Source: an archaeon
Lineage (GTDB): Archaea; Iainarchaeota; Iainarchaeia; Iainarchaeales; CSSED10-239
DNA length: 64,000 bases
Direction of reading: 5' to 3'
NCBI GenBank assembly: GCA_041657425.1
Contig: JBBABY010000005.1
Coordinates: forward strand, 22,834-86,833
In this document: one piece after another, positions 1 to 64,000 of the stretch
Numbering within the stretch: the first letter of the stretch is position 1
How the letters are laid out: every line of letters begins with the position of its first letter
Position numbers and translations under genes: made by a program
Notes under the pieces: generated by a model
What the model saw: only the letters and a program-made list of their open reading frames with translations
The model's database searches: none
What the model was told of the DNA's origin: nothing

Positions 1-128
1 AGTAATTTAATTTTTTTAAAAACAAGCATCTATTTTTAAAGATTTTTCACTACAATATATATATAAATATAATATATATACTATTATATGTTTCGAACAA
101 AATTTAACGATTTTTATAAGTGATAATA

Positions 129-1835
129 ATGGCTGAAAAAGAAGTTACTAAGAAGGATACTAAGGAAGTTGCAAGAAAGGAAATAGGTGCTGACCAATTA
201 TTTACTGAGTTTAAAGAACATTCAGTAGCAGATTTCTTTAAGAAAAACAAGCAGATGCTAGGTCTTTCTGGTAAGCAAAGAACTTTAACTACAATAATAC
301 ACGAGCTTGTGACCAATTCTCTTGATGCTTGTGAAGAAGCAGGCATACTTCCTGAGATTGAGGTACACCTTTCTGAACTCGGTTCTGAATATTATGAAAT
401 TTCAGTAATGGATAATGGTCCAGGAATACCTGAAGACAAATTAGCAAGTGCTATGGGAAAACTTCTAGCAGGAACAAAATTCCATAGACTAGTACAAACA
501 AGAGGTCAACAAGGTATTGGTGTTAGTGGAATCATTCTTTTGTCTCAAATGACAACAGGGAAACCTACAAAAGTAATTTCTGGAACTAATACAGGAAAAA
601 CTGTTTCTATAGAAATTTCAATAGACAGTAAAACAAATACTCCAAAAGTTACAGACAAACATTATCTTGATAATAAACATAAAGGCTTAGCAGTTAAATG
701 TAAATTTAAAGACATAGTCTATAAGAAAGGACAAAACAGCGTTGATGAATATTTAAGAAGAACAGCAATTGCTAATCCTCACTTAACATTAAAGTTTGAA
801 GACCCAAGTGGAGAAATTACAAAGTACACAAGAACAATTAATAAACTTCCAAGTATCCCAACAGCAGTTAAGCCTCATCCAAGAGGAGTAACAGTTGATG
901 AAATGTTAACTTATGCAAGACATTCTCCTGCAAGAAAAGTTAATTCATTTTTAACAACAACATTTGATAGATTTGGACAAACATCAATTGATGGTGTTCA
1001 AGCATTAGCTCATTTTGATTTAAATAAAGATCCAAAGTCATTAACTTGGGAAGAAGCAGAAGATTTAATTAAAGCAATTAAACAAACGAAATTTATTGCG
1101 CCAAGTACAGATAATCTTGTTCCAATTGGAGAAGAGCACATACAGAAATCTCTAAAGGCAATTGTTAATCCTGAATTTTTAGCAGTAGTTACAAGAAAAC
1201 CATCAGTTTACCAAGGTGGTTATGCTTTCCAGATAGAAGCAGGAGTTGCTTATGGTGGTAATGCAGGAAGATTGATTTCTGTAGAAAAAACAAATGGTAA
1301 AGAAGTAGTGACAGAAGAAGTAAGGTCTTCTGAAATTATAAGATATGCAAACAAAGCTCCATTGTTATTTGATGCAGGCGGTTGTGCAATAACAAAAACT
1401 GTTGAATCAGTTGAATGGAAAAGATATGGTGTGAGTAATTTTGATAATAATCCAATCACTGTTTTTATTAATTTAATTTCAGTACACATCCCATACACTT
1501 CTGCAGGAAAGTCTGCAGTTTCTGATGACCCAGACATTGTTTCAGAAATAAAACTTGCATTAATGGAAGTTGCAAGAAAGGTTGGCTTCTACATTATTGA
1601 AAAGAAAAGAGAAGAAGAAAAGAAAGAAAAGAAAAAAGTATTTACAAAATATGCTCCGTATGTTGTAGAGGCATTAATCCACACAACTGGAGAAAAGAAT
1701 AAAGAGTTACTTCTAAAAAATCTAAATAACATGGTTCTTGAAAAACTAAAGATGGAAGAAGCAGGAATTAAAACTCCAGAAGATGAAGTTGTTGACGACG
1801 ACACAGTTGCAGAAGAAGAGGAGTTTGAAGAATAG
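129..1835 (+). CDS. top6B: DNA topoisomerase VI subunit B
   Basis: GHKL ATPase motifs (LVTNSLDA, MDNGPGIP, GQQGIGVSG); immediately followed by Top6A; acidic C-terminal tail; start moved to the ATG at 129 (track ORF begins at 120). Confidence 0.88.
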   Translation: MAEKEVTKKDTKEVARKEIGADQLFTEFKEHSVADFFKKNKQMLGLSGKQRTLTTIIHELVTNSLDACEEAGILPEIEVHLSELGSEYYEISVMDNGPGIPEDKLASAMGKLLAGTKFHRLVQTRGQQGIGVSGIILLSQMTTGKPTKVISGTNTGKTVSIEISIDSKTNTPKVTDKHYLDNKHKGLAVKCKFKDIVYKKGQNSVDEYLRRTAIANPHLTLKFEDPSGEITKYTRTINKLPSIPTAVKPHPRGVTVDEMLTYARHSPARKVNSFLTTTFDRFGQTSIDGVQALAHFDLNKDPKSLTWEEAEDLIKAIKQTKFIAPSTDNLVPIGEEHIQKSLKAIVNPEFLAVVTRKPSVYQGGYAFQIEAGVAYGGNAGRLISVEKTNGKEVVTEEVRSSEIIRYANKAPLLFDAGGCAITKTVESVEWKRYGVSNFDNNPITVFINLISVHIPYTSAGKSAVSDDPDIVSEIKLALMEVARKVGFYIIEKKREEEKKEKKKVFTKYAPYVVEALIHTTGEKNKELLLKNLNNMVLEKLKMEEAGIKTPEDEVVDDDTVAEEEEFEE

Positions 1836-1845
1836 GTGAACAATT

Positions 1846-3006
1846 ATGGTTGCAAAAAAAGAAACTAAATCTGAAAAAAAGCACGTTCATAAGGGTCTTG
1901 ATACTTATGAGACAGAAACAACTAAAGATATAGAACAAAGAACTCTTCAAATTGCTAAAGATATTGTTGATCAAATAAAAGGAAATAGATCTCCAACTTT
2001 TACAACAAAAGTTAGAGGTTTAAGTAATGTTTATTTTGATGATGAGAAACAATATATTCAATTAGGAGATAAAAAAGTTGTTAGACCTTTCTTAAATCTT
2101 GGAGCTGCAAGAAAGTTCATGCAAACAATGTTAATTAATGATAAATGTAATGAATATTTAAAAGAAGGAAAGACAGCATCAATCAGAGAAATTTATTATG
2201 AACTTAAAAGAACAGTAGCTAATACTAAAGAAAATACTTTCGATGGTCAGAATGAATCTGATGAAGTTATTGTTGATGTTGAGCACGCAGCAAGTACTAT
2301 TAGAGAAAAGTTAGGACTTCATGCTGAAGCAAAAGGTTCTCTTTATGGTGACATTACATTAAAAGATTTAAAACACGATGACGATATTTTCAATTGCGGT
2401 TCTCTAGGTAGGGGCGGTTGGAGTATTATGTCAAGAATCGAACCAGAAGAAGTTGAGATTGTTGATGTTAACGCAGATATGGTTTTAGTTATTGAAACAG
2501 CAGCAATGTACAATAGACTAATTGAAGAAAAGTTTGCAAAGCAACACAACGCAATTCTTATTGGAACAGGTGGTCAAGCAGCAAGAGGAGCAAGAAGACT
2601 TGTTCATAGATTAAGATACGAGTATGATCTTCCAGTAATTGTGTTTACTGATGGAGACCCTTACGGTTGGTATATTTATTCAGTTATCAAGAGTGGATCA
2701 ATGGCTCTTGCTGCTCACTCTAAATACATGGCAGTACCTGATGCAAAGTATGTAGGAATGACCATAACGGATGTTGAAACATACGGTCTTTCAAACGTTA
2801 CTGAAAAAATGAAAGACGGGGACATTAAGAGAGCAAAGGAATTAATGAATTATCCTTGGTTTAAGTCAAAAGAATGGCAATCTGAATTAAAAATTGCAAT
2901 TGATAAGAAAATAAGAATTGAACAACAGGCTCTTGCAAACAAGTCACTTGATTTCGTTGCAAGGAAGTATCTTCCAGAAAAGATTGAAAAAGAGATATTT
3001 TTATAA
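1846..3006 (+). CDS. top6A: DNA topoisomerase VI subunit A (Spo11-like)
   Basis: Spo11/TopoVI-A toprim region (VIVFTDGDPYGW); operonic with top6B 10 bp downstream. Confidence 0.88.
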   Translation: MVAKKETKSEKKHVHKGLDTYETETTKDIEQRTLQIAKDIVDQIKGNRSPTFTTKVRGLSNVYFDDEKQYIQLGDKKVVRPFLNLGAARKFMQTMLINDKCNEYLKEGKTASIREIYYELKRTVANTKENTFDGQNESDEVIVDVEHAASTIREKLGLHAEAKGSLYGDITLKDLKHDDDIFNCGSLGRGGWSIMSRIEPEEVEIVDVNADMVLVIETAAMYNRLIEEKFAKQHNAILIGTGGQAARGARRLVHRLRYEYDLPVIVFTDGDPYGWYIYSVIKSGSMALAAHSKYMAVPDAKYVGMTITDVETYGLSNVTEKMKDGDIKRAKELMNYPWFKSKEWQSELKIAIDKKIRIEQQALANKSLDFVARKYLPEKIEKEIFL

Positions 3007-3128
3007 AATTAAAAAGGATATAAAAAAGGTCAATCAAAAAGTCTTACAGTTCCAAGAGAAAATTTTAGAAAAACGAAACATTAATTCAGTATAAAAAAAT
3101 AACTGGTGAAAAAATAGCAGGAAGAGCA

Positions 3129-3344
3129 ATGACTGGGAGAATAAGAATTAAGCAAACGCCTAGAAGAGAACACCAAAAAATAACTGATTTAACAAAAAAA
3201 GCAAAAGTTACAGATTTTAGTCATTTAGAAGATTTGTCTGAAATTGAAATAGAAAATTTAGTAAAAATATTAAAACACAGTAATACAAGACCAAATAGTG
3301 CGACTAAAGTTAGACAAAAAAAAGACGTTACAACAAAAAGATAA
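3129..3344 (+). CDS. small basic hypothetical protein
   Basis: 71-aa ORF, Lys/Arg-rich; no recognisable family. Confidence 0.3.
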   Translation: MTGRIRIKQTPRREHQKITDLTKKAKVTDFSHLEDLSEIEIENLVKILKHSNTRPNSATKVRQKKDVTTKR

Positions 3345-3354
3345 CTGGTAAAAA

Positions 3355-3942
3355 ATGGTTATTAAAAGAGCACTCGATAGAAGAGCCGAATCTGTAAAAA
3401 TAAGAAACACTACTAATTCTAGAAAAAAATTTCAAGTAGGAACTAGATTTGTTTTAGATAAACAATTACTACATTTGAATAATGCGATATTAATTTCACA
3501 AAAAGACGCAGAATCCATCCTAATTAATTTTCTAAAACATAAGAAAACAACAAGATTTAGAGAAGATTTAAAGCTTACAGAAATAGAATTAGAAAATGGA
3601 GATAATTTAATAATTGATGAAAATGTAGAAAAGCAATATCTAAATTTAATTTCAAAAAGATCTGCAATTTTATTATCTCATGGAATAACGCCTTGGGCAC
3701 TTTTAGAAATTCTCCCTAAAGAAAAGCTTTACTATTCAGAAAATACAAAAAAATATTATGATTCATTCTTTAGTAAGTTTTTAAGATTTGAATTTGCAAC
3801 GATAGTATCAAAAAATCCAAAAGCATTTGGTAACATACAACTTAAACAAAAATTAAAGCAAGCATTTAAAGTTAAATTAACAGTTGCATTAAAAAAACTA
3901 GGATTTTCAACAGAATTTATTGATAATTTAGTTTTTGATTAA
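3355..3942 (+). CDS. hypothetical protein
   Basis: 195-aa ORF, no family recognised; follows 3129..3344 closely on the same strand. Confidence 0.4.
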   Translation: MVIKRALDRRAESVKIRNTTNSRKKFQVGTRFVLDKQLLHLNNAILISQKDAESILINFLKHKKTTRFREDLKLTEIELENGDNLIIDENVEKQYLNLISKRSAILLSHGITPWALLEILPKEKLYYSENTKKYYDSFFSKFLRFEFATIVSKNPKAFGNIQLKQKLKQAFKVKLTVALKKLGFSTEFIDNLVFD

Positions 3943-5163
3943 TTATATTGTTCTTAAATCTTTTTCTTTATCAGGAAGTATTTGGTTTAAAGTGATTCCA
4001 ATAACACTAGCTAAAGCAACTCCTCCAAACATAAAATCGCCAAAACTAATCATTGCTCCACCAACGCCAATTGTTAGCATTACCGCAACAATTACCATAT
4101 TTTTTGTGTGATTAAGATTTGTTTTCGATTCAATTAATGTTTTTATTCCAACAATTGTTATCATTCCAAAGAGTAATAACATCATACCGCCTAAGATTGC
4201 TTGAGGAATAGTATATAAAAATCCAGTAATTTTTCCTAAAAATGCAAAACAAATAGCAGTAATTGCTGCAATTCTCAAGATTACGGGATCTTTAAGTTTA
4301 GTTAAGATGATTGCACCAGTAACTTCAGAGTAAGTCGTTGTTGGTGTTCCTCCGACAAGCCCTGAAAAGAAAGTTGCACATCCGTCTCCAAACATAGTTC
4401 TTGAGAGTCCTGGATTTTTAACAAAATTAGTATTTGTGGCTTTACTGATTGCATACATATCTCCAATGTGTTCAATTATTGGGGCAATTGCTACAGGTAT
4501 TAAAAATAAAATTGCATTAATATTAAAGACTGGAGTTGCAAACTGCGGAATGGAAAACCATGGCGCATTTATTAATTTTGTAAAATCTACAAGTCTAAGA
4601 ACTATAGCAGCAATATAACTTACAATTAAACCAATAATTACTGGCAATAACTTAACAGTACCTTTACCAAAAACCACAACAGAAATTGCAGTAATTAAAG
4701 CAATACTTGCAAGTAACCAATTATTATTTGCCATTCCTACTCCTGTACTTGCAAGAGACATACCAATTATCATAATTACTGGCCCAACCACAATTGGAGG
4801 AAATAATTTTGAAAGAAATCCAGCGCCATTTCTTTTAACAATAAAAGACATAATCATATATACAATACCGACAGCCATTAATCCTCCAAGTGCCCCAGGA
4901 TAACCATATAATTCTGTGGCTTTAATAACTGGTGCAATAAAAACAAAAGAACTTCCTAAAAATACAGGCACTTTTCCTTTAGTAATAAAATGAAAAATTA
5001 AAGTTCCACAACCCGCAGTAAAAAGAGCAACAGCAGGATCAATTCCCACAAGAAGAGGAACAAGAACAACAGCACCAAAAGCCACAAAAAGCATTTGCAT
5101 ACCAATTATTATTTTTTTAAATATACTAAGTTTTTCTGTTTCTGTATTATTTTGATATTTCAT
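3943..5163 (-). CDS. nucleobase (uracil/xanthine) permease, NCS2 family
   Basis: Polytopic membrane protein with about 12 TM segments; N-terminal region resembles UraA/NCS2 (FGAVVLVPLLVG). Confidence 0.6.
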   Translation of the reverse strand: MKYQNNTETEKLSIFKKIIIGMQMLFVAFGAVVLVPLLVGIDPAVALFTAGCGTLIFHFITKGKVPVFLGSSFVFIAPVIKATELYGYPGALGGLMAVGIVYMIMSFIVKRNGAGFLSKLFPPIVVGPVIMIIGMSLASTGVGMANNNWLLASIALITAISVVVFGKGTVKLLPVIIGLIVSYIAAIVLRLVDFTKLINAPWFSIPQFATPVFNINAILFLIPVAIAPIIEHIGDMYAISKATNTNFVKNPGLSRTMFGDGCATFFSGLVGGTPTTTYSEVTGAIILTKLKDPVILRIAAITAICFAFLGKITGFLYTIPQAILGGMMLLLFGMITIVGIKTLIESKTNLNHTKNMVIVAVMLTIGVGGAMISFGDFMFGGVALASVIGITLNQILPDKEKDLRTI

Positions 5164-5270
5164 AATAAAAGGAAAATGAAAGAATATTTAAATGTAGTTT
5201 TTTATAGACTATTTATAATTTGTTTGATTCTTAAATTAAATATATAAGCTAATTTTAAAAAATGATAATT

Positions 5271-6461
5271 ATGAACATATTAGTAATTAATGCAGGAAGC
5301 AGTTCCTTAAAGTTTCAATATATTAATCCAGATACAAAAGCTGTATTAATTAAAGGAAATTATGATGGAATAAATAGAAGCGACGGTAACCCTTGTTTGA
5401 AAAAGATTTCAATTTCTGGCCACAGCACAGTTGATAATTTAATTATTGTAAATCACGAGCAAGCAATTGAAGATATGCTTGTAACATTAACTGAAAAAAA
5501 AGTAATTACGAGATTTTCAGAAATAGAATTTATTGGACATAGAGTTGTTCATGGAGCAGAAGAATATTCAAAAACTACAGAAATTACTGATCAAATGTTA
5601 GAGTCTTTAAAGATTGTTTCTTTTTTAGCTCCACTTCATAATCCAATAAATATTAAATGTATAGAAATCTTAAAAGAGAAATTGCCAGAAGCAAAACAAT
5701 ATGCAGTATTTGACACCGCTTTTCATCAAACAATGCCTGATAAGATTTTCTTGTATGCCTTACCAAAAGACTTATATGATAAATTCAAGATTAGAAAATA
5801 TGGCTTTCACGGAATAAGCCATCAATATGTTTCTAAGCAAGTTGCTGAAATTCTAAATAAAGACTATAATAAATTAAATATAATAACTTGTCATTTAGGT
5901 AACGGTCAAAGCATTTGTGCAATCAAACAAGGAAAGAGCTATGACACCTCTATGGGCTTTACTCCTGTTGATGGGCTTCCAATGGGAACAAGAAGTGGAA
6001 GTTTTGATCCCGAAATTATTCTTTTCCTTTTAGAGAAAGGCTACACTAAAGAAGAAATTAAAAATCTAATAAACAAGAAGTCAGGACTTCTAGGAATAAG
6101 TCAAATAAGCAGTGATCACAGGCAAATTGAAGAACTTTCAAAAAAGGGATTTTTGTTTGCAAGACTTGCTAATGATATTCTTAACACAAGAATAATAAAC
6201 ATCATTGGAAGTTATGCCGCAGAAATGAATGGAGTAGACGTTATTGTTTTTACTGGCGGTATTGGAGAAAAATCAGCTTACTTAAGAGAACAAATTCTTG
6301 AAAACTTTACTTATCTTGGTTTAGAGATAGACAAAGCAGCAAATGACGAACACGAATTAATAATCACAAAACCAAACAGCAAAGTAATAGCAATGGTAAT
6401 TCCAACAAATGAAGAATTAGAAATTGCAATAGAAACAAGTGAGAAAATAAGAAAAGGTTAA
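5271..6461 (+). CDS. ackA: acetate kinase
   Basis: Near-canonical acetate kinase signatures: ILVINAGSSSLKFQ, GHRVVHG, FDTAFHQTMP, ITCHLGNG, VFTGGIGE, IPTNEELEIA. Confidence 0.88.
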   Translation: MNILVINAGSSSLKFQYINPDTKAVLIKGNYDGINRSDGNPCLKKISISGHSTVDNLIIVNHEQAIEDMLVTLTEKKVITRFSEIEFIGHRVVHGAEEYSKTTEITDQMLESLKIVSFLAPLHNPINIKCIEILKEKLPEAKQYAVFDTAFHQTMPDKIFLYALPKDLYDKFKIRKYGFHGISHQYVSKQVAEILNKDYNKLNIITCHLGNGQSICAIKQGKSYDTSMGFTPVDGLPMGTRSGSFDPEIILFLLEKGYTKEEIKNLINKKSGLLGISQISSDHRQIEELSKKGFLFARLANDILNTRIINIIGSYAAEMNGVDVIVFTGGIGEKSAYLREQILENFTYLGLEIDKAANDEHELIITKPNSKVIAMVIPTNEELEIAIETSEKIRKG

Positions 6462-8510
6462 TTACTTTTCATTTCCCATTTTTTCTAATTTCAAAAGTTC
6501 ATTCCATCTTCTGTCTATTTCTTCCTGTATTGATTTAAGAACTGCTTTATTCTCTGGTTTTAAAACACTTTTAAATTTAGTTTGTGTTTTTAAGAATTCT
6601 TCAATTGGTAGTTTGTTTGTTGGTTTGTAATTGATAATTACTTTTCCATTAACCACTTCATAAAGAGGCCAAAAGCAAGTTTCAGTTGCAAGTTTACTTA
6701 TCTTAATTGTTTGTGAAGAATCTGCCTTCATGTTTGTTGGGCAAGCTGCAAATGCAATTAGAACTGCAGGGCCAGAAACATCAAATGCTTTCTTTGCTTT
6801 TTCAAATATATCAACTTGGTTAGAAGGATTAATTTGAGCAACATAAGGAATGTTATGAGCTGCTGCAATCTTTGTTAAATCTTTTGAGAACTCTACTTTA
6901 CCATAAGAACACTTCCCTGAAGGAGTTGTTGAGGTTATTGCACCCTTTGGCGTTGCTGAGCTTCTCTGGTTGCCTGTGTTGTGTACTACAACCCCATCAG
7001 CAATGAAATTATGTTCTCCTTCAACTCTTAAATCAAAGGTTTGTTCTTTGCCAACTTCTTTAATATTTTTTATAATTTCAGTATCGAAGTTTTCATTTCC
7101 AATCAAAAAGTTTTGATATTTATATTGTGTAGGATATTTAGTTGTATTCCAATAATCTTTTTTACTAAAACAAATATAGTGATATTCTGAATTTTTCAGT
7201 AATTTCTTTCCAACGACAAGAGTTCCTTTTTCTTTTTTTTGAGTTGTAATTTTACCAACTCTGTAATTAAGTGTCTGTAATAATAATCTTAATCTTAAGA
7301 TTAATTCTTTACTTGCAGACACATATCTACAACTATCTTTTTTCTTTTTATGAATATACCCGTCAGATAACAACAACCCTTCAATAAATGCTTCTTTTTG
7401 CTCATCTGGAATCGTATAAACCCAAGAAGGAATTATTTTATTCTTTGCACCTTTGTTAAATCCAAGGGATTCAATAAATTTAGTTATGTTAACTGAATTC
7501 ATATAGATGTAAGTTTTATCAGTAGTAATTGTCTTAAATCCAAATACTTTTTTACAAGTAGTTATACATTTTTCTCTACCCTCTGTTCCTTCAGGTAAGG
7601 CAAAACCTATTTCTCCTTTATCTCTAATCCAACCATCTCCAAGATAAAGTCCTAAGAATAACATTAAATCTGTTGTTGATTTTTCTGGTATTTTTACATC
7701 ATTAATTACATTTACTTTATAATCGCCTTTCTTTGAAAGTTGTATTTTTTCAAAAGTAAACGGTTTATTTCCTTTTAATTTCTTTAATGTAATTATTTGA
7801 TCTCCTTTTTTTAATTCTTCAAGTGTTTTCCAAATTAAAGTGTTTGGTTTTCCTCTTGGAAGTTTATTAACAACTAAGAATGGGTGATTTCCTGTTGCTT
7901 TGATGTTATGATGAAAAGTTTCAATTTCATAAACTTTCTTAACTCCATTATCAAACACACCACTGCATTTTTTCAGAACCAATTTGTGTGTTTTTTGATC
8001 AAATGCATAAACCATTTCTCCAACTTTAATTTCAGTTATTTTTTTAAGTCCGGTTTCTGTGTAAATTAATGAGTCTTTACTTAAGCAATTCATGTACCCT
8101 TCATTCGAATAACAAAGATAAACAAAATCATGTCCTCTTTCTAGTGCTCCAGATAAACTTTGAAGACCAATATCAAAACTTCCACCATCTCCAGCAATTA
8201 CTAAAAAATTAATGTCTTTTTTTATTTTTCCTTTTTTCTTTTGTGCTCTGTATGCACTTTCAACTCCAGAAATTGTTGCGGCAGAGTTTGCAAAAAGAGA
8301 ATGTATCCAAGGAATATTCCATGCAGTCTGTGGATAAACTGTTGTTGTAACTTCTGCACAAGAAGTTGCGCTGCTTGCAACAACTGGTTTGTCGCTTGCC
8401 GCAATCACAGTCTTACAAATAATTGCAATGGGGCACCCTGCACAAGTTCTGTATCCTGGAACCATTGCTTTACTTTCAGCTAATTTAATAGCAAGTTCTT
8501 TTGAGTTCAT
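6462..8510 (-). CDS. porB: pyruvate/2-oxoacid:ferredoxin oxidoreductase beta subunit (TPP-binding), intein-containing
   Basis: Exteins match PorB (IAGDGG, YLCYSNEGYMN|TGNQRS); a 370-aa insertion begins with Cys and ends in HN followed by Thr. Confidence 0.85.
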   Translation of the reverse strand: MNSKELAIKLAESKAMVPGYRTCAGCPIAIICKTVIAASDKPVVASSATSCAEVTTTVYPQTAWNIPWIHSLFANSAATISGVESAYRAQKKKGKIKKDINFLVIAGDGGSFDIGLQSLSGALERGHDFVYLCYSNEGYMNCLSKDSLIYTETGLKKITEIKVGEMVYAFDQKTHKLVLKKCSGVFDNGVKKVYEIETFHHNIKATGNHPFLVVNKLPRGKPNTLIWKTLEELKKGDQIITLKKLKGNKPFTFEKIQLSKKGDYKVNVINDVKIPEKSTTDLMLFLGLYLGDGWIRDKGEIGFALPEGTEGREKCITTCKKVFGFKTITTDKTYIYMNSVNITKFIESLGFNKGAKNKIIPSWVYTIPDEQKEAFIEGLLLSDGYIHKKKKDSCRYVSASKELILRLRLLLQTLNYRVGKITTQKKEKGTLVVGKKLLKNSEYHYICFSKKDYWNTTKYPTQYKYQNFLIGNENFDTEIIKNIKEVGKEQTFDLRVEGEHNFIADGVVVHNTGNQRSSATPKGAITSTTPSGKCSYGKVEFSKDLTKIAAAHNIPYVAQINPSNQVDIFEKAKKAFDVSGPAVLIAFAACPTNMKADSSQTIKISKLATETCFWPLYEVVNGKVIINYKPTNKLPIEEFLKTQTKFKSVLKPENKAVLKSIQEEIDRRWNELLKLEKMGNEK
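6978..8087 (-). other. intein with LAGLIDADG homing-endonuclease domain inside porB
   Basis: Starts CLSKDSLIY, ends VVHN with +1 Thr; LAGLIDADG-type blocks LFLGLYLGDGW and IEGLLLSDGY; interrupts the conserved PorB motif YMN-TG. Confidence 0.75.
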
Positions 8511-8513
8511 GTT

Positions 8514-9674
8514 TTATTCCTTTTCTTTTTCAAATCTGTGTTTTTTATAATTATCAACCATCGCTAAAATTAAATCTCTAAATGCTGGATTTTTTATAAC
8601 ATCGTTATTATTAGGATATGCAGATTCTTTCTGTCTGCCTTTAGAGGGGTTAAATAAAATTGCATCAATTTTATTTTCCCCGTCTAATTTTAATGTGCTA
8701 GGTAATTGCTTTGTTCCATCACGCATGCTCCAATCATAACCTATAAGTTTTGAATTTATGTTACTATCAGATAATACTCGACGAATCGGATATTGCATAT
8801 ATGTCCAATCATCGGATCTTGCAGCTGAAGAATATCCAACAAATGATGCTGGCATTTTCTTACTATCACTAGCATCTACAAATATAAAAACTGGATCTTT
8901 ATATTCTTGTTTATAATTATTGATAAATTTCATAAACGTATTAACAATTATTCTTGTTTTTGTTCCATCTCCAACTTCTCCATATCTTCGATCAGGATTA
9001 CTTGAAGGATATTTAAATTTATCTACAATTACTTTTTTACCATCTGGTTTAATTGACCAAGTATAAGGCACACCAGTACTTGCAATACCTACCACAACTA
9101 TTGGTCTTTTTGTAAGTTTTGAAATTCTATTTACAAAAAATTCAGTAATTAAAATCTCTTTTCTAAAGGAGTTCATAAATTCAAAATCAGAAAAGTGCAA
9201 TTTATATTTGTAAAACACTTCTTCTATTTCTTTTTCTAGTTCGTAACCATCTTTAATTTTTCCTGCTCTCACTTTTTCAAATAAAATATTAAGATCTTTT
9301 AGTATTGGAGAATTCACTTGATTAATAGAATTTATATTTAAGTCTGAAATCTGGGATAATATTTCATTAAAATATACTTTCTCTCTTAATAATTGTTCTA
9401 TTCCTAACTTTTCTAAACTTGTAAATACTTTGTTTTCCATATCGCTATACTTGGACGACTGCCAATAGTACCGGCTATTTAATATACGTCTAACTTCTTC
9501 TCTAAGGCGATGTATGCCAATTTTGTTATTCCTTATTTTTTCAAACAATTCGTTTAAATCCTTTAATATTGGACGCCCTTTTAGTTCTGCAGGATTTATT
9601 TTTGAATGTGTAATAGATAGTAATAATTCATTAAATTTGTGAGGCCCATCAGGTTTACGATTTAATTTAGGCAT
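8514..9674 (-). CDS. hypothetical protein with internal tandem repeat, embedded in por operon
   Basis: 386-aa ORF between porA and porB (stop 4 nt before porB start); duplicated roughly 30-aa motif (PILKDLNELFEKIRNNKI / PILKDLNILFEKVRAGKI); no family recognised. Confidence 0.5.
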   Translation of the reverse strand: MPKLNRKPDGPHKFNELLLSITHSKINPAELKGRPILKDLNELFEKIRNNKIGIHRLREEVRRILNSRYYWQSSKYSDMENKVFTSLEKLGIEQLLREKVYFNEILSQISDLNINSINQVNSPILKDLNILFEKVRAGKIKDGYELEKEIEEVFYKYKLHFSDFEFMNSFRKEILITEFFVNRISKLTKRPIVVVGIASTGVPYTWSIKPDGKKVIVDKFKYPSSNPDRRYGEVGDGTKTRIIVNTFMKFINNYKQEYKDPVFIFVDASDSKKMPASFVGYSSAARSDDWTYMQYPIRRVLSDSNINSKLIGYDWSMRDGTKQLPSTLKLDGENKIDAILFNPSKGRQKESAYPNNNDVIKNPAFRDLILAMVDNYKKHRFEKEKE

Positions 9675-9695
9675 AAAATTTTCACTTTAATTATT

Positions 9696-10877
9696 TTATT
9701 CCTTAATTCCAATATATCTGCTTTTTAGTTTCTTTCCTGCAATTACAGAAACTAAAAGTTCTTCAATATCTTTTTGATAAATGTCTCTTCCACCAAGTCC
9801 AAAGACTAAGGACATTACTTCTGGTTTATTTGTTGTATTCATTACTGTTAAACAAATATCTTTGTAAAGAGGAGGATAACTTCCTGGCCCTTCAGTTCTT
9901 TCAAGAACAATTATTTTTTTTGCTTTCTTTAAAGCTTTTGAATATTCTTCATAAAGGAATGGTCTGAATAATATTGGTCGCAAAAGACCAACAGATTTTC
10001 CTTCTTTTCTTAATTTATCAATAACATCTTTTGAGCTTTCTGCTGTTGAACTTAATACAATAAGAACTGTTTCTGAAGAACTTGCAAAATAATCTTCATA
10101 AAAATTAATTTCTTTTCCAAAATTATTTTTAAATTCTTTAGAAATTTTTGAATAGTTGTCTTTAACTTCCAAAAAAGCATCAAACATTTGTTTTCTTATT
10201 TCCATGTAACTGTCAGGTAAAGCAAGAGCACCAATAGTTATTGGGTGATCAGTGTCAAGAAGATTATATTTAGGTTTAAATTCTCCTACAAATTTTTTAA
10301 CAGTTAAATCATCATAAACATTAATAACTTCCATATTGTGGCTTGTGTAAAATCCATCAATACAAACCATGATCGGAAGAGATACTGATTCTGCAAGTTT
10401 TAATCCAAATAATGTCATCTCATAAGCTTCCTCGGCATTCTCACAATACACTTGCATCCAACCTTGGTCAATAGCAGACATTGAGTCACTGTGATCACAA
10501 TGAATGTTAATCGGCGCAGAGATTGCTCTATTAGCCACAGGCATAACTATTGGAAGTCTTAAACCACTAGCGACACTAAGTGCTTCATACATGTAAAGTA
10601 AACCTTGAGAAGCAGTAGCTGTAACTGCTCTAACACCTGCAGCACTTGCACCAATGGTTGCTGAAAGAGCAGAGTGTTCAGATTCTGTTCTAATTAATTC
10701 AGTGTCAACAAGCCCATTAGCAGAATACTTAGCATAACTTTCAATGATTGGTGTTTGAGGAGTAATTGGATACATTGCAAATACTTCTGGGTTAATTTGC
10801 TTTAATGCATAAGCAATTGCTTCTCCACCACTTAAACCTAATTTTGTTGTTTTCATTCCTTCACCATCTTTATACAT
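9696..10877 (-). CDS. porA: pyruvate:ferredoxin oxidoreductase alpha subunit
   Basis: POR N-terminal and domain II signatures (GGEAIAYA, YPITPQT, SEHSA). Confidence 0.85.
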   Translation of the reverse strand: MYKDGEGMKTTKLGLSGGEAIAYALKQINPEVFAMYPITPQTPIIESYAKYSANGLVDTELIRTESEHSALSATIGASAAGVRAVTATASQGLLYMYEALSVASGLRLPIVMPVANRAISAPINIHCDHSDSMSAIDQGWMQVYCENAEEAYEMTLFGLKLAESVSLPIMVCIDGFYTSHNMEVINVYDDLTVKKFVGEFKPKYNLLDTDHPITIGALALPDSYMEIRKQMFDAFLEVKDNYSKISKEFKNNFGKEINFYEDYFASSSETVLIVLSSTAESSKDVIDKLRKEGKSVGLLRPILFRPFLYEEYSKALKKAKKIIVLERTEGPGSYPPLYKDICLTVMNTTNKPEVMSLVFGLGGRDIYQKDIEELLVSVIAGKKLKSRYIGIKE

Positions 10878-11140
10878 TTAACTGGACAGATTTCAGCACA
10901 GATTCCACAGCCTTTACAATAATCCATATTTGTTTCTCCTCTTTTAATGCCAGTTTTATCTTTTTTGGTTAAGATACAATGTTCAGGGCAAGCATTAAAG
11001 CAAAGCATACAGTGTATGCATTTTTTTGAGTCCCACACTGGCTTAACACTTCTCCAAGATCCAGTTTTGTTAACAAGGGCAGTTCCTCCAGGAAGCACCC
11101 CACCAAGATTGTGTTTTTGTTTTTCTGTCATAAATATCAC
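10853..11140 (-). CDS. porD: pyruvate:ferredoxin oxidoreductase delta subunit (2x[4Fe-4S] ferredoxin)
   Basis: Two CxxCxxCxxxCP clusters (CIHCMLCFNACP, CKGCGICAEICP); overlaps porA start. Confidence 0.8.
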   Translation of the reverse strand: MIFMTEKQKHNLGGVLPGGTALVNKTGSWRSVKPVWDSKKCIHCMLCFNACPEHCILTKKDKTGIKRGETNMDYCKGCGICAEICPVKCIKMVKE

Positions 11141-11220
11141 TTATACCTAAATACTATATAGTATATAAAATACAAGTCTTTTTATAATTATTTAATTTAA
11201 AATATATAAGTGATTTAATA

Positions 11221-12048
11221 ATGCCAGAACTAAGAACCTATAAACGAGGAAAAACAGAAGTTGTTGTTAATGGGCATAAGCATGAATTACTAGATAAAAA
11301 AATATTTGAAGAAATTAAAAGACAAGCAAATTTTGTGAGATTACCAAATTCAACAGGCCAGTTTTCTCAAATTTTAGAAAAAGAGATCTTTATTAAAAAG
11401 GCAATTGATCCAGAAACAGACATAGATCAAATGAAGGATTACTTAAAACAATCACAAGTAGTAGATAATATTCCAGAGATTTATGGTTATATTAAACTAA
11501 ATGATAAGTTATATATTATTCAAAAACTAATTTTAGACTCGATGGTATTAAGTGATTATTTAAAAAAAGCAGATAAAAAAGAAATATTAAGAATAAAAGA
11601 GCAACTAAGAAAACAAGGAGAAATACTTTTACAAAATAACCTTTTACCTTGGGATTTTAAAATAAAGAATTTAATTTATTCTAAGAAAGATAATAAAGTT
11701 TATATTTGTGACAATGAGATATCCCACATACACCCCGAACTATTATATTCTTTAATTAAAAGAGCAAATTTACAACCCTCTAGAAAATTAAAATTATTAA
11801 GAGATTTGTCAAAAATAAAAAGAAAAGTTGTTTTAATAAAACAAAAATTGCTTAATTTAAATAAAAAAACAAGCAATGCAGAAACTGTATTGCAATCTAA
11901 TAAAGAAATGAAATCTTCTAAATTAAAAAGATTAATTCATTCAGAAACTAAAAAGATATATTCTAATTTATCAAGTCAAGAAATTAAAAAAATACAACAA
12001 ATTACTTTTGAAGAGTTTTTGGCAGATCTTGATTCTTATTTAAAATAA
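11221..12048 (+). CDS. hypothetical protein, possibly atypical kinase-like fold
   Basis: 275 aa; weak resemblance to protein-kinase-like catalytic region (LLPWDFKIKNLIY ... VYICDNE); opposite strand, splitting porG from porDAB. Confidence 0.35.
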   Translation: MPELRTYKRGKTEVVVNGHKHELLDKKIFEEIKRQANFVRLPNSTGQFSQILEKEIFIKKAIDPETDIDQMKDYLKQSQVVDNIPEIYGYIKLNDKLYIIQKLILDSMVLSDYLKKADKKEILRIKEQLRKQGEILLQNNLLPWDFKIKNLIYSKKDNKVYICDNEISHIHPELLYSLIKRANLQPSRKLKLLRDLSKIKRKVVLIKQKLLNLNKKTSNAETVLQSNKEMKSSKLKRLIHSETKKIYSNLSSQEIKKIQQITFEEFLADLDSYLK

Positions 12049-12593
12049 TCAAATCCTTTTTTAAGACATAAAAGATTTGGTTGAATAATATCTTTCTTTC
12101 CTTTCTTTTCAAATTCTGTAGTTATTGATGTTTCAACTGAAGAATATTTGATAACTCCAAATAATTTAACAAAGGCACCAATAAGAACTGCATTTGGATT
12201 ATTTAATTTTAATAATTCCATAGAAATTGAACTTCCATCAATTACGTTTGTTTTTTCTTCTTCTTTTATGTATTTTTTAAAGTCTGCTTTCTTTTTATTT
12301 GTATTAATTATATAATCACAAGTAAACTTTGAAAGATCAGGGATTGCTGTAAACAAAGTATCGTCAATAACAATAACTAAATCTGGATTAGTTATTGGTT
12401 CATGCACTCTTATTTGTTTGTCAGAAAGTCTAACAAATGATCTTACTGGCGCTCCTCTTCTTTCAGGGCCATACTCAGGAAATGCTTGAACCACTTTTCC
12501 ATCGATTAGCCCAGAATCTGCAATCAATTGTGCACAGGTTTTGGCACCAAGTCCTGCTCTACCATAAATTATTATTTCAAAGTTTGTTTTCAT
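12036..12593 (-). CDS. porG: pyruvate:ferredoxin oxidoreductase gamma subunit
   Basis: POR gamma domain (IYGRAGLGAKTCAQLIA, PERRGAPV). Confidence 0.8.
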   Translation of the reverse strand: MKTNFEIIIYGRAGLGAKTCAQLIADSGLIDGKVVQAFPEYGPERRGAPVRSFVRLSDKQIRVHEPITNPDLVIVIDDTLFTAIPDLSKFTCDYIINTNKKKADFKKYIKEEEKTNVIDGSSISMELLKLNNPNAVLIGAFVKLFGVIKYSSVETSITTEFEKKGKKDIIQPNLLCLKKGFDYFK

Positions 12594-12605
12594 ATTTTCT
12601 CAAAT

Positions 12606-12908
12606 TTATTTTTTAGTTGCAATTCTGGTTATCCAAAAGAAGGTTTCATAATTCTGGTCTTTATCAATTAATTCTGAAATAGTTAAATCTCCACAATTTT
12701 CAAAAAATTCTTTTAATCTGGGTTCTTTAGCAACACATCCATAAAACATCTTTACTTTTAAATGTCCAATCTTAGTTTTTATTAAGTCAGGTCTAGTATT
12801 TACATTAAAAAATTTTTTTAATTTCTCAGGAGTTGAACGAAAGGTAAAGTTATTTATTCTTTCTTTTATTTTTGTTCTAATTTCTCTAATTTTTGCTTTC
12901 ATTGCCAT
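12606..12908 (-). CDS. hypothetical protein
   Basis: 100-aa ORF upstream of and co-oriented with porG; no family recognised. Confidence 0.3.
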   Translation of the reverse strand: MAMKAKIREIRTKIKERINNFTFRSTPEKLKKFFNVNTRPDLIKTKIGHLKVKMFYGCVAKEPRLKEFFENCGDLTISELIDKDQNYETFFWITRIATKK

Positions 12909-13006
12909 TTATAATCACCATAACTATCAATACATAAGAAAGAAATGATTATATATATATTTATAGTATTTATAATATATCTATTTACAAACAAACGTGA
13001 TAATTC

Positions 13007-14353
13007 TTGAAAACACTAGAAAAATACTTTAAACCACATACAATTGCAATAATTGGGGCCTCTGATAAGCAGGCAAGTATAGGTAATACCCTCGCTAAGA
13101 ACGTAAGCAACTATAAAAGAAAAGTATTTTTTGTAAATCCTAGATTGTCAGGAAAGAAAATATTAAATAAACAAGTTTTTGCAAGTATTCTAGAAATCAA
13201 AGAAACAATAGATTTAGCAGTTATTGCAGTTCCTGCAGTTGCTGTGATTTCTGTTATTGAAGAAATTGCAAAAACTAAATGTAAGAACATATTAATGGTG
13301 ACTTCTGGTTTTTCAGAGATTGGAAGAATCGACATTACTGAGAATATAAAAAAATTAATAACAAAACACAAAATAAATCTAGTGGGTCCAAATTGTTTAG
13401 GTTTATTAAATCTAGAAAATAATTTAGATATTACATTTAATGACAGAAATAAATATGATTTGCCAAAAGTAGGAAGAACATCAATAATTTCTCAGTCAGG
13501 CGCTCTTGGTCTTGCACTTTTAGATCTCTCAAGTAAAGAGCAATTAGAAATTAATAAGTTTATTTCATATGGTAATGCATTAGATGTTGATGAAAGTGAT
13601 TTATTAGAGTATTTTTATACTGACAAAAGCACAGACCTAATTCTTTGTTACATTGAAGGAGTGCAAAACGGGAAGAAGTTCTTTGAAACATTAAAGAAGG
13701 TTACAAAGAAAAAGAAAGTTATAATTTTAAAAGGCGGAATCTCAGAGAAAGGAACAACAGCAGTTAAGAGTCACACCGCAGCAATTGCCGGTTCTTCAAA
13801 AGTTTTTTCTACAGCAGTTAAGCAAGCAGGAGCAAAAGAAGTAGATAATATTAGAGATTTATTTAATCTTGCAAAGTTTTATTCTTGGTACAAAACAAAT
13901 AAGATGGAAAATATTCAGATAATAACTAATGGTGGGGGGTTTGGCGTAATTACAACAGACCAATTAGATTTACAAAAAATAAAGTTGGCAGAAACTACAA
14001 AAGAAACAAAAGAAAAAATAAAAAAGATTGTTCCAATCTATGCGACAACCACAAACCCAATTGATTTAACAGGGGATGCCGATAATGCCAGATTCTGTAA
14101 AGTTATTGATATTTGTTTAAAAGACAAAAATGTTTCAGCAATTGCAGTATTAATGCTTTTGCAACTACCGAGTATTTCTTCTTCAATTGTTAATGAGATT
14201 GCAAGCAGAAAATCAAAAACACACAAATCAATATTTTTAGTATCAGTTGGTGGAAGTAAAACCGATAAGCAATTAGCAGATTTTGAAAAACAAAAAGTAC
14301 TATGTTTTAAAGACCCAAAAGATCTTTCAAGGATTTTAAAACAAATTATTTAA
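13007..14353 (+). CDS. acetyl-CoA synthetase (ADP-forming) alpha subunit / CoA-binding ligase domain protein
   Basis: N-terminal CoA-binding Rossmann motif (IAIIGASDKQASIGN, LVGPNCLGL) and succinyl-CoA-ligase-like domain; TTG start. Confidence 0.7.
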   Translation: MKTLEKYFKPHTIAIIGASDKQASIGNTLAKNVSNYKRKVFFVNPRLSGKKILNKQVFASILEIKETIDLAVIAVPAVAVISVIEEIAKTKCKNILMVTSGFSEIGRIDITENIKKLITKHKINLVGPNCLGLLNLENNLDITFNDRNKYDLPKVGRTSIISQSGALGLALLDLSSKEQLEINKFISYGNALDVDESDLLEYFYTDKSTDLILCYIEGVQNGKKFFETLKKVTKKKKVIILKGGISEKGTTAVKSHTAAIAGSSKVFSTAVKQAGAKEVDNIRDLFNLAKFYSWYKTNKMENIQIITNGGGFGVITTDQLDLQKIKLAETTKETKEKIKKIVPIYATTTNPIDLTGDADNARFCKVIDICLKDKNVSAIAVLMLLQLPSISSSIVNEIASRKSKTHKSIFLVSVGGSKTDKQLADFEKQKVLCFKDPKDLSRILKQII

Positions 14354-14598
14354 ATTGCTTTTACTTTTCTTTTTGGACTTTCAGCTTTATCTTTGTGTTT
14401 TAATAGTTGGTTAATTTCCAGAAGCAGTTCTTTTTTCTTTAGTCCATACATTTCACAGACATCGCCAATTTCTAAATTGTCAATTTCTATTTTTGCCATT
14501 GGACAACTTACGCAAGGGACTTTGTGTTTAACTAGTACTTTTTCCATTCCCTTAAGTTTCATTATCTTTTCTAATTTTGTATGTTCGTCTACTTTCAT
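14350..14598 (-). CDS. DUF1858-type small redox-disulfide protein
   Basis: VPCVSCPMAKIEIDNLEIGDVCEMYGL matches the DUF1858 CxxCP motif; sits immediately downstream of iscU. Confidence 0.55.
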   Translation of the reverse strand: MKVDEHTKLEKIMKLKGMEKVLVKHKVPCVSCPMAKIEIDNLEIGDVCEMYGLKKKELLLEINQLLKHKDKAESPKRKVKAI

Positions 14599-14612
14599 AT
14601 TTTGCCTCCGAT

Positions 14613-16208
14613 TTATTTTTTACAATTTTTTTCTTTATGACAACAGGAGCAGTTATCATTATGTGTTATTTCTAATATTTTTCTTCCTTGTTTGGAATAA
14701 TAATCATTAATTGCTGCTTGAAGTGCATCTGCTGCTAAGTTAGAACAGTGCATTTTAATTGGTGGCAAGCCGTCAAGAGATTTTGCAACATCTCCTCTAG
14801 TTATTTTAAAAGCATCATCTAGAGTTTTACCTTTAGCAAGTTCAGTAACCATAGATGAGGTTGCAATTGCTGCTGCACAGCCAAGTGTCTTAAACTTAAT
14901 ATCTTGAATAATTTCTTTTCCGTCTTTGTTTTTTGAAACAGTAATGTATAACCACATTATATCTCCACAATTATGAACAGTAAAAGCATTTGTGTTGTAA
15001 GAATGCGAAGTATCTATTTCTAAATTATACACTTTGCCGGAATAGTTTTCTGTTTTTTTAAAAGTAATGGGGGTATATAAAATGTTTTTATCTATCCAAG
15101 AGTTTATTGCTTCTGGTCTTAGATTATAAAAAGTAACTTCAATAATTTTAGCAAGTTTTGTTGTAGATTCTTTATCGCCCACGTGTATTCTATAACATTC
15201 TTGATGTTTTTGCTCTTTTTTATCTGTTTTTTCTTTTTCTGTATATATTGATGGAATAATTCCTTGTCTTAATAATAATATTTTAAGTTTATGGACTAAT
15301 TCCTTAGATATAGTAGAATATCCCCCCCTTGGTATTTTTGTATTAAAGAAACCATCCCCTTTCCAAATACCATAAATTAAAGATTTTTGTTTTTCTGGAG
15401 GCAATGTCATAAACATATCTGGTATATCTTTATTTTTAGCACCAGATTTAAATAACTCTTTAAATAATTTAACTATAAAAACGCTATTTATATAAACTAC
15501 TTGAGAATGTTGAGTTTCATTTTTTTTAATAATTGGGGTTATTCCAAAAATTTTTTCTGAAATTCTAACCACGTCTTGTGCAAGATTATTTTCTTTTAAA
15601 TTAAAACAAAATGCTATATGCACATTATTTGTTTTATCAAAATAATATCCTTCTGAAAGATAATATCCTGCTAATCTTAAAAAATCTGAATCTAATTTTA
15701 TTTTTGAAGGTATTGATTTACTATTGTGATCAAATTTCTTTTTTTTGGTATTTACTTCTAAGTAATCAACATCTTTTGTATCAGATAGTATTGCATATAA
15801 AATTAAGTCGCCTTTATCTAGTTGTTCTGCGTGATACCAGGCCGGAATTAATGTTTTTTTATTTTTCGTTCTTAAAAATTTATCTCCTTTAGGGATTTTT
15901 ATTGCATAAACAAGATGTTCTTTAGTTAATTTTATTTCTCCTAGTCTGTTTTTTAGAACAATAATTGGTTCAGAAATAACTCTTTTGTAAGTTTCAGTAA
16001 CTGAATGATACTTCCCATCATGACTTATAATAAAATCATTTTTTTTTATATCTTTAATTTTTTTTAGTTTTAAATTAGTGTGTATATTTGTATCTTTAAA
16101 CAAGCATTTAGGATTTCCTACCTTTCCAACTCCGTCAGCATTTTCAATCTCTCCAAGGTTTTGTGGTTTTAAGAAATTTTCCATAACTTTTTTTGAATAG
16201 TTTTCCAT
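14613..16208 (-). CDS. iscU: Fe-S cluster scaffold IscU/NifU-like, intein-containing
   Basis: Exteins MENYSK...GNPK | CGDIMWLYI ... GCAAAIATSS ... HCSNLAADAL are IscU; a 379-aa insertion sits between them. Confidence 0.85.
   Translation of the reverse strand: MENYSKKVMENFLKPQNLGEIENADGVGKVGNPKCLFKDTNIHTNLKLKKIKDIKKNDFIISHDGKYHSVTETYKRVISEPIIVLKNRLGEIKLTKEHLVYAIKIPKGDKFLRTKNKKTLIPAWYHAEQLDKGDLILYAILSDTKDVDYLEVNTKKKKFDHNSKSIPSKIKLDSDFLRLAGYYLSEGYYFDKTNNVHIAFCFNLKENNLAQDVVRISEKIFGITPIIKKNETQHSQVVYINSVFIVKLFKELFKSGAKNKDIPDMFMTLPPEKQKSLIYGIWKGDGFFNTKIPRGGYSTISKELVHKLKILLLRQGIIPSIYTEKEKTDKKEQKHQECYRIHVGDKESTTKLAKIIEVTFYNLRPEAINSWIDKNILYTPITFKKTENYSGKVYNLEIDTSHSYNTNAFTVHNCGDIMWLYITVSKNKDGKEIIQDIKFKTLGCAAAIATSSMVTELAKGKTLDDAFKITRGDVAKSLDGLPPIKMHCSNLAADALQAAINDYYSKQGRKILEITHNDNCSCCHKEKNCKK
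14970..16106 (-). other. intein with LAGLIDADG homing-endonuclease domain inside iscU
   Basis: Begins CLFKDT, ends FTVHN with +1 Cys, which is the first Cys of the IscU CGD motif; LAGLIDADG blocks LRLAGYYLSEGY and IYGIWKGDGF. Confidence 0.75.
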
Positions 16209-16219
16209 AATCTTTTCAC

Positions 16220-17362
16220 CTAATATTTATAAGGACACATTTCTCTTAATTTTTTAATTGTGTCTTTAACAGTGTCAACAGTATATTTAATTTCTTCTTT
16301 AGTATTATCAATTCCTACAGAGAATCTAACAGTTCCATGAGTTTGTTCTTGTTTTAATCCTATTGCTCTTAAAACATGACTTGGTTCAAGAGTATTAGAT
16401 GAACAAGCAGAACCAGTTGAAACTGAAATTCCTGCAGCATCAAGATACAAAAGTATTGCTTCTCCTTCTGCATACATGAAACTCAAATTAGCATTATTAC
16501 ATAGCCTTTTATCTTTTGAACCATTCAACCAAGACTCTTCAACATCTGATAATCCTTTAATCAATTGATTTCTAAGATTAGTCATATGTTCAATTTCTTT
16601 TTCTCCAATGATGTCGGTTGCTTTAGAAAAACCAATTATTCCAGGAACATTAACAGTTCCGCTTCTTAAATTATATTCGTGTCCTCCACCATGAAGAAGC
16701 GGTTCTAATTTTATTCCTTCTTTAATAAATAATCCTCCAACACCTTTAGGTCCATAAATCTTATGAGCATTAATTGTTAAAAGATCAATATTGTCTTTCT
16801 CAAGGTTAATTGGAGCTTTTGTAAAACTTTGACAAGCATCTGAATGGAAAAGAGTTTCTTTTTCATGGCAAATTTTTCCAATCTCTCTTAAGTCTTGAAT
16901 AGTTCCAATCTCGTTATTTCCATGAATTACAGAAACTACAAGTGTGTCTTTTTTAATTGCCTTTTCAAGTTGGGAAAGATTAACAAAACCTTCTTTATCA
17001 ACATCAAGATATGTTACAGAATATCCTTTTCTTTCAAGAAACTTATAAACATTAAGAATACTATCGTGTTCAATCTTTGTTGTAATAATGTGTTTCTTAT
17101 TTTTGTTATTTTCTGCTAGCCCCTTAATTGCAAAATTATTACTTTCTGTTCCTCCAGAAGTAAAGATTAGTTTGTGATTTTTGCTATTGGCCTTCTTTGA
17201 AATGTGCTCTCTTGCTTTATCTAGTTCTGCTTTAGCTTCGCGACCAATTGTGTGAAGACTAGAGGAATTTCCGAAGTATTTTTCTTCTGCGTCAGTTATT
17301 GCTTTCATAACAGATGAATGCATCTTTGTTGTTGCTGCATTATCTAAATAAATTGATTTCAT
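16220..17362 (-). CDS. iscS: cysteine desulfurase
   Basis: Class V aminotransferase/NifS signatures (YLDNAATT, SSLH, SGGTESNN, active-site region SACSS). Confidence 0.9.
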   Translation of the reverse strand: MKSIYLDNAATTKMHSSVMKAITDAEEKYFGNSSSLHTIGREAKAELDKAREHISKKANSKNHKLIFTSGGTESNNFAIKGLAENNKNKKHIITTKIEHDSILNVYKFLERKGYSVTYLDVDKEGFVNLSQLEKAIKKDTLVVSVIHGNNEIGTIQDLREIGKICHEKETLFHSDACQSFTKAPINLEKDNIDLLTINAHKIYGPKGVGGLFIKEGIKLEPLLHGGGHEYNLRSGTVNVPGIIGFSKATDIIGEKEIEHMTNLRNQLIKGLSDVEESWLNGSKDKRLCNNANLSFMYAEGEAILLYLDAAGISVSTGSACSSNTLEPSHVLRAIGLKQEQTHGTVRFSVGIDNTKEEIKYTVDTVKDTIKKLREMCPYKY

Positions 17363-17667
17363 TTCTTTTCCTCTTTTTTACAGCATTTATTTTTACAAAA
17401 ATCTTTTGTGTGTTGATTAACGATCTTAACAAGTGGTTTAATTGTTTTCTTGTTTAAGGAATAAATAATGTTCTTTCCTTGTCTTTTAGAAAAAACAATA
17501 TTGCAATTAAGAAGTTGTTTTAAACTATGGCTAACCTTTGATTGTTCTTCTCCAGTAATTGTACTTATTTCAGAAACTGTTTTTTCAGACTTATAAAGTA
17601 GCTTAATTATTTTCCATCTCGTCTTGTTGGAAATAACTCCAAAGAAATTATATGATAAACATTTCAT
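17359..17667 (-). CDS. ArsR/SmtB-family HTH transcriptional regulator
   Basis: wHTH region KTRWKIIKLL...TVSEIS; first gene of the ArsR-iscS-iscU cluster. Confidence 0.65.
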   Translation of the reverse strand: MKCLSYNFFGVISNKTRWKIIKLLYKSEKTVSEISTITGEEQSKVSHSLKQLLNCNIVFSKRQGKNIIYSLNKKTIKPLVKIVNQHTKDFCKNKCCKKEEKK

Positions 17668-17707
17668 ATGTATATTATGTCAGAAGTAGTATATATATAT
17701 TTTGTTT

Positions 17708-18904
17708 TTAATATTTTAGAATATCTTTAGCTTTTTCAACATCTCCGTTATTTAGAAGATCATAGATTCTCTTATAATCAAAGTCTTTGGAGATTTTAGT
17801 TTGCTCAATTTGCTCAGAGAAGATTTCTTTTGCAAGTTCTTGTATGTTTTTATTTTCGGTTTGTAATTTCTTAAGTTGATCAATGCTTTCTTTTAGTCTT
17901 TTTTCTTCAATATCGTTCTTGATTGAAATATAAAAATAATCAGAATATTCTTTTTTAATCTCATTTAAATTTAGATTCTTAAGAGATTCTCCGCTTTCAA
18001 GTTCCCCTTTAATTCTAATTCTTACAATTGCTTTTTTTTCAGGAGTCTTTGTAAGTTTTTCAAGTTCAGTTTTGATTTGTTGCAAGATTTCAAAAACGGT
18101 TTTTTTAGAAAACTTAATATCTATATAATGTGTTTGTCTAATGTTTTTTATTTCAAAGAAGTTTGTTTCTTTAGTTTCAGTATCAATAATAAAATAACCT
18201 TTTGGTTTTTCAGTTTCTTTTTTTTTAATCTGTGTTGTTACTGTGGAACCAGGAAGTAAGAACTTAACTCCTGAAGGAAGATCAATAACGCTTGACCAAT
18301 GAAGATGGCCATTAACAATAACATCAAATCCACTTGGAAGGTCACTTAAGGAAATTGTGGCGATCATCTCGTCTTCAAAAGGCAGATATTCCAAAATTGA
18401 CTGATGTATCATTAAAAGGTTGTATTCTCCCTTTACTGGTTGTGGAGAAAACTTTTCAAGAAGATAGTCCTTAGCATATTTTTCTGGAACTCCAGTCATT
18501 CCAAAGATATTTATTTTTTCATTTATAAACGAAAATTTGTCTGCTTTTAAAAGTTTAAGAAAACCCATAGATTCTAAAAGTTCAACAGTAGTGATATAGT
18601 CTTTTCCACGATATTCGTGGTTACCAATAATTGCAATCATTGGTATTTTTGTTTTTAATTCTTCTAATTTATTTGGAATATTAATGTCGCTTAAAAGATT
18701 AATTGTTTCAAACAAAACTTCTGGAGAGGGAATAGAAATATCAAAGAGGTCTCCAGGAACCAATACTAGATTAATATTTTGTTCTTCAAGTTGCTTGAAG
18801 GCAGTATAAAGATTATTAAAAGAGTCTTTTCCAAGTTCAGTGTCATAGCTAACTCCAAGGTGCCAATCGCTAATAATTGCAATTTTCATAAATAAGATAT
18901 ACAC
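17708..18904 (-). CDS. mre11: Mre11/SbcD-family DNA repair nuclease
   Basis: Calcineurin-like phosphoesterase motifs (ISDWHLG, GDLFD, GNHE, GHLH); no adjacent rad50. Confidence 0.7.
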   Translation of the reverse strand: MYILFMKIAIISDWHLGVSYDTELGKDSFNNLYTAFKQLEEQNINLVLVPGDLFDISIPSPEVLFETINLLSDINIPNKLEELKTKIPMIAIIGNHEYRGKDYITTVELLESMGFLKLLKADKFSFINEKINIFGMTGVPEKYAKDYLLEKFSPQPVKGEYNLLMIHQSILEYLPFEDEMIATISLSDLPSGFDVIVNGHLHWSSVIDLPSGVKFLLPGSTVTTQIKKKETEKPKGYFIIDTETKETNFFEIKNIRQTHYIDIKFSKKTVFEILQQIKTELEKLTKTPEKKAIVRIRIKGELESGESLKNLNLNEIKKEYSDYFYISIKNDIEEKRLKESIDQLKKLQTENKNIQELAKEIFSEQIEQTKISKDFDYKRIYDLLNNGDVEKAKDILKY

Positions 18905-18967
18905 ATAACTTTTTTTAATACCTTTTAAAAATATATTTATTCATAAATATATATCTAGTTTTCTAGT

Positions 18968-19038
18968 GCCTTGGTAGCAAAACGGTCATGCGTTCGCCTG
19001 CAGAGCGAAATAACGGAGTTCGACTCTCTGCCAAGGCT
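18968..19038 (+). tRNA. tRNA-Cys (GCA)
   Basis: Cloverleaf with acceptor GCCTTGG/CCAAGGC, anticodon stem TTCGC/GCGAA, loop CTGCAGA, T-loop TTCGACT. Confidence 0.85.
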
Positions 19039-19042
19039 TAAT

Positions 19043-19456
19043 TTACATATTCTTTAAGATCTCTGCAATGTATTTTTGTGCATCGTTTAATTCAGATATT
19101 TCTCTTGTTAATTTTGCAGAGTATTTTTTTGCTCCAAGTTCTTGAAATTCGTGAATGTCAAAGTCTTCAACTGTAGAAAATAAAACTTTTGGATCTGTCC
19201 CATTAATAATCTCATTTAATAATTTAGTTGTATTTTTTTGTTTTCTATAAAAAAAAGAATTAGAAAATGCAAGTCTTTTTTTCTTTGCATCTTTTGTTTT
19301 GGTTAAAGAAAGAAATGTGTTAATGTGTTTTTTGTGAGAGTTAGTTGTGGTTGTATCTAATACCAGTTTTGGTTTTTTTAAATGATTTGGAAGGCCAACC
19401 TTTACTTGCTTTTTTGCAAGTTTTGCTTTTCCCATTTTTTTAAAATCACCAAACAC
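19043..19456 (-). CDS. hypothetical basic protein
   Basis: 137 aa, Lys-rich; overlaps the stop of the upstream PEP-utilising-enzyme gene by 1 nt, so operonic. Confidence 0.4.
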   Translation of the reverse strand: MFGDFKKMGKAKLAKKQVKVGLPNHLKKPKLVLDTTTTNSHKKHINTFLSLTKTKDAKKKRLAFSNSFFYRKQKNTTKLLNEIINGTDPKVLFSTVEDFDIHEFQELGAKKYSAKLTREISELNDAQKYIAEILKNM

Positions 19457-21249
19457 TACATATCTTTTACTTCTTTTAAGATCTTTTTAATTTTCTCTTT
19501 AGCAATCATACAAACTGAACCAGGATATTCTGCTCTTAATCTTGAAATTTCAGAAGCAGTAAATATTTGTTCAATTGGTATAACTATTTGCTTAACCTTA
19601 TCAACATCTATGTGATTTAGATCTTTAATATTTAAAGTTCCTTTTGCATCAACATATGTTTTTACGTTTTGATTAGCCGTTGGTTTTTCTTCAATTTCTT
19701 CTTCTCTTGGCTTATTAAAGATTATATGTTCTGGAGCAGTGTTTGTTTTTTTAATTTCTTTTTTATTAATTATAACAGCACCTTTTTCTCTAAGTTCTCT
19801 TTGTTCTTGCCATAATTGTTTTGTTCTTTGTTGTCTTTCATCCAAAAAATCATCTTCTTCTGGATGTATATCAACAATATCAAGAGAAGCAATAGAATGA
19901 ACTTCACCAGTCTGTCCGTTTATTTGAACTTTATCTCCATCAAGTAATTGTTCTGTTCCAAATCTAGTTCCAACAATACATGGTTTATCAAGATCTTTAG
20001 TTATTACTGCTGCATGACATAATGAACTCCCAGCATTAGTAATTACTCCTCTAGCAATTCTCATTGCTCCAACCATGTCTTGATCAGTCATTGCAGTAAC
20101 AATAATTGATTCTGAATTAACTTTTTCAAGATCATTGTAATTCATAATGTTAACAACAATTCCATTAACTGTTCCGTTAGTTACTCCAACACCTTTAATT
20201 AATAATTCACTTTTAAAAGTATTAATTTTTTGTTGTCCACACTTTTTTGTTTTCTCTGCAGTATTTGGATTAACTGCTTCTGAGCCGATAATATAAACAT
20301 CAGCTTTATCAATAGCCCATTCAATTATCTGCGGTGTTCCAAAATATTCTTCTAGTTTTACTGCAGTGTTAGTTAAATCTTTAAGAACGTGAGTATTAAT
20401 TTTAGGTTTTTCTCTTTCGGATTCTTGAACTGCTTCTTTAGCCGTTGCACCTTTCATTCTTTTAAGTTCCCAGTCTTGTCTTGAAACTGTTTTACCAAGA
20501 GTCAAGTATGGTTTCTTTTGTGTTTCGTAATGATCAGGAGTAATTTCTTTAATAACATGAGCTGCTCCAAAACCATAGACTGCTTCAATAACAACAGTGT
20601 TTGGGTCAGTTGCACTTTTACTTGAAATTATTATTCCTGAAGACTTTGCATTAATCATATTTTGAATAATTATTCCAATTCCGAGTCTTTCAATATTAAT
20701 TTCTTTCTTGTGAGCATATTCTAAAACATCAGGACTATAAAGAACACCCCATGTTTCTTTAACTGCTTTAATCATTTCTGGCTTTCCTTTAATGTTTAAA
20801 GATCCGCCTTCTTCTTCAATAAATTTAGTATCACAAACTTCTCCGTCGTCACAAACAACAGAACATCTTATTGCAATATAAGCATCAGCACTGCTTGGAA
20901 GCCAACCACCAGTTGCATCTCCAAGTTTGCCATAATATTTATATAATTCAATTTCTGTTTCTTGATTTAATTTTCCTTTAACAATTAATTGTTTGATTTC
21001 GCTTGATTTAGTTTCAATATCTTCTCTATCACTATAATTTATACTTCTTAAAATTTCAACAATCTTTGGTTTTAAATTATTCATTTGTACAAAATTGAAA
21101 AATTCAGTAGCAGTAACAACAAAACCTCTAGGAACCGTTATCCCTGTGATTGCAAGTTGAGCAAGTCTAGCTGCTTTTCTCCCAATTGTTCTAGAATCAG
21201 TTGAACCAAGTTCTTTAAGCCATCGTATGTTTTCGTAATCCATTCCCAT
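19456..21249 (-). CDS. PEP synthase/pyruvate phosphate dikinase-like protein (ATP-grasp N-domain plus phosphohistidine swivel domain, lacking the PEP/pyruvate TIM-barrel domain)
   Basis: PPDK_N-like N-terminus (TIGRKAARLAQL, GITVPRGFVVT) and mobile-domain motif NAGSSLCHAAVITKDLDKPCIVG; C-terminal 150 aa unrelated. Confidence 0.65.
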   Translation of the reverse strand: MGMDYENIRWLKELGSTDSRTIGRKAARLAQLAITGITVPRGFVVTATEFFNFVQMNNLKPKIVEILRSINYSDREDIETKSSEIKQLIVKGKLNQETEIELYKYYGKLGDATGGWLPSSADAYIAIRCSVVCDDGEVCDTKFIEEEGGSLNIKGKPEMIKAVKETWGVLYSPDVLEYAHKKEINIERLGIGIIIQNMINAKSSGIIISSKSATDPNTVVIEAVYGFGAAHVIKEITPDHYETQKKPYLTLGKTVSRQDWELKRMKGATAKEAVQESEREKPKINTHVLKDLTNTAVKLEEYFGTPQIIEWAIDKADVYIIGSEAVNPNTAEKTKKCGQQKINTFKSELLIKGVGVTNGTVNGIVVNIMNYNDLEKVNSESIIVTAMTDQDMVGAMRIARGVITNAGSSLCHAAVITKDLDKPCIVGTRFGTEQLLDGDKVQINGQTGEVHSIASLDIVDIHPEEDDFLDERQQRTKQLWQEQRELREKGAVIINKKEIKKTNTAPEHIIFNKPREEEIEEKPTANQNVKTYVDAKGTLNIKDLNHIDVDKVKQIVIPIEQIFTASEISRLRAEYPGSVCMIAKEKIKKILKEVKDM

Positions 21250-21334
21250 AATAATTCACATATTTTTAATTTAATCCCAATAATATAATATATATTCTTT
21301 TTAAATCCTTTTTGGTTAAGAAAATGAAATTCCG

Positions 21335-21359
21335 CACTGGACAGCTACCCCCCCGAAAA
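21335..21359 (+). promoter_or_regulatory. GC-rich motif CACTGGACAGCTACCCCC(CC)GAAAA upstream of radA (copy 1)
   Basis: 18-nt core identical to 61187..61204; GC-rich in an AT-rich intergenic region about 80 bp upstream of radA. Confidence 0.4.
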
Positions 21360-21436
21360 TACCCCCCTTTTGAAAAACAATAGTATTATTACCCAAAATA
21401 AAAGGGTTTAAAAGAATAAAAGGAGAGTAGATATTT

Positions 21437-22456
21437 ATGAAGAAGGTAAAGAAGGAAGATAATATGGATGAAGAATTTACTAATGAAGAAGTTTCTGAAA
21501 ATACAGTTGTAGAACCAGGAAAGAATATGTCAATAACTGATTTGCCAGGTATTGGTCCAGCTTCTGCTGAAAAACTTTTAGCTGGGGGTTATGATTCTTT
21601 AGAAGCTATAGCTGTAGCTTCACCTAGTGAACTTGTTGCAGTTGCTGGTATTGGAGAAGGAACTGCAATTAAAGCAATTAAGGCAGCAAGGGATTCATTA
21701 GAAATGGGTTACGAAACTGCAGAAAAGATACTTGACAGAAGAAAATTAATAGCAAGAGTTTCAACTGGTTCAAAGGAGCTTGATGAATTGTTAGGTGGAG
21801 GAATAGAAAGTCAATCAATCACAGAAGTCTATGGAATGTATGCTTCTGGAAAATCACAATGGTGTTTTCAATTATGTGTAATTGCGCAAATGCCTACAGA
21901 GAAGGGTGGGTTAAATGGAGGAGTTCTTTACATTGATACAGAAAACTCATTTAGACCTGAAAGAGTAGCGCAGATTGCAAAGTACAGAGGGCTTGATCCT
22001 GAAGAAGTTATGAAAAATATTTTTGTAGCAAGAGCGTTTAATAGTAATCATCAAATGCTTTTAGCAGATAAGGCGCAAGAACTAATTAAAGAAAAAAATA
22101 TTAAACTTGTAATTGTTGATTCCTTAACAAGTCAATTTCGTTCAGAATTTGTTGGTAGAGGTCAGTTATCAGACAGACAACAAAAACTAAATACTCATAT
22201 GAGATTACTTCAAAAGCTTGCAGAGCTTTATAATGTTGTTGTGTTTGTAACAAACCAAGTAATGTCAAGACCTGATGTTTTGTTTGGAGATCCAACAGAT
22301 GCTATTGGTGGTAACATCGTTAAGCACGCTTCAAAAACAAGAATCTATTTAAGAAAGAGTTCAGGGTCTAAAAGAATTGCAAAGCTAGTAGATTCTCCAA
22401 GCTTACCAGATGGCGAAGCAGTATATCAAGTTACAGAAAATGGAATCACAGATTAG
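21437..22456 (+). CDS. radA: DNA repair and recombination protein RadA
   Basis: N-terminal HhH ([13 protein letters not shown]), Walker A region [14 protein letters not shown], RecA-fold core. Confidence 0.9.
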
Positions 22457-22535
22457 ATTCCTTTTTCGTTTTCTATTTTTTATTTGACTTAATATGTATG
22501 CATTATAATTCGATATTGATTGGAATAAGTATTTT

Positions 22536-22757
22536 TTGGCATTACCTGAAGACATTAAAATTCGTGTCTTAAAAAAGATAGATAATATTCTCCAAGAACC
22601 TCATAAAAGACACCTAGAAGGTTCTACTAAATATTTTGTAGCAGAAGTTAGTCAATATAGATTAACATATTTCGTATATGAAAATATTTTATTAGTTAAA
22701 TTTTATTTTGTAGGAAAACATAAAGAATATGAAAAATGGTATAAATCATTTTTTTGA
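22536..22757 (+). CDS. RelE/ParE-family toxin (orphan)
   Basis: C-terminal region YRLTYFVYENILLVKFYFVGKHKEY matches the RelE/ParE fold pattern; TTG start; no co-oriented antitoxin. Confidence 0.5.
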   Translation: MALPEDIKIRVLKKIDNILQEPHKRHLEGSTKYFVAEVSQYRLTYFVYENILLVKFYFVGKHKEYEKWYKSFF

Positions 22758-23021
22758 TTTTGTATTCCTGTAAGGATAAGTAATATATTTAGCATAATCT
22801 CCTAGTGCTTCTTCAGGAGTCAAAGTCTTTCTTTTCCCTAGTTTCACTTGCTCCTCTATATATGCAATTTTTCTATTTACCATCTCAATTTCAATGTCTT
22901 GTTTGCTTTTACCAAAAGAGATTATTGCAAGTCTTATTGCTTCTGATTTAGTTGAGGCATAACCTTCTTCAATCATTTTATTTAAGATTTTTTCAGTAAT
23001 TCCAGTTATTGTTACATTCAT
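22746..23021 (-). CDS. ribbon-helix-helix (CopG/VapB-like) DNA-binding protein
   Basis: N-terminal MNVTITGITEKILNKMIEEGYASTKSEAIRLAI is a typical RHH; convergent with the RelE-like ORF and overlaps its 3' end. Confidence 0.5.
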   Translation of the reverse strand: MNVTITGITEKILNKMIEEGYASTKSEAIRLAIISFGKSKQDIEIEMVNRKIAYIEEQVKLGKRKTLTPEEALGDYAKYITYPYRNTKSKK

Positions 23022-23084
23022 ATTATCACAATATAATATAGAATAAAAATATATTTAAATGATTCGTTTTGAATCAAAAATGAA

Positions 23085-23966
23085 TCACGGTGTTTTTCTT
23101 TTAATATCTAATCCAAATGCATGTACAAATTTACCGTAGTTATTTTCTGGTTCAAATTCTTTTGCTTTATCTTTGTATTCAAATATCTTTTCTTTTCTTT
23201 TTTCTAAATTATCATTGCAAATAATTCCTGGGCCACCAATACATCCGCCCTTACAAAAAAGAATATCTACAAATCTTATTTTTTTATTTTGTTTAAGATT
23301 AGTCATTGCTTTTGCTATGCAATCAGGGCCATCACAAACAATCACTTCGTCAAGATTAAGAATGTCTTTAGTAATCATGGAACTTGCAACTCCTCCGCCA
23401 AGAGGATAAATCTTAGTTACATCATTATAGAATTTATCAAACTCATTATTTTCTTTTGTATCAGATATTTTTTTTAATTTCCCAAGTTCTTCAAGATAAT
23501 CATAAATTTCAACAAGTTCTTTAAAAGTTAAAGCAAAATCTATGCAATCTGGGTTTTCTTTAGCTTCATTTTTTTTTGCAAAACACGGGCCAACAAAGAT
23601 TGTTTTATATTCTTCTCCAAATTCTCGCTTAACAAATCTAGCCATCACAACCATTGGTGAAGCAACATCAAGCAATTTATCTTTGTGTTCTGGATATTGG
23701 TTTTCCACAAGTTTAATTATGGTTGGGCAGTTCCCACAAATGTATTGTTTTTCAGGATTATCATTAATTACATCAATGTAACGATAATTAATAAGTTTAG
23801 CTGCATAAGTAAGTTCCATAATTTTTGAGAAACCCATAGTTCTTAAATCTGAGATGATATTTGGGAATTCAAAATCCACAGGAAAGCTTGGCGCCAAAAG
23901 GCAAATTGTTTTCTGTGTGTTTAAGACTTCTGCAACTTCTTTTAATTCTTCGTTCATTTGTTTCAC
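23085..23966 (-). CDS. minimal [FeFe]-hydrogenase H-domain homolog (Fe_hyd_lg_C-like)
   Basis: H-cluster motifs present: LAPS (APAVR-like), L1 ICGNCP...ENQYPE, SP motif, L2 GPCFAKKNE, L3 FCKGGCIGGPG; Asn occupies the proton-relay Cys position; no F-cluster domain. Confidence 0.65.
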   Translation of the reverse strand: MKQMNEELKEVAEVLNTQKTICLLAPSFPVDFEFPNIISDLRTMGFSKIMELTYAAKLINYRYIDVINDNPEKQYICGNCPTIIKLVENQYPEHKDKLLDVASPMVVMARFVKREFGEEYKTIFVGPCFAKKNEAKENPDCIDFALTFKELVEIYDYLEELGKLKKISDTKENNEFDKFYNDVTKIYPLGGGVASSMITKDILNLDEVIVCDGPDCIAKAMTNLKQNKKIRFVDILFCKGGCIGGPGIICNDNLEKRKEKIFEYKDKAKEFEPENNYGKFVHAFGLDIKRKTP

Positions 23967-24955
23967 TTCTTTTCAATTATAAAATTATCTACTTTTGAAT
24001 TTTTGTTTTTTAAAAGAATGATTCTTGATGGTTTACAGCTATCAGAGATTTTAAAATCCTTTGAAACTTTTTCTAATTCTTTTGCATAATTCATACATTC
24101 ATCAAAGCTTGGCATGTTTTCAATGGCCATGGTTTTTCTAGAATATCCTAAAAACATGTAAGATTTAATTTCAATAAAATCTGTTTTTGATTTTTCAAAA
24201 ATTTTTATAAATTCTGGAAGGTATTTTAGGTCATCGTTAAGTCCCTTAATCAACGTAAATCTAATGACTTTTCTACATTTTAGTTTTGGAAAAATATCAA
24301 TTGTTTTCATTAATCTTTCCCAAGAGTCTTTGATTTTTGGTCTATTGATTTTTAAATGTAATTCTTTATTAGGAGCTACAAAAGAAAGATATAGTTGAGT
24401 AGGAAGTGCTTTATTTTTATTAAGTTTTTCGAGATTTTCTGGTTCTAGTCCATTAGTCACAACAAAAATAGTTTTAATTTCTTTTCGGGATTTCAGTTCA
24501 AGAATCATTTTGTCAAGATCCTTGTATATTGTTGGTTCTCCAGAAAGAGATATTGCAACATGACTTGGAATCTCTGCTTCTTTTAGTTTTTTTTTATCCA
24601 CTTTTTTAAATCCACCAAAGCCAGACAATAATTTTTTTCTTTCTGCAAATAATCCATCAATAATTTCTTTAGGATCATCATAGTCGCTTTCTGAAAATTT
24701 ATCTACAGTCATATATTCTGCAGGCCTCCAACAAAATATACAATTATTATGGCACCAAAGAACTGTTGGAGTAATTTGTGCACATCTGTGGCATTCAACA
24801 TTATAGAAATGTTCTTTATAGCAAACCCCTTCTCCTCTAATTGCTTTTTTATTCCATTCACATATTTCAACTGCGGAGTGTTTGCCAAAAATCCCATAAT
24901 GTTTATGTTTTAGATCATCAATAATTTCTTTTTTAATTAATTCTTTAGTTACCAT
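23963..24955 (-). CDS. taw1: tRNA wyosine biosynthesis radical-SAM enzyme TYW1/Taw1
   Basis: Radical-SAM CHNNCIFCWRP (CxxxCxxC) plus N-terminal Cys cluster (CYKEHFYNVECHRC); overlaps the hydrogenase-like gene by 4 nt. Confidence 0.75.
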   Translation of the reverse strand: MVTKELIKKEIIDDLKHKHYGIFGKHSAVEICEWNKKAIRGEGVCYKEHFYNVECHRCAQITPTVLWCHNNCIFCWRPAEYMTVDKFSESDYDDPKEIIDGLFAERKKLLSGFGGFKKVDKKKLKEAEIPSHVAISLSGEPTIYKDLDKMILELKSRKEIKTIFVVTNGLEPENLEKLNKNKALPTQLYLSFVAPNKELHLKINRPKIKDSWERLMKTIDIFPKLKCRKVIRFTLIKGLNDDLKYLPEFIKIFEKSKTDFIEIKSYMFLGYSRKTMAIENMPSFDECMNYAKELEKVSKDFKISDSCKPSRIILLKNKNSKVDNFIIEKK

Positions 24956-25054
24956 ATAAAAAACACTTATTTTTAATTGTTATTATTCTATATATAGTAT
25001 AAATATACAATTTTTATAGTTAAGCTTATAGGCATAAAACAAAAAGGTGAAAGA

Positions 25055-26149
25055 ATGAAAAAGCATGAAGAGCATAAACCAGTTCATAAAGCAATAGTTC
25101 ATAAAGAACTAGCACATAAAGAACACGCAGTGCATCACACACACGACAAAAAGAAAAAATTTCTAATGGTGGGGATTGCAGTTTTAATAGTTTTAATTAT
25201 TGGAATTATTGTTGCAACAATAGTGTTAACAAAAACTACAAAAGTAACAGATACACAAGATTTAGTTGTACCAGTTACTCCAGTAGTTGATACTACCACA
25301 ATTGTAACCCCTCCAATAACAGGCGCAAATTTAACATTAGATGATTTTAAAGTAAGATATGAATCATTAATGTTAAAAAATAATGAATTAAATGCAAAGA
25401 TTCAACCCGAATTTTTAATTGAATTAGATATTGCTCAAAAACCAGTTTTTGATGCAATCACTACAAAATTAAATTTAAATAAATCACAAATGGATAGTTG
25501 TCTTGCAAGCAATAATCAATTAAGTGAAATATTCAATCCAGAAACCGCAGATATATTAAAGAAAATATATTTAGATACTCAATTTGGGCAATCAATTGGA
25601 GTAAGTGGAACACCAGCAATATTAGTTAACGGACAATTAGTTGGCGGATATGTCGCATATACAGATCTTAAGAAAGCAATTGATGATGCAATAGACGGTA
25701 ACGTTGTTATAGACGAGCTATATGATGCAAACGATACTTACTTTGGTGTAAAAAACGCAAAAGTAGTTGTTTATTTATTCTCAGACTATTACTGTAGCTA
25801 TTGTAAGAAACTTGCAGAAGAATCAATTACTCTTTTAAAAACAGAATATATTAATACAAACAAAATTAAGTTCGTACCAAAGGATTTTATTAGAGTAGAA
25901 CCATCTGCAGCAATATATGCTAGATGTGCACAAGAACAAAATAAATACTTTGAAGCAGAAGCAGAATTGTTTAGTAATTCTGAAACACTTTCAAGTAATT
26001 TAGACGCAGCACAAACAAAAATAACAGACAAATATTCTACAGAAATAAACGAATTTGAAGCAGAAGTTGCAATTCTTCAAAAATGGAGTGAAGAGAATCC
26101 AGAAGAATTTAAACTATTTCAAGAGTCATTAAACGCACAAGCACAATAA
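25055..26149 (+). CDS. membrane-anchored DsbA/thioredoxin-like protein with His-rich N-terminus
   Basis: N-terminal His/Lys-rich stretch, one TM segment, then thioredoxin-like halves (GVSGTPAILVNGQLVGG; CxxC motif YCSYCKKL). Confidence 0.55.
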   Translation: MKKHEEHKPVHKAIVHKELAHKEHAVHHTHDKKKKFLMVGIAVLIVLIIGIIVATIVLTKTTKVTDTQDLVVPVTPVVDTTTIVTPPITGANLTLDDFKVRYESLMLKNNELNAKIQPEFLIELDIAQKPVFDAITTKLNLNKSQMDSCLASNNQLSEIFNPETADILKKIYLDTQFGQSIGVSGTPAILVNGQLVGGYVAYTDLKKAIDDAIDGNVVIDELYDANDTYFGVKNAKVVVYLFSDYYCSYCKKLAEESITLLKTEYINTNKIKFVPKDFIRVEPSAAIYARCAQEQNKYFEAEAELFSNSETLSSNLDAAQTKITDKYSTEINEFEAEVAILQKWSEENPEEFKLFQESLNAQAQ

Positions 26150-26220
26150 TTTGTGCTTTCTGTTCTCTTTTTATTTATTTTCTTTTCTAATTCTATTATA
26201 TAACCACATAAATATATTGT

Positions 26221-26293
26221 GGGCCCGTGGCCTAGTGGATAGGGCAACAGCCTTCTAAGCTGTGGGTCGAGGGTTCAAATCCCTCCGGGCTCG
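26221..26293 (+). tRNA. tRNA-Arg (TCT)
   Basis: Acceptor GGGCCCG/CGGGCTC (one GU), anticodon stem ACAGC/GCTGT, loop CTTCTAA, T-loop TTCAAAT. Confidence 0.85.
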
Positions 26294-26311
26294 CTTTAAA
26301 GGTAATGAACT

Positions 26312-28015
26312 ATGATAAACTTTAAAGAGCAGTTTGCAATTAATATTTCAAAGATATTAAATAAAGATAAAGACGAAATATTTAAATTTATAGAACAACC
26401 GCCTGATTTTTCTTTAGGAGACTTGTCTTTTCCGTGTTTTTCTTTATCAAAGGAGTTAAAGAAATCTCCACAAGACATTGCAAAAGAATTAACTGAGAAA
26501 TTACAAAAAGAAAAGCAAGACACATTTGAATACTTCTCAGTCAATGGTTATATTAATCTTAGAATTTCTCATAACCAACTTTACAAAGAAACTATAACTG
26601 AAGTTTTAAAAGAAAAAGAAAATTATGGTAAACCTAAAATAATTACAAAAGAACAATATGTTATTGATACATTTAATGCAAATCCATTTAAGACTCTTCA
26701 CGTGGGTCACTTAAGAATGATTGTTGGTGGAGATTCTATTTCTCGTTTATTAGCATTTAGTGGTTATGATCCTAAACCAGTTTATTATGGTGGAGATGTA
26801 GGAACTCATGTTGCTAAATGGTATTGGTATTATACAAAATATTTAACAGATAAACAAAGAGAAATTCCAAAAACAAATGTAGCAAAATGGTTTGGAGAAA
26901 TTTATCTTAAAGCTGGAGAAAAAGCAAAATCAGAAAGTAATTCAACTGAAGAGATAGACGAACTTCAAAAAGAAATACTAACTAATAGAGATTTACAAAT
27001 AACTATTGCAAAATTAAGAGATAGTTGTTTTCAAGCATATATGCAAGTCAAAGATGAATTAAAAGTAACTCTTATAGATAAGATATTTGAAAGTGAAAGT
27101 GAAAAAAAGTTTTTAGAAATAAAAGATGATTTAATTAAAAAACACAAGGACGTAATTACAGAAAGTCAAGACGCAGTAATTGCTGATTTAAAAGACCAGA
27201 AATTAGATGTAATTGTTTTGATTAAAAAGAATGGAGCACCACTTTACGGTGCAAAAGATATCGCATTAGTTCAAGTAAAGCAACAAAAATTTCCAAAATG
27301 TAATCATTTTATTTACGTGGTTGGAGCAGAACAAGATTTTTACTTTAAGCAATTATTTGCTTTATTTTCAGACATCTATCCAAACACAACTCATGAACAT
27401 ATTTCTTTAGGCATGGTTAATCTTTCAACAGGGAAGATGGCTTCTCGTGCTGGTGGCATGATACTTTATGAGGACTTAAGAGATATGTTAAAAGAAAAAG
27501 CAAAAGAAATATTAATTGAAAACAATTTAGAGATTGATAATGAGATAATAAACAAGATAGTATTTGGAACAATTAAGTTTGAAATGTTAAAGATTGGTTT
27601 TAATAAAACATTTGTGTTTGATATAAACTCAGCCCTTGATCTTCAAGGGGATTCTTCAGTGTATGTACAATACAGTGGAGTAAGAGCAAAAAGCATTTTA
27701 AGAAAAGTTAGTGCAATTTCAGACACCACAGAAATAAAGCCTATACAGTTAGAAGACGACGAGCATAAATTACTAAACTTAATTTATCAATTTTCAAATA
27801 AAGTAGAATATGCAACCAAAGAAAGAAAACCAAACATCATCGCAAGTTATTGTTTAGATCTTTCTCATACTTTTAATAAATTTTACACTAACTGTCAAGT
27901 AATTAATGAAGCCAAAAATATTAAAAATCAAAGGCTGTTATTGATTAAAGCATATTTGCAATGTTTAGAAAATGCTTTAGATTTATTAGGAATAGAAATT
28001 CCGGAGAAAATGTAG
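26312..28015 (+). CDS. argS: arginyl-tRNA synthetase
   Basis: Class I HIGH motif (HVGHLR), N-terminal Arg_tRNA_synt_N-like region, C-terminal DALR anticodon-binding domain. Confidence 0.88.
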   Translation: MINFKEQFAINISKILNKDKDEIFKFIEQPPDFSLGDLSFPCFSLSKELKKSPQDIAKELTEKLQKEKQDTFEYFSVNGYINLRISHNQLYKETITEVLKEKENYGKPKIITKEQYVIDTFNANPFKTLHVGHLRMIVGGDSISRLLAFSGYDPKPVYYGGDVGTHVAKWYWYYTKYLTDKQREIPKTNVAKWFGEIYLKAGEKAKSESNSTEEIDELQKEILTNRDLQITIAKLRDSCFQAYMQVKDELKVTLIDKIFESESEKKFLEIKDDLIKKHKDVITESQDAVIADLKDQKLDVIVLIKKNGAPLYGAKDIALVQVKQQKFPKCNHFIYVVGAEQDFYFKQLFALFSDIYPNTTHEHISLGMVNLSTGKMASRAGGMILYEDLRDMLKEKAKEILIENNLEIDNEIINKIVFGTIKFEMLKIGFNKTFVFDINSALDLQGDSSVYVQYSGVRAKSILRKVSAISDTTEIKPIQLEDDEHKLLNLIYQFSNKVEYATKERKPNIIASYCLDLSHTFNKFYTNCQVINEAKNIKNQRLLLIKAYLQCLENALDLLGIEIPEKM

Positions 28016-28609
28016 ATGAAAGATAAATATACAGATGTTGTTTCAATTGATTTGTTTAAGACAAGCGGCGTTCCAGAAATCCTTGCACAATTAGATCTAG
28101 AAACAATATATGTTTTAAAGAATGTAAAAAAAAAAGAAGACGTTGATTTCCCATTACCTTCCAGAAAGCAATTCAAAAAAGCACTTTTGTTTTCAGATCT
28201 TGCCTTACTTAATACATGTAAATCAATTATTCCAAAAAACACATTAATTCTTGGACAAGGTGGCTCGCTTCAATCCAATATAAATATATTATCAAACAAA
28301 TCTCCAATCCATCTTTTCGACCCAATAGGTCAAGAGACCTGTATTGACGAAGGCCAATGTAGGATTGCACATCAAAACAAGAAAATTGTATTTTTCAATT
28401 TAGACCAGATAAGAAACAATCAATACAAGGCAATAAAGCAAATGTCTTTTGCCATAGGGTTATTAAAAAAGCACAATGTAGAAATGAGGTTTATGACTTT
28501 AGCGAAAAGACCAGAAGATCTAGTTGATCCAATAATTCTTCAAAACTTTCTAAAAAATTTTAATTTAGAAAAATCATTTACAAAAAGAATATTACAAGAA
28601 AAAATATGA
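28016..28609 (+). CDS. rnp3: RNase P protein subunit Rpp30 (Rnp3)
   Basis: Size and C-terminal motif FMTLAKRPEDL resemble the Rpp30 SSA...RxPxDL; position upstream of pop5/psmA as in the archaeal superoperon. Confidence 0.55.
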   Translation: MKDKYTDVVSIDLFKTSGVPEILAQLDLETIYVLKNVKKKEDVDFPLPSRKQFKKALLFSDLALLNTCKSIIPKNTLILGQGGSLQSNINILSNKSPIHLFDPIGQETCIDEGQCRIAHQNKKIVFFNLDQIRNNQYKAIKQMSFAIGLLKKHNVEMRFMTLAKRPEDLVDPIILQNFLKNFNLEKSFTKRILQEKI

Positions 28610-28935
28610 AAAAAACAAAACTTGCAGTAATTAGGCCAAATTTGAGGCATAAGAAGAGATATGTGCAATTACAATTACTAACTTATAATCAATCAATCGA
28701 TCAAAAGATAATTCATACAACTCTTTGTAGAGCTCTTCAAAAGCAAAGTGGAATTTTTGCACAAATCGAAAGCAACATTACAATTTTAGAAACAAATCCA
28801 AAAACCAAAGAATTAATAATAAGAATTAATAAAGAATATTTAGATGAGTTCATTGGCTCATTATTTTTCGCACAAAGTGATTTAGGTTTAATTAAAATAA
28901 AAGATATAAAAAGTACAATAAAAAAGGTGAAATAA
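28606..28935 (+). CDS. rnp2: RNase P protein subunit Pop5 (Rnp2)
   Basis: About 110 aa with N-terminal KKRYVQLQL; overlaps the rnp3 stop; canonical rnp3-rnp2 pairing. Confidence 0.55.
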   Translation: MKKTKLAVIRPNLRHKKRYVQLQLLTYNQSIDQKIIHTTLCRALQKQSGIFAQIESNITILETNPKTKELIIRINKEYLDEFIGSLFFAQSDLGLIKIKDIKSTIKKVK

Positions 28936-28939
28936 AAAA

Positions 28940-29443
28940 ATGGTGGCTAAAAAGAAAGTTGTAAAAAAAATAAAAACTTTGCCAAAAGCAAAGCCGAAAA
29001 TAGTTAAAAAAGAAGAACCAAAGAAGGAAAGGCCATTAGGCATTAAAATAATTTCAACATATTACATAATTGTCTCGGTTCTAAGTTTTATTGTTGGAAT
29101 ACTTGTAACTTTATTTCCAGAAAAGATTTCAGAGTATACAATTAATTCCATACAAGCAACACAATCAAGTTATTCTGCAGCAATGTTTACTCCCACAGTA
29201 ATTTTGATAATGGGGTCAATAATGGTTGTAGTTGGAATAATTGGATTCGTTTTGGGTCTAGGGCTATGGAATATGAAAAAATGGGCAAGAATGCTATTAA
29301 TAGTTTTTGCAGTATTTGGTTTTTTCATGGCATTAATGGGACTAACAACAGGAGAATTTTCAAATATAGTAGGGTTGTTAATCAACGGATTTATCGCAGG
29401 ATATTTGATATTTTGTAAAGACGTAAAGGCAGTATTTAAATAA
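28940..29443 (+). CDS. membrane protein, Lys-rich N-terminus
   Basis: 167 aa with 4 predicted TM helices after a KKKVVKKIK region; no family recognised. Confidence 0.4.
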   Translation: MVAKKKVVKKIKTLPKAKPKIVKKEEPKKERPLGIKIISTYYIIVSVLSFIVGILVTLFPEKISEYTINSIQATQSSYSAAMFTPTVILIMGSIMVVVGIIGFVLGLGLWNMKKWARMLLIVFAVFGFFMALMGLTTGEFSNIVGLLINGFIAGYLIFCKDVKAVFK

Positions 29444-29452
29444 AAGAGTTTA

Positions 29453-29878
29453 TTGGTTATGAAAATAAACACAAAAATCCTTTTAATTTCTATTTTTTAT
29501 TTTTTATTTGCATTATATAATTTAGCAATGTTTGTGCGTTTATTATTACCAGATTCTGGAATGGGTGCGCTTTTGGCACCTGCGTTTTTCTTTTTATTTG
29601 TAATTTTTTTATTGATTGGGGTAGGTATTTTAATAAAATCCAATTTTGCAAGATGGTGTGCAATAGTTATTTCTATAATTAGTATATTGACTTTTAGTAA
29701 TATTAATTTTGATGCATTTAATTCTTATTCCCAAATAATTTTACTTTCAAACACATTAAAAAGTTTAAATTTTGGTTTAAATCTTTTAATCGCTATAATT
29801 AATGTATTAATTGTAATTTTTTGGTTTTCTAAAGATTCTAAAAATTATTTTAAAAAAGATAAAAAACAAGCAAAATAG
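29453..29878 (+). CDS. membrane protein
   Basis: 141 aa with 4 TM helices; no family recognised. Confidence 0.4.
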   Translation: MVMKINTKILLISIFYFLFALYNLAMFVRLLLPDSGMGALLAPAFFFLFVIFLLIGVGILIKSNFARWCAIVISIISILTFSNINFDAFNSYSQIILLSNTLKSLNFGLNLLIAIINVLIVIFWFSKDSKNYFKKDKKQAK

Positions 29879-30017
29879 TATATTTAAAGCAAATAGTGTT
29901 TTTCTGTCTAAAATAAGCTTTTTAAATGCTTCTTATATATAATATATATAAGATATATTTCTGTTTTATACATTTATCTTTATAGTAAAAAAATAATAAA
30001 AACGGTGAAAAATTTTG

Positions 30018-30740
30018 ATGCCAAATTCTCTAGGTGCTGCAGCAGCAGGTTATGATAGATCAACAACAATGTTTAGTCCTGAAGGACATTTATACCAAGT
30101 AGATTATACTTCAAAGATAATCGAAAAAGGAAGTCCAGCAGTAGCAATCATATACAAGCAAGGAATAGTAATTATTGCAGACAAGAAGATTCATTCAAGT
30201 CTTGTAATCCCTGACTCCGTAGAAAAGGTATTCAAGATTGACGGCCACATCTGGACAGCTTGTGCAGGATTAATTGGAGACGGAAGAAGATTAGTGGATT
30301 TTGCAAGACAAATGTCTCAGGAAAACAGAACATATTACGATCAAGCAATAGAAGTAGAAACTTTAGTTAAGAAGATTGCTTCAGTAATCCAATACTACAC
30401 TCAATACGGCGGCGGAAGACCATTTGGAGTATCATTAATTATCGCAGGCTATGATTCTTTAGGAAAGCACATTTTCGAAGCAGAACCAAGTGGAGCAATA
30501 ACTGCTTATAAGGCAGTTGCAATTGGTCAAAATAGAGCAAAGTTAATGGAATACTTAGAAAAGAATTACAAAGAAAATCTTTCTTTTGAAGATGCAATGG
30601 AAATAGGAATAAAAGCAATAGCATTAAACTTAGAACCAAAACACAAATTAAATCCACAGAGTATAGAGGTAATAAATATTTCCGAGAATGGAAATAACGG
30701 AACAGTGGTTCCATTAGAGAAATATTCTAAATTATTATAA
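30018..30740 (+). CDS. psmA: proteasome alpha subunit
   Basis: YDRSTTMFSPEGHLYQVDY N-terminal signature of 20S alpha subunits. Confidence 0.9.
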   Translation: MPNSLGAAAAGYDRSTTMFSPEGHLYQVDYTSKIIEKGSPAVAIIYKQGIVIIADKKIHSSLVIPDSVEKVFKIDGHIWTACAGLIGDGRRLVDFARQMSQENRTYYDQAIEVETLVKKIASVIQYYTQYGGGRPFGVSLIIAGYDSLGKHIFEAEPSGAITAYKAVAIGQNRAKLMEYLEKNYKENLSFEDAMEIGIKAIALNLEPKHKLNPQSIEVINISENGNNGTVVPLEKYSKLL

Positions 30741-30756
30741 AAGGTGAAACAAAAAT

Positions 30757-31455
30757 ATGGTAAAATTAGAAGACGCAGTAATTGCAAGGTATAGTAGAAA
30801 CACACATCATTTTGAAATATTGGTTGAACCATACTTAGCTTGGGATTATAAACACGGAAAAACCGAAATAAGTTTTGATAATCTGTTTGCAATGGAAGAA
30901 ATCTATTCTGATTCTGCAAAAGGAAAATTAGCTTCTGAGGATGTAATTAAAGAAGTATTTCAAACCACAGACTTCCAAACAATTGCAAAGAAAATAATTA
31001 TTGATGGAGAAGTTCAATTAACAACAAATCAAAGAAATGAAATGTTAAAGAAAAGAGAAAATGAAATAATTGATTTCATAGCAAAGAATGCGCACGATCC
31101 AAAGGAAATGACTCCAATCCCTCCACAAAGAATAATCAATGCATTAGAATCAGGCAAATTTAAATTTAATCTTTCAAGAAAGAAAGAAGATGAAATAAAT
31201 GAAGTAATGTTAATTCTAAAAAGAGCAATGCCAATTTCTTTAGAGAAAATAACTGTGACAATTGAAGTAACTGCACAGTTCTCAGGAAAGATTACTCCAA
31301 TACTTCACAAGTACGATATAGTTGAAGAAAAATGGTTACCAAGTGGCGGGTTATTTGCAAAGTTAACTTTACCAGTTGGTCTTAAAACAAAATTAATAAA
31401 CGATTTAAATAACGTAACACACGGTTCAGTAATCGTTAATGTTGAAAAACAATAA
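30757..31455 (+). CDS. sdo1: ribosome maturation protein Sdo1 (SBDS)
   Basis: SBDS N-terminal FYSH domain pattern (ARYSRNTHHFEILVEP); superoperon position. Confidence 0.8.
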   Translation: MVKLEDAVIARYSRNTHHFEILVEPYLAWDYKHGKTEISFDNLFAMEEIYSDSAKGKLASEDVIKEVFQTTDFQTIAKKIIIDGEVQLTTNQRNEMLKKRENEIIDFIAKNAHDPKEMTPIPPQRIINALESGKFKFNLSRKKEDEINEVMLILKRAMPISLEKITVTIEVTAQFSGKITPILHKYDIVEEKWLPSGGLFAKLTLPVGLKTKLINDLNNVTHGSVIVNVEKQ

Positions 31456-31471
31456 AAGAGAAGTGAAAATT

Positions 31472-32080
31472 ATGAAAAGAATAGTTGTTCCAGGAGAACT
31501 AATAACAGATAAGAAAAAGAAGTTAGGGGAAAATATTTTTATCAAAGATGATAAAATATATAGTTCAGTTCTTGGTATATTAAACGAAACTGATGATTTC
31601 GTTTCTATAGTTCCATTAAATGGTCCATACATTCCTCAAGAAAATGACCCAGTAGTTTGCGTAGTAAGAAACATAACTGCAAATGGATATATAATTGATG
31701 TTAATTCTCATAGCGATTGTTTCTTTCCAAAATCACAAATCACAAGAGAATTAAAGATTGGCCAAACTCTTTTTGCAAGAGTGAAAGGAGTAGATGGTGT
31801 AGAGATTTCAGAATTAGATAATATAAATATTCTTCCAGAAGGGCAAGTTATTTCAATATCTTCAGTAAAGGTTCCAAGAATAATAGGAAAGAATGATTCT
31901 ATGGTAAATTTACTTAAGAAATATACGCAAGCAAATATCTTGGTTGGAAGAAATGGGTGGATTTGGTATGTTTCTAAAAATTCATACTTATTAGAAAAAA
32001 CAATAAAATTAATTTCTAAAAATTCACAAAAATCAAACTTAACAAATACAATAGAAGAATACTTAAAAAATAATCAATAA
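31472..32080 (+). CDS. rrp4: exosome RNA-binding subunit Rrp4
   Basis: N-terminal domain (VVPGELI), S1 domain, KH domain (IIGKNDSMVNLL...ILVGRNGWIW). Confidence 0.8.
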   Translation: MKRIVVPGELITDKKKKLGENIFIKDDKIYSSVLGILNETDDFVSIVPLNGPYIPQENDPVVCVVRNITANGYIIDVNSHSDCFFPKSQITRELKIGQTLFARVKGVDGVEISELDNINILPEGQVISISSVKVPRIIGKNDSMVNLLKKYTQANILVGRNGWIWYVSKNSYLLEKTIKLISKNSQKSNLTNTIEEYLKNNQ

Positions 32081-32093
32081 AGGAGAGAAATAT

Positions 32094-32801
32094 ATGACGA
32101 CAGCAAAAAGGCAAGATGGAAGAGCCTTAGATGAATTGCGACCAATAAAAATTCAACTTGGTTTAGCAAAGAACGCAGATGGTTCATGTTATTTAGAATG
32201 GGGTAAAAATATAGTTATAGCAACAGTTAATGGCCCTAAGCCAGTTTTACCAAAACATTTAGCAGATCCAACAAAAGCATTAATCAATTATAAATACAGA
32301 ATGGCTTGCTTTTCAGTGACTGAAAGAAAATCACCAGTACCAGGAAAAAGAGATAAAGAAATTTCTTTAGTTTCAGGCCAGGCTTTAGAAGCAGCAGTAA
32401 TGGTTGATCAATTTCCAAACACAATGATTGATGTTAATGTTTTAATATTATCAGCAGATGCAGGAACAAGAGCAGCAGCATTAACAGCAGCTAGTCTTGC
32501 AGCAGCAGATGCGGGTCTTCCAATGAGAGGCATGATAAGTGCAGTAGCTGCAGGCAGAGCAAATAAACAATTAGTTCTTGATCTTGATAAAGAGGATGAA
32601 GACACAGAAGATGCAGTTGATATGGCTTGTGCATTTTTAATGCCACAACAAGAATTAGCTCTTCTTCAAATGGATGGTTTTGTAGACAAGAAAGATTGTA
32701 CAAAGATCTTAGAAGTTGCTTTAAAAGGTGCAGAGAAGATTTATGAAATCCAAAAGAAAGCACTTGTTGAAAAATATCCAATGGAAGGTGACGTACAATG
32801 A
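32094..32801 (+). CDS. rrp41: exosome RNase PH subunit Rrp41
   Basis: RNase PH domain (DGRALDELRPIKIQLG...ADGSCYLEWGKN). Confidence 0.85.
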   Translation: MTTAKRQDGRALDELRPIKIQLGLAKNADGSCYLEWGKNIVIATVNGPKPVLPKHLADPTKALINYKYRMACFSVTERKSPVPGKRDKEISLVSGQALEAAVMVDQFPNTMIDVNVLILSADAGTRAAALTAASLAAADAGLPMRGMISAVAAGRANKQLVLDLDKEDEDTEDAVDMACAFLMPQQELALLQMDGFVDKKDCTKILEVALKGAEKIYEIQKKALVEKYPMEGDVQ

Positions 32802-33607
32802 GTGATATAGATATTTTAAAAGTAATCAAGTCTGATAAAGCAAAAAAATTATTAGTTGAAGATAAAAGATTTGATAATAGAGAAATGTTAGAATACAGAC
32901 AAATCGAAATCAAAAGAGGAGTAATGAAATCCGCTGATGGTTCAGCATGGGTAAAACTAGGAGATACAGAAATAATTGCAGGAGTTAAGTTTGCAGTTGG
33001 TACTCCTTATGTTGATTCTCCTGATGAAGGATCAATGGTTCTTAATCTTGAGATGTCAGGAATTGCTTCAGCAGACATAGACACAGGTCCACCAAGCATT
33101 GATGCAATGGAATATGGAAGAGTAGTGGACAGAGTTATAAGATCTTCAGAATGTGTAAATTTCAAAGATTTAAGTATTGTAAGTGGAGAAAAATCATTTA
33201 TTGTTTATGTTGATTGTTATGCAATTAATGCAGATGGTAACTTGATAGATGCAGCACAGTATGCAGCAATGGCAGCATTACTTGATTGTAAAATCCCTAA
33301 GTTAAATGAGAAGAACGCAATAATCCTTAAGGAATACACAGACAAAGGATTAACTATAGATAAAAACAAAATTGCAATCTCTTTTACTTTCTCAAAATCT
33401 AAAAACAAATTAATTGCAGACGCAACAGAAGTTGAAGATTTAGCAAGTGATTGTAGATTCTCTCTTGGAGTTTGTGGAAACAACGTTGTTTCTTATCATA
33501 AAGGAGGAGGCAATGGAACTTTTAAGACTGAGGAAATAAATACAATGATGGATATAGCATCTAAGAAATATTTAGAAATAAAAACAAAAATATGTGATGA
33601 ACAATGA
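32798..33607 (+). CDS. rrp42: exosome RNase PH-like subunit Rrp42
   Basis: Second RNase PH-like paralog overlapping the rrp41 stop; canonical gene order. Confidence 0.85.
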   Translation: MSDIDILKVIKSDKAKKLLVEDKRFDNREMLEYRQIEIKRGVMKSADGSAWVKLGDTEIIAGVKFAVGTPYVDSPDEGSMVLNLEMSGIASADIDTGPPSIDAMEYGRVVDRVIRSSECVNFKDLSIVSGEKSFIVYVDCYAINADGNLIDAAQYAAMAALLDCKIPKLNEKNAIILKEYTDKGLTIDKNKIAISFTFSKSKNKLIADATEVEDLASDCRFSLGVCGNNVVSYHKGGGNGTFKTEEINTMMDIASKKYLEIKTKICDEQ

Positions 33608-33828
33608 GTACAAAAAAAGTAGGCGTAACCGGTAAACATGGAGTAAGAGGCGGAGTCGGTATTAGAAAGAAATATCTTTTAGCAGTAACCGACAAAAACA
33701 AAAAAGTTTGTCCAAAATGCGGGACAGCAGATAAAATAAAAAGAATAGCTACAGGAATTTTCCAATGTCAAAAATGTATGACTAAGATTTCTGGCGCAGC
33801 TTATAAATTTAAGAGCACAGGAAAATAA
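33604..33828 (+). CDS. rpl37ae: ribosomal protein L37Ae
   Basis: TKKVGVTGKHG...CPKCG...CQKC C4 zinc ribbon. Confidence 0.85.
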   Translation: MSTKKVGVTGKHGVRGGVGIRKKYLLAVTDKNKKVCPKCGTADKIKRIATGIFQCQKCMTKISGAAYKFKSTGK

Positions 33829-33840
33829 AGGTGAATATAA

Positions 33841-33969
33841 ATGTACTACTGTGGAAAATGTAATGAAGTGTATAACGATTTACCAGAAAGTAAAAAATGT
33901 AAAAACTGTTCAGGAAGAGTATTTTACAAGAAGAGAATGCCAATAGTAAAGAAGGTTAAAGCTGACTAG
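33841..33969 (+). CDS. rpoP: RNA polymerase subunit P (Rpo12/RpoP)
   Basis: 42-aa ORF MYYCGKCNEVY...CKNCSGRVFYKK (CxxC-x15-CxxC zinc ribbon) with an AGGTGA RBS; not in the ORF track because it is below the size cutoff. Confidence 0.7.
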   Translation: MYYCGKCNEVYNDLPESKKCKNCSGRVFYKKRMPIVKKVKAD

Positions 33970-33970
33970 G

Positions 33971-34420
33971 ATGATAATAACAACGTCAAGAAATACAACT
34001 GCTTTAGCAAAAAAGTTTTGTAAGTATTTGGCAATATTTCTTTATGGAGTTAAGCACATCCCAAGAGGGCAGACTAATCTTTCTAAGATTTTTGAGAAAT
34101 CCAGTTATCTTGGTTATAACCATTTGCTATTGGTTTCAAAAGTTAAAGAAGGACTTTCATTAACAGTTTATCTGCGAACAGATAAGGAATATCTTCCAGT
34201 TTCTGAGCACATAATTACAAACATTAACTTTCAAACAACTGTTCCTTTATCTCAAATAAAGAAAATCAAACAACAGGAAGTAAATACAGATGTGTTTTTC
34301 TTAGATAAAGAATATTTAAAAGAAACAAAAGATTCAGAAATAACATTAAAACAAAAAGACAATCACTTTTCTTTTTTTCTTGAAAAAAAAGAACTTGGTT
34401 TTTCTTTTGATTTAAAGTGA
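33971..34420 (+). CDS. Brix-domain (Imp4-like) ribosome biogenesis protein
   Basis: MIITTSRNTTALAKKF N-terminus typical of archaeal Brix proteins. Confidence 0.75.
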   Translation: MIITTSRNTTALAKKFCKYLAIFLYGVKHIPRGQTNLSKIFEKSSYLGYNHLLLVSKVKEGLSLTVYLRTDKEYLPVSEHIITNINFQTTVPLSQIKKIKQQEVNTDVFFLDKEYLKETKDSEITLKQKDNHFSFFLEKKELGFSFDLK

Positions 34421-34427
34421 GATAAAA

Positions 34428-34673
34428 ATGATAGGAACAATAATTTCAAGTAATCTAGTAATCAAGACAAAAGACGCAAAGAAATTAAAGCAATTACTAG
34501 AGTTAGAGATAAACAGAAAATCCTATGATCGTTCAGAATCAAAGATGACAATCAAGGGAAAAGACTTAATTATTGATATCTATTGTAAAGACGTAACAGC
34601 TTACAAAGCAACAATTAATCATTATATTAATCTATTAGAATTGATTAAAAAAACTTATGAGGTGGAATTATGA
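34428..34673 (+). CDS. pcc1: KEOPS subunit Pcc1-like protein
   Basis: 81 aa; C-terminal DVTAYKATINHYINLLELI resembles the Pcc1 motif; position between brix and pfdB. Confidence 0.45.
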   Translation: MIGTIISSNLVIKTKDAKKLKQLLELEINRKSYDRSESKMTIKGKDLIIDIYCKDVTAYKATINHYINLLELIKKTYEVEL

Positions 34674-35008
34674 GTGAAAATGTAAATATGTATAGACAAC
34701 AATTAATGTTTTTAACACAACAAAAACAACAAATTCAATTTCAGTTAAATGTTTTAGACAACACAATCAAAGAACTAGAGAAAACAAAAGAAAAGAAAGT
34801 CTACAAAGGCATTGGTAATGTTTTTATTTATGCAGATAAAGACGAAGTTATCAAGGAAACAAAAGACTTAAAGGACACGCTTGACTTAAGACAAAAGACC
34901 GTTCAAAAGCAAGAAGACGCAATCCTAAAGAAGATTAACAGCGCAACAAGACCAGAAGACAAGGGCAAGTCCGATCAAGACATGGACGACATAGAAGGAA
35001 TAGAATAA
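34670..35008 (+). CDS. pfdB: prefoldin beta subunit
   Basis: Two coiled-coil arms flanking a beta-hairpin region (VYKGIGNVFIYADKDE). Confidence 0.75.
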   Translation: MSENVNMYRQQLMFLTQQKQQIQFQLNVLDNTIKELEKTKEKKVYKGIGNVFIYADKDEVIKETKDLKDTLDLRQKTVQKQEDAILKKINSATRPEDKGKSDQDMDDIEGIE

Positions 35009-35129
35009 AGTTCTATTCTCTTTTCTTTTCTATAAAGGCCTTTTCCTAAGTAAATAGATAGACATATACGCTTTTATTCTAATTAATTATATTATACCAT
35101 TAAACAACTAATTTTTGGAGGAACAATAA

Positions 35130-36089
35130 ATGAAAAATAATAATTACAAATTAATTACTTTTGCAATAGCGGCATTAGTAATTGGAGCAATACTTAGTAC
35201 ATTACTGATTAGTACAGTAAGTGCAGAAAAGACAGACCTTACAAATATAGATGCTCTTGAAATCACAGATCCAGAATCAAGAACAAATTTAATATTAAAT
35301 TTATTAAAAGTAAATAGAATACAAAATAGAAATAATAATCCATTATTTATTGATTCTAGTAATCAATTATCTATCAATGGAGATACTTATGTAAGTATTT
35401 CATCTCCAAACACTGCAAAATTAGGATCAGGAAATGCAGTAGTTAAAGCATTTGCTAATGGTCAAGAACAACAAGCCGGTTCAAAAGTAGAAATTAATGC
35501 AAATAATTTCTTTGTAGGACATGGTGGACAATCAGTATTTAAAATAATAGGCGGAGCTAACGAATACGGTGCACAATATTCTCAAGTAATAATAGAAACA
35601 GGAGTTCAAATGAACCATTATTTACAAGTTAATAATGGGCTTTATGCAGATGGCGCAAACATAGGCGAACATCATAATCAACCAGCATTACAAATTGTAA
35701 GAAATGGTCAATCCGGCAATTACACTTCAGAAATTACAATTAATGCTCCTACCAGATTTCCTAATCTTTCAGAAGGCGCCACCAATACTGGCGCAATATA
35801 TCATTTAGGAGATACTTTTCTTATAGAAAATTATACTGTAGAAGTTATGAATATTTGGGACGCAAATAACGCAGTTGAAATGCAATTAAGAAATGACGTT
35901 AATGGCATAATTGCAGAAGAAGTCTATAGTGAAGGAGATGCAATCTTTGAAGATTATCTTACCACAACTCTTATAGTAGATGGGATAGACTCAGATAGTG
36001 TAAGTATAGTTATACCATCAGGAAATACATACTATGCCTGTTTAACAGAAGACGGAACACTATTTAGAAGCAATGATCCTTGTAACTAA
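35130..36089 (+). CDS. secreted/surface protein, paralog family member A
   Basis: N-terminal TM/signal; shares module ESRTNLILNLLKVNRIQNR and about 95-aa C-terminal domain (GDTFLIEN...GNTYYAC...DGTLFRSNDPCN) with 37792..38628. Confidence 0.6.
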   Translation: MKNNNYKLITFAIAALVIGAILSTLLISTVSAEKTDLTNIDALEITDPESRTNLILNLLKVNRIQNRNNNPLFIDSSNQLSINGDTYVSISSPNTAKLGSGNAVVKAFANGQEQQAGSKVEINANNFFVGHGGQSVFKIIGGANEYGAQYSQVIIETGVQMNHYLQVNNGLYADGANIGEHHNQPALQIVRNGQSGNYTSEITINAPTRFPNLSEGATNTGAIYHLGDTFLIENYTVEVMNIWDANNAVEMQLRNDVNGIIAEEVYSEGDAIFEDYLTTTLIVDGIDSDSVSIVIPSGNTYYACLTEDGTLFRSNDPCN

Positions 36090-36125
36090 GCAAATTAACC
36101 AATAAGATTATTCTAGAAAAATAAT
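36090..36125 (+). terminator. hairpin plus T-tract after surface protein gene A
   Basis: Inverted repeat AAGATTATT-ctagaaaa-AATAATCTT followed by TTTTTTCTTTTT. Confidence 0.4.
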
Positions 36126-36269
36126 CTTATTTTTTCTTTTTATTCTATTTTTAAAAATCAGACAATTTGCAGAAAAAACTTGGCAGAAAGTTAGACAATT
36201 TGATTAAAAAAGTAAGCAATTTATCTAAAATTAGAGATATATTTAAAAACCTTTCGTTATATTATATAT

Positions 36270-37538
36270 TTGATAAATATGTTTGAAATATACAAAATTC
36301 AAAATCAACATTGGGAAAACAAATTATACGATTTACCAATAAAAAGAAAAATTTTAGAAACTTTAAAAAAAGAACTATTAAATCACAAATTAATTATTTC
36401 TATAGAGGGGCCAAGAAGAGTAGGGAAATCTGTTTTAATGAAACAATTGATTAATTATCTTATAGAAAATAAAGTGCCTTCAAAAAACCTATTTTATTTT
36501 TCTTTTGATAAACTTGATAAAAAGATATTAGATACATTAAAGGACTATGAGGAATTGTCCGGAATATCATTAAGAGAAGAAAAAACTTATTTATTTTTTG
36601 ACGAAATTCAAAAGATTAAAGATTGGCAATCAGATATTAAGATAATTTATGATAATTATCCAAATTTAAAAATAATAGTAAGTGGATCTACATTAAGAGT
36701 TAGTAAAAAAGAAAGCCTTGCAGGAAGGATTGTTGATTTTTTTATTAATCCTTTATCTTTCGAAGAATATCTTATATTTTCAGGTAAAGAAAAATTATTA
36801 GATTCAGAAATAGATTATATTTTTGAAAAAGAGTATAATAATTATTTATTTAGGCAATATCCAGATATTGTTTTAAATAAAGAAATAGATTCCACGCAAT
36901 ATATTTCATTAATTCTACAAAAAGTGATTTTTGAAGATTCGGAAAAGTATATTAGAAATGTGGATAAAGATATTTTATACAAAATTTGTATGATTATACT
37001 TAGAGATCCTGGGCAGATTATTAATTATTCTGACTTATCGAAAGATTTAGGTGTGAAAAGAGAAGTTGTTTCAAAATATATTGATTTTTTAGTTAATTCT
37101 GGAGTTGTAAAAAAAGTTTATAATTTTTCAAATAATTCTCGAAAATTAGAGATTAAATCTAAAAAGTTTTATCCGTATTGTACATCACTAACAAGAGCAG
37201 TAACTGATAATCCAGATATGGGTAAGATTATAGAGACTGATGTTTGTTTTCAATTAGATGCAAAATACTTTTTAAATAACAAAGGTAAAGAAGAAATAGA
37301 TTTTCTACTTATAGACCCGATAACTTCTAAAAAGATAGGGGTAGAAGTAAAATATAGAAATTTAATAACAAATAAAGACGTAAGTGCATTTAGATCAGCG
37401 ATAGTTAAAAAGTTAAATTTGGATAAAAGAATAATAATTGTAAAAGCAGAATCAAAATTAGATTTTAATACAAAAGAAATAGTTCCTGTCATGTATTTTA
37501 CAATCTTTAAACACCAATCAGAATTCAAATTTAAATAA
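36270..37538 (+). CDS. AAA+ superfamily ATPase (COG1373-like, AAA_14 plus DUF4143)
   Basis: Walker A GPRRVGKS, Walker B LFFDEIQ; architecture typical of archaeal COG1373 ATPases. Confidence 0.65.
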   Translation: MINMFEIYKIQNQHWENKLYDLPIKRKILETLKKELLNHKLIISIEGPRRVGKSVLMKQLINYLIENKVPSKNLFYFSFDKLDKKILDTLKDYEELSGISLREEKTYLFFDEIQKIKDWQSDIKIIYDNYPNLKIIVSGSTLRVSKKESLAGRIVDFFINPLSFEEYLIFSGKEKLLDSEIDYIFEKEYNNYLFRQYPDIVLNKEIDSTQYISLILQKVIFEDSEKYIRNVDKDILYKICMIILRDPGQIINYSDLSKDLGVKREVVSKYIDFLVNSGVVKKVYNFSNNSRKLEIKSKKFYPYCTSLTRAVTDNPDMGKIIETDVCFQLDAKYFLNNKGKEEIDFLLIDPITSKKIGVEVKYRNLITNKDVSAFRSAIVKKLNLDKRIIIVKAESKLDFNTKEIVPVMYFTIFKHQSEFKFK

Positions 37539-37722
37539 ATAATTCTGGGAAAATATGAACTCGCAAAAAAAGAAAAAAACAAAGAAGTTCTTTGCAGAAT
37601 TAAATAAAAGAAGCATAGAAGCAAAAGATAAATCTAATTTTATTTCTTTAAGGTATTTATAAACACAGTAAAGGCACTCTAATTCTTCCAAACACTTGGA
37701 AAAAACCATATATTTATAAATT

Positions 37723-37736
37723 CCCCCCCCCCCCCC
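37723..37736 (+). repeat. homopolymeric poly-C tract (C14) in promoter region of surface protein gene B
   Basis: 14 consecutive C between TTTATAAA and ATAGATAATATAG, 55 bp upstream of the ATG at 37792; unique in the window. Confidence 0.9.
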
Positions 37737-37791
37737 ATAGATAATATAGTATTAAAAAATTAATTAAAACAAAATTACGGAGGAAATTAAA

Positions 37792-38628
37792 ATGGCAAAA
37801 GAAAATAATAAAAAGCTAATCATTTGGGCGTTAGTCGCTTTAGTGGTTGGTGTAGTAATAGGTCTACTATTAACAAGTATAGTAACAACAGGAAATGCAG
37901 CAACCGCATTAGGTGAAAAATCAGCAACACTTGATACGAAAACCACAGAAGATAATGTAGTTGAATCAAGAACAAACTTAGTATTAAACTTATTAAAAGT
38001 AAATAGAATTGAAAATAGAGACGAAGATTTATTAATTCATGCAAATAGTGGAACTGAACGTCTTATGTTATGGGGAGACACAATGACAAATATTTGGGCT
38101 CCAAGCATAGATATTTCTGGATCTACAGCGGTCGCAATTTCTACACCTGTAAATTTTATAGGATTAGGAACAGATGGTATAAATATTTTTGCTCATAATT
38201 TTATGATTGCTAATTCAGAACAAACTCAAACAAATCCAATAATTTCACTTGATTTAGAAAATTCTGAATTAGTCATAAATGCATCCACTACAAAATTTAT
38301 AAATGTCGTATCTGTAAGTCCAATCATTTCAGAATATAGTGTAGGAGACACATTTACTATAGAAAATAATACTATAGAAGTTGCTGCCATTTGGGATGCA
38401 AATGGAGTAGTTGAAATGCATTTGTTCGATGCAAATATGATAAATCCAATTGTTGAATTTTACGGAGAAGGAGATATAATCTTTAATCAATATTTAACTG
38501 CAAGTTTAAAAGTAGAAAATATTTCTCAAAATGTAGTAGGCATTGTGGTTTTACCAACAGGCAACTCATATTATGCATGTATAGGATCTGATGGAACTTT
38601 GTTTAAAAGTAATTATCCATGTAACTAA
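37792..38628 (+). CDS. secreted/surface protein, paralog family member B
   Basis: N-terminus MAKENNKKLIIWALVALV shared with 50212 and 51300; ESRTNLVLNLLKVNRIENR and YYAC/PCN C-terminal domain shared with 35130. Confidence 0.6.
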   Translation: MAKENNKKLIIWALVALVVGVVIGLLLTSIVTTGNAATALGEKSATLDTKTTEDNVVESRTNLVLNLLKVNRIENRDEDLLIHANSGTERLMLWGDTMTNIWAPSIDISGSTAVAISTPVNFIGLGTDGINIFAHNFMIANSEQTQTNPIISLDLENSELVINASTTKFINVVSVSPIISEYSVGDTFTIENNTIEVAAIWDANGVVEMHLFDANMINPIVEFYGEGDIIFNQYLTASLKVENISQNVVGIVVLPTGNSYYACIGSDGTLFKSNYPCN

Positions 38629-38651
38629 ATAGAAATAAAAAATAAAATCAT

Positions 38652-39071
38652 TTATTTAAGATAGATGATTTTATTTCCATCTTTTATTTTTCTCCTTTTT
38701 GAATACTTGATTAAATAGTGTATCTTGCTTTTTGGAATGCCTAGTTTCTTTTCAAGGTCTCTGTAACTGTAGTCTTTGTATGTTTGTAAGATTTTTTGTA
38801 GTTTTTCTATCTTAATGTCAATTGGTCTTCCTTGTTCTTTTCTTATTGCAATTGTAATTTCTTTCTTTTTTATAAATTCCTTAATTGCTTTACTCAGTCT
38901 TTCATTAGTTGAATTAGAGATAGTTATCATCTTTAGTCTTTTACATCGGCTGAGTATTTTGTTAAGAACTGCTTTAGAGAAAGCCCTAGTGATATGTAGC
39001 TCTTCGCAGTTAGTATTAACTTGTCCTGCTTTTGTAAAGTCTGAAAGTGTATCTTTTACAGTGTAGTTCAT
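38652..39071 (-). CDS. hypothetical protein with C-terminal HTH
   Basis: 139 aa; C-terminal YRDLEKKLGIPKSKIHYLIK resembles a resolvase-type HTH; no catalytic domain recognised. Confidence 0.35.
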   Translation of the reverse strand: MNYTVKDTLSDFTKAGQVNTNCEELHITRAFSKAVLNKILSRCKRLKMITISNSTNERLSKAIKEFIKKKEITIAIRKEQGRPIDIKIEKLQKILQTYKDYSYRDLEKKLGIPKSKIHYLIKYSKRRKIKDGNKIIYLK

Positions 39072-39131
39072 ATTTGTCCAAGATTTAATAATTCAATATT
39101 TATATCTGGTAGATTAGATTTATAAATAAAT

Positions 39132-40841
39132 CTATGTGTTTAGAAATTCAAAGGTACTGGTTGTTCCTTTTTTAAATTTGTGATTTTTTAAGAAATCTAT
39201 GTGGTCAAATCTTTCTCTTGTAATTTTTTCTTTATCTGTGTCTTGTAGTTGTATAAAATTATTAATATCATAAGAACACAAAAATTCAGGCATAATCACA
39301 TAGTCTGCTCCAGCATGATATAATTCTAAAGCCACATCTATGTGATCATTAACTACAATAAATAAGATATTTTTGTTTTTAGATTTAATCTTAGATATTA
39401 AAAAGTGATTAATGGAATAAGAATTAATTGTTGATATAATTACTTTTATTTTAGAGAGATTTAGTTCTTCTGTTAATTCAACATTTCCTGCATCTCCATA
39501 AATATGATTAATTCTATTTTTTGTAAGTATTTTATCGATTTCGGGATTATGGTCAATTACCAAAAATTTTTTATTTTTCGTTTTAAGATATTCTCCAACA
39601 CCCATTCCTACTTTATTATATCCAAAGATGATATAATTATAATCTTCTATAATTTGCACTTCGTCTCTTGCATTTTTCTTTTCAAAGATATTTAGATATT
39701 TTCCGATTTTATCAAATATCCAATCAGAATATATTATCATGTAAGAAGAGCAAGTAATTGTTATTAGCCCTACAAAGGTAACAAATGAAAGAACCTCTGT
39801 TGTTAAATGTCCCGCAGTAATTCCTAAAGCGATAAGGATTAAAGAAAATTCAGAAATTTGAGCAACAGTAAGTCCTGCCATAAATCCTACTTTTTTTTTG
39901 TAACCCGATAGTCCCATAATAATCATAACAATTAAAGGATTACCTATTAAAATAAATAATGACAAAATTATTATTGGAATAATGTGTGCGGAAAAACTTC
40001 CAAAAGTCATTTGTAATCCTAATAATACAAAAAATAAAATCAAAAAGAAATCTCTTAGTGGTTTAAGCTTAAGGTTTATCTCAAATCTGTACGTTGAAAA
40101 AGACAAGAAAAATCCTGCAAGAAGCGCCCCGATTTCAATAGAGAAACCAAAGTAAAAAAACAATGCTGCAAGTATTAAACACCAACCAATTGAAAATAAT
40201 AATAAAAATTCTTGCGATTTTGCTACAAATTTAAGAAATTTAGGCAACAAATATATTGAAAATAATAACAATCCAATTACTAATCCAATGCCAATAAATA
40301 TATTAGTTAACATTGATGATTTGTTTTGTCCACTAAGAGAAGAAATAACAATTAAAACAACTATTGCAACAAGATCTTGAACAACTAAAAAACCAATAGA
40401 TATTTTTCCATAAAGAGAATTGACTGCCCCCTTATCTGTAAGCAACTTCATTATAATAATGGTACTACTAAATGCAAGAGCTAAAGACACATAAAGAGAA
40501 GTAACCCAATTAAATCCTATAAGTAAACAAATAAGATATCCTATACCAGTAGTAAAAACAATTTGACCAATACCTGTAAATAAGGAAACCTTGCCCACTT
40601 CTTTTAAGACTTTAGGATTAAGATTTATCCCTACCATAAATAACAATAAAGAAACGCCTATATGTGAAAATACCGTAATTGACGAGGTGTCTTTAATAAT
40701 ATTTAGAACATATGGACTAACTACAATTCCTGTAAGTATATATCCAATAATTAGTGGTTGCTTTAATAATCTAATAATTGTAGTTATGATAATAGCTATG
40801 AATATAATAATACAGATTTCAATAAAAAAATTATTAATCAT
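39132..40841 (-). CDS. CPA2-family K+/H+ antiporter (Kef-type) with TrkA-N domain
   Basis: Na_H_exchanger membrane domain followed by a Rossmann TrkA-N (IIFGYNKVGMGVGEYL). Confidence 0.7.
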   Translation of the reverse strand: MINNFFIEICIIIFIAIIITTIIRLLKQPLIIGYILTGIVVSPYVLNIIKDTSSITVFSHIGVSLLLFMVGINLNPKVLKEVGKVSLFTGIGQIVFTTGIGYLICLLIGFNWVTSLYVSLALAFSSTIIIMKLLTDKGAVNSLYGKISIGFLVVQDLVAIVVLIVISSLSGQNKSSMLTNIFIGIGLVIGLLLFSIYLLPKFLKFVAKSQEFLLLFSIGWCLILAALFFYFGFSIEIGALLAGFFLSFSTYRFEINLKLKPLRDFFLILFFVLLGLQMTFGSFSAHIIPIIILSLFILIGNPLIVMIIMGLSGYKKKVGFMAGLTVAQISEFSLILIALGITAGHLTTEVLSFVTFVGLITITCSSYMIIYSDWIFDKIGKYLNIFEKKNARDEVQIIEDYNYIIFGYNKVGMGVGEYLKTKNKKFLVIDHNPEIDKILTKNRINHIYGDAGNVELTEELNLSKIKVIISTINSYSINHFLISKIKSKNKNILFIVVNDHIDVALELYHAGADYVIMPEFLCSYDINNFIQLQDTDKEKITRERFDHIDFLKNHKFKKGTTSTFEFLNT

Positions 40842-40926
40842 ATAATATTTAAGAAATATATATTTATAAATACAACTCTAGTACATAATAACTAAGGACA
40901 ATATAAAAATTAAAATACGAAAAAAA

Positions 40927-42615
40927 ATGACACATTTACTATTATTGAATATTGCAATTATCATAATTTGTGCAACAGTAATGACATTTATTTTTACTAA
41001 ACTTAAACAACCATCTGTTCTCGCATTTATAGTAACTGGTATTTTAATAGGTCCGTTAGTTCTTGGTTGGGTTAATAATTCTGAAGAAATAATGTTAATT
41101 TCTGAAATTGGAATTGCCTTTCTTTTATTTAGTGTAGGAATTGGAACGGATTTAAAAGAATTAAAAAGTTTAAAATTATCGATTATTCTTTTGCCATTAA
41201 TAAATATAGTTCTTATGTTTATATTTTTATTTGTATTTAGTAAAGTTATTAATCTCACATTAATTCAATCATTATATTTTTCTGTCATATTGTCATTCAG
41301 TTCCACAATGTTAGTTGCTAAGATTTATTTAGATAATTTTATGATTGATTCTTTGCATGGGCGGATTGCGATCGGAATACTTCTTGTTGAAGATCTTATA
41401 GCCATTCTTGCAATTCCAATTTTAAAAAATTTCAGCGAATTTACATTTTTGATGTTTTTAATAATTCTTGCAAAGACTGCGGTATTTGTTCTTTTTGCTC
41501 TTTTTTTAAATAAAATTGTGTATCCTTATATTATAAAACAAGCATACAAATCTGAGCAAAGTTTCTTCTTATTATCAATTGCAAGTTGTTTTATATTTAT
41601 TATGTTATCTTATCTTCTTGATTTTCCAATGGCCGTTGGTGCATTTTTTGGGGGGGTTGCAATTTCTATTTATCCGTATAGTTACGAAATCTCTAATAAA
41701 ATCTCAAGTATAAGAGATCTTTTAGCAACTATTGTTTTTGTATCTTTAGGTATGCAGTTATCTTTAAATATTTCTAACGATATTTTCTTTATAATAGTAA
41801 TATTTATACTTGCATTTATAATAAAACCAATAATTCATTTCTTTATGATTTTATTTGCAGGATATGGTACAAAAATTTCTTTAAGAGTATCTGGAGATTT
41901 AAACCAGATTTCTGAATTTTCGTTAATAATAGCAATGCAAGGAATCGCTTTGGGGCAAATTACAAGTTCACAATATGCAATAGTGATTATAATTACTTCT
42001 CTATCAATGTTAACAACACCTTATGTAATGCTTAATAGTGAAAAGATATATACTTTCTTTAAACCAATAATGGATAGATTTAAGGAAGAATTTTGGCACA
42101 GGCAAATAAATTCATTGTCTACCATTTCAAAAGATATTAAAGATCACATAGTAGTAATTGGTTCAGATGTAATGACTGAAGGTTTCATAAAAGTAGTTTC
42201 AAGAGATGTAGATCAACCAATTATCTTAGTGGATTATAATCCAGAAAAGTTATTAGCTTTTCAAAACAAAAGAATAAAATATGTTTGTGGAGACATCAAC
42301 TATAAAGAAGTAATGAATGCAGTAAATTTAAAAGAAGCAAAACTTGCAATATTGACTGCTCCAAAGTTTGATACAACAATAAGATTTCTAAAAACTGCAA
42401 AAACAATTAACCCTCGGCTTCCAATTTATGTTAGAGCAAAAACTAAAAAAGAAGCATTACAATTATATGAGCTTGGTGCAGATTTAGTGATCTTACCACA
42501 TGTTTTAGAATCAAATTATCTTCTTCAAAAAGTTTATTCTTTTGTTAAAGATGGTCCCGAAAGAAACAAGGCTCTAAGATCTGAATATTTAAGTTATTTA
42601 AAAAAAGAAAATTAG
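40927..42615 (+). CDS. CPA2-family K+/H+ antiporter (Kef-type) with TrkA-N domain, paralog
   Basis: Same architecture as 39132..40841 (membrane domain plus VVIGSDVMTEGFIKVV Rossmann); divergently arranged. Confidence 0.7.
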   Translation: MTHLLLLNIAIIIICATVMTFIFTKLKQPSVLAFIVTGILIGPLVLGWVNNSEEIMLISEIGIAFLLFSVGIGTDLKELKSLKLSIILLPLINIVLMFIFLFVFSKVINLTLIQSLYFSVILSFSSTMLVAKIYLDNFMIDSLHGRIAIGILLVEDLIAILAIPILKNFSEFTFLMFLIILAKTAVFVLFALFLNKIVYPYIIKQAYKSEQSFFLLSIASCFIFIMLSYLLDFPMAVGAFFGGVAISIYPYSYEISNKISSIRDLLATIVFVSLGMQLSLNISNDIFFIIVIFILAFIIKPIIHFFMILFAGYGTKISLRVSGDLNQISEFSLIIAMQGIALGQITSSQYAIVIIITSLSMLTTPYVMLNSEKIYTFFKPIMDRFKEEFWHRQINSLSTISKDIKDHIVVIGSDVMTEGFIKVVSRDVDQPIILVDYNPEKLLAFQNKRIKYVCGDINYKEVMNAVNLKEAKLAILTAPKFDTTIRFLKTAKTINPRLPIYVRAKTKKEALQLYELGADLVILPHVLESNYLLQKVYSFVKDGPERNKALRSEYLSYLKKEN

Positions 42616-43670
42616 ATATTTTTAAATTGTTTAACTAATTCTTCAATCTTCTCATCTACTCTCTTTAAAAATAATTTTGAATCTTGGTATTTATGATTTT
42701 TAAGTTTTTGTTTATATTTTGGGATATTTATTAAAAATTGTTTAAGACTTTTCTCATCAATTTTTGTGTGTGATTCTCCATATCCTAAAATATCAAGATA
42801 GTGTGCATTTGTTAATTGTTCAAATTGATGTTTCATAGGAATGGAGTAGATTGGTTTTTTGAAATATAACGCTTCAGTAATTAATGTGTGCCCGCCATTA
42901 GTAATTATAGCTTTACATTCAGAAATATATTTAAACAGATTTGGTTCATTTTTTTTAAATGTAATATTTCCATCAATTTTATCTTGATTATATCCAAATA
43001 CAATGAATTTTTCAGTTTTAATTTTCTTAAGAACCGGGGTCACATTTGTTTTCTCCATAAATCTGTTATACACAAGAATATACCCTTTGTCTTTAGATTT
43101 AAACTTTTTAATTTCGTCCATAAAAATAGGATCAAAGACTTCTGTATTCTTCTTAACAATGTTTGTTCTATAGAAACATAATCCAAAATAATAATTTGCA
43201 AAAGGATAAACTAATTTTGAAACTGCTTTTGCTTGAAAGAAATCTCCACTGTCCTTTGCTTTAAATTCAACATCTCCTCTAAAGATAGTTGCATGATTAT
43301 CAATTTCAATAGTTGGGATCTCAAGCATCTTTCCTGCCCAAAGAGTATATCTCTCAAGATCTGAAATAATTATATCTGGTTTATAATTATAAATGATTTT
43401 AGTTGTTTGTGTTAAGTTCTTTGCATTCTTTGCATTAAACCACCCAAAAAAACTTTTAGCAAGCTTTACTCCTTCTTTACTATAAACAAAAACTGGTTGT
43501 TTAACAACATCAATTTTAATGTTAGGATATTTTTTTTCTAAGAAGTTAGCAACACTTTCATCTGTAATAATTTGAATTTTGTGTCCTTTCTTAAGCAAGT
43601 GATCAATGATTGGAATACTTCTAGTGACATGTCCAAACCCATCTGAATTAAGTGCATATATAATCTTCAT
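42612..43670 (-). CDS. GT-B fold glycosyltransferase (MurG/GT28-like)
   Basis: N-terminal SDGFGHVTRSI and C-terminal NGGHTLITEAL motifs resemble GT28/MJ1255-like transferases. Confidence 0.45.
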   Translation of the reverse strand: MKIIYALNSDGFGHVTRSIPIIDHLLKKGHKIQIITDESVANFLEKKYPNIKIDVVKQPVFVYSKEGVKLAKSFFGWFNAKNAKNLTQTTKIIYNYKPDIIISDLERYTLWAGKMLEIPTIEIDNHATIFRGDVEFKAKDSGDFFQAKAVSKLVYPFANYYFGLCFYRTNIVKKNTEVFDPIFMDEIKKFKSKDKGYILVYNRFMEKTNVTPVLKKIKTEKFIVFGYNQDKIDGNITFKKNEPNLFKYISECKAIITNGGHTLITEALYFKKPIYSIPMKHQFEQLTNAHYLDILGYGESHTKIDEKSLKQFLINIPKYKQKLKNHKYQDSKLFLKRVDEKIEELVKQFKNI

Positions 43671-43740
43671 AATAATATTATAAAATAAAGCAATTTTTAA
43701 ATGTTTTTAAATACTCATTTTTATTAAAAGGAGCAAACAA

Positions 43741-44322
43741 ATGATAATCTTAATATGTGGTTTTTCTGCATCAGGTAAAAGCTATCTAGTTAATTCTGTG
43801 GCAGATAAACTAAACTATAAGCACGTTCATACTTCAGATATTCTTAATCAAATTGCGTGCGGGGTTTCTGAAAAGAAAGTAAATTGTAATAATACAAAAA
43901 TGAACACCGGTTGGTACGAGTTTTCAGGACTTGATGAAAAGCGAAAGAAAACAAATAATATAGATAAGAAATTGGATAAATATCTTCTAAACTTAGTAAA
44001 AACAAAAAACAATATTGTTCTTGATTCTTGGACACTACCATATTTAGTAAAAGATAATAAAAAAGTAATTAAGATTTGGTTAGATGCAACAGAAAAAATA
44101 AGATCACAAAGGCTTGCATTAAGAGACAAGATAACATACACAGAAGCACATAAGCTACTAAAAAGCAAAGATTCTTTTTCTAAGGAACATTTCCAAGAAC
44201 TCTATGGTTTTACGTTAGGGAAAGACAAACAAGTTTTTGATTTAGTAATTAATACAAATACTTTAAGTATAAAACAAGTAGAACAGAAAACTCTTGATTT
44301 TTTAAAAAAGAAAATTAAGTAG
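43741..44322 (+). CDS. P-loop nucleotide kinase, likely archaeal-type cytidylate kinase
   Basis: Walker A GFSASGKS; LID/C-terminal region IWLDATEKIRSQRLALRD matches the archaeal CMK pattern. Confidence 0.5.
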   Translation: MIILICGFSASGKSYLVNSVADKLNYKHVHTSDILNQIACGVSEKKVNCNNTKMNTGWYEFSGLDEKRKKTNNIDKKLDKYLLNLVKTKNNIVLDSWTLPYLVKDNKKVIKIWLDATEKIRSQRLALRDKITYTEAHKLLKSKDSFSKEHFQELYGFTLGKDKQVFDLVINTNTLSIKQVEQKTLDFLKKKIK

Positions 44323-45153
44323 TTATTTTTCTATTTTTTTTCTTAGTCTTTCAATAACAGAATAATCTACATTATATTTTCCAAGTTCATTTTCTGGAAA
44401 AAAAGTGCTTCCGTGAAAATCAGAGCCACCACTTTCAATTAAGCATAATTTTTTTGCAATTTCTTTTGATTCCACGATAAACGCATCATATTCACTTCCA
44501 TGTGGTCCAGTAGTTTCAATTCCTGAAAGTCCATAAGAAATAAGTTTAGATGAATAATATTCAAAGTCATTTCTAAGAGATAACGGGAGATACCAAGGGT
44601 GAGGAAGCACAGCAACTCCTCCTGCATTTTTTATTTCAGCAATTACTTTTTTAGCACTATATCTTTTTGGTTTATAGTCAATACTTATCTTCTTAATAAT
44701 TCCAACAAATGCTTCTTGTAAGTTTTGAACATAGCCGTTCTTTCTAAGTTCCAAAGCCAGGTGTGTAGCCATAACTTTTTGTGTTGGTCCTGCAAACTTA
44801 AAGATTGATTCCATTTCAACATTGTAGCCATTATCTTGTAACCAATAAATCTTTTGAGTAACGACGTCACTAATGGATTTTGAGTTTTCTTCTAAAATCT
44901 TAAGTAATGGTTCATAATTAGGATCAAAGAAATAACCAAGAATTTCTGTAGACTCACAATTAATTTCAACACCTGTAATTAATTCGATTTTTTCTTTTTT
45001 TGCAAATTTAGAAGCATCAGCCAAAGCATCAACGCCATTATGATCAGTAATTGCTAAAGCTTTAAGTTTCTTAGAAGAAGCAATTTTTATTAAATATTCA
45101 GGAGAATGAAAACCATCTGAATAGTAAGTGTGAGTGTGTAAATCACAGTTCAT
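44323..45153 (-). CDS. PHP-domain metal-dependent phosphoesterase
   Basis: CDLHTHTYYSDG...ALAITDHN PHP motifs. Confidence 0.7.
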   Translation of the reverse strand: MNCDLHTHTYYSDGFHSPEYLIKIASSKKLKALAITDHNGVDALADASKFAKKEKIELITGVEINCESTEILGYFFDPNYEPLLKILEENSKSISDVVTQKIYWLQDNGYNVEMESIFKFAGPTQKVMATHLALELRKNGYVQNLQEAFVGIIKKISIDYKPKRYSAKKVIAEIKNAGGVAVLPHPWYLPLSLRNDFEYYSSKLISYGLSGIETTGPHGSEYDAFIVESKEIAKKLCLIESGGSDFHGSTFFPENELGKYNVDYSVIERLRKKIEK

Positions 45154-45169
45154 TTGTTTTCTTCCCGCT

Positions 45170-45379
45170 TTATTGCATAGTCTTGGTTGCTAGTTTTATA
45201 TCTTCGCCAGTAACTGTTTTTCTTTTTGCGTGCTTTGCAAGTTCAATTGCTTGTTTTGAGATGTCCATAGCTACTTCAGAAAGAATCTTACTTAGTTCTT
45301 CTGCTGCGTCTTCTGACACTCTTTCTGCTCCTGCCTTTCTAATAAGTCTATCGATTGCTGCAACTGGTAAATCAGTCAT
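45170..45379 (-). CDS. archaeal histone (HMf-like)
   Basis: 69 aa; histone fold [22 protein letters not shown]...[17 protein letters not shown]; GGGGGT RBS. Confidence 0.88.
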
Positions 45380-45480
45380 AAAATAACCCCCATATTTAAT
45401 TTAAATAAATTATAACGCTTTTCGTTTATAAGATGGTACTTCAAAAGCTTTTTAAATAAAACCTCTAAAAGATATATACT

Positions 45481-46374
45481 ATGACGCTATTAGATTCCAT
45501 TCTTTTGCAGATTAATCAAAAGAAAACAAGCTTTAATGAGCTATTAACAAGAATCATACCTAATTATTCAAGTACAGAATCAGCAAGAGCTGCTCTTTTT
45601 CGTGTTATTAAAAACCTGGTGTCGTTTGGTTATATTCAAAAAACTGAAGATTTTTACGAGATAACTGAGAAAGGAAAAAAGATGGTGGAGTCAAAGCTTC
45701 AAGATAAGATGCTAAATAATATAAATAGCATAAATGATCTTCTTCAAAAATCTCAACCTGCAAAATCTCTACAATATCTTGATGACATGGTTAGAAATTT
45801 ACAAATATTTTTAGAAAGATCAAAAGAAGACCAAACTCTTTTAAAGATAGGTAAAACAAGTGTTACTTTTTATGTTTCAGATTTAGAAGATATAAAAACA
45901 AATGTCGCAAGTAGATTAACAAAATTTGAACAATCTTTTGATAGGCAGATACAGTCTTTAAAGGATTTAAATTTTGAAGATCAGTTTGTTATTAATCTTG
46001 ACAATAACGCTTTTGAGTTGATTAAAGAATTATCCACTAGTAACAACGTTTCAGAACTAATAATTGATTGTGATAAGACAGATATCAATTCAGGGATGCT
46101 TTTTGAAACACATGCAGAGTTTGCAAAAAAGCCAGATAATGTTTTTATTCTTAAGCAAGCAGACATAGATGTTTTAAAGAAATTATTATTATCAAGACTT
46201 GACATAATAATGCAGACTAGATTTAAGACCTACATTAAAGAAATTGTAATTTATTTAAAGGTTGGAAAGCTTTACTTCACAGGCCCTTACAATCAGATAG
46301 TTACAATTAAAGAAAGCTATTCTAAACTAACAGAACCAGAAAAGAAAGAAGTTAAAGAAAAAATAATATCTTAA
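45481..46374 (+). CDS. hypothetical protein, possible N-terminal winged-helix
   Basis: 297 aa; N-terminal region resembles wHTH; remainder unknown. Confidence 0.4.
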   Translation: MTLLDSILLQINQKKTSFNELLTRIIPNYSSTESARAALFRVIKNLVSFGYIQKTEDFYEITEKGKKMVESKLQDKMLNNINSINDLLQKSQPAKSLQYLDDMVRNLQIFLERSKEDQTLLKIGKTSVTFYVSDLEDIKTNVASRLTKFEQSFDRQIQSLKDLNFEDQFVINLDNNAFELIKELSTSNNVSELIIDCDKTDINSGMLFETHAEFAKKPDNVFILKQADIDVLKKLLLSRLDIIMQTRFKTYIKEIVIYLKVGKLYFTGPYNQIVTIKESYSKLTEPEKKEVKEKIIS

Positions 46375-46375
46375 A

Positions 46376-46446
46376 GCAACTATAGTCTAGTGGTAGGATG
46401 CAAGCTTCCCAAGCTTGCGACTCGGGTTCGAATCCCGGTAGTTGCA
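46376..46446 (+). tRNA. tRNA-Gly (CCC)
   Basis: Acceptor GCAACTA/TAGTTGC, anticodon stem CAAGC/GCTTG, loop TTCCCAA, T-loop TTCGAAT. Confidence 0.8.
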
Positions 46447-46451
46447 CTGCC

Positions 46452-46478
46452 TTTTCTTTTCTTGTAAGAAAAGAAAAT
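46452..46478 (+). terminator. perfect 12-bp inverted repeat hairpin downstream of tRNA-Gly
   Basis: TTTTCTTTTCTT-gta-AAGAAAAGAAAA immediately 3' of the tRNA. Confidence 0.4.
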
Positions 46479-46573
46479 GTAAGCTGCCAAAAGAAAAGAA
46501 CTATAAGGTGCCAAAAACGGCAGGTGTCGAAAGAAAACACGAACGATTAAAAAAATAATTAAACGGCAAAATT

Positions 46574-47155
46574 ATGTCAACTGTTAAAATACTTGTAGAA
46601 GGTTATGCTCACGAAGGAAAAGATTGTTATGAAGCAACTTGTTCGACAGTTTTAATTGAGGATTCCGGAAAAAGAATAATTGTTGATCCAGGTTGTAACG
46701 AGAAACTACTTCTTAATGCATTAAAGAAAGAAAAATTAACCCCAAAAGATATTGATTTAATTTTCTTAACACATTATCATATTGATCACTTATTAAATAT
46801 AAGATTATTTCCTGGAATTGATATCTTAGATGGAGACATAATTTATCGTGGAGATAAAGAATTTTCTTTTAAAAAGAAAATACCTGGCACAAATATTGAA
46901 GTAATAGAAACTCCAGGCCACGCACACGAACAAGTAACTCTTTTAGTAAAAACTGAAAAAGGCATCATTGCAATTGCGGAAGACTTATGGTGGTGGGAAG
47001 ATGGAAAACAAAAAACAGATAAGAAATCATTATTATCTTTAAAAGATCCATTTGTAAAAAATAAGCAAGCATTATTGAAAAGCAGGAAATTAATATTACA
47101 AAAAGCAGACTATATAATTCCAGGACACGGAAAAATGTTTAAAGTAGAAAAGTGA
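46574..47155 (+). CDS. metallo-beta-lactamase fold hydrolase
   Basis: HxHxDH motif (THYHIDHL) and downstream His/Asp ligands. Confidence 0.65.
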   Translation: MSTVKILVEGYAHEGKDCYEATCSTVLIEDSGKRIIVDPGCNEKLLLNALKKEKLTPKDIDLIFLTHYHIDHLLNIRLFPGIDILDGDIIYRGDKEFSFKKKIPGTNIEVIETPGHAHEQVTLLVKTEKGIIAIAEDLWWWEDGKQKTDKKSLLSLKDPFVKNKQALLKSRKLILQKADYIIPGHGKMFKVEK

Positions 47156-47160
47156 GTGTT

Positions 47161-47355
47161 ATGAAACTAGGAAAATATAAACACTACAAGGGGAAGATTG
47201 TAGAAGTTATTAGTGTTGGTAAGCACACAGAGACAAATGAAGATTTAGTAATCTATAAAGAAGGAAAAAACTTTTGGGTAAGACCAGAAAAAATCTTTAA
47301 AGAGAAAGTAATTGTAAATGGAAAATCAGTTTCAAGATTTAAATATATAAAATAA
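47161..47355 (+). CDS. DUF1653-like small protein
   Basis: GKYKHYKGKIVEV...YKEGKNFWVRPEKIF pattern. Confidence 0.45.
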   Translation: MKLGKYKHYKGKIVEVISVGKHTETNEDLVIYKEGKNFWVRPEKIFKEKVIVNGKSVSRFKYIK

Positions 47356-47374
47356 AAAGGAAGTGAAAAATAGT

Positions 47375-48715
47375 ATGAAAACAAGATTTTATGAAAATGC
47401 AGGACTTTCTAGTCCAAAGGTATTATTACCAAAAAAAGAAATAGATTATACTAAATGGTCAGTTGTTGCTTGTGACCAGTATACCTCTGAACCAGAATAT
47501 TGGAATTCTGTTAAAGAGATTGTAGGAAACAATCCCTCAACATTAAAAATAACATTCCCTGAAATTTATCTTGAAGATTCAGACAAAGAAGAAAGAATTT
47601 CAAATATTGTAACAACAATGAAAGAATATATTTCAAAAAAAATGTTTGATGAACATATGGGGTTCATTTATGTTGAAAGACAAATAAAAGACAAAATAAG
47701 AAAAGGATTAGTAGTTGCTTTAGATTTAGAAAAATATGATTATAATAAAGGTTCAACAACACTTGTCAGAGCAACAGAAGGAACAATTTTAGAAAGACTT
47801 CCACCAAGGATTGAAATACGTAAAGATGCACCTTTAGAATTGCCACACATAATGGTATTAATTGATGATCCTAAAGGGAAAGTTATTGAAAAGATTAGCG
47901 AGAATAAAAAAGATTTTGAAAAAGTATATGATTTTAATCTTATGAAAAAAGGTGGGCATATTGAAGGTTATCTAGTAAATAAAAGATTTGAAAAGAAAGC
48001 AGCTAAAGAATTAGAAAGACTTGCTAGTCCAGAAAAATTTAAAAAGAAATATAAGTTAGATAAAGATTATCCTGTTCTTTTGTATGCTGTTGGAGATGGC
48101 AATCATTCTCTAGCAACAGCTAAAGCAGTTTGGGAGAATCTAAAGAACACTGCAGAAAACAAAGTTGAAATAATGAACCATCCTGCAAGATTTGCTTTAA
48201 TTGAACTTGTTAATCTTCATGACGAGTCTTTAGAGTTTGAAGCAATTCACAGAGTATTATTTAATCTAAAGAAAGACATTGTTAAAGAAATGAAAAATCA
48301 TTTTGGAGATTGTTTTAGTTTTTCTAAAAAATCAAAAGAAGAAGTTATTGAAATAATAAAAACAAAGAAAAGCAAAGATAAACATTTTATTGGTTTAATT
48401 ACAGAGAATCCTAAAACAACTGGAATCATAAAAGTGGCTAGTCCGAAATCAAACTTGCCAGTTGGGACAATACAGGATTTCTTGGACAGTTTTGGTAAAT
48501 CAGGTGGCTTTGAAAAGATAGACTATGTCCATGGCGAGGATGTGGTGTGCTCTCTTGGTCAAAAACCAAACAACGCAGGAATCTATCTTCCAACAATTCA
48601 AAAGAAACAATTCTACAAAACTGTAATTGTTGATGGCGCTTTACCAAGAAAGACATTTTCAATGGGAGAAGCACACGAGAAAAGATATTATTTAGAGACA
48701 AGAAAGATTAGGTAA
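47375..48715 (+). CDS. DUF1015 family protein
   Basis: Length and N-terminal pattern consistent with COG4198/DUF1015; function unknown. Confidence 0.45.
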   Translation: MKTRFYENAGLSSPKVLLPKKEIDYTKWSVVACDQYTSEPEYWNSVKEIVGNNPSTLKITFPEIYLEDSDKEERISNIVTTMKEYISKKMFDEHMGFIYVERQIKDKIRKGLVVALDLEKYDYNKGSTTLVRATEGTILERLPPRIEIRKDAPLELPHIMVLIDDPKGKVIEKISENKKDFEKVYDFNLMKKGGHIEGYLVNKRFEKKAAKELERLASPEKFKKKYKLDKDYPVLLYAVGDGNHSLATAKAVWENLKNTAENKVEIMNHPARFALIELVNLHDESLEFEAIHRVLFNLKKDIVKEMKNHFGDCFSFSKKSKEEVIEIIKTKKSKDKHFIGLITENPKTTGIIKVASPKSNLPVGTIQDFLDSFGKSGGFEKIDYVHGEDVVCSLGQKPNNAGIYLPTIQKKQFYKTVIVDGALPRKTFSMGEAHEKRYYLETRKIR

Positions 48716-48788
48716 AAACCTAATCTAAAAATATAGTATTTAAACACAAGTAAACAGTATATATATTACCATTAAGGAGGAAACAATT

Positions 48789-49670
48789 ATGAGTTTAAAA
48801 GAACAATTTGAAAAATTAAAAGAAAATTGGTTATTAATTCTTTTAGTAGTATTAGTTTTAGGAACGATGATTTACTTACCAAACATAAGTGTTGGTTCAA
48901 GTTATAATTATGCTTCTGATTCTGCACTAGGAGGATATGCTCCCGCTTATGCAAAAGAAAGCTATCTAAATTATCAAAATCAAAATTTCTCTCCAGAAGT
49001 ATTGAACCGTAAAATCGTTAAAACTTCAAATTTAGGAATTGAAACAAAGATAGGTAAATTTAAAGAAACAGATTCTCAAGTAAGAGAGGTAGTTAAAGGA
49101 ACCGAATCAATAATTATAACTGAAAACATTTATTCAAATAAATTTGATTCAAAGGAAATATTTACAGGCAACTACACAATTAAAGTAAAAACAGATAAAC
49201 TAGATTTAGTAACAAATCAACTTAAGACTTTAGGAAAAGTAACAAGTTTTAATCAAGGAGCTGATGACGTTACTGGAGAATACACAAATGTAAACATAGA
49301 ATTACAAGTTGAAAAAGAAAGACTTGAAAGATTTCAAGAAATGTATGCAGAAGCTGAAGAAATTAAAGATAAAATAGAATTAAACGACAGAATCTTTAAT
49401 CAAGAAAGAACAATTAAATATCTAGAAGATTCAATAAAAGATGTTGATCAAAGAATTGACTATTCAACAATCTATTTAACAATAAACGAAAGGTCAGACT
49501 ATCTAGGTATTGCTTTTGTTAAGTTATCAGATCTTTTAAGATCATTTATGAGCAGTTTAAATTCCTTAGTAAGACTAATAGTAGTAGTTCTTCCTTGGGT
49601 ATTGATTGCAGGATTTATTTACGCAGTAAGTAAGTTAACCAAAAAGCAAGAAATCAAGAAGAAAAGATAA
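48789..49670 (+). CDS. membrane-anchored protein (DUF4349-like: N-terminal TM, coiled coil, C-terminal TM)
   Basis: Hydrophobic N- and C-terminal segments with an extracytoplasmic coiled-coil middle. Confidence 0.4.
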   Translation: MSLKEQFEKLKENWLLILLVVLVLGTMIYLPNISVGSSYNYASDSALGGYAPAYAKESYLNYQNQNFSPEVLNRKIVKTSNLGIETKIGKFKETDSQVREVVKGTESIIITENIYSNKFDSKEIFTGNYTIKVKTDKLDLVTNQLKTLGKVTSFNQGADDVTGEYTNVNIELQVEKERLERFQEMYAEAEEIKDKIELNDRIFNQERTIKYLEDSIKDVDQRIDYSTIYLTINERSDYLGIAFVKLSDLLRSFMSSLNSLVRLIVVVLPWVLIAGFIYAVSKLTKKQEIKKKR

Positions 49671-49718
49671 TTTTTCTTTTCTTTTCTATTTTTATTATTT
49701 TCTAATCTAATATTATTT

Positions 49719-50135
49719 ATGTTAAAAATATACTTTGCAGGATCAATTAGTGGTGGAAGAGATGACCAAGAAATCTATTTTGAATTAATAAATTATCTTA
49801 AGACTAAGGGACAAGTTCTAACAGAGCATATTTCAGATAAAAATTTAAGTTCTTATGGCGAGAGCAATAAATTAACTTCTGAGCAAATCTTTACAAGAGA
49901 TGTAAACTGGTTAAAAGAATCAGATATTGTTGTTGCAGAAGTTACTCAAGTTTCTTTAAGTGTTGGTTATGAATTAGGGCTTTCTGAAAGTTTAAATAAA
50001 AAAGTAATTTGCCTATATCGTCAAAAAGAAGGAAAAAGACTTTCAGCAATGATTTCTGGTAACCACAACTTCTTAGTTAAAGAATATCAAACAATAGAAG
50101 AAGCAAAAAGGATTATTGATGAGATTTTCAAATGA
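49719..50135 (+). CDS. 2'-deoxynucleoside 5'-phosphate N-hydrolase (DNPH1/Rcl-like; nucleoside 2-deoxyribosyltransferase fold)
   Basis: IYFAGSISGGRDDQ...VLTEH...DVNWLKESDIVVAEVTQVSLSVGYELG...RLSAMISG closely matches DNPH1/Rcl motifs. Confidence 0.65.
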   Translation: MLKIYFAGSISGGRDDQEIYFELINYLKTKGQVLTEHISDKNLSSYGESNKLTSEQIFTRDVNWLKESDIVVAEVTQVSLSVGYELGLSESLNKKVICLYRQKEGKRLSAMISGNHNFLVKEYQTIEEAKRIIDEIFK

Positions 50136-50138
50136 ACA

Positions 50139-50152
50139 ATATATATATATAT
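50139..50152 (+). repeat. (AT)7 dinucleotide repeat in promoter of surface protein gene C
   Basis: ATATATATATATAT; the paralogous position upstream of gene D has (AT)6. Confidence 0.85.
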
Positions 50153-50211
50153 TTCGTTCATTCATTCTATTAAATTACAATTAAATAATTAAAAAATTGG
50201 AGGAAACCAAA

Positions 50212-51162
50212 ATGGCAAAAGAAAATAATAAAAAGCTAATCATTTGGGCATTAGTAGCTTTAGTGATTGGTGTAATAATAGGGTTAGTAATAACAAACCT
50301 GACAACAACAGGAAAAGGGGGTTATATCTCTGAAATTCACCAGATTCGTCCAAAAACACAGGTTGGGATAACTATGCCTATTCCAATTTATTTGGAGTTA
50401 GTTCAAGAAATAGATAGTGTTAATGGTGGAACAGGTACTATTAATAAGTATGCGTTTATTGAAAACGAAGAATTTCACTCTAATTTACCCGGGAAAGTTA
50501 GAAAAAATACCACCGTCAACTTTTCTGATGGCACAGTATTATCTGACGATTATACTTCAGAATTAGAGTATTCTGCATATTATTCAGAATATATTGCAGG
50601 AACCTTTTTTGGTCCATTTACTTCAATAGAGGCTACTATATATGATATGAAAGTAACTTCTATAATTGATGCACACTTTAAAATAGGTTCTAAAATAATA
50701 CCTAAATCATTAACAACTGTATTTAATCCGAATGAAGATTTATTTGCAGTAGTTAATAGTCTTGATTTAGATTGTAGTGGTCAATATAATCTAACACATT
50801 CAGAAGTAGGAGATATTGATGAAATATCTGGGAATTTATATATTTCTCAATATAATCAAGGCACCGGTTGGACTAATGTTTTACAGGATTACCCTTTAGA
50901 TTTAACCTCGTCAGCAGATAATACCTATACAGGATATATTCCAGCATCTGCAATAACTCAGTTAAACAATGGAAGTCAGTACATTAGAGTGTCGATTAAT
51001 AGTCACATTATTACTGCAACAGGATTACAAACAAGTGCAGAAATGCACAAATATCTAAATTGTCAAACCAATAAATCTGAATCATTAACTCCTGAAGAAA
51101 TAAAGGACGTGAGAAAGATAACAGGCTATAAATCAATAGATGAAAGAGCAAAAATAAAATAA
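50212..51162 (+). CDS. secreted/surface protein, paralog family member C
   Basis: N-terminus MAKENNKKLIIWALVALVIGV shared with genes B and D; C-terminal YLNCQ motif shared with D; start moved to the ATG at 50212 after the GGAGG RBS (track ORF begins at 50197). Confidence 0.6.
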   Translation: MAKENNKKLIIWALVALVIGVIIGLVITNLTTTGKGGYISEIHQIRPKTQVGITMPIPIYLELVQEIDSVNGGTGTINKYAFIENEEFHSNLPGKVRKNTTVNFSDGTVLSDDYTSELEYSAYYSEYIAGTFFGPFTSIEATIYDMKVTSIIDAHFKIGSKIIPKSLTTVFNPNEDLFAVVNSLDLDCSGQYNLTHSEVGDIDEISGNLYISQYNQGTGWTNVLQDYPLDLTSSADNTYTGYIPASAITQLNNGSQYIRVSINSHIITATGLQTSAEMHKYLNCQTNKSESLTPEEIKDVRKITGYKSIDERAKIK

Positions 51163-51230
51163 GTTCTAACTACACAAAATGAGATTATTTAATTAATCTT
51201 ATTTTTCTTTTTCTTTTTTCTTAAGCGGCA

Positions 51231-51242
51231 ATATATATATAT
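51231..51242 (+). repeat. (AT)6 dinucleotide repeat in promoter of surface protein gene D
   Basis: ATATATATATAT inside a ~175-bp block near-identical to 50139..50317. Confidence 0.85.
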
Positions 51243-51299
51243 CGTTCATTCATTCTATTAAATTACAATTAAATAATTAAAAAATTGGAGGAAACCAAA

Positions 51300-52247
51300 A
51301 TGGCAAAAGAAAATAAAAAATCATTAATCATTTGGGCATTAGTAGCTTTAGTGATTGGTGTAATATTAGGATTAGTAATAACAAATTTATCAACAACAGG
51401 ACAAGCAAAATCTATAACAGAGGTTGCGCCAAGAACATTAATTGGCACGGGATATAATTTTGTATTATATCAAAATATGAGTTTTGAAAATCCAAATGGA
51501 GAATATCTTTTATGGACGCAAGAAAACTTACAATCTAATGTTCCTGCAAGAATTAAAAAAGAATCTTCAATGTCATATAATTTAGACGATTTCAGACCAT
51601 ACTTTCTTAATTCTTCTATAACTAATACAGAAAGAGCAGAAAATAGCAATTTAGGTTATGCTGCATATCCAGAAACTGTTTTATGGTTTCCAAACACAAC
51701 AAACACCCCCACCGTGTCCTATTCTTATTTTACAGAATGGACTTTTGGTAATGGAGTGACTAAAACAGAAGGTACTGGTTATTCAGTAAATGAAAATTAT
51801 AATTCATTTATAGAAGCAAGTTCTTTAAATGTAAATTGTTCTAATTATGAACTTGTTCATTCTACCCCTACGGGAATTAATTATCTTGGATATCAATTCT
51901 ATATATATGATACAACTTACAATTATGATCAAGTTTATTACGGGTCTTGGATAGAAGCAAGAATAAATCCTAACGGTATTCAACAAGGAAATTTGCCACA
52001 AGAGGCAATAGATATATTGCAAAATAATAATGGATATGAGGGAGTATTGATTGCACATATATCTACTACCGAGAATATGTATACTGTGGTTTACAGTGCT
52101 AATACTTATTTAAATTGTCAAAATGGCGCAATTACTAAATTAAATTCTGATGGTTTACAAAAATTACAACAAAAAACAGGAACTCCAATAGACGTAATAA
52201 AAAAATTACATGAAGAAGGTAAGATGCCTTTTACAGTACAAAAATAA
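51300..52247 (+). CDS. secreted/surface protein, paralog family member D
   Basis: Same 5' block as gene C (signal/anchor region identical at the DNA level), divergent body, YLNCQ C-terminal motif; start moved to the ATG at 51300 after the GGAGG RBS (track ORF begins at 51285). Confidence 0.6.
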   Translation: MAKENKKSLIIWALVALVIGVILGLVITNLSTTGQAKSITEVAPRTLIGTGYNFVLYQNMSFENPNGEYLLWTQENLQSNVPARIKKESSMSYNLDDFRPYFLNSSITNTERAENSNLGYAAYPETVLWFPNTTNTPTVSYSYFTEWTFGNGVTKTEGTGYSVNENYNSFIEASSLNVNCSNYELVHSTPTGINYLGYQFYIYDTTYNYDQVYYGSWIEARINPNGIQQGNLPQEAIDILQNNNGYEGVLIAHISTTENMYTVVYSANTYLNCQNGAITKLNSDGLQKLQQKTGTPIDVIKKLHEEGKMPFTVQK

Positions 52248-52260
52248 AATCAACTAGATT

Positions 52261-53928
52261 TTATTTTTCTTTTTCTTTTTTTTCTTTAGCTTTTTTTACA
52301 AATTCTACAAACAACGGGTGTGGAGTAAGTAGCTTTGATTTAAGTTCAGGGTGTGCTTGTGTTCCAATAAAGAAAGGATGTTTCTTAATTTCAATAAATT
52401 CAAGAAGTTCTCCAGTTGGGTCCATTCCACAAAGCACAAGTCCTTTTTCTTTCAAGATTGAATGATACTTTGGATTAACTTCATATCTATGTCTGTGTCT
52501 TTCAGTAATTTTGTTTTTACCATATATTTTTGCAACCTGTGATCCATCTTGTAATTCAGCAACACAAGACCCAAGCCTCATGCTTCCACCAATCTTTTTA
52601 TTTTCTTGACCAGGAAGGATAGTAACAATTGGTTCTTTACAATCTTTGTCAATTTCTGTTGTGTGTGCCTCAGGCAGTCCACAAACATTTCTTGCATACT
52701 CAATAACAGCAAGTTGCATTCCGTAGCAAAGTCCTAAGTAAGGAACATTATTTTCTCTAGCATATCTAATAATATTTAATTTTCCATTAATTCCTCTAGC
52801 TCCAAAACCACCAGGAACAATAATTCCATCAAGTTCTTTAATTTCTGGAGAGTTGGAAACGCCATCTTCTTCATATTTCTCAGTATCAATAAGTCTAATT
52901 TCTAAAGATTCAGATACTGTGGTTTTAGCATGATGTAAGGCTTCAATAACTGAAGCATAAGAGTCGTCAATACCGGTGTATTTTCCACATATGCCAATAA
53001 CAATTTTTTCTTTAGTTCCAGTTTCTATCTTTTTAACTGCTTCAATAAATTTATCGAATTCTAAATTAGTATTTATTTTTAATTTCTTAGAAATGAGTTT
53101 ATCTAGTTTTTGATTTTTAAAATTAATCGGTATTTCGTAAATATTTTTAACATCACAACCAGAGATTAATTGTTCAGGTAGTAGTGCACAATTTTCAGTA
53201 AGTTTCTCAATAGCCTTCTTATCAAGCATCCGCTTTGCTCTACAGATGACTGCGTCAGGAATAATTCCTCTTTTAAGTAATTCAGCAATACTATTTTGTG
53301 CAGGTTTAGTTTTCTGTTCATCGCTTGGTGCAATTTCAGGAACATAAGCGAGATGTACAAAAAAAACATTTTCTTTTCCAAGTTTTCTTCTAATTCCTTT
53401 ACAAGCAGTAATGTACAATTCATTTTCTAAATCTCCAACAGTTCCTCCAATTTCAAGAAGTACAATGTTTGCATCATTATCAAGTGCAGTTTTAATAACT
53501 CTATATTCTATGTAATTAGTAACTTCTGGTATTAACTTTACAGTTTTTCCTAAAAAAGCTCCGCTTCTCTCTAAGTCAATTATTTCTTTGTAGATTTTTC
53601 CCATTGTTAGGTTCTGAGATCCATTACAAGAAATATCTAAATATCTTTCATAATGTCCAAAATCCATATCCACTTCTGTTCCATCATCAAGAACAAAAAC
53701 TTCTCCGTGTTCCACAGGGTTCATAGTCCCTGGATCAAAATTAAGATAACCATCACATTTGATTGGTATTTTCTTAAGATCATTATCTAAAAGAAGAGCA
53801 ATACTAGAAGCAGAAACTCCTTTACCAATCCCAGAAAGCACTCCGCCAGTAATTATTACAAATTTTAGTTTCTTGTCAATTGCTTGACTATAAATATCAT
53901 TAGTTTCTTTATAATCCATAAATCTCAT
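52261..53928 (-). CDS. pyrG: CTP synthase
   Basis: N-terminal synthetase domain (ITGGVLSGIGKG) and C-terminal class I glutamine amidotransferase (GLCYGMQ, HRHRYEVN). Confidence 0.9.
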   Translation of the reverse strand: MRFMDYKETNDIYSQAIDKKLKFVIITGGVLSGIGKGVSASSIALLLDNDLKKIPIKCDGYLNFDPGTMNPVEHGEVFVLDDGTEVDMDFGHYERYLDISCNGSQNLTMGKIYKEIIDLERSGAFLGKTVKLIPEVTNYIEYRVIKTALDNDANIVLLEIGGTVGDLENELYITACKGIRRKLGKENVFFVHLAYVPEIAPSDEQKTKPAQNSIAELLKRGIIPDAVICRAKRMLDKKAIEKLTENCALLPEQLISGCDVKNIYEIPINFKNQKLDKLISKKLKINTNLEFDKFIEAVKKIETGTKEKIVIGICGKYTGIDDSYASVIEALHHAKTTVSESLEIRLIDTEKYEEDGVSNSPEIKELDGIIVPGGFGARGINGKLNIIRYARENNVPYLGLCYGMQLAVIEYARNVCGLPEAHTTEIDKDCKEPIVTILPGQENKKIGGSMRLGSCVAELQDGSQVAKIYGKNKITERHRHRYEVNPKYHSILKEKGLVLCGMDPTGELLEFIEIKKHPFFIGTQAHPELKSKLLTPHPLFVEFVKKAKEKKEKEK

Positions 53929-54107
53929 CTTTACAATTAGTTTAGAAAATTATGTAATAAACAGTTTATAATCTTTATTGTTAATTTTGGCAATCGCCAG
54001 ATTTATATACATTTTTGCTCATAAAATATATATTTGCGGCCAATTTGTAAGGTTATTGTGTGGAAATAGTAAACTATTGCGCGCTAACCTCAAAAAAAAT
54101 ACACGGT

Positions 54108-54129
54108 ATTTTTTAGGATCCTAAAAAAT
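54108..54129 (+). promoter_or_regulatory. 22-bp perfect palindrome ATTTTTTAGGATCCTAAAAAAT in divergent pyrG / tRNA-Ser intergenic region
   Basis: Perfect dyad symmetry centred on GGATCC. Confidence 0.35.
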
Positions 54130-54205
54130 CAGTGATTTTTTATGAGAGCGCAACCGGTTTAGTTAACTAGAGAAGAAACGCCTATGAACTGGGCGAACAG
54201 TTAAA

Positions 54206-54288
54206 GCAGAGATGGCGGAGTGGCCAAACGCGCCAGCCTTGAGAGCTGGAGTCGAAAGACTACGCGAGTTCGAATCTCGTTCTCTGCG
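54206..54288 (+). tRNA. tRNA-Ser (TGA)
   Basis: Acceptor GCAGAGA/TCTCTGC, anticodon stem CCAGC/GCTGG with loop CTTGAGA, long variable arm, T-arm GCGAG-TTCGAAT-CTCGT. Confidence 0.85.
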
Positions 54289-54312
54289 CTTAAAATTGTT
54301 AAAAGATCATTT

Positions 54313-54651
54313 ATGTCAGAAGAAAAACCAATCATTACTTTTGATGATTTCATAAAATTAGACATAAGAATAGGAACAGTTATAGAAGCAGAAAAAGTAC
54401 CAAACAGTTCAAAGCTTCTAAAGCTAATAATTGACTTTGGAGATTTTAAAAGACAAATACTTGCAGGAATTGGTACCAAGTATTCTCCTGAAGACTTACA
54501 AGGTAAACAAATACCAGTAATAGTTAATCTTGCACCAAGAAAGATGGCGGGGTTAGTTAGTCAAGGAATGATTATGGCTGTAGGGGATAATGATGTGGAA
54601 GCTCTTTTGTTTCCAACAGAAGCCGTAAAATCAGGAAGTTCAGTTCACTAA
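54313..54651 (+). CDS. tRNA-binding protein (Trbp111/CsaA, EMAP-like OB fold)
   Basis: FIKLDIRIGTVIEAEKVPNSSKLLKLIIDFGD...QILAGI...GKQIPVIVNLAPRKMAGLVSQGMIMA matches the Trbp111/CsaA pattern; real start at the ATG at 54313 (the track ORF extends into the tRNA). Confidence 0.75.
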   Translation: MSEEKPIITFDDFIKLDIRIGTVIEAEKVPNSSKLLKLIIDFGDFKRQILAGIGTKYSPEDLQGKQIPVIVNLAPRKMAGLVSQGMIMAVGDNDVEALLFPTEAVKSGSSVH

Positions 54652-54666
54652 AAGGAAGGGTAAATT

Positions 54667-54936
54667 ATGGATAAAATTAAAATAAATTATTTTATTGATG
54701 TTCTATTAATAATATCATTTATTGTAGTAGCAATAACAAGCCTTGTAATATTTTTCTTTCTTCCAAGTGGAGTAAGACAAGCAGGTTATCAAACATTTTT
54801 AGGATTAACAAAACATTCATGGGGTAATATTCATACAATCTCAGGATTTGCAATGATAATTCTGTCATTGATACATTTGATATTACATTTCAAATGGTTA
54901 ACAACAATGTCAAAAACAATATTTAAGAAAAAATAA
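54667..54936 (+). CDS. small membrane protein (DUF4405-like)
   Basis: 89 aa with 2 TM helices and conserved His residues (HSWGNIHTISG...HLILHFKW). Confidence 0.4.
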   Translation: MDKIKINYFIDVLLIISFIVVAITSLVIFFFLPSGVRQAGYQTFLGLTKHSWGNIHTISGFAMIILSLIHLILHFKWLTTMSKTIFKKK

Positions 54937-55070
54937 TTTAGTTGTGTGTCGATAAGCAACCAGTTAGTGCCATACAAATTCTGGCTGGGCGCCAACTCAG
55001 GAAAACAAAAGTTTTCAGGATGCCAAGAAATCGCAGCGACGATTTGTTGTGCACGACCGCAACCGGTTGT

Positions 55071-55153
55071 GCAGAGGTGGTGGAGTGGTCAAACGCACTA
55101 GCCTGGAAAGCTAGAGTCGAAAGACTACGCGAGTTCGAATCTCGTCCTCTGCG
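55071..55153 (+). tRNA. tRNA-Ser (GGA)
   Basis: Acceptor GCAGAGG/CCTCTGC, anticodon stem CTAGC/GCTAG with loop CTGGAAA, long variable arm, same T-arm as tRNA-Ser(TGA). Confidence 0.85.
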
Positions 55154-55369
55154 ATTAAATTTAGATCAACAGTTTGCTGTAAGTGAGCTTGTAGACTGGA
55201 TTAAAGGCAAGAAGCTCGCCCACGACTACGAAACAGGACTAATTTCTAAAATCCCGCTAATCTTCGAAGATACTCAAAAACATACGTACGTTTCTGAAAA
55301 GTGTTCTCAACAAAATCTTTTTAAATACAATATACAATAACTATTTATAGAAATAAAGTGTGATAAAAA

Positions 55370-56047
55370 ATGGTTGTAAGAAAATTAACAAAAGGCAGTT
55401 TCCCAAATGCAAAAAATATTAAGAGCATTAAAATAGGAGGTCGTAAATTCGTTGCAGAAAAGAAACAGACAGCAGACATAAAACTAGAAATAAATAAAGA
55501 AAAAATTAAAATAATCAGTTCTTTAAAAAAACGTCTAGAGAGAGGAGAATTAAAATTAACCAGTGCCGATTTAATGAAATTAAAGGCACAGGGAATTAGC
55601 CTGATTGAATTAAGAAAAGTAATAGCTCCAGAATATTTGTTAAAAACTTTGAGTTTAAAAGCATTTGTAAAAATATATGGTCAAGAAGATGTAGTTAAGG
55701 CTTTTAATGGTATTTCCCGATTAATATTTGATGCTGGTTTGAGGGAGACAGTTTATGCTATTGATCCAAAATATTTTAAAAATGAATTTTCATTAAAAGA
55801 AATTGTGAATAAGCTTTTTAAATACGGCTACAAGGATGTGTCACAGTATAGGGCCCCAGATATGCAAAGCTATATGTCACAAAATGGACGTTATGAAGTA
55901 GCAAAGGCTTGGGGGCTTAAGAATATAATAGAAACATTTGGGATTAAAGAGACTATGGTGGCTATGGGTAGATCAGAATCTGAACTTAGATCTTTATTAA
56001 ATGCATCAGATTACGATTTAGGGAAAGCTTTTCCTCGCGAATATTAG
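55370..56047 (+). CDS. hypothetical protein (islet segment 1)
   Basis: 225 aa, no family recognised; its TAG stop is formed by the first bases of the att-like repeat. Confidence 0.4.
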   Translation: MVVRKLTKGSFPNAKNIKSIKIGGRKFVAEKKQTADIKLEINKEKIKIISSLKKRLERGELKLTSADLMKLKAQGISLIELRKVIAPEYLLKTLSLKAFVKIYGQEDVVKAFNGISRLIFDAGLRETVYAIDPKYFKNEFSLKEIVNKLFKYGYKDVSQYRAPDMQSYMSQNGRYEVAKAWGLKNIIETFGIKETMVAMGRSESELRSLLNASDYDLGKAFPREY

Positions 56048-56090
56048 AGTCTCACGACTACGCGAGTTCGAATCTCGTCCTCTGCGATTT
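56047..56090 (+). repeat. direct repeat of tRNA-Ser(GGA) 3' end (att-like, copy 1)
   Basis: GACTACGCGAGTTCGAATCTCGTCCTCTGCGATT is identical to 55120..55153 plus 2 nt. Confidence 0.85.
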
Positions 56091-56111
56091 TTTATTTTGT
56101 GTTTAAATTGC

Positions 56112-57509
56112 TTATTTCAAAAACACACACTCTTCATTTTTTATTCGCGGATATTTTTTGTTTGACCAAGCAATTGTTCCACCAGAAATGTGAATAGCAT
56201 TATATCCTTCAATAATTAAATTTTTTGCAGCTTTAAAGGACTTTTCTCCAGTTTCACAAATAAGATAGATGTTGTTTTCTTTTTTTATTTTTTGTTTATA
56301 GTTTTTTATAAAAGCATCCATCGGTATGTTTGTAAATCCAGGAATGTGATAATCCCCAAATTTATTTTCAATTCTTAGGTCTATAAAAATATTGTTTGGA
56401 TTTCTTTTAATGTCTGTATTTAATTTTTCAGAATAGGTTTCTTTAAGTATTTTATAAAGTTTAGTTACAGTTATAGAATCTACTTTATCTTTTGTATGTT
56501 TAGTTGTAATTTCATAAGGAAGTAATTCTTTGTTAATTACTTTTGGAAAATCAGACGTTGGAAGATATGAAAAATATTCATCTAGATATGGTAATGGCGT
56601 GTCGTAACAAATAAATACGCAAGTTTTATTCTTAAGTTTATTTCTCTTAATATATTCTAATAACCCTGCAAGAGCAAACCCAGAACTTGGGCCAACTAAT
56701 AATCCGCTTCTAATTAATTTTAAGCTTTGGGTATAAGATTCAACACTTCCAATCTCGATAATATCATCTGCATTATTCTTCCAATCAAAAGCAATCATTT
56801 TCAAAAGATTTTTTGTTCTAACGCCTGGTACTAAGTTATTTGGTTTTCTTATTACCCCTATTGCCTTGAGGTTATCGTTTTTCTTCTTTAAGTAATTACT
56901 AGTTCCAAGAAAGGTTCCAGTTGTTCCAAGTCCTGAACAAAAGATATCAATCTTTCCATTTGTTTGAATCCAAATTTGTTTTCCTGTTATCAAACTATGC
57001 GAATTAGGATTATTTAAATTATCATATTGTCCAAAGTTAATATATTTCTCAGATTTAGCCATTTGTTTAGCCTTATAGATCCCGCTATTTTCATCATCTG
57101 GATCTGGACAAATTGGTTCATTATTAATAATCGGAGTAATCCCAAATAACCTTAGCATATTTAATTTATTTTTTGTAACTTCATTTGAAACAAATGCTTT
57201 CATTGAATTTAATCCATAATGCCTGCCAATTATTCCTAAAGAATAAGCAGTATTCCCTGAAGAATTTTCTATGATTGTAGGTTTATTTTGTAATTTCTTT
57301 TGAATATGTGCTGAATTAATCATCTCATATGCAGGAATAGATTTAATATTAAGTAAAGGCAAAGTGTTTTGTAATTTTGCAAATATTCTAATCCCATTTT
57401 TTCTAAAAGGATTACATTTATCATCAAGCTCTACAAGAGGAGTCATATGATTATGAGGATTGATATAATCCTTTATTGCATTCTTTCCAGAATAAACATT
57501 ATTTTTCAT
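56112..57509 (-). CDS. PLP-dependent cysteine synthase/CBS-family enzyme fused to C-terminal rhodanese domain
   Basis: PALP motifs (TPLVEL, SSGNTAYSLG, GLGTTGT) followed by a rhodanese module with active-site loop YLICETGEKS. Confidence 0.65.
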   Translation of the reverse strand: MKNNVYSGKNAIKDYINPHNHMTPLVELDDKCNPFRKNGIRIFAKLQNTLPLLNIKSIPAYEMINSAHIQKKLQNKPTIIENSSGNTAYSLGIIGRHYGLNSMKAFVSNEVTKNKLNMLRLFGITPIINNEPICPDPDDENSGIYKAKQMAKSEKYINFGQYDNLNNPNSHSLITGKQIWIQTNGKIDIFCSGLGTTGTFLGTSNYLKKKNDNLKAIGVIRKPNNLVPGVRTKNLLKMIAFDWKNNADDIIEIGSVESYTQSLKLIRSGLLVGPSSGFALAGLLEYIKRNKLKNKTCVFICYDTPLPYLDEYFSYLPTSDFPKVINKELLPYEITTKHTKDKVDSITVTKLYKILKETYSEKLNTDIKRNPNNIFIDLRIENKFGDYHIPGFTNIPMDAFIKNYKQKIKKENNIYLICETGEKSFKAAKNLIIEGYNAIHISGGTIAWSNKKYPRIKNEECVFLK

Positions 57510-57515
57510 AATCTT

Positions 57516-58460
57516 TCATTTAAATTTAAAATTAAGATCGATCTGAGAACTTAGATCTCCAAATCTGTCTTTAATGCTTGGTTGAGAAACATATTTCGTG
57601 TGTAATAATTGAAGTCTAGACAATCTTTTGTTTGGGTCAGGAGTAATTTTATTAATCTCTAAATATAGTTTTTCTAATACTTCTAAATTGTTAGTTTCAA
57701 ATTTATCTAAAGTAACTGCCCCACCGTACTTATCAAGTAATTGTAGATATTTAGAATCTCTAATAAATCCAATTATTTTTTCTGCACCAACATTGTCTAT
57801 TAAAAATTTTAAATCATCTTCATTTTTTATTTTATTTCCAAGAATAAAGAAATTATCAACATTGTTTTTGCTTAAGTTTTCAAACATTTTAAACAATTCT
57901 ACACTTTTTTTTGTAGGCTCTACAATTAGTACAATTGCATCAAACTGCAAATGCATTGAAGATGCAAATAAATCTGTTCCTGCAACCATGTCAGAAACTA
58001 TATATTCATTTTTATCGTATGTGTGACTAAGAATAATTTCTAAAATTTCAAGATTGTTATGATAACAACTAGTTCCTACACCGTGGACTTCATAAGTTCC
58101 AACAACTGCTAAGTATGCATTATCTGAAATCTCTTTACAGAAATTAGAAATAAAATAATCTTCTTTAGTAATTGTTATTAATTTAGAATTAACAGAAGGA
58201 GGAGTAGTCTTTCTAAATTCGTCATTATTTTTTATAAGATCGTTTGTTCCTTTTAAGTAGTTTTTAATTTTTAATTTTAGATTATTATTTGAAATATATT
58301 CTTCAGAAGACACTGTACAATTAAATAACTCAGGAAGATGCACATTTATGTCTGCATCAATCACAAGTACAGGTTTTCCTTTAGAAATAATTAATTTACT
58401 AAATAATGCAGAAAGGGTAGTTTTACCAACGCCGCCTTTCCCAACAAATGCTATTCTCAT
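57516..58460 (-). CDS. CooC/MinD-like P-loop ATPase
   Basis: Deviant Walker A AFVGKGGVGKTT, DADIN motif, CooC-like Cys region HGVGTSCYHN; start moved to the internal Met at 58460 because the upstream 17 codons lie in AT-rich promoter-like DNA. Confidence 0.6.
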   Translation of the reverse strand: MRIAFVGKGGVGKTTLSALFSKLIISKGKPVLVIDADINVHLPELFNCTVSSEEYISNNNLKLKIKNYLKGTNDLIKNNDEFRKTTPPSVNSKLITITKEDYFISNFCKEISDNAYLAVVGTYEVHGVGTSCYHNNLEILEIILSHTYDKNEYIVSDMVAGTDLFASSMHLQFDAIVLIVEPTKKSVELFKMFENLSKNNVDNFFILGNKIKNEDDLKFLIDNVGAEKIIGFIRDSKYLQLLDKYGGAVTLDKFETNNLEVLEKLYLEINKITPDPNKRLSRLQLLHTKYVSQPSIKDRFGDLSSQIDLNFKFK

Positions 58461-58491
58461 ACATATATATATTTTTCTTCCTTTATATATA

Positions 58492-58510
58492 TTAATGATA
58501 ACCATTATCA
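58492..58510 (+). promoter_or_regulatory. Fur-box-like operator TTAATGATAACCATTATCA
   Basis: 16/18 match to the classical Fur box core ATAATGATAATCATTATC; inverted repeat TGATAA-N3-TTATCA; sits between divergent fur and the ATPase/Cys-synthase-rhodanese operon, 14 bp before the fur ATG. Confidence 0.6.
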
Positions 58511-58523
58511 ATAAGGATAAAAT

Positions 58524-58883
58524 ATGTCTAAATCAAGAAGAACTATACAAAAAGAACTAATTTTAAAAGAAATAGAAAACATGAAAGTTTTCTTCTCTGC
58601 AGCAGAACTTTATAGTAGAATTAATTCTAAACACAAAATTGGTATTGCAACAATATATAGAATTCTTAATCAGCTAACTAAAGATTATATTATTTATTCA
58701 TTTGTTTGCGATAAACGAAACATTTATTCAAAACACGGAAGAAACCACTGCCATTTCGTTTGTGAAGATACTGGCGAAATTATTCATTTTAATATAGATT
58801 CTTTAGATTTCTTAAAAGATAAACTTCCTGGAAAAATTATTTCTTTTCAAATAGAAATAAAAGGTATTAAAAATAAGAAATAA
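58524..58883 (+). CDS. fur: Fur-family metalloregulator
   Basis: N-terminal wHTH (SAAELYSRI...IGIATIYRILNQL) and metal-site region HGRNHCHFVCEDTGEIIHF. Confidence 0.75.
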   Translation: MSKSRRTIQKELILKEIENMKVFFSAAELYSRINSKHKIGIATIYRILNQLTKDYIIYSFVCDKRNIYSKHGRNHCHFVCEDTGEIIHFNIDSLDFLKDKLPGKIISFQIEIKGIKNKK

Positions 58884-58983
58884 TGATATATTTAGTTTTA
58901 TAAATTAAATATAAATTTTTTTATAGAAAACCACTTTTTATAAATTATTTCTTTCTATTGTTGTTTAAGGGGGGAGACAAAAT

Positions 58984-59292
58984 ATGACAAATGTATTTAA
59001 AGAATTTAAAGAGTTTTTACAAGAGTATAAAGTAATTGGCTTAGCAATTGCTTTTATTATTGGTGCGGCAATTACAACACTAGTAAAGTCTTTAGTTGAT
59101 AATATCATCATGCCAATAATCACACCATTCATTCCTGGTGGGCAATGGCAAACTGCAACATTAAAGCTTGGTCCAATAGTTCTAAACTGGGGCGCATTTG
59201 CTGGGGCATTACTTAATTTCATAATTATTGCTTTTGTAGTATTTATGATTGCAAAATATATGTTTAAAGAAGAAACAGTTACAAAAAAGTAA
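58984..59292 (+). CDS. mscL: large-conductance mechanosensitive channel
   Basis: FKEFKEF...GLAIAFIIGAAI...NIIMPIITPFI...IIIAFVVFMIAK are hallmark MscL segments. Confidence 0.8.
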   Translation: MTNVFKEFKEFLQEYKVIGLAIAFIIGAAITTLVKSLVDNIIMPIITPFIPGGQWQTATLKLGPIVLNWGAFAGALLNFIIIAFVVFMIAKYMFKEETVTKK

Positions 59293-59372
59293 GTAACTTT
59301 CTTTTTTATTTTTTTAGTAAGCGGCTAGTGAAAGAATGTGACTTGCAAAAAAGTATCGGTACTAGAATGCGA

Positions 59373-59415
59373 GAGTCTCACGACTACTCGATTTCGAATC
59401 TAGTCTTATGCAATT
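59373..59415 (+). repeat. degenerate direct repeat of tRNA-Ser 3' end (att-like, copy 2)
   Basis: GAGTCTCACGACTACTCGATTTCGAATCTAGTCTTATGCAATT; 6 mismatches over the 34-nt tRNA-derived part. Confidence 0.7.
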
Positions 59416-59538
59416 CAATTCTAAGTAAGCATTTTGCGGCAAGTTGATTTGTATCGCGTGCATTGACTAAATTGTTTTAGATATATTTTTAAATTAGTTC
59501 TTATTAGTATATTTAGATTTTTATAAAGGAGGAATAAT

Positions 59539-60003
59539 ATGTTAAAAGAATTATCTATGAGCGAATATATTACAAAGTACACATCTATTTTACATTTAGG
59601 TGCTGGAATTTTATATATACTATACGGAATTGGATTATTAGTCCTTAAAAATTTCGCATCAAATCTTACTTCAATGTCAGGATTATTTGGCAGTGCATTT
59701 TTAAAAAATATGACTATTGGTCTTGCAATAATATTATTTATTGCAGGAATTTACACTTTATTAACAGCATATGGCCTTTGGGGGTATAAAAATTTTGGAA
59801 GAATAATGTTGTTAATAGAAATGTATGCTTTGGCTGCATTAATTGCAATAATGTTAATTATTTCAATATTTTCAATAATTACATTTTGGCAAGTTGGATT
59901 AATCTATTTCCTTGCAATGATGTATTTGGGATTGATTATCTTTTTAAGCATATATCTATTCCAAGCACATCCAGAAATGGTTGCCCTTTTCAATAAAATG
60001 TAA
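59539..60003 (+). CDS. membrane protein (islet segment 3)
   Basis: 154 aa, 4 TM helices; AGGAGG RBS. Confidence 0.4.
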   Translation: MLKELSMSEYITKYTSILHLGAGILYILYGIGLLVLKNFASNLTSMSGLFGSAFLKNMTIGLAIILFIAGIYTLLTAYGLWGYKNFGRIMLLIEMYALAALIAIMLIISIFSIITFWQVGLIYFLAMMYLGLIIFLSIYLFQAHPEMVALFNKM

Positions 60004-60073
60004 AACACATTTTTGCCCAATTCTTTGGGCACATTTATTTTATTAGATAGTAATAGATAAATTAGGGAATATC

Positions 60074-60724
60074 ATGAATAATGAGCCAGTAACTAATACA
60101 AATAAAGAATATCCTAAAAAAAAAGGGATATCTGTCAAATTTTTAATATCTCTTGGTATAATTTTAATAATTATAATTTTGGCAGTTATTTTGGTTTCCA
60201 AAGCAATATATAATAGAGATATTAGTACAAATATAAATAATTTTGATGAATGTATTGAGGCAGGAAATCCCGTAGTTGCGGGGACTTATCCTATACAATG
60301 TAAAACACTAGACGGAAAACTATTTATTTCTACTTCAGATAATATTGAGAATAAACCTAAGCATGTTGATGATTTAATATTTGTAGAAAGACAAGCAACT
60401 AATTTTGAGGAATGTTTAAACTGGGGTTTCGTTTCCCAAGGTTATCCTGAATATTGTACAGATGGGAATTCTACATTTATTAATCCTAAACATACAAGTG
60501 CTCCAACACTAGCAGAACAACAGATTTGTAATACTGATAGCGAATGTACAGGACTGCCAAATCCTTGTCATAGAACAAGGGTATGTATTAATAAAAAGTG
60601 GGTGTCTTTTTACAAAATTAAGCCAGCAGCGTGTACTTTAGAAATAGATCTTTTAGCAGTGTCTCCTGGAGATTGTGTTTGTCTAAATACAGTCTGTACA
60701 AATAAGAAGTTAATTCAAAGTTAG
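60074..60724 (+). CDS. secreted Cys-rich protein with internal duplication
   Basis: N-terminal TM anchor; duplicated module FDECIEAGNP...YPIQCKT / FEECLNWGF...YPEYCTDG; 14 Cys; its TAG stop is supplied by the att-like repeat. Confidence 0.45.
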   Translation: MNNEPVTNTNKEYPKKKGISVKFLISLGIILIIIILAVILVSKAIYNRDISTNINNFDECIEAGNPVVAGTYPIQCKTLDGKLFISTSDNIENKPKHVDDLIFVERQATNFEECLNWGFVSQGYPEYCTDGNSTFINPKHTSAPTLAEQQICNTDSECTGLPNPCHRTRVCINKKWVSFYKIKPAACTLEIDLLAVSPGDCVCLNTVCTNKKLIQS

Positions 60725-60767
60725 AGTCTCATGACTACGCAAGTTCGAATCTCGCCATCTGCGAATT
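60723..60767 (+). repeat. direct repeat of tRNA-Ser 3' end (att-like, copy 3)
   Basis: AGAGTCTCATGACTACGCAAGTTCGAATCTCGCCATCTGCGAATT; 4 mismatches over the tRNA-derived part. Confidence 0.75.
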
Positions 60768-60798
60768 ATTATTTAATAAACTATTTTGTGAAAAAAAC

Positions 60799-61125
60799 AT
60801 GACTAGAAAAAAAGACGCAGGAGAATTGTTACATTATTTTTATAAATCGTCTATAGTTGATCACTCCATTTCTGCAGAAGATTTACTAAAAGAAATAAGA
60901 TGGGGAAGTTGGAGATTAGAAAAAGCAATTAAATATCTAAGAGATGTTGATGCGATTGAAATTACTCTATTTAAAGAAAAGATTGAAAGATTACAAAAGT
61001 TTGTAATAGTGGGCCTAACAAAAACAGGTATCCAAATAATAGAAGATAAATCCAAATTTAAAACCACTTTCGGATTTGAAATAAACTTAGAGAGCACAAA
61101 GTGGAGTTGGAATACTAAACGATAA
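60799..61125 (+). CDS. hypothetical protein
   Basis: 108 aa, no family recognised. Confidence 0.35.
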   Translation: MTRKKDAGELLHYFYKSSIVDHSISAEDLLKEIRWGSWRLEKAIKYLRDVDAIEITLFKEKIERLQKFVIVGLTKTGIQIIEDKSKFKTTFGFEINLESTKWSWNTKR

Positions 61126-61186
61126 ATATTGCGCGCGAGCTGAACGCTGTCGTTTTTGGGATGAAGCACTTTTTCTAAAAGGGCTC

Positions 61187-61209
61187 CACTGGACAGCTAC
61201 CCCCGAAAA
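61187..61209 (+). promoter_or_regulatory. GC-rich motif CACTGGACAGCTACCCCCGAAAA upstream of DEDD exonuclease gene (copy 2)
   Basis: 18-nt core identical to 21335..21352 upstream of radA; 31 bp before the ATG at 61240. Confidence 0.4.
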
Positions 61210-61239
61210 CTTTAAACACTATTTCTTTCATAGTTATTT

Positions 61240-61824
61240 ATGAATTACTTATATGTAGATATCGAAACTGTTCCTGTGGATAAGGAAAAACATTTATCTC
61301 TAGATGAAGAGGAAAGAAAGAAACTCTTAAATCCAATTGATTCAAAAATTATTGCAATCGGTCTAAAGTCAACTAAAGATAATAAGCTAGTCATTCTTCA
61401 ATCTGATAATGAAAAGGAAATGTTAACTGAATTTTGGAAGATTTACGACAATTTTAGAGCAAATAGTTCTTTAACAAACAAGATTGTGGGCTTTAACATT
61501 AAGCAGTTTGATATTTCTTTTTTAGTGACTAGAAGCTTTGTTAATGGAGTTACAGTTGTTCCTTTCGTCTTAAAAGAGATAATCGACATTAGAGACCTAT
61601 TAACTTGCTTTAAAAGAGGGCCAACAAGAGGCACTTTAAAGGAATTTGGAGAGATTATTGGCGTGGTCTTAGTAGAAGACATGGACGGCTCAAAAGTGGC
61701 TGAAACTTACTGGTCAGGAAATATTGATTTAATCAAGACTTACTTAGCAAAAGACATAGAATTAACTGAAAAGATTCACAACAAGGTAATGGAACTAGGA
61801 CTAGACAAAATAAGAGAATGGTGA
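61240..61824 (+). CDS. DEDD-type 3'-5' exonuclease (PolB-exo-like, RNase H fold)
   Basis: Exo I YVDIETVP (D-x-E), Exo II VGFNIKQFDISFL, C-terminal Y-x3-D region (YLAKDIELT). Confidence 0.6.
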   Translation: MNYLYVDIETVPVDKEKHLSLDEEERKKLLNPIDSKIIAIGLKSTKDNKLVILQSDNEKEMLTEFWKIYDNFRANSSLTNKIVGFNIKQFDISFLVTRSFVNGVTVVPFVLKEIIDIRDLLTCFKRGPTRGTLKEFGEIIGVVLVEDMDGSKVAETYWSGNIDLIKTYLAKDIELTEKIHNKVMELGLDKIREW

Positions 61825-61895
61825 AATATCTATTTAAATATTTAATGTTCATATATATTACTACAAGACTATAATATTTGGAGAAATGATAAAAC

Positions 61896-62126
61896 ATGGA
61901 AAGACAACCAGTAGATGACAATAACCATAAAATGATTGGAAATATAGTTTCAATTGGATATGATCCAGAATTAGAAGTTCTAGAAGTAGAATATCAATTA
62001 GGCTATTTATACCAATATCTTAAGGTTCCTAAAGAAACTTACGACAAATTAATGAACGAAAGAAACAAAATTACATTCGTTCAAGAAAGAATCGCAAAAG
62101 TTTATAAAAATCAAAGAATCAAATAA
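61896..62126 (+). CDS. KTSC-domain protein
   Basis: IVSIGYDPELEVLEVEYQLGYLYQYLKVPKETYDKL matches the KTSC domain pattern. Confidence 0.5.
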   Translation: MERQPVDDNNHKMIGNIVSIGYDPELEVLEVEYQLGYLYQYLKVPKETYDKLMNERNKITFVQERIAKVYKNQRIK

Positions 62127-62184
62127 GATTCTTTATTTTTAATTTTTAAATAAGTTTAAATAATCTCTTTTTCTATAGTTATTT

Positions 62185-62913
62185 ATGATAAGTAAAAATT
62201 CTGAACAAAGTTATAGAGAAATTATTTTACTTATACACCCATTATTCAATTTATTTCTAGATAAAATTAGTAGAATAAATTTCAATAATAAGGAAGAGCT
62301 ATTAAAATATTTAGTTGGAAGAGAACCATTATTGATTAATTTAAAAGAAACAGTTAAAGATTATGCAAAAATTATTCTAAAATATAAAAATAAAAAAGGC
62401 GCATTATTTGTTTTAATTAATCCGGCAGCAAATAGTTCTCTTTCTTTTAATGTAGATGGCAAGAAAGTAAATTGGAAAAATTTGCCAGAATGTCAAGCAC
62501 TATTTTCTATAGTAAATATCATAAGTGCTTTTGGAAGAAAAGAGTTAGGTGAAAGATTTGTAATAACTAATTTTAGTCCGGAAGACGGTTACACAAAATT
62601 ATTTTCTGAGAAAATCTATAATAAATTAGATAAATATCTAGAAATAAGAGCTTTTGGAGAATACACTGATGGTTGTGTTTATGATATTTCAAATAGAGTT
62701 GTTGAAGAATTACAAAACAGAGAATTTAGAATAATGGACTTAGAGACTTTAAGAGATCATTGTATATCACTAAACGAGATAGAAACGAAACTAGATAAGC
62801 TATTAGAAGAAAAAAGGAAAGTATCAAAAATTAAAGAAAATCAACAAAAGAAAGAACAAATTCAAAAAGTAGTTTCTATGTTAAATAATTATAAGAAATC
62901 CAAAGCAAAATAA
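62185..62913 (+). CDS. hypothetical protein
   Basis: 242 aa; no family recognised; Lys-rich coiled-coil C-terminus. Confidence 0.4.
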   Translation: MISKNSEQSYREIILLIHPLFNLFLDKISRINFNNKEELLKYLVGREPLLINLKETVKDYAKIILKYKNKKGALFVLINPAANSSLSFNVDGKKVNWKNLPECQALFSIVNIISAFGRKELGERFVITNFSPEDGYTKLFSEKIYNKLDKYLEIRAFGEYTDGCVYDISNRVVEELQNREFRIMDLETLRDHCISLNEIETKLDKLLEEKRKVSKIKENQQKKEQIQKVVSMLNNYKKSKAK

Positions 62914-62998
62914 ATTATAGTTTTTAGCATACAAATCTTTAAAAACCCTAAGATATTATATTAATTTAGATATACTTAAATTATTACATTGAATATTT

Positions 62999-64000
62999 AT
63001 GGCTATAGAAAAATATAAAGCAGATAAAGAAGAGAAAGATTTCTTTGAAAAAATAGAAGATGAACCAGCAGAAGAAGAGTTAATTGATACCGTTAAAGAA
63101 AAAAAAGAAAAGATAAAAGAAATATCTCCAAAGCTTGAATTTTTAACAGATCCAAAGGATCCAGAAATGGTCTATATTGGAAGAAAAAAAAGCGTTCTAA
63201 AGGATCATGGTTCTAAGTCTTGTGCATTCTTAGGAAAGGTTTATGAGGATGATTGTAGAGATAAAAAGGTACATCTTGATGGATTAAACCCTCATGTTGT
63301 GTTTATAGATGGTTCAAGAGGATCAGGTAAGAGTTATGGCCTTGGGGTAATTGCTGAAGAGTTATCTGCAAATAATCCATATATTGGACAGATTGTTGTT
63401 GATCCAGTAGGTGTCTTTTGGTCCATGAAATATCCAAATCAAGAAAAGAAAGAACTAGAGGAATTAATTGCTTGGGGATTATCTCCAAAAGGTTGTAATA
63501 ATTTAAAAGTTTTTGTTCCAGAAGGAGTAGTAAGTAAAGTTTCAAAAGAAACATATGATGAAACTTTTTCAATGTATCCATCTTTACTTTTAGCAGAGGA
63601 TTGGTGTCTAACTTTTGGAATTGATAGATTTAATCCAACAGGTTTACTTCTTGAAAAAACACTATCTTTCGTAAAAACGGGTTATAAAGCAGGAGATCCA
63701 AGTAAAGATGATGTTCCTGAGCAGGACATTCCTTCTAAAGGAAATCTTTACACATTAGAAGACATAATTTTTTGTTTACAAAACGCAATGGAGTTTAAGT
63801 CTTCTTCAACAGGTTATAAGCAAGATTCAATAAGAGCATTAGTTTCAAGATTTGAAGCAGCAAAGGCTTGGGGAATATTTAGTGATCACGGTACACCACT
63901 TTCAAAGCTTTCAAAGGAAAGACAATTGACAATTCTTGATACTAGTTTTTTAGATGACAATATCACAGCACTAGTTATTGGAATATTAGCAAGAAGAATA
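62999..64000 (+). CDS. HerA/FtsK-like DUF87 P-loop ATPase (partial; runs off window end)
   Basis: Walker A VVFIDGSRGSGKSYGLGVIAEEL, Walker B-like LTILDTSFLDD; open to the end of the window. Confidence 0.55.
   Translation, partial: MAIEKYKADKEEKDFFEKIEDEPAEEELIDTVKEKKEKIKEISPKLEFLTDPKDPEMVYIGRKKSVLKDHGSKSCAFLGKVYEDDCRDKKVHLDGLNPHVVFIDGSRGSGKSYGLGVIAEELSANNPYIGQIVVDPVGVFWSMKYPNQEKKELEELIAWGLSPKGCNNLKVFVPEGVVSKVSKETYDETFSMYPSLLLAEDWCLTFGIDRFNPTGLLLEKTLSFVKTGYKAGDPSKDDVPEQDIPSKGNLYTLEDIIFCLQNAMEFKSSSTGYKQDSIRALVSRFEAAKAWGIFSDHGTPLSKLSKERQLTILDTSFLDDNITALVIGILARRI

Follow-up and report, generated by a model that had tools for sequence, protein, structure and literature searches.

A portable leader cassette with simple-sequence promoter tracts probably serves two families of exported archaeal proteins

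We analysed four genes (A to D) in a 64-kb stretch of DNA, here called the window, from the AT-rich genome (29% GC) of an uncultured archaeon. The results showed that A/B and C/D are two unrelated, uncharacterised families of proteins with predicted export. In the explanation that we favour and consider reasonably probable, both are driven from a lineage-specific, portable leader cassette that is exchanged by recombination and contains a slipping tract. The cassette would comprise a tract-bearing promoter region, a 5'UTR of about 55 nt with GGAGG, and a 36-codon leader. Homologous recombination at both of its edges would re-assort promoters, leaders and bodies between loci and related genomes, and slippage of the tract would change transcription (phase or level variation). 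Direct observations cover the architecture, the junctions, the polymorphism in tract length and a composition of the export type.

All four open reading frames described in an earlier note on this DNA were found at their positions, each on the plus strand (Table 1). Translation of C and D begins at ATG codons (50212 and 51300, respectively), each with GGAGG 5' of it; a TTG-initiated 'MEETK' extension of both genes was rejected as an ORF-caller artefact. The note had described a single mosaic family of four with unrelated central regions, and neither point held. Instead, two families share one common leader: A and B are full-length paralogs (blastp, 35% amino acid identity over 331 columns, E = 5e-49) whose end-to-end alignment is interrupted by the insertion in A, and C and D are paralogs over their full length (29%, E = 3e-31). 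Both families had zero matches in Pfam, NCBIfam, PHROG and PDB, and no further copies of any A-D module occurred within the window. The L032 sequence was identical to the window.

Table 1. Features of the window (nucleotide positions; res, residues).
Feature	Position	Strand	Description	Basis
Gene A, family 1	35130-36089	+	319 aa	ORF, alignments, synteny
Gene A, parts			diverged leader res 1-32 ending VSA, then stalk block; unique insertion res 118-205 (about 70-88 aa); M4 beta-domain res 224-295; M5 Cys-loop end res 302-319
Stalk island, A copy	35274-35330	+	ESRTNLILNLLKVNRIQNR; 57 nt, 91% identical to B copy
AAA_14/DUF4143 ATPase gene	36270-37538	+	between A and B	Pfam
Small basic ORF	37555-37662	+	35 aa, MNSQKKKKTKKFFAELNKRSIEAKDKSNFISLRYL; between AAA_14 gene and B cassette
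Type II leader cassette of B	37713-37791	+	TATA-like TTTATAAA 37713-37720; poly-C C14 37723-37736; 55-nt AT-rich 5' region 3' of tract; GGAGG 37779-37783	
Gene B, family 1	37792-38628	+	278 aa	ORF, alignments, model
Gene B, parts			canonical leader res 1-36 (37792-37899), then stalk; module M2a res 79-143; M4 beta-domain res 176-256 (pLDDT > 90); M5 Cys-loop end res 257-278
Stalk island, B copy	37963-38019	+	57 nt
Type I leader cassette of C	50139-50211	+	(AT)7 50139-50152, TCGTTCATTCATTCT, AT-rich 5' region with GGAGG
Gene C, family 2	50212-51162	+	316 aa	ORF, alignments, model
Gene C, parts			leader res 1-36; two beta-sandwich domains, about res 51-171 and 181-283; Cys188 and Cys284 (YLNCQ); charged C-terminal tail, low-confidence in model
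Predicted hairpin in leader coding region (C)	50235-50271	+	codons LIIWALVALVIG (codons 8-20)	pairing conservation
Hairpin equivalents	51323-51359 (D), 37815-37851 (B), 35150-35186 (A)
Type I leader cassette of D	51231-51299	+	(AT)6 51231-51242, then sequence as in C
Gene D, family 2	51300-52247	+	315 aa	ORF, alignments, synteny

Both modules that the earlier note had assigned to A and B were recovered: the block ESRTNL(I/V)LNLLKVNRI(Q/E)NR, which corresponds to the stalk island, and the C-terminal domain (60% amino acid identity from residue 216 of A to its end; 67% DNA identity over about 300-347 nt). Family 1 terminates in ...YACxxxDGTLxxSxxPCN, and a module matrix across genomes showed it to be combinatorially modular; its internal modules would be exchanged while the stalk before them and the C-terminal Cys loop after them stay constant. 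Synteny placed the conserved family-1 slot between prefoldin-beta and DUF1699. Gene A lies in this ancestral slot, directly 3' of prefoldin-beta, and has no simple-sequence tract 5' of it.

In family 2, the YLNCQ motif was present in C and D alike, as had been claimed, and the C-terminus is a charged, soluble tail. The conserved slot of this family adjoins CTP synthase, and D sits there by synteny, convergent with the CTP synthase gene (52261-53928, minus strand). The ortholog of D in L030, P0005, was 86% identical, and the D/P0005 dN/dS (0.15) equalled that of the adjacent CTP synthase; genomes whose CTP synthases are 82-88% identical carry family-2 genes only 25-46% identical. These sequence comparisons indicate that divergence at the slot reflects allelic replacement, not fast drift. 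Values of dN/dS were 0.15-0.30, so a signal of diversifying (positive) selection was absent.

The leader is a 36-codon export signal or anchor, MAKENKK-LIIWALVALVIGV..TTG(N/Q/K)AK. It consists of a Lys-rich N-terminus, a 22-residue hydrophobic helix (LIIWAxVALVIGVxxG, with GxxxG), and TTG(N/Q/K)A↓K (arrow, candidate cleavage site). The earlier note was right that the N-terminus MAKEN(N/K)K(K/S)LIIWALVALV is common to B, C and D, but its figure of about 90% DNA identity is true of C/D alone (92.6% over 175 nt, 50143-50317 against 51231-51405, including about 70 nt of noncoding sequence upstream), because B/C reached 84% (138 nt) and B/D 80% (142 nt). The leader of A has diverged, scoring 42 bits against the leader HMM compared with 68-74 bits for B, C and D. 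An exhaustive HMMER search revealed the leader at the head of at least 115 protein clusters with unrelated bodies (115 representatives at E ≤ 1e-3; 36 at E ≤ 1e-10), many of which are small, Cys-rich proteins. The leader is not the generic signal of this genome, as the exported DUF4349 protein encoded in the window (48789-49670) differs from it at the N-terminus. Synonymous identity of the leader was 75-93% against about 46% expected, while the bodies were at expectation; housekeeping genes gave 58-66% against 54% expected.

Across genomes, the cassette carried either poly-C (10-17) just 3' of the TTTATAAA box or (AT)4-11, followed by a 5'UTR of about 55 nt in which GGAGG is the ribosome-binding site, and cassette type was tied neither to body family nor to locus. 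No tracts of this sort occur in the 64 kb other than C14 at B and (AT)6-7 at C and D. C14 is the one run of C or G in the window that reaches 8 nt; by chance, C10 is expected 0.00 times and (AT)6 0.02 times. Among ten contigs with an identical 915-nt gene, poly-C length ranged from 11 to 17 (11, 11, 13, 13, 15 (interrupted), 16 and 17 at 0/915 differences), as read from assembly consensus sequences, not reads.

We compared the cassette edges between genomes. Window positions 36291-37899 matched the related genome L020 at 84.8% over about 1.6 kb, from the AAA_14 gene (89% amino acid and 85% DNA identity) across the small ORF and the poly-C cassette into the leader; homology ended at codon ~36, and the 3' body belongs to family 1 in the window (B) but to family 2 in L020. 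The 35-aa ORF, which had no family match, is conserved and also lies 5' of the cassette in L020 and L026. The L026 gene is that of L020 (0/915 nt different), but its upstream cassette has diverged. Gene D has an (AT)n cassette while its L030 ortholog has poly-C, and B differs from its L018 counterpart at 1/834 nt, the two loci being identical 3' of the tract and diverged 5' of it. The sharp module boundaries proposed in the earlier note are confirmed as sites of recombination by the window/L020, L026/L020 and D/L030 junctions, and recombination reaches into the promoter. Genes for prefoldin, AAA_14, DUF1699, Nuc_deoxyrib_tr and CTP synthase neighbour A-D; a recombinase gene was absent.

Similarity of this kind could arise in a single mosaic family of four paralogs through recent gene conversion in this genome, an account that we regard as unlikely. 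It would explain why the C/D cassettes are so alike, noncoding part included, above bodies of 29% identity. It also fits the genome-specific A/B stalk island (A and B agree at 17/20 aa and 88% of nt, copies from different genomes at 6-9/20 aa and 57-65% of nt; 14/17 same codons against 9.2 expected, P = 0.015), the family-1 and family-2 leaders of L001, which share private variants (GLFITTAV, a CTA codon), and the L012/L013 and B-to-C leaders, whose nearest neighbours lie in their own genomes. However, A/B and C/D are separate families, each homologous over its full length, and the nearest leaders to D (98%, in L020) and to C (92%, in L008) both lie outside the genome of C and D. Leader codon identity between the window, L002 and L005 (82-93%) equalled that within the window, and A and B showed no excess of leader codon identity (40% against 46% expected). 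In a global permutation test, leader DNA was conserved equally between and within genomes (P = 0.74), so intragenomic gene conversion is not the general explanation. The same equality, and the clade-wide retention of the leader on 115 clusters, would also be expected without recombination if very strong purifying selection acted on the leader and 5' region at two levels, the peptide (through a dedicated partner in export or assembly) and the RNA (the codon 8-20 hairpin, translation initiation). The hairpin was 94.6% paired across 20 distinct leaders, with compensatory changes between the two synonymous sites of one pair (CG 13, AU 2, UA 2), and part of the leader's nucleotide conservation may be selective rather than recombinational. 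As a complete account, selection of this kind seems improbable: at the sharp junctions, one and the same upstream block precedes bodies of different families and identical genes stand under different cassettes, and two unrelated cassette types are swapped. The L001 leaders are saturated relative to those of the window (50% against 46% expected), yet 75% alike among themselves. Single-sequence z-scores of the hairpin were only -1.2 to -1.9 (not significant), synonymous conservation in the hairpin codons (69%) hardly exceeded that in the codons that follow (62%), and the present data suggest incongruent phylogenies of cassette, leader and body.

The tracts themselves might be neutral or structural (scars of recombination, unusual BRE/TATA elements or sites prone to assembly error) and play no part in switching, which we judge a possible but less favoured reading. 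Short reads call homopolymers longer than 10 badly, contigs break at the poly-C tract, and (AT)n can itself act as a TATA box. On the other side, the tract has kept its position (55-62 nt 5' of the ATG) across species with near-saturated synonymous sites and is confined to leader-gene promoters, and consensus lengths of 11-17 exceed a calling error of ±1 beside a 915-nt gene without a difference. Promoter-tract switching of surface proteins also has bacterial precedent (PMC2268961). Phase variation via tract length would fit this pattern. Much less probable is that A-D build filaments as type IV pilin-like or archaellin-like subunits, with a core of N-terminal helices and exposed, variable globular domains. 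Archaeal pilins and archaellins share with A-D a conserved hydrophobic N-terminal helix, a variable beta-rich domain and an extracellular location, and the C-terminal disulfide loop of family 1 would suit such a role. In contrast to them, A-D lack the class III signal motif, the -1 residue being S or K, not G/A, in all aligned leaders (MAKENKKS|LIIW, MKNEKTK|LIIW), and lack a charged +5 residue. Pilin_N and archaellin Pfam models gave no match at E ≤ 0.1, nor did NCBIfam, pilus ATPase and platform genes were absent from the window and the syntenic loci, and TTG(N/Q/K)AK after the helix looks like a signal peptidase I c-region.

Composition suggests that A-D are exported. Each hydrophobic leader is oriented N-in/C-out, and the bodies have a pI of 4.2-4.8, exactly two Cys each and 15-19% charged residues, compared with 26-38% in 12 cytoplasmic controls; N-glycosylation sequons were not enriched in A-D. 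Signal-peptide inspection showed a Lys-rich n-region and, at the aligned position, G-x-A↓K in B, C, D and the census but V-S-A↓E in A. The post-helix motif fits the -3/-1 rule of signal peptidase I, by which the leader would be cleaved from the protein; its h-region of about 22 residues is long enough for a permanent anchor. The products may therefore be either membrane-anchored (N-in/C-out) or secreted. No leader contained a lipobox Cys, or any Cys, the post-helix motif being TTG(N/Q/K)AK; an archaeosortase/PGF-CTERM signal (C-terminal PGF motif, TM helix and basic tail) was absent from the C-termini of both families, and TRF found no repeat arrays within A-D. AF2 predicted an N-terminal helix (residues 6-34 or 7-40), Ig-like sandwiches in C and a small beta-domain in B, and the fold matches, to Ig-like or small beta domains, were generic.

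A poly-C or dinucleotide tract in a surface-protein promoter, with strain-to-strain lengths in the 10-17 range, is shared with the promoter contingency loci of Neisseria and Haemophilus (opc poly-C, porA poly-G, hif TA repeats). In those loci, the tract sets the spacing between the -35 and -10 elements of sigma-70 promoters. The archaeal tract is placed otherwise, either between a TATA-like box and the presumed start or where the BRE of a second TATA-like box would be, and would therefore need a different mechanism. They also have no common leader cassette, unlike the archaeal genes. In the Mycoplasma systems M. hyorhinis vlp, M. bovis vsp and M. agalactiae vpma, a conserved 5'UTR and signal-peptide region precedes divergent mature regions in which some blocks are common and others different, and in vlp slippage of a promoter homopolymer alters tract length and switches transcription (PMC2268961). 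The genes studied here likewise join a shared 5'UTR and leader to divergent bodies, their promoter tract differs in length between contigs (poly-C 11-17, assembly consensus), and both are found in small-genome organisms, host-dependent in Mycoplasma and probably so here. Unlike Mycoplasma, the archaeal promoter is of TATA/BRE type, not -35/-10, and contains poly-C or (AT)n instead of poly-A, the leader has no lipobox Cys, the bodies have no tandem repeats, and A-D occupy two conserved chromosomal slots rather than one cluster, with no site-specific recombinase nearby. Switching in the archaeal genes is putative. Conotoxins and mussel MgCRP-I (PMC4558851) likewise combine a near-invariant signal region with unrelated or hypervariable, often Cys-rich mature sequences, much as small Cys-rich proteins stand under one leader in our census, but they are eukaryotic and arose by gene duplication with exon structure, while the present system is prokaryotic, has the promoter within its cassette and gives evidence of recombinational exchange.

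The proteins A-D may mediate contact with other cells, viruses or surfaces, and may have a role in host contact; the labels adhesin or S-layer-like, DPANN and host-attachment in the earlier note are inferences of the same kind. A wider and more tentative proposal is that these are archaeal contingency loci, in which a slipping poly-C or (AT)n tract would switch or tune expression stochastically, the cassette ends (possibly with the leader hairpin) would act as recombination handles, and more than 100 exported families would be plugged into a few expression slots. If so, products from 45-residue Cys-rich peptides to 300-residue Ig-like proteins would share slots in small-genome, probably symbiotic archaea. 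The common cassette with its hypermutable repeat resembles surface-protein switching in bacterial pathogens, of a kind that is little documented in archaea. Hypervariable surface proteins of DPANN/Nanoarchaeota include targets of diversity-generating retroelements (DGRs) and diversified symbiosis proteins (PMC6142677); they too are fast-changing, uncharacterised surface proteins of uncultured small archaea. In contrast to DGR targets, the window has no reverse transcriptase, Avd or repeat pair: tblastn with the RT, bAvd and Lcl_C proteins of L002 gave no match in it, and the A-D bodies have no second copy as template or variable repeat, A/B homology aside. Variation here takes the form of cassette, allele and module exchange rather than mutagenic retrohoming. 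The related contig L002 has a DGR of its own, which lies 2-5 kb 5' of the family-2 gene there.

The ORF check returned A–D as the earlier note had placed them. Pairwise BLAST showed that A and B are homologous over their full length (35% over 331 columns, E 5e-49), with a ~70-aa insertion carried by A relative to B, and that C and D also align over their full length (29%, E 3e-31). The claim of the earlier note that the central regions of these genes are unrelated is therefore wrong, but the shared blocks that it described are real, and they appear as DNA islands on a full-length-homologous background (table). The C-terminal domains of A and B are 60% identical as protein and 67% as DNA, and no extra copy of any A–D module was detected elsewhere in the 64-kb window. 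These results indicate that the four genes are not one mosaic family but two, family 1 (A and B) and family 2 (C and D), with one N-terminal cassette in common. This cassette comprises a promoter region with a simple-sequence tract, a ~55-nt 5'UTR with GGAGG, and a 36-codon export leader, which is present in diverged form in A.

Positions of the features described, with the internal modules (M2–M4) of family-1 proteins
Feature	Location	Strand	Remarks
A, family 1	window 35130..36089	+	private insertion + M4
B, family 1	window 37792..38628	+	M2a + M4
P0012, family 1			M2a + M3
P0011, family 1			M3 + M4
P0014, family 1			M2b + M3 + M4
P0024, family 1			M2b only
P0021, family 1			M4b
C, family 2	window 50212..51162	+	ATG start
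D, family 2	window 51300..52247	+	ATG start
C/D DNA island	window 50143-50317, 51231-51405		175 nt, 92.6%; ~70 nt 5' of start codon
B/C DNA island			138 nt, 84%
B/D DNA island			142 nt, 80%
A/B DNA island (stalk)	window 35274-35330, 37963-38019		57 nt, 91%
AAA_14/DUF4143 ATPase	window 36270-37538; L020 1-1248	+ (window)	directly 5' of B cassette
35-aa very basic small ORF, MNSQKKKKTKKFFAELNKRSIEAKDKSNFISLRYL	window 37555-37662	+	between AAA_14 gene and B cassette
C14 tract	window 37723-37736		poly-C of B cassette
TTG codons	window 50197, 51285		part of AATTGGAGG ribosome-binding site
Na+/H+ exchanger-TrkA_N type gene	window 39132-40841	-	divergent pair
Na+/H+ exchanger-TrkA_N type gene	window 40927-42615	+	divergent pair
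LAGLIDADG homing-endonuclease intein	window 6462-8510	-	in housekeeping gene
LAGLIDADG homing-endonuclease intein	window 14613-16208	-	in housekeeping gene
tRNA matches of 83 nt	window 54206-54288, 55071-55153	+	71-73 nt in other three
DGR	L002 5069-8152		Lcl_C-domain target, bAvd, RVT_1 reverse transcriptase
Small leader-bearing proteins	L012 1675; L013 5001; L014 5001; L016 4998, 5536; L017 1339
Assembly breaks at/near poly-C	L004 1-15; L024 1-21; L027 1-4; L030 1-18		independent assemblies

The ATG starts of C and D each lie 8–9 nt after GGAGG. A TTG-initiated 'MEETK' form of both proteins was rejected as an ORF-calling artefact; this 5-codon extension was given by the ORF caller and by at least one database entry (P0006, 'MEETKMAKEN...'). 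None of A–D matched Pfam, NCBIfam, PHROGs or PDB sequences. Database searches recovered some twelve proteins related to C/D over their full length, and matches that seemed at first to share only the N-terminus with C/D proved to be A/B-family members. Protein B gave no record by exact look-up, and a near-identical copy was recovered from the related contig L018 by metagenome scan.

The sharp module boundaries that the earlier note called for were found at both cassette ends, in comparisons of the window with L020, L026 with L020, D with L030, and the window with L018. Window 36291-37899 aligned with L020 1-1608 at 84.8% identity from the AAA_14 gene across the small ORF and the poly-C cassette into the leader, ending at codon ~36. 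Past this breakpoint the window continues with a family-1 body (B) and L020 with one of family 2; at 88% CTP synthase identity, the two genomes are closely related. The L026 gene is the same as that of L020 (0/915 differences), but its cassette and the DNA upstream clearly differ. D carries a type I cassette near-identical to that of its neighbour C, whereas a type II poly-C cassette precedes the L030 ortholog of D (P0005, 86% identical). The L018 copy of B (1/834 nt) is identical 3' of the tract and diverged 5' of it, a junction to be read with caution as it lies near the contig end. Taken as a whole, the analysis shows a portable promoter/simple-repeat/5'UTR/leader cassette with edge exchange, tract-length polymorphism and export-type bodies.

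The window is a stretch of ordinary archaeal chromosome, with Topo VI, POR, exosome, prefoldin and CTP synthase genes, and the slots of both families are conserved in related contigs, that of family 1 between prefoldin-beta and a DUF1699 gene and that of family 2 convergent with CTP synthase. Both are doubled in the window, as A, the ATPase with the 35-aa ORF, and B, and as C and D. Housekeeping proteins of the compared genomes are 74–78% identical overall, with synonymous sites nearly saturated (58–66% same codon vs 54% expected), while the slot genes are only 25–46% identical. The recombination junctions explain how syntenic surface-protein genes can diverge to this extent beside neighbours that are 77–88% identical.

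Alignment of the upstream regions revealed two unrelated cassette types, tied to neither family nor slot. Type I, comprising (AT)4-11, TCG(G/T)T(C/T)ATTC(A/C)TTCT, an AT-rich stretch and GGAGG, is carried by C, D and both genes of L001, with a shorter related version at L012 and L013. Type II, comprising TTTATAAA, poly-C, (A)T(T/A)(A/T)ATAATATA and GGAGG, is carried by B, by the family-2 genes of L002, L005, L020-L029, L030 and L031, and by the family-1 gene of L011. The C14 tract is the sole C/G homopolymer of at least 8 nt in the 64-kb window (chance expectation 0.00), and (AT)≥6 tracts occur nowhere in it except at C and D (chance expectation 0.02). The gene of protein P0008 was identical in ten contigs from different samples (0 differences over 915 nt), and in the seven contigs spanning its poly-C tract the lengths were 11, 11, 13, 13, 15 (one A interrupts), 16 and 17, a spread expected of a hypermutable tract, with the reservation that the lengths come from short-read consensus sequences. 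Several P0008 contigs start at or inside the tract; the contig breaks at poly-C fit length heterogeneity or poor read quality there. C and D were found in one other assembly, identical to the window and so without any (AT)n length difference.

In an exhaustive search of 1.84 billion cluster representatives, a profile of the 41 N-terminal residues matched 115 proteins at E ≤ 1e-3, of which 36 reached E ≤ 1e-10. Matches beyond the two families are mostly 70–200 aa long, with unrelated and often cysteine-rich bodies, and the leader is thus a lineage-wide module. The variant MKNEKTKLIIWAVVALVIGVIIG..TTGNAK dominates among these small proteins (P0029-P0125), several of which are located together on the same contigs. 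The consensus, M(A)K(E/N)(N/K)xK-LIIWAxVALVIGVxxG(L/M)xITNxTTG(N/Q/K)AK, opens with a basic N-terminus, followed by a hydrophobic helix of ~22 residues in which a GxxxG is invariant. The small-x-small motif at the end of the leader (G-x-A|K; V-S-A|E in A) is a candidate cleavage site that fits the signal peptidase I rule. The leader contains neither the archaeal pilin [K/R][G/A] motif nor a lipobox cysteine, and no C-terminal sorting signal was found in the leader proteins examined. Since the exported DUF4349 protein of the window has a different N-terminus, this leader is not the organism's generic signal.

The earlier note attributed the DNA-level likeness to recombination or gene conversion among paralogs. 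At identical amino acids, 75–93% of leader codons are the same vs ~46% expected from codon usage, while the bodies stay at expectation. The family-1 and family-2 leaders of L001 have private variants in common and are 75% codon-identical to each other, while being synonymously saturated against the window leaders; the leaders of L012 and L013 (one contig) are mutual nearest neighbours; and the A/B stalk island is genome-specific (17/20 aa and 88% nt, vs 6–9/20 aa and 57–65% nt between genomes). Part of the likeness thus looks like within-genome homogenisation. As a general rule, however, gene conversion did not hold: leaders are globally no more similar within genomes than between (permutation test, P = 0.74), which rejects universal concerted evolution, and the leader nearest to that of D is in L020 (98%). 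Constraint across the clade, or exchange between genomes, must therefore be at work as well. A predicted hairpin over the LIIWAxVALVIG codons was 94.6% paired in 20 distinct leaders (slid controls ≤ 56%), with CG, AU and UA variants at one pair whose bases are both synonymous third positions. Conservation of this hairpin is suggestive, resting on about three events with weak single-sequence z-scores. As the sole cause of synonymous conservation the hairpin was rejected, because 69% of codons are conserved within it vs 62% after it and single-sequence z-scores are non-significant.

The bodies of family 1 are combinatorial across genomes, with internal modules in many combinations (table) between constant parts, namely the leader, the stalk (M1) and the C-terminal Cys loop (M5, ...YACLxxDGTLxRSxxPCN). 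In family 2, deeply divergent types occupy one slot. Diversifying selection was rejected by dN/dS values of 0.15 for D/P0005 (dS 0.52), equal to the adjacent CTP synthase control (0.15), and 0.30 for P0006/P0007; by these estimates, close family-2 orthologs are under ordinary purifying selection. Such low values argue that body diversity comes from replacement and re-assortment, not accelerated point substitution. Size variation by tandem repeats was also rejected, as no in-gene tandem repeats were found in A–D, and so was a DGR mechanism, the window having no DGR components. A DGR does occur in the related 440-kb contig L002, 2–5 kb upstream of a family-2 gene.

AlphaFold models of B and C were built from alignments of database relatives. 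The model of C (pLDDT 67) has an N-terminal helix (residues 6–34) followed by two beta-sandwich domains and a charged tail of low confidence, and that of B a helix (residues 7–40), a low-confidence middle and a confident beta-domain (residues 176–255). The mature parts of A–D have a pI of 4.2–4.8, and compared with twelve cytoplasmic proteins of the window they contain fewer charged residues (15–19% vs 26–38%) and more N+S+T+G+Y (37–45% vs 21–31%). Each of the four proteins has exactly two cysteines. By composition the mature parts look extracellular; N-glycosylation sequons were not enriched in A–D and so give no evidence of export. The proteins may act in interactions, either at the surface or as secreted factors.

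In host-associated bacteria, Mycoplasma, Neisseria and Haemophilus among them, switching surface proteins stochastically and exchanging their cassettes are textbook strategies, and neisserial promoter tracts are one analogue of the tracts described here. The closest analogues are Mycoplasma vlp/vsp/vpma, in which the 5'UTR and signal peptide are conserved, switching acts through a promoter homopolymer, and mature proteins combine shared with unique blocks (PMC2268961). Unlike these analogues, the present system lacks a lipobox, tandem repeats, a recombinase and bacterial promoter geometry. The tract would separate a TATA-like box from the expected start site or else occupy the BRE position of a second such box, where slippage could alter TBP/TFB-dependent initiation and lead to phase-variable or graded expression. 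A recent review calls the distribution of archaeal phase-variable loci future work (PMC11868660), and a preprint states that contingency loci in archaea have already been studied (PMC12633550); our searches of the literature turned up neither this leader family nor any archaeal case of promoter-tract switching. If the tract controls expression, uncultured small-genome archaea of sludge or digester-type metagenomes would share a bacterial solution with archaeal promoter architecture, and would offer a testable case of homopolymer length acting on TBP/TFB-dependent initiation. The 36-codon leader would then be a handle to catalogue the exported/interaction proteome of the lineage, including many small Cys-rich proteins. 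Even without switching, the analysis defines two protein families that are new and an export leader specific to the lineage.

The ATPase precedes the cassette in two slots, at B and at the family-2 gene of L020 (89% aa), and a ParE/RHH toxin-antitoxin pair takes the same position in L002, L003 and L031. With either at one position, the region 5' of the cassette looks like an insertion hot spot for selfish/defence-type genes. The 35-aa ORF, which has no family match, is kept 5' of the cassette in L020-L023 and L026 with conservative substitutions. The two exchanger genes form a third local duplication besides A/B and C/D, L001 and L005 having one such gene only. The two intein-bearing genes encode a TPP-enzyme (POR-type) subunit and a NifU-like scaffold. 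Among known RNA families, the window contains five tRNAs and nothing else, and the two longer matches may have a long variable arm or contain an intron.

Follow-up and report, generated by a model that had tools for sequence, protein, structure and literature searches.

A run of 14 consecutive cytosines lies on the sense strand of an archaeal gene for a predicted membrane-anchored protein (gene B), 55 nt before its start codon, and C tracts of differing length occupy the homologous position in related genomes. With a probability of about one half, we read this tract as a real, selectively maintained and slippage-prone element within a conserved promoter plus 5' cassette, which would drive a family of variable anchored proteins, and thus as a contingency locus. 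In the proposed scheme, replication slippage would alter the length of the tract, the altered length would change promoter output, and individual members of the family would be expressed variably across the population. Judging from sequence comparisons, the data from relatives strengthen the contingency-locus interpretation considerably and make it a well-supported candidate. The DNA analysed here, a stretch of 64 kb, is referred to below as the window, and its features are collected in Table 1.

Table 1. Features of the window in the order of their coordinates
Feature	Position	Strand	Description and basis
Gene A	35130..36089	+	Paralogue of gene B (35% identity); no repeat upstream
Small ORF	37555..37662	+	35 aa, lysine-rich, conserved, just 5' of the putative gene B promoter region; orthologues in relatives
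TTTATAAA	37713..37720	+	Palindromic TATA-box-like octamer, 2 nt 5' of the tract; read directly; putative TATA box in Model 1
C14 homopolymer	37723..37736	+	Candidate slippage-prone element; read directly; shuffles; homologous tracts in relatives
ATAGATAATATAG	37737..37749	+	AT-rich block abutting the 3' end of the tract; under Model 1 it would be the initiator/melted region, under Model 2 the TATA box
GGAGG	37780..37784	+	Shine-Dalgarno motif, separated from the ATG by 7 nt; belongs to the conserved 5' cassette GGAGGAAAYYAAAATGGCAAAAGAAAA
Gene B	37792..38628	+	278 aa; N-terminal membrane anchor, RxxLxLNLLKVNRI motif, variable middle, C-terminal beta-sandwich ending YYxC...PCN
(AT)7	50139..50152	+	Sister promoter type, 59 nt before the next gene
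Family gene 50212	50212..51162	+	Gene B-like 5' cassette and N-terminus, different C-terminal domain; N-terminal 37 aa 73% identical to B
(AT)6	51231..51242	+	Sister promoter type, 57 nt before the next gene
Family gene 51300	51300..52247	+	Gene B-like 5' cassette and N-terminus, different C-terminal domain

The C tract and its homologues in related genomes

Direct reading confirmed the position and length of the tract as given by the first-pass annotation, including its distance of about 55 bp to the ATG. The same annotation had described a genome of roughly 30% GC with a sole long G/C homopolymer in 64 kb, and both statements hold: the G+C content of the window is 29.3%, and C14 is its longest G/C run, the next-longest reaching 7 nt. 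The remaining G/C runs of at least 6 nt comprise two C7 (at 15322 and 21348), one C6, one G7 and two G6. Since a C10 pattern had 0 matches in 100 dinucleotide-preserving shuffles, the length of C14 is far beyond chance.

Exosome, prefoldin, RadA and histone genes mark the organism as an archaeon, and it is of DPANN type (Diapherotrites/Iainarchaeota-like); the archaeal setting assumed at the outset was thus borne out. Neighbours in the window include an RNase PH-type exosome subunit, prefoldin beta, a DUF1699 protein and RadA, and the best named relatives of the latter belong to 'Candidatus Diapherotrites archaeon' (87% identity) and 'Candidatus ainarchaeum sp.' (83%). A syntenic relative on a 429-kb contig (L001) carries the full archaeal exosome superoperon, with the gene order proteasome alpha, SBDS, Csl4, Rrp41, Rrp42, L37ae and prefoldin, as well as a histone gene. 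The gene B product is 100% identical to protein P0001, and the record of the identical protein, annotated as hypothetical, comes from a 92.6-kb contig of an 'archaeon' MAG.

DNA around the gene B homologues was retrieved, and the C tract was compared at the homologous position. A GTDB scan with a four-sequence alignment gave two loci. Scanning metagenomes with the cassette pattern returned 23 loci; 18 of them have neither the N-terminus of the family nor its upstream cassette and were left out as unrelated. Scans of viral contigs returned one match, on a contig labelled GVMAG, and nothing else.

Comparison of orthologous loci in related strains, which had been suggested as a check, found the tract conserved upstream of the gene and its length different between loci (9, 10, 13, 14 and 15). 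A C14 is present in the window and in L003, and a C15 in L027, the closest relative, whose protein differs from that of gene B by one residue. The remaining loci have C13 (L035), C10 (L034, a 52-kb MAG contig with a gene of the other C-terminal subfamily), C9 (L032) and the interrupted form C9TC4, found in L021 and L004, two independent samples that are 100% identical over their shared 1,527 nt. One homologue (L006) has no repeat upstream. In the poly-C loci the tract is always on the sense strand, at a distance of 55-57 nt from the ATG (62 nt in L034), and the stretch from tract to ATG is well conserved and nearly free of indels. Across about 150 kb of lineage DNA, made up of the window and related loci and partly redundant, all C runs of at least 8 nt are either sense-strand runs located 55-62 nt before the ATG of a family gene, or lie at a contig edge.

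The tract stays near-pure C while mean column identity drops to 84% in its flanks and protein identity to 43-44%, which indicates that an uninterrupted homopolymer is maintained by selection. As in known contingency loci, the simple repeat is long and uninterrupted beyond what base composition provides (C14 in the window, pure or near-pure in seven loci). Tract length ranges from 9 to 15, whereas the flanks are nearly indel-free; such a high indel rate combined with preserved purity is the signature that a hypermutable repeat under selection would be expected to leave.

Poly-G/C read tails, or a homopolymer collapsed or expanded during assembly, might in principle mimic such a tract. Several short contigs do start or end in C runs, and the exact length of a long homopolymer is unreliable in short-read assemblies. 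However, seven assemblies, which come from different projects and were made with different assemblers, have the tract in the interior of a contig between homologous flanks; these contigs include ones of 92.6, 52 and 12 kb. The existence of the tract as an artefact is thereby effectively refuted and is scarcely credible as an explanation; only the exact length is uncertain. Contig ends also coincide repeatedly with the tract, namely in L002, on either side of L004 and at the 3' end of L003, which is compatible with heterogeneity of its length and also with difficulty in sequencing it.

A variable protein family with two types of repeat-bearing cassette

In the gene B product, a hydrophobic helix some 25 residues long comes after a charged N-terminus. 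A class III (pilin-type) signal peptide was considered here and rejected, as the residue preceding the hydrophobic stretch is, by eye, K or S and not G/A. Homologues range from 226 to 319 aa, with a middle region that varies in both sequence and length, whereas the RxxLxLNLLKVNRI motif and the C-terminal YYxC...PCN domain are conserved among them. AlphaFold pLDDT values of about 90 were obtained only for residues 178-255 of gene B, the C-terminal beta-sandwich, and weak beta-sandwich similarities are the sole structural hints for this protein. No Pfam match was obtained for the products of genes A, B, 50212 and 51300. From the N-terminal hydrophobic anchor and the weak fold similarities, the gene B product is probably a cell-surface protein. 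The first-pass designation of a surface-protein gene is thus retained in part: the N-terminal membrane anchor, the variable middle and the membership in a small multigene family are supported, while the surface location itself, given the empty Pfam result and the weak fold hints, is kept here as a prediction.

The 50212 and 51300 genes share with gene B only the ribosome-binding site and the first ~37 residues. A HMMER search against 1.84 billion representatives yielded 124 matches, most of them to the N-terminal module alone, and the gene B family is therefore narrow and lineage-restricted. The combination of a lineage-restricted, N-terminally anchored, hypervariable family with repeat-bearing promoters is a hallmark of contingency loci.

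At the place of the C tract, the 50212 and 51300 genes carry (AT)7 and (AT)6, respectively, and these are the two longest AT repeats in the window. Repeats of (AT)6-10 were also found in L001, L005/L032, L014, L036 and L037-39, and their ends lie 51-61 nt before the ATG. The family thus appears to use two interchangeable types of cassette, with either poly-C (9-15) or (AT)6-10 ending about 51-62 nt before the ATG. Both types are mixed across protein subfamilies and syntenic positions. For instance, the gene beside CTP synthase is preceded by (AT)6 in the window and by C13 in L035.

Close strains differ in repeat number, as read from assembled consensus lengths and not from reads. The window (C14) and L027 (C15) are separated by 1 SNP over the 2,152 nt that follow the tract, and the difference between the two tracts could itself be a consensus error, because homopolymers of 14-15 nt are error-prone in short reads. 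The L005 and L032 copies differ by one AT unit, which is the sole difference in about 1,300 nt. L003 (C14) and L021 (C9TC4) have tracts of equal total length, and a T interruption of this kind would stabilise the tract. One (AT)9 locus was represented in three assemblies and showed no variation.

Sequence similarity changes sharply at the tract in two of these comparisons, which are independent of each other. Window and L027 are near-identical downstream but show about 20 differences within 70 nt on the upstream side, and L003 and L021 show 9 differences in 48 nt upstream as opposed to none over 1,514 nt downstream. What precedes the tract in L021 matches the 3' end of L003 at 100% identity, and in relatives the family genes alternate with RHH-ParE pairs in tract-bounded arrays. 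These boundaries may reflect cassette recombination at or near the tract, or short-read chimeras formed across the ~130-nt cassette shared by the paralogues.

Such boundaries raise the question of whether the tract serves primarily as the 5' edge of an exchangeable cassette, where it would promote gene conversion or shuffling, for example by G-quadruplex formation or fork-stalling breaks, in the manner of the pilE G4 of Neisseria. The identity between L021 and L003, the tract-bounded arrays and the mixing of both promoter types across subfamilies would all be in line with a role of this kind. However, chimeric short-read assembly would give the same pattern, Pfam shows no recombinase gene nearby, the (AT)n promoters are without such a boundary, and G14 is one base too short for a canonical three-tetrad quadruplex. 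We therefore consider a primary role in recombination distinctly improbable.

Elements around the tract and two promoter models

The tract is flanked by TATA-like elements and lies within a conserved upstream cassette, and several TATA candidates are possible in such AT-rich DNA. The octamer TTTATAAA is found in five of the seven poly-C loci and is degenerate in L003 and lost in L027; the downstream block is invariant. Four of the seven loci have the longer ATATATTTATAAA, which contains TTTATAAA, upstream of the tract, while L034 has TTTATAAA without ATATATTTATAAA. On the 3' side, ATWRATAATATA is present in all seven loci, directly abutting the tract in six and following after 3 nt (TCA) in L034. 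An element similar to TTTATAAA, ATATATTTAT, sits upstream of tRNA-Cys. Farther upstream, the small ORF has orthologues in L001 (4776) and L014 (1959). TATA-like matches were also collected upstream of 15 window genes and in the upstream regions of tRNAs, and these were too noisy at 71% A+T to choose between the two candidates. The TATA-like flank proposed initially is thus upheld as far as AT-rich elements on both sides of the tract are concerned; with the upstream TTTATAAA lost in L027, the TATA box could be either of them.

No sigma-70-type promoter spanning the tract was found. A switch acting through the spacer between -35 and -10 boxes was rejected on this ground and because the genome is archaeal, and the likeness to bacterial promoter spacers put forward by the first-pass annotation fails as stated, the archaeal start being set from the TATA box. 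In a TBP/TFB promoter, transcription starts about 25 nt downstream of the TATA box. As the start is counted from this box, a change in tract length need not switch the promoter on or off. For the two reasons that exclude a -35/-10 switch, any mechanism exerted by the tract must differ from such bacterial spacing.

Two arrangements of the putative core promoter can be envisaged. In Model 1, TTTATAAA would be the TATA box, the tract would fill roughly positions -21 to -7, and transcription would start near 37740..37746, within the AT-rich block. A longer tract would then place more G:C pairs in the region to be melted and shift the start along the AT-rich block, with the prediction of high expression from a short tract and low expression from a long one. 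The consensus TATA sequence, its retention in five of seven loci and its likeness to the element before tRNA-Cys speak for Model 1, whereas the destruction of TTTATAAA in L027 and its degeneration in L003 argue against it. In Model 2, the TATA box would be the invariant ATAATATA block within 37737..37748, and transcription would start near 37767..37772 and yield a 5' UTR of about 22 nt. The tract would occupy the BRE position and the flank upstream of it, and would set the phasing of ATATATTTATAAA relative to the core promoter. Model 2 appears to be favoured by the onset of sequence conservation at the tract and is disfavoured by the fact that the BRE-proximal bases remain C at any tract length.

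The position of the tract at the head of a conserved block is also what a fixed cis-element without switching would give. In this case, the tract would serve the promoter structurally or by binding a protein, for instance as a C-rich BRE-like contact for TFB, as a regulator site or as a stiff G:C tract that excludes archaeal histones, and its length would drift by slippage without regulatory effect. Both the position and the composition of the tract are conserved across loci, and the block that it opens extends to the ATG; with ATAATATA as the TATA box, the tract would stand where a BRE is expected. Tracts as short as 9 and as long as 15 accompany intact genes, and histone genes are present in relatives. 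However, a binding site needs no 13-15 identical bases, which are hard to keep at 29% GC, and the known archaeal BREs are purine- or A-rich. Moreover, the sister promoter has (AT)n at the same place, which suggests repeat character rather than a specific sequence as the common feature. We regard a fixed element as unlikely, though by no means negligible.

A different function would follow if a promoter lying farther upstream, for instance one that also serves the small ORF, drove transcription through the tract, and if the tract paired in the leader RNA with GGAGG and thereby masked translation. C9TC4 contains CCTCC, the exact complement of GGAGG, this T-interrupted variant occurs in two independent samples, and in the minimum-free-energy fold some of the Cs are base-paired to GGAGG. 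Nevertheless, the fold is weaker than that of shuffled sequences (z = +2.1; 198 of 200 shuffles fold at least as well), the centroid structure is without most of the pairing, and a pairing of 5 nt needs no tract of 9-15 nt. In addition, the TATA-like elements that flank the tract make a start downstream of it more likely. A leader-RNA element is accordingly very improbable.

Known repeat-driven systems and implications for a possible archaeal surface variation

Repeat-mediated phase variation is a textbook bet-hedging strategy of bacteria, and the closest analogues of the putative slippage-prone promoter described here all appear to be bacterial. In Neisseria meningitidis, the outer-surface protein genes opc and porA have a promoter poly-C/G tract, and their expression is graded by its length. 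A C/G homopolymer in the promoter, here a putative one, is common to both systems; however, the neisserial tract acts in the bacterial -35/-10 spacer, a mechanism inapplicable to an archaeal promoter.

The Vlp genes of Mycoplasma hyorhinis have a poly-A promoter tract between -35 and -10. According to a recent review, the Vlp system (Rosengarten & Wise 1990/1991, cited in PMC11868660) is a further case of repeat-driven variation. It resembles the family studied here in its reduced genome and in a multigene family whose members combine a conserved promoter and N-terminal cassette with divergent, size-variable external regions, and it has a homopolymer in the promoter of each gene and combinatorial expression. 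In contrast, the Vlp system is bacterial, its products are lipoproteins, and internal tandem repeats vary the proteins; such repeats were not seen in the present family.

The sister promoters with (AT)6-10 have their counterpart in the (TA)n promoter switch of Haemophilus influenzae hifA/hifB (van Ham et al. 1993, as cited in PMC11868660). In both cases an alternating TA repeat of varying unit number lies in a promoter (a putative one in the present family), in Haemophilus that of a surface appendage, and here a difference of one unit was found between otherwise identical copies. In hif, two divergent promoters have the spacing of their -35 and -10 boxes set by the repeat, whereas (AT)n would here be the TATA box of a unidirectional promoter.

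A C-stretch in the promoters of Bordetella fim genes was reportedly described by Willems et al. in 1990. In the fim2, fim3 and fimX promoters of B. pertussis and B. bronchiseptica, the poly-C stretch varies from 7 to 19, and its length affects transcription (PMC1891110). As in the present case, poly-C occurs in the promoter region of each gene of a small family for surface structures (promoter and surface role being predicted ones here), adjoins a conserved upstream box, lies within 21-80 nt of the start codon and shows single-base length polymorphism between strains. A counterpart of the fim activator box would be ATATATTTATAAA 5' of the tract, or TTTATAAA in L034, with the incomplete distribution among loci given above. 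The two systems differ in that the fim promoter is of the sigma-70 type and its tract sets the distance from the BvgA site to the -10 box, while the archaeal promoter would depend on TBP/TFB and no -35/-10 pair spans the tract.

Within the DPANN archaea, diversity-generating retroelements are said to target surface proteins (work attributed to Paul et al., 2015 and 2017). The likeness lies in a dedicated hypervariation of surface proteins, here predicted ones, in archaea with small genomes that probably depend on a host or partner. The retroelements, however, rewrite coding sequence by means of a reverse transcriptase, whereas a non-coding repeat would vary expression in the present family, and beside gene B no reverse-transcriptase or template-repeat element was seen.

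No archaeal promoter switched by a repeat emerged from full-text searches of the literature. A 2025 review of phase variation treats archaeal phase-variable loci as future work and their distribution as an open question (PMC11868660). We tentatively propose, with somewhat less confidence than the contingency-locus reading itself, that the gene B family may be the first repeat-driven contingency-gene system in Archaea, one in which poly-C and (AT)n cassettes would undergo slippage within a TBP/TFB-type promoter, either in the spacer from TATA box to start or in the flank of the BRE, and generate stochastic as well as combinatorial surface variation, the tracts possibly doubling as breakpoints for cassette exchange.

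If the tract is phase-variable, localised hypermutation of surface-protein expression would have evolved, or been kept, with a eukaryote-like transcription apparatus, and its mechanistic rules would have to differ from those of bacterial -35/-10 spacing. The repeat-bearing cassettes would then also provide a handle on how DPANN archaea with tiny genomes vary their surfaces towards hosts, partners or viruses.

Sequence divergence at the poly-C tract

When the window was compared with L027, a related locus from another assembly, and L003 with L021, two further relatives with homologous tracts, the poly-C tract appeared as the exact point of sharp divergence. On its 3' side, near-identity extends over 1.5-2.2 kb in both pairs, whereas identity on the 5' side is only about 75-80% (window 37653..37722 against L027; L003 1..48 against L021). 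The 3' end of L003 is the same sequence as the region 5' of the L021 tract. Taken together with the boundary, this match points either to cassette recombination at the tract or to chimeric assembly.

Two independent assemblies of one related locus, L007 and L008, begin at the identical base, 54 nt 5' of the family ATG. This shared start lies approximately where the poly-C tract is expected to end in the L035 orthologue.

Family genes and RHH-ParE pairs in relatives

In related loci, RHH-ParE toxin-antitoxin pairs are interleaved with family genes, and ParE is followed by a poly-C tract. Because C runs occur at both ends of L003 and of L004, their layout suggests tandem cassettes, each composed of tract, gene, RHH and ParE.

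Gene content of the window

After prefoldin, the syntenic relative L001 (4744..5001) has one family gene only. In comparison, window 35130..37538 contains the additional paralogue gene A and an AAA_14/DUF4143 ATPase gene, inserted 5' of a small ORF and gene B. The window also carries two divergently oriented paralogous Na+/H+ exchanger plus TrkA-N genes versus one in L001. The small ORF, ~57% identical between the window and L001, lies a short way 5' of the family-gene promoter in three genomes (window, L001 and L014), and its product could be a co-regulated small protein.

A paired C-rich motif is found 5' of radA, set in a 29% GC genome. It combines a C7 run, the joint second-longest C run in the window, with the window's only C6 run, 70-90 nt 5' of the gene.

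Coordinates of annotated features
Feature	Position	Strand	Remarks
AAA_14/DUF4143 ATPase gene	window 36270..37538		
Na+/H+ exchanger plus TrkA-N gene, first copy	window 39132..40841	-	
Na+/H+ exchanger plus TrkA-N gene, second copy	window 40927..42615	+	
Conserved small ORF, 35 aa, lysine-rich, MNSQKKKKTKKFFAELNKRSIEAKDKSNFISLRYL	window 37555..37662	+	copies at L001 4776.., L014 1959..
Family gene/RHH-ParE alternation	L003 1185..1673; L004; L005 1753..; L032; L035 2772..3260		
C-rich pair CTACCCCCCCGAAAATACCCCCCTTTTG	window 21348..21367		5' of radA (21437..22456)

The N-terminal module in public proteins

Among the matches of the family profile in public sequence data (P0149-P0249), many short proteins of 35-180 aa align over the N-terminal ~40 residues only (MAKENKKSLIIWALVALVIGV...). 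The N-terminal module of the family appears to be common to small membrane-anchored proteins of a broader group, or else to contig-truncated genes.

Follow-up and report, generated by a model that had tools for sequence, protein, structure and literature searches.

Phase variation driven by repeats is a characteristic trait of host-associated bacteria. Among the described systems that come closest to the genes considered here are the variable lipoprotein families of Mycoplasma, i.e., vlp in M. hyorhinis, vsp in M. bovis and vpma in M. agalactiae, which likewise are multigene surface-protein families of a reduced-genome, host-associated organism. In these families the 5' UTR and the signal-peptide region are conserved while the mature parts of the proteins vary (PMC2268961), and in vlp slippage in a promoter homopolymer switches transcription between on and off (Citti & Wise 1995, in the account given of it in PMC2268961). 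In Haemophilus and Neisseria, the (TA)n repeat of hifA/hifB, the poly-G of porA and the poly-C of opc lie within the core promoter of a surface-structure gene, and repeat length differs between strains (PMC3899988). In a further system, an upstream G/C homopolymer of strain-variable length exerts graded rather than on/off control via a small RNA (PMC8295292). In archaea, the VARTIG modules of Thermococcales encode secreted Ig-domain proteins that recombine between strains and species in heavily shuffled loci (PMC8416519). As for phase variation, a review from 2025 still lists the archaea as territory to explore (PMC11868660).

The genes A to D, with all elements described below, lie on the plus strand of the window, by which we mean the whole 64-kb stretch of archaeal DNA that was analysed. 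An earlier note had drawn attention to near-identical 5' blocks in front of the tandem genes C and D, and a repeat search of the window recovers these blocks at the same sites as a 175-nt pair (50143-50317 and 51231-51405) with 93% ungapped identity. The 55-nt core of the block is present in exactly two copies in the window, when none is expected from 100 shuffles. The promoter repeat of gene C is (AT)7 (50139-50152), followed by TT (50139-50154 in all), and ends 59 nt before the ATG; that of gene D is (AT)6 (51231-51242) and ends 57 nt before the ATG, both lengths being as first read. No other dinucleotide repeat in the 64 kb is as long as these two, and the shuffles contained no (AT) run of six or more units. 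Between the run and the ATG, all 57 noncoding bases (CGTTCATTC...GGAGGAAACCAAA) are identical in C (50155-50211) and D (51243-51299). This noncoding stretch includes, in gene C, a second TATA-like element, TATTAAAT, and in both genes a GGAGG Shine-Dalgarno sequence (50199-50203 and 51287-51291).

The first 105 coding nucleotides, i.e., codons 1-35 of the N-terminal leader module (50212-50316 in C, 51300-51404 in D), are 88.6% identical with 12 differences. Beyond this point the identity drops to about 35-60%, where the random expectation is about 29%. Gene C (50212-51162) encodes 316 aa, identical to P0001, and gene D (51300-52247) encodes 315 aa, with P0004/L036 as its closest orthologue. The earlier view that the two bodies diverge completely goes too far, as a BLASTP comparison of the bodies alone gives 23% identity over 294 aa (E=4e-9). 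The two proteins have the same predicted all-beta fold, and two cysteines are invariant in the alignment of the C/D family; judged by their sequences, C and D are old paralogues. The model of the gene D product (pLDDT 73.6) consists of a helix, tandem beta-sandwich-like halves and C-terminal helices, and the modelled all-beta body behind the N-terminal helix resembles tandem FnIII/Ig-like domains. The body of the gene C product is likewise predicted to be all-beta, and extracellular. Downstream of gene C there is an oligo-T, TTTTTC-rich tail (51198-51222), probably an archaeal terminator, and a near-identical oligo-T tail follows gene D (52260-52287).

The earlier note had overlooked that the block belongs to a lineage-wide family, which includes genes A and B of the window, and that a C14 tract occupies the corresponding place in the promoter of gene B. 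This promoter (37713-37736) consists of a TTTATAAA box (37713-37720), TT and the C14 tract (37723-37736), which ends 55 nt before the ATG and is the longest G/C homopolymer in the window, the GC content of which is 29%. Gene B (37792-38628; 278 aa) starts with the same N-terminal module as C and D, with 27 of 37 residues identical to C, and continues with a body that is homologous to gene A and not to C/D. Gene A (35130-36089; 319 aa), a paralogue of B (36% identity, E=6e-40), has a divergent version of the leader and a promoter without repeat. Directly upstream of the gene B cassette there is an AAA_14/DUF4143 ATPase gene (36279-37538), and such ATPase genes are recurrently linked to family genes; the ATPase was considered as a functional partner of the family and set aside, as nothing beyond this linkage was found. 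Searches of Pfam, NCBIfam and PDB sequences gave no significant matches for A-D.

In the family as a whole, the 5' cassette consists of a repeat-bearing promoter, a leader of about 45-50 nt with GGAGG, and an N-terminal leader of about 37 aa, MAKENKKSLIIWALVALVIGV..TTGxAK. An exhaustive HMMER library search with a profile of the module finds it at the head of 116 protein clusters (50%-identity representatives), always at residues ~1-41 and followed by very different bodies, between about 40 and 800 aa in length; a word-indexed profile search with the 41-aa module had returned a few fragments only. The module is present on homologues of both body types, A/B and C/D. By inspection, the leader has an n-region with three to four lysines, an h-region of about 22 aa and G-x-A before K. 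The family members are probably secreted or anchored at the surface, and the family is confined to one lineage of DPANN archaea, a relative in which has been binned as Ca. Iainarchaeum.

The conserved 5' UTR and signal-peptide-coding region of the Mycoplasma Vlp, Vsp and Vpma families are found here too, family-wide, and the repeat in the promoter or 5' coding region that characterizes contingency loci is found in B, C and D. There are also differences from Mycoplasma. The lipobox cysteine is not found here: there is no cysteine after the hydrophobic helix, where TTG-x-A-K is the conserved motif. The bodies are without internal tandem repeats (TRF reports trivial two-copy units of 8-12 nt in A-D), neither a site-specific recombinase among the neighbouring genes scanned nor an invertible promoter was seen, and expression switching is here a matter of inference.

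The protein part of this description could also be read in another way, compatible with any account of the promoters. The genes would then be major and minor pilins with a type IV pilin-like (class III) signal, and the helix would be kept for filament packing. A short charged N-terminus followed by a very conserved hydrophobic helix of about 22 aa, placed on variable globular bodies, is what would be expected from pilins, and such conservation of the helix is unusual for an ordinary Sec signal peptide. Membership of class III requires the site [K/R/D/E][G/A] before the helix, and it is rejected because this cleavage-site residue is absent: in every family member inspected the helix is preceded by K, S or T, never by the G or A of archaeal prepilin-peptidase sites. 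The TTG-x-A-K motif after the helix instead fits a site for signal peptidase I, with G at -3 and A at -1, and neither Pfam nor NCBIfam gives a significant pilin match. We therefore regard the pilin reading as improbable. The h-region of about 22 aa is long enough for a permanent anchor.

The archaeal core promoter has its TATA box centred about 26 nt upstream of the start site, with a purine-rich BRE just upstream of the box. The family promoters fall in two conserved classes, one with (AT)4-10 (nine or more loci) and one with the TTTATAAA box and C9-17 (nine or more loci), and the repeats of both classes sit at -48 to -63. In the poly-C class, the noncoding DNA is 81-93% identical across genomes, when the housekeeping genes of the same genomes are about 75-85% identical. 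In L002, L003, L009, L012, L017 and L041, the AT-run directly adjoins a BRE-like CCGAAGG, and each cassette has two TATA-like elements, one of them downstream of the AT-run. That the run resembles a TATA box had been pointed out before, and its position beside the BRE-like motif in these relatives fits that view: the (AT)n run is probably the TATA box of its promoter class. At contig ends in L024, L028 and L044 there are A/T-homopolymer-rich variants of the promoter, which look like low-coverage noise.

How the lengths of the repeats vary can be followed at the level of assemblies. At the P0007 locus, eight contigs with complete tracts have C11, C11, C13, C13, C13, C10AC4, C16 and C17. Substitutions were counted for seven of the eight: five have none in the 971 nt downstream of the tract, one has 20, and one has 10 in the 243 nt that are present. 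Two further contigs, which start in or after the tract, are also free of substitutions over the 971 nt, and T8 runs in the P0007 contigs are unchanged in length. C homopolymers longer than 10 are error-prone in short-read assemblies, and part of the poly-C spread could therefore be technical. The tract of gene B is C14 in the window and C15 in L021; since a look-up of its protein, P0012, in the contig index found nothing, L021 constitutes the whole population sample for gene B. As for (AT)n, one pair of strains that are 99.3% identical has (AT)8 versus (AT)6, and another, at 98.5% identity, has (AT)7 versus (AT)8 as the sole gap in 1,981 nt. Altogether (AT)n differs in two of five near-identical comparisons and is constant in three, among them C/D, for which there is a single comparison, with L001, where both runs have the same lengths as in the window. 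The slippage suggested earlier for the AT-runs is thereby supported for the family and not for the C/D runs themselves. In terms of assembled sequence, both repeats appear to be hot spots of mutation, the poly-C tracts strongly and (AT)n moderately.

To exemplify how cassettes and bodies have become associated, consider gene D and its orthologue in L036. The body of D and its 3' flank are 86-91% identical to L036. From -57 to -1, the upstream sequence of D is 100% identical to that of its paralogue C, whereas from -57 to -21 it is 62% identical to that of its own orthologue L036, effectively a promoter of the poly-C class. The comparison supports the view that the block shared by C and D has been kept identical by recombination rather than by descent, in line with the earlier suggestion of gene conversion. 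Within the coding module the picture is less sharp. A codon test for conversion gives 24/28 versus 45/70 identical codons (p=0.049), and since this is borderline, the claim of conversion rests on the noncoding block and on the contrast between orthologue and paralogue. In the module, D is as similar to C as to its orthologue (88.6% in each case), from which follows that the conservation of the module may mostly reflect constraint on the protein. A second example is the unit of ATPase gene, poly-C tract and module in the window, which is 84% identical in nucleotides to L024 (89% in amino acids for the ATPase); in L024, situated at a different locus, the unit is followed by a body of the C/D type. 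Contigs end inside the cassette in at least five assemblies.

To account for these observations, we propose, with moderate confidence, that the genes carry modular repeat-promoter cassettes that have recombined between paralogues and strains and that head diversified surface proteins, with switching or tuning of expression that would depend on repeat length. According to this proposal every family member would be a modular 5' cassette joined to a highly diversified body, and homologous recombination or gene conversion would move the cassettes between paralogues and between strains and keep them alike. It is because of such exchange and homogenisation that identical promoters could stand before the 23%-identical bodies of C and D. 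A change in repeat length would alter the geometry of the promoter, and thereby switch or tune the transcription of single family members. For (AT)n the relevant change would be in the register between TATA box and start site, and for poly-C it would be in the G+C content and length of the DNA that separates the two. Cells would as a result differ from one another in the make-up of their surface, a functional analogue of what bacterial contingency loci bring about. Such repeat-dependent switching or tuning of expression is plausible.

The analogy has its limits, as the promoters differ. In the Haemophilus and Neisseria loci, with which the family shares, at the level of assemblies, strain-to-strain differences in repeat length, the spacing of the -35 and -10 elements for sigma-70 RNA polymerase depends on the repeat, whereas here it is, or abuts, a candidate archaeal TATA box. 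The same holds in relation to Mycoplasma, since archaeal BRE/TATA promoters have no -35/-10 spacer, and from this follows that a change in length need not switch the promoter off. If the poly-C tract is transcribed, graded control as in the system of PMC8295292 is a possible model. That system is post-transcriptional and works with a small RNA, whereas the searches here revealed neither such an RNA nor a structured leader: an Rfam scan gave tRNAs only, and the folding of the C and D leaders revealed no structure beyond that of shuffled sequences, for which reason the idea of a riboregulator was dropped. With VARTIG the family has in common that secreted archaeal proteins are diversified by recombination. 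The variable part of VARTIG differs from the family here in being the C-terminal Ig domain of a large protein, in an operon-like module, and its descriptions are without a conserved 5' cassette of promoter and leader and without promoter repeats; no sequence homology to VARTIG was detected for A-D in the searches of Pfam, NCBIfam and PDB sequences.

Consider now the case where the repeats are neutral. The (AT)n run would simply be the TATA box of the family and poly-C a tolerated spacer; both would slip as any long repeat does, without regulatory effect, and the identity of the C and D blocks would be due simply to conversion or to constraint that acts on a strong promoter. In archaea the position of the start site is counted from the TATA box, and extra (AT) units may therefore shift the start by a few bases only. 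Neutrality also agrees with the constancy of (AT)n in three of the five near-identical comparisons, and with the existence of family members without any repeat, i.e., gene A, L006, L008, L010, L011, L019, L020 and L043. It has more difficulty with the maintenance of C14-C17 tracts in a genome of 29% GC, which is hard to explain without selection, and with the conserved position of both repeat types across genomes while their lengths differ. Long repeats (C≥9 or (AT)≥6) are, furthermore, almost exclusive to the promoters of the family: over 231.5 kb, 29 of 30 are followed by a family gene within 220 nt, a figure that is inflated because the loci beyond the window were picked for containing family genes, and in the window alone, which is unbiased in this respect, all three are. 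We find neutrality rather unlikely on balance, and prefer repeats that influence expression.

Much less probable still is an arrangement of the expression-site type, to which the earlier note had also alluded, where a single active promoter site would be supplied with alternative copies via inversion or duplicative transposition. The shared 5' block could serve as an anchor for recombination, and over evolutionary time bodies have been swapped behind orthologous cassettes. Yet C and D each have a full promoter block, GGAGG, ATG, a full reading frame and an oligo-T tail, gene B is equally complete from its own promoter and Shine-Dalgarno sequence to start codon and terminator-like tail, and no promoterless copies were seen. 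As for invertible promoters or shufflons, the inverted repeats that flank the promoters are low-complexity A/T matches only, and there is no recombinase among the neighbouring genes scanned against Pfam. The gene order at the C/D locus is, moreover, the same in L001, an independent assembly from another sample, which over 13.4 kb is 99.978% identical to the window without gaps. L001 also practically eliminates the reading of the duplicated block as a collapsed or duplicated repeat in the assembly, which the earlier note had itself raised: several short-read assemblies of relatives do break inside the cassette, and the repeat is accordingly difficult to assemble, but L001 reproduces the tandem arrangement base for base, including (AT)7 and (AT)6, and the bodies of C and D are distinct, with distinct homologues elsewhere.

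Under the preferred reading, with recombining cassettes and repeats that affect expression, this may be the first described contingency-locus system in archaea, a claim that we put forward tentatively. In a surface-protein family found throughout a DPANN lineage, slippage of the (AT)n or poly-C tracts in BRE/TATA promoters would switch or tune individual members at random, and the cassettes would act as portable recombination anchors that reshuffle bodies and promoters within and between strains. The system would then show how slippage can work in a TATA/TFB promoter of the eukaryote-like kind, instead of in a sigma-70 spacer. The conserved leader, with its 116 clusters, provides a sequence tag by which candidate secreted or surface proteins of the lineage can be mined. 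A life spent attached to other cells is assumed for the DPANN archaea, and the proteins on their surface form the obvious interface. A promoter cassette found throughout the family with strain-variable repeats, an unusually conserved leader for secretion or anchoring and bodies shuffled by recombination would together point to bet-hedging at the archaeal cell surface.

Genes C (316 aa, start at 50212) and D (315 aa, start at 51300), two of the four window genes A to D for predicted secreted proteins, share at their 5' ends a 175-nt direct repeat, 50143-50317 and 51231-51405, at 93% ungapped identity. The earlier note had seen near-identical 5' blocks with unequal AT-runs here, and this observation is confirmed. 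The 55-nt core that it quoted occurs exactly twice in the window, with none expected in shuffles. The run is (AT)7 followed by TT before C (50139-50154) and (AT)6 before D (51231-51242); these are the two longest dinucleotide repeats of the 64 kb, and (AT)≥6 occurs in no shuffle. All 57 bases that separate the run from the ATG are the same in both copies, the first 105 coding nucleotides have 12 differences, and past these the identity falls to about 35-60%, with a random expectation of about 29%. The block is not an assembly artefact, since the contig L001 (other sample, independent assembly, 13.4 kb) is 99.978% identical to the window without gaps and carries the same tandem genes with the same (AT)7 and (AT)6. 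At C only, the AT-run centres a longer imperfect palindrome, AATGAACA-(AT)7-TTCGTTCATT (50131-50162, 89% complementary), where the stop-codon region of the upstream gene happens to mirror the conserved CGTTCATT.

The bodies of C and D, described earlier as completely diverged, are still related (body-only BLASTP, 23% identity, E=4e-9), and a nine-member alignment of their family has two invariant cysteines. The AlphaFold model built on this alignment (pLDDT 73.6, pTM 0.67) has an N-terminal helix (residues 6-31), then an all-beta body and C-terminal helices, and its top structural matches are tandem FnIII/Ig-like sandwiches (RbmA, transglutaminase beta-barrels, C3 MG domains), with Foldseek E about 3e-5 and TM-scores of only about 0.24-0.3. 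The model thus predicts for the body a fold of a generic, extracellular or adhesion type; no significant match came from searches of Pfam, NCBIfam and PDB sequences. Gene B (37792-38628) has the leader of C and D over ~37 N-terminal residues, of which 27/37 match C; the body that follows is a homologue of that of gene A (35130-36089; 36% identity, E=6e-40) rather than of those of C and D. Homologues from other contigs have the same leader on both body types. The family is modular, and its cassettes consist of a repeat-bearing promoter, a GGAGG leader and the ~37-aa N-terminal module (codons 1-35 in C).

The consensus of this module is M(A)K(E/K)N.K(K/S/T)LIIWA(L/V)VALVIGV.IG..ITN..TTG(N/Q/K/E/D)AK. 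In an exhaustive search of 1.84 billion representatives, a profile of the B, C and D modules matches 116 clusters at E≤1e-3 and 28 at E≤1e-10, in every case at residues ~1-41, in proteins about 40 to 800 aa long, many of them small and Cys-rich; one genome match is binned as Ca. (I)ainarchaeum (phylum Iainarchaeota, kingdom Nanobdellati, DPANN). The module is a lineage-wide leader. Its unusually conserved predicted helix may be cleaved off or kept as an anchor. G at -3 and A at -1 after the helix, followed by K, are compatible with a signal-peptidase I site. In archaeal prepilin sites G or A precedes the helix; here the pre-helix residue is K, S or T, and the module is for this reason not filed as a class III signal. 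A module-like N-terminal helix, TIIWAIVALV(V/I)GV, also occurs in small, 100-113-aa Cys-containing proteins on two GC-richer contigs (L007, 6746-7048, and L013, minus strand, with a G9 run 12 nt before the ATG), one of them binned as Berkelbacteria (CPR), which could reflect convergence, misbinning or transfer.

The setting of the window is archaeal, with genes for proteasome alpha, Rrp4/41/42 and prefoldin at 29% GC. It also has five copies, 74-100% identical, of a 54-nt tRNA-Ser-like 3' half (54246-54299, 55111-55164, 56044-56097, 59370-59423 and 60721-60774), of which ARAGORN or Rfam calls only two as tRNA-Ser genes; the other three may be intron-containing or split tRNAs, or integration-site remnants.

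To compare the promoters, a helix-coding pattern was scanned in genome and metagenome collections, upstream DNA was extracted, and further loci were added by exact-protein look-ups. Two conserved promoter classes emerge, AT and C, each with a repeat that ends 48-63 nt before the ATG. Class AT reads (AT)n CGG(T/C)T, often preceded by TTGGAC ... CCGAAGG, and continues with a pyrimidine-rich stretch of ~9 nt, a second TATA-like element, ~25 nt, GGAG, ~8 nt and the ATG. Its repeat has 4 units in L009, 6 in window D, L002 and L042, 7 in window C, L017/L022 and L046, 8 in L003, L025 and L041, 9 in L023/L037-39 and 10 in L012. Class C reads ATATATTTATAAAA(T), then Cn, then ATTAATAATATAC...GGAGGAAACCAAAATG, with C9 in L025, C10 in L004, C12 in L036, C14 in window gene B, L040 and L044, C15 in L021, C11-C17 at the locus of the C/D-type protein P0007 and C9TC4 in L016. 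Between genomes the noncoding DNA of class C is 81-93% identical, and flanking housekeeping genes only about 75-85%. A minority of family genes lack a repeat (gene A, L006, L008, L010, L011, L019, L020, L043). Long repeats are nearly exclusive to family promoters: 231.5 kb of window and loci contain 30 runs of C≥9 or (AT)≥6, and 29 of them are followed by a module gene within 220 nt; the single exception is 13 nt from a contig end. The window itself had not been chosen for its family genes, and its three longest repeats are precisely the ones at B, C and D. A TTGGAC-like word lies about 25 nt upstream of several family AT-runs. The motif CACTGGACAGCTACCCCC(CC)GAAAA, with C7 and C6 runs, precedes two unrelated window genes (~21335-21367, divergent intergenic region 21249 to 21437; ~61187-61211, upstream of the gene at 61240) and may be a shared regulatory element. 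Versions rich in A/T homopolymers in promoter and first codons (L024 13735-13830, for example ATGGA17 at the contig end, and, in L028 and L044, the upstream ends) resemble noise from assembly at low coverage.

Repeat lengths are polymorphic between strains. An identical P0007 protein is found on more than 10 contigs from different samples, and the complete tracts of eight, as read from consensus assemblies, are C13, C11, C13, C10AC4, C17, C16, C13 and C11. Over 971 nt downstream of the tract, seven of all these contigs, five of them with a complete tract, have no substitution. T8 runs of the contigs are unchanged, and the poly-C tract is the only recurrent indel site. The tract of gene B is C14 in the window and C15 in L021, which is 100% identical over about 165 aligned nt downstream, diverged immediately upstream and 99.2% identical over its whole 2.2 kb, with mismatches seen just upstream of the tract; for the protein P0013, the tract is C14 in one case and C9TC4 in another. 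Long C-runs are error-prone on short-read platforms. At assembly level, the poly-C tract is unstable in nature. The (AT)n repeat is moderately so: its length is the same in L017 and L022 and in L037/38/39, and it differs between L041 (8 units) and L042 (6 units), 99.3% identical, and between L046 (7) and L025 (8), 98.5% identical, where that AT unit is the sole gap in 1,981 nt. The proposal of a slippage-prone TATA-like repeat is supported at the level of the family, but at C and D the one comparison available, window against L001, has no consensus-level variation.

Cassettes are exchanged by recombination. The closest orthologue of D, P0004 on L036, is 86% identical to it at nucleotide level in the body, 91% in the 3' flank and 89% in the module, but only 62% at -57..-21, because L036 has a poly-C promoter (C12). 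D and its paralogue C, in contrast, agree fully upstream (100%), at 89% over the module and at 52% over the body. From this follows that the promoter has been replaced either before D or before its orthologue, and the gene conversion proposed earlier is supported at family level. Homogenisation of C and D in the window genome is very recent and covers at least 57 noncoding bases together with 17 bases from the start of the coding sequence. Within the module, codons give weak evidence of conversion (24/28 identical residues use the same codon, versus 45/70 in the body, p=0.049), and conservation there is probably mostly protein-level constraint. The window unit of AAA_14/DUF4143 ATPase, poly-C promoter and module (36236-37899) is 84% identical at nucleotide level to L024 (ATPase 89% aa), where it is fused to the C/D-type body of P0007 and adjoins CTP synthase, the place of C and D in the window; the homology extends as far as the module's 3' edge. 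In relatives, short-read contigs repeatedly terminate within the cassette or at the poly-C tract (L005/18, L010, L014, L024, L025, L030, L033, L036, L045), as expected when the cassette is a multi-copy, heterogeneous repeat.

Some further observations concern the surroundings of the cassettes. At 37640-37722, the match of window and L021 changes abruptly at the poly-C, from 100% identity downstream to about 75% in the 70 nt upstream, where L021 is without the TTTATAAA box; either the tract was a breakpoint of recombination or the contig end is chimeric. Family gene and cassette are 100% identical at nucleotide level between strains in which neighbouring genes (CTP synthase, and a homologue of the window's DUF1015 gene that lies upstream of P0009) differ by up to about 4-6% (L026 2944-3915 versus 3927-5579 across L027-L035; L046 602-1566 versus 7-601), which, for contigs picked by exact protein match, suggests locus-specific sweeps or transfer between strains. 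RHH/ParE toxin-antitoxin pairs adjoin family genes in several relatives (L040 1448-1934, L044 1185-1673, L045 1136-1624, L046 1753-1968), in the same variable interval from DUF4349 to CTP synthase, a placement that fits a recombination hot spot. The ATPase gene directly precedes a family gene at three places that differ in genomic context (window 36279-37538, before B; L026 1489-2748, P0007 locus, 89% aa identity to the window ATPase; L041 133-1392, P0124 locus, a 26%-identical paralogue); it could be a partner kept in linkage, or the two genes could form a mobile unit.

An expression site, as also proposed in the earlier note, finds no support: flanking inverted repeats were not found at the promoters and no recombinase was found among the neighbouring genes scanned, and there is therefore no sign of inversion or expression-site switching. 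RNA folding of both leaders gave no significant structure, and an Rfam search no matching family. We infer that the repeats may control expression. In class AT, the AT-run, which the BRE-like CCGAAGG abuts in six relatives, would be the TATA box, and transcription is then predicted to begin about 40-45 nt ahead of the ATG, with GGAGG in the leader; a start set by the downstream TATA-like element would, in L002-type promoters, leave too little room before the Shine-Dalgarno. If TTTATAAA is the TATA box of class C, transcription would begin a few bases past the tract, and the C-run would occupy roughly -20 to -7 within the stretch of DNA that has to be melted. With longer tracts the promoter would then be harder to open and the start site would shift, which would make the tract more a rheostat than a strict switch.

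The closest functional counterparts are the variable lipoprotein families of Mycoplasma, which have a conserved 5' UTR and signal-peptide region and, in vlp, a homopolymer within the promoter (PMC2268961); the family here cannot be placed among them for want of lipobox, periodic coding repeats and recombinase, and its promoter type is fundamentally different too. Next closest are the promoter-repeat loci of Haemophilus, hifA/B with (TA)n, and Neisseria, porA with poly-G (PMC3899988). Archaeal VARTIG modules encode secreted Ig-domain proteins that are diversified by recombination, but, unlike the present family, they are without promoter repeats (PMC8416519). Surveys of phase variation in archaea are one of the future directions given in a 2025 review (PMC11868660), and a literature search of incomplete coverage found no account of promoter-repeat loci in archaea. 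The shared block of C and D leads in this way to a larger and more interesting system than these two genes alone.
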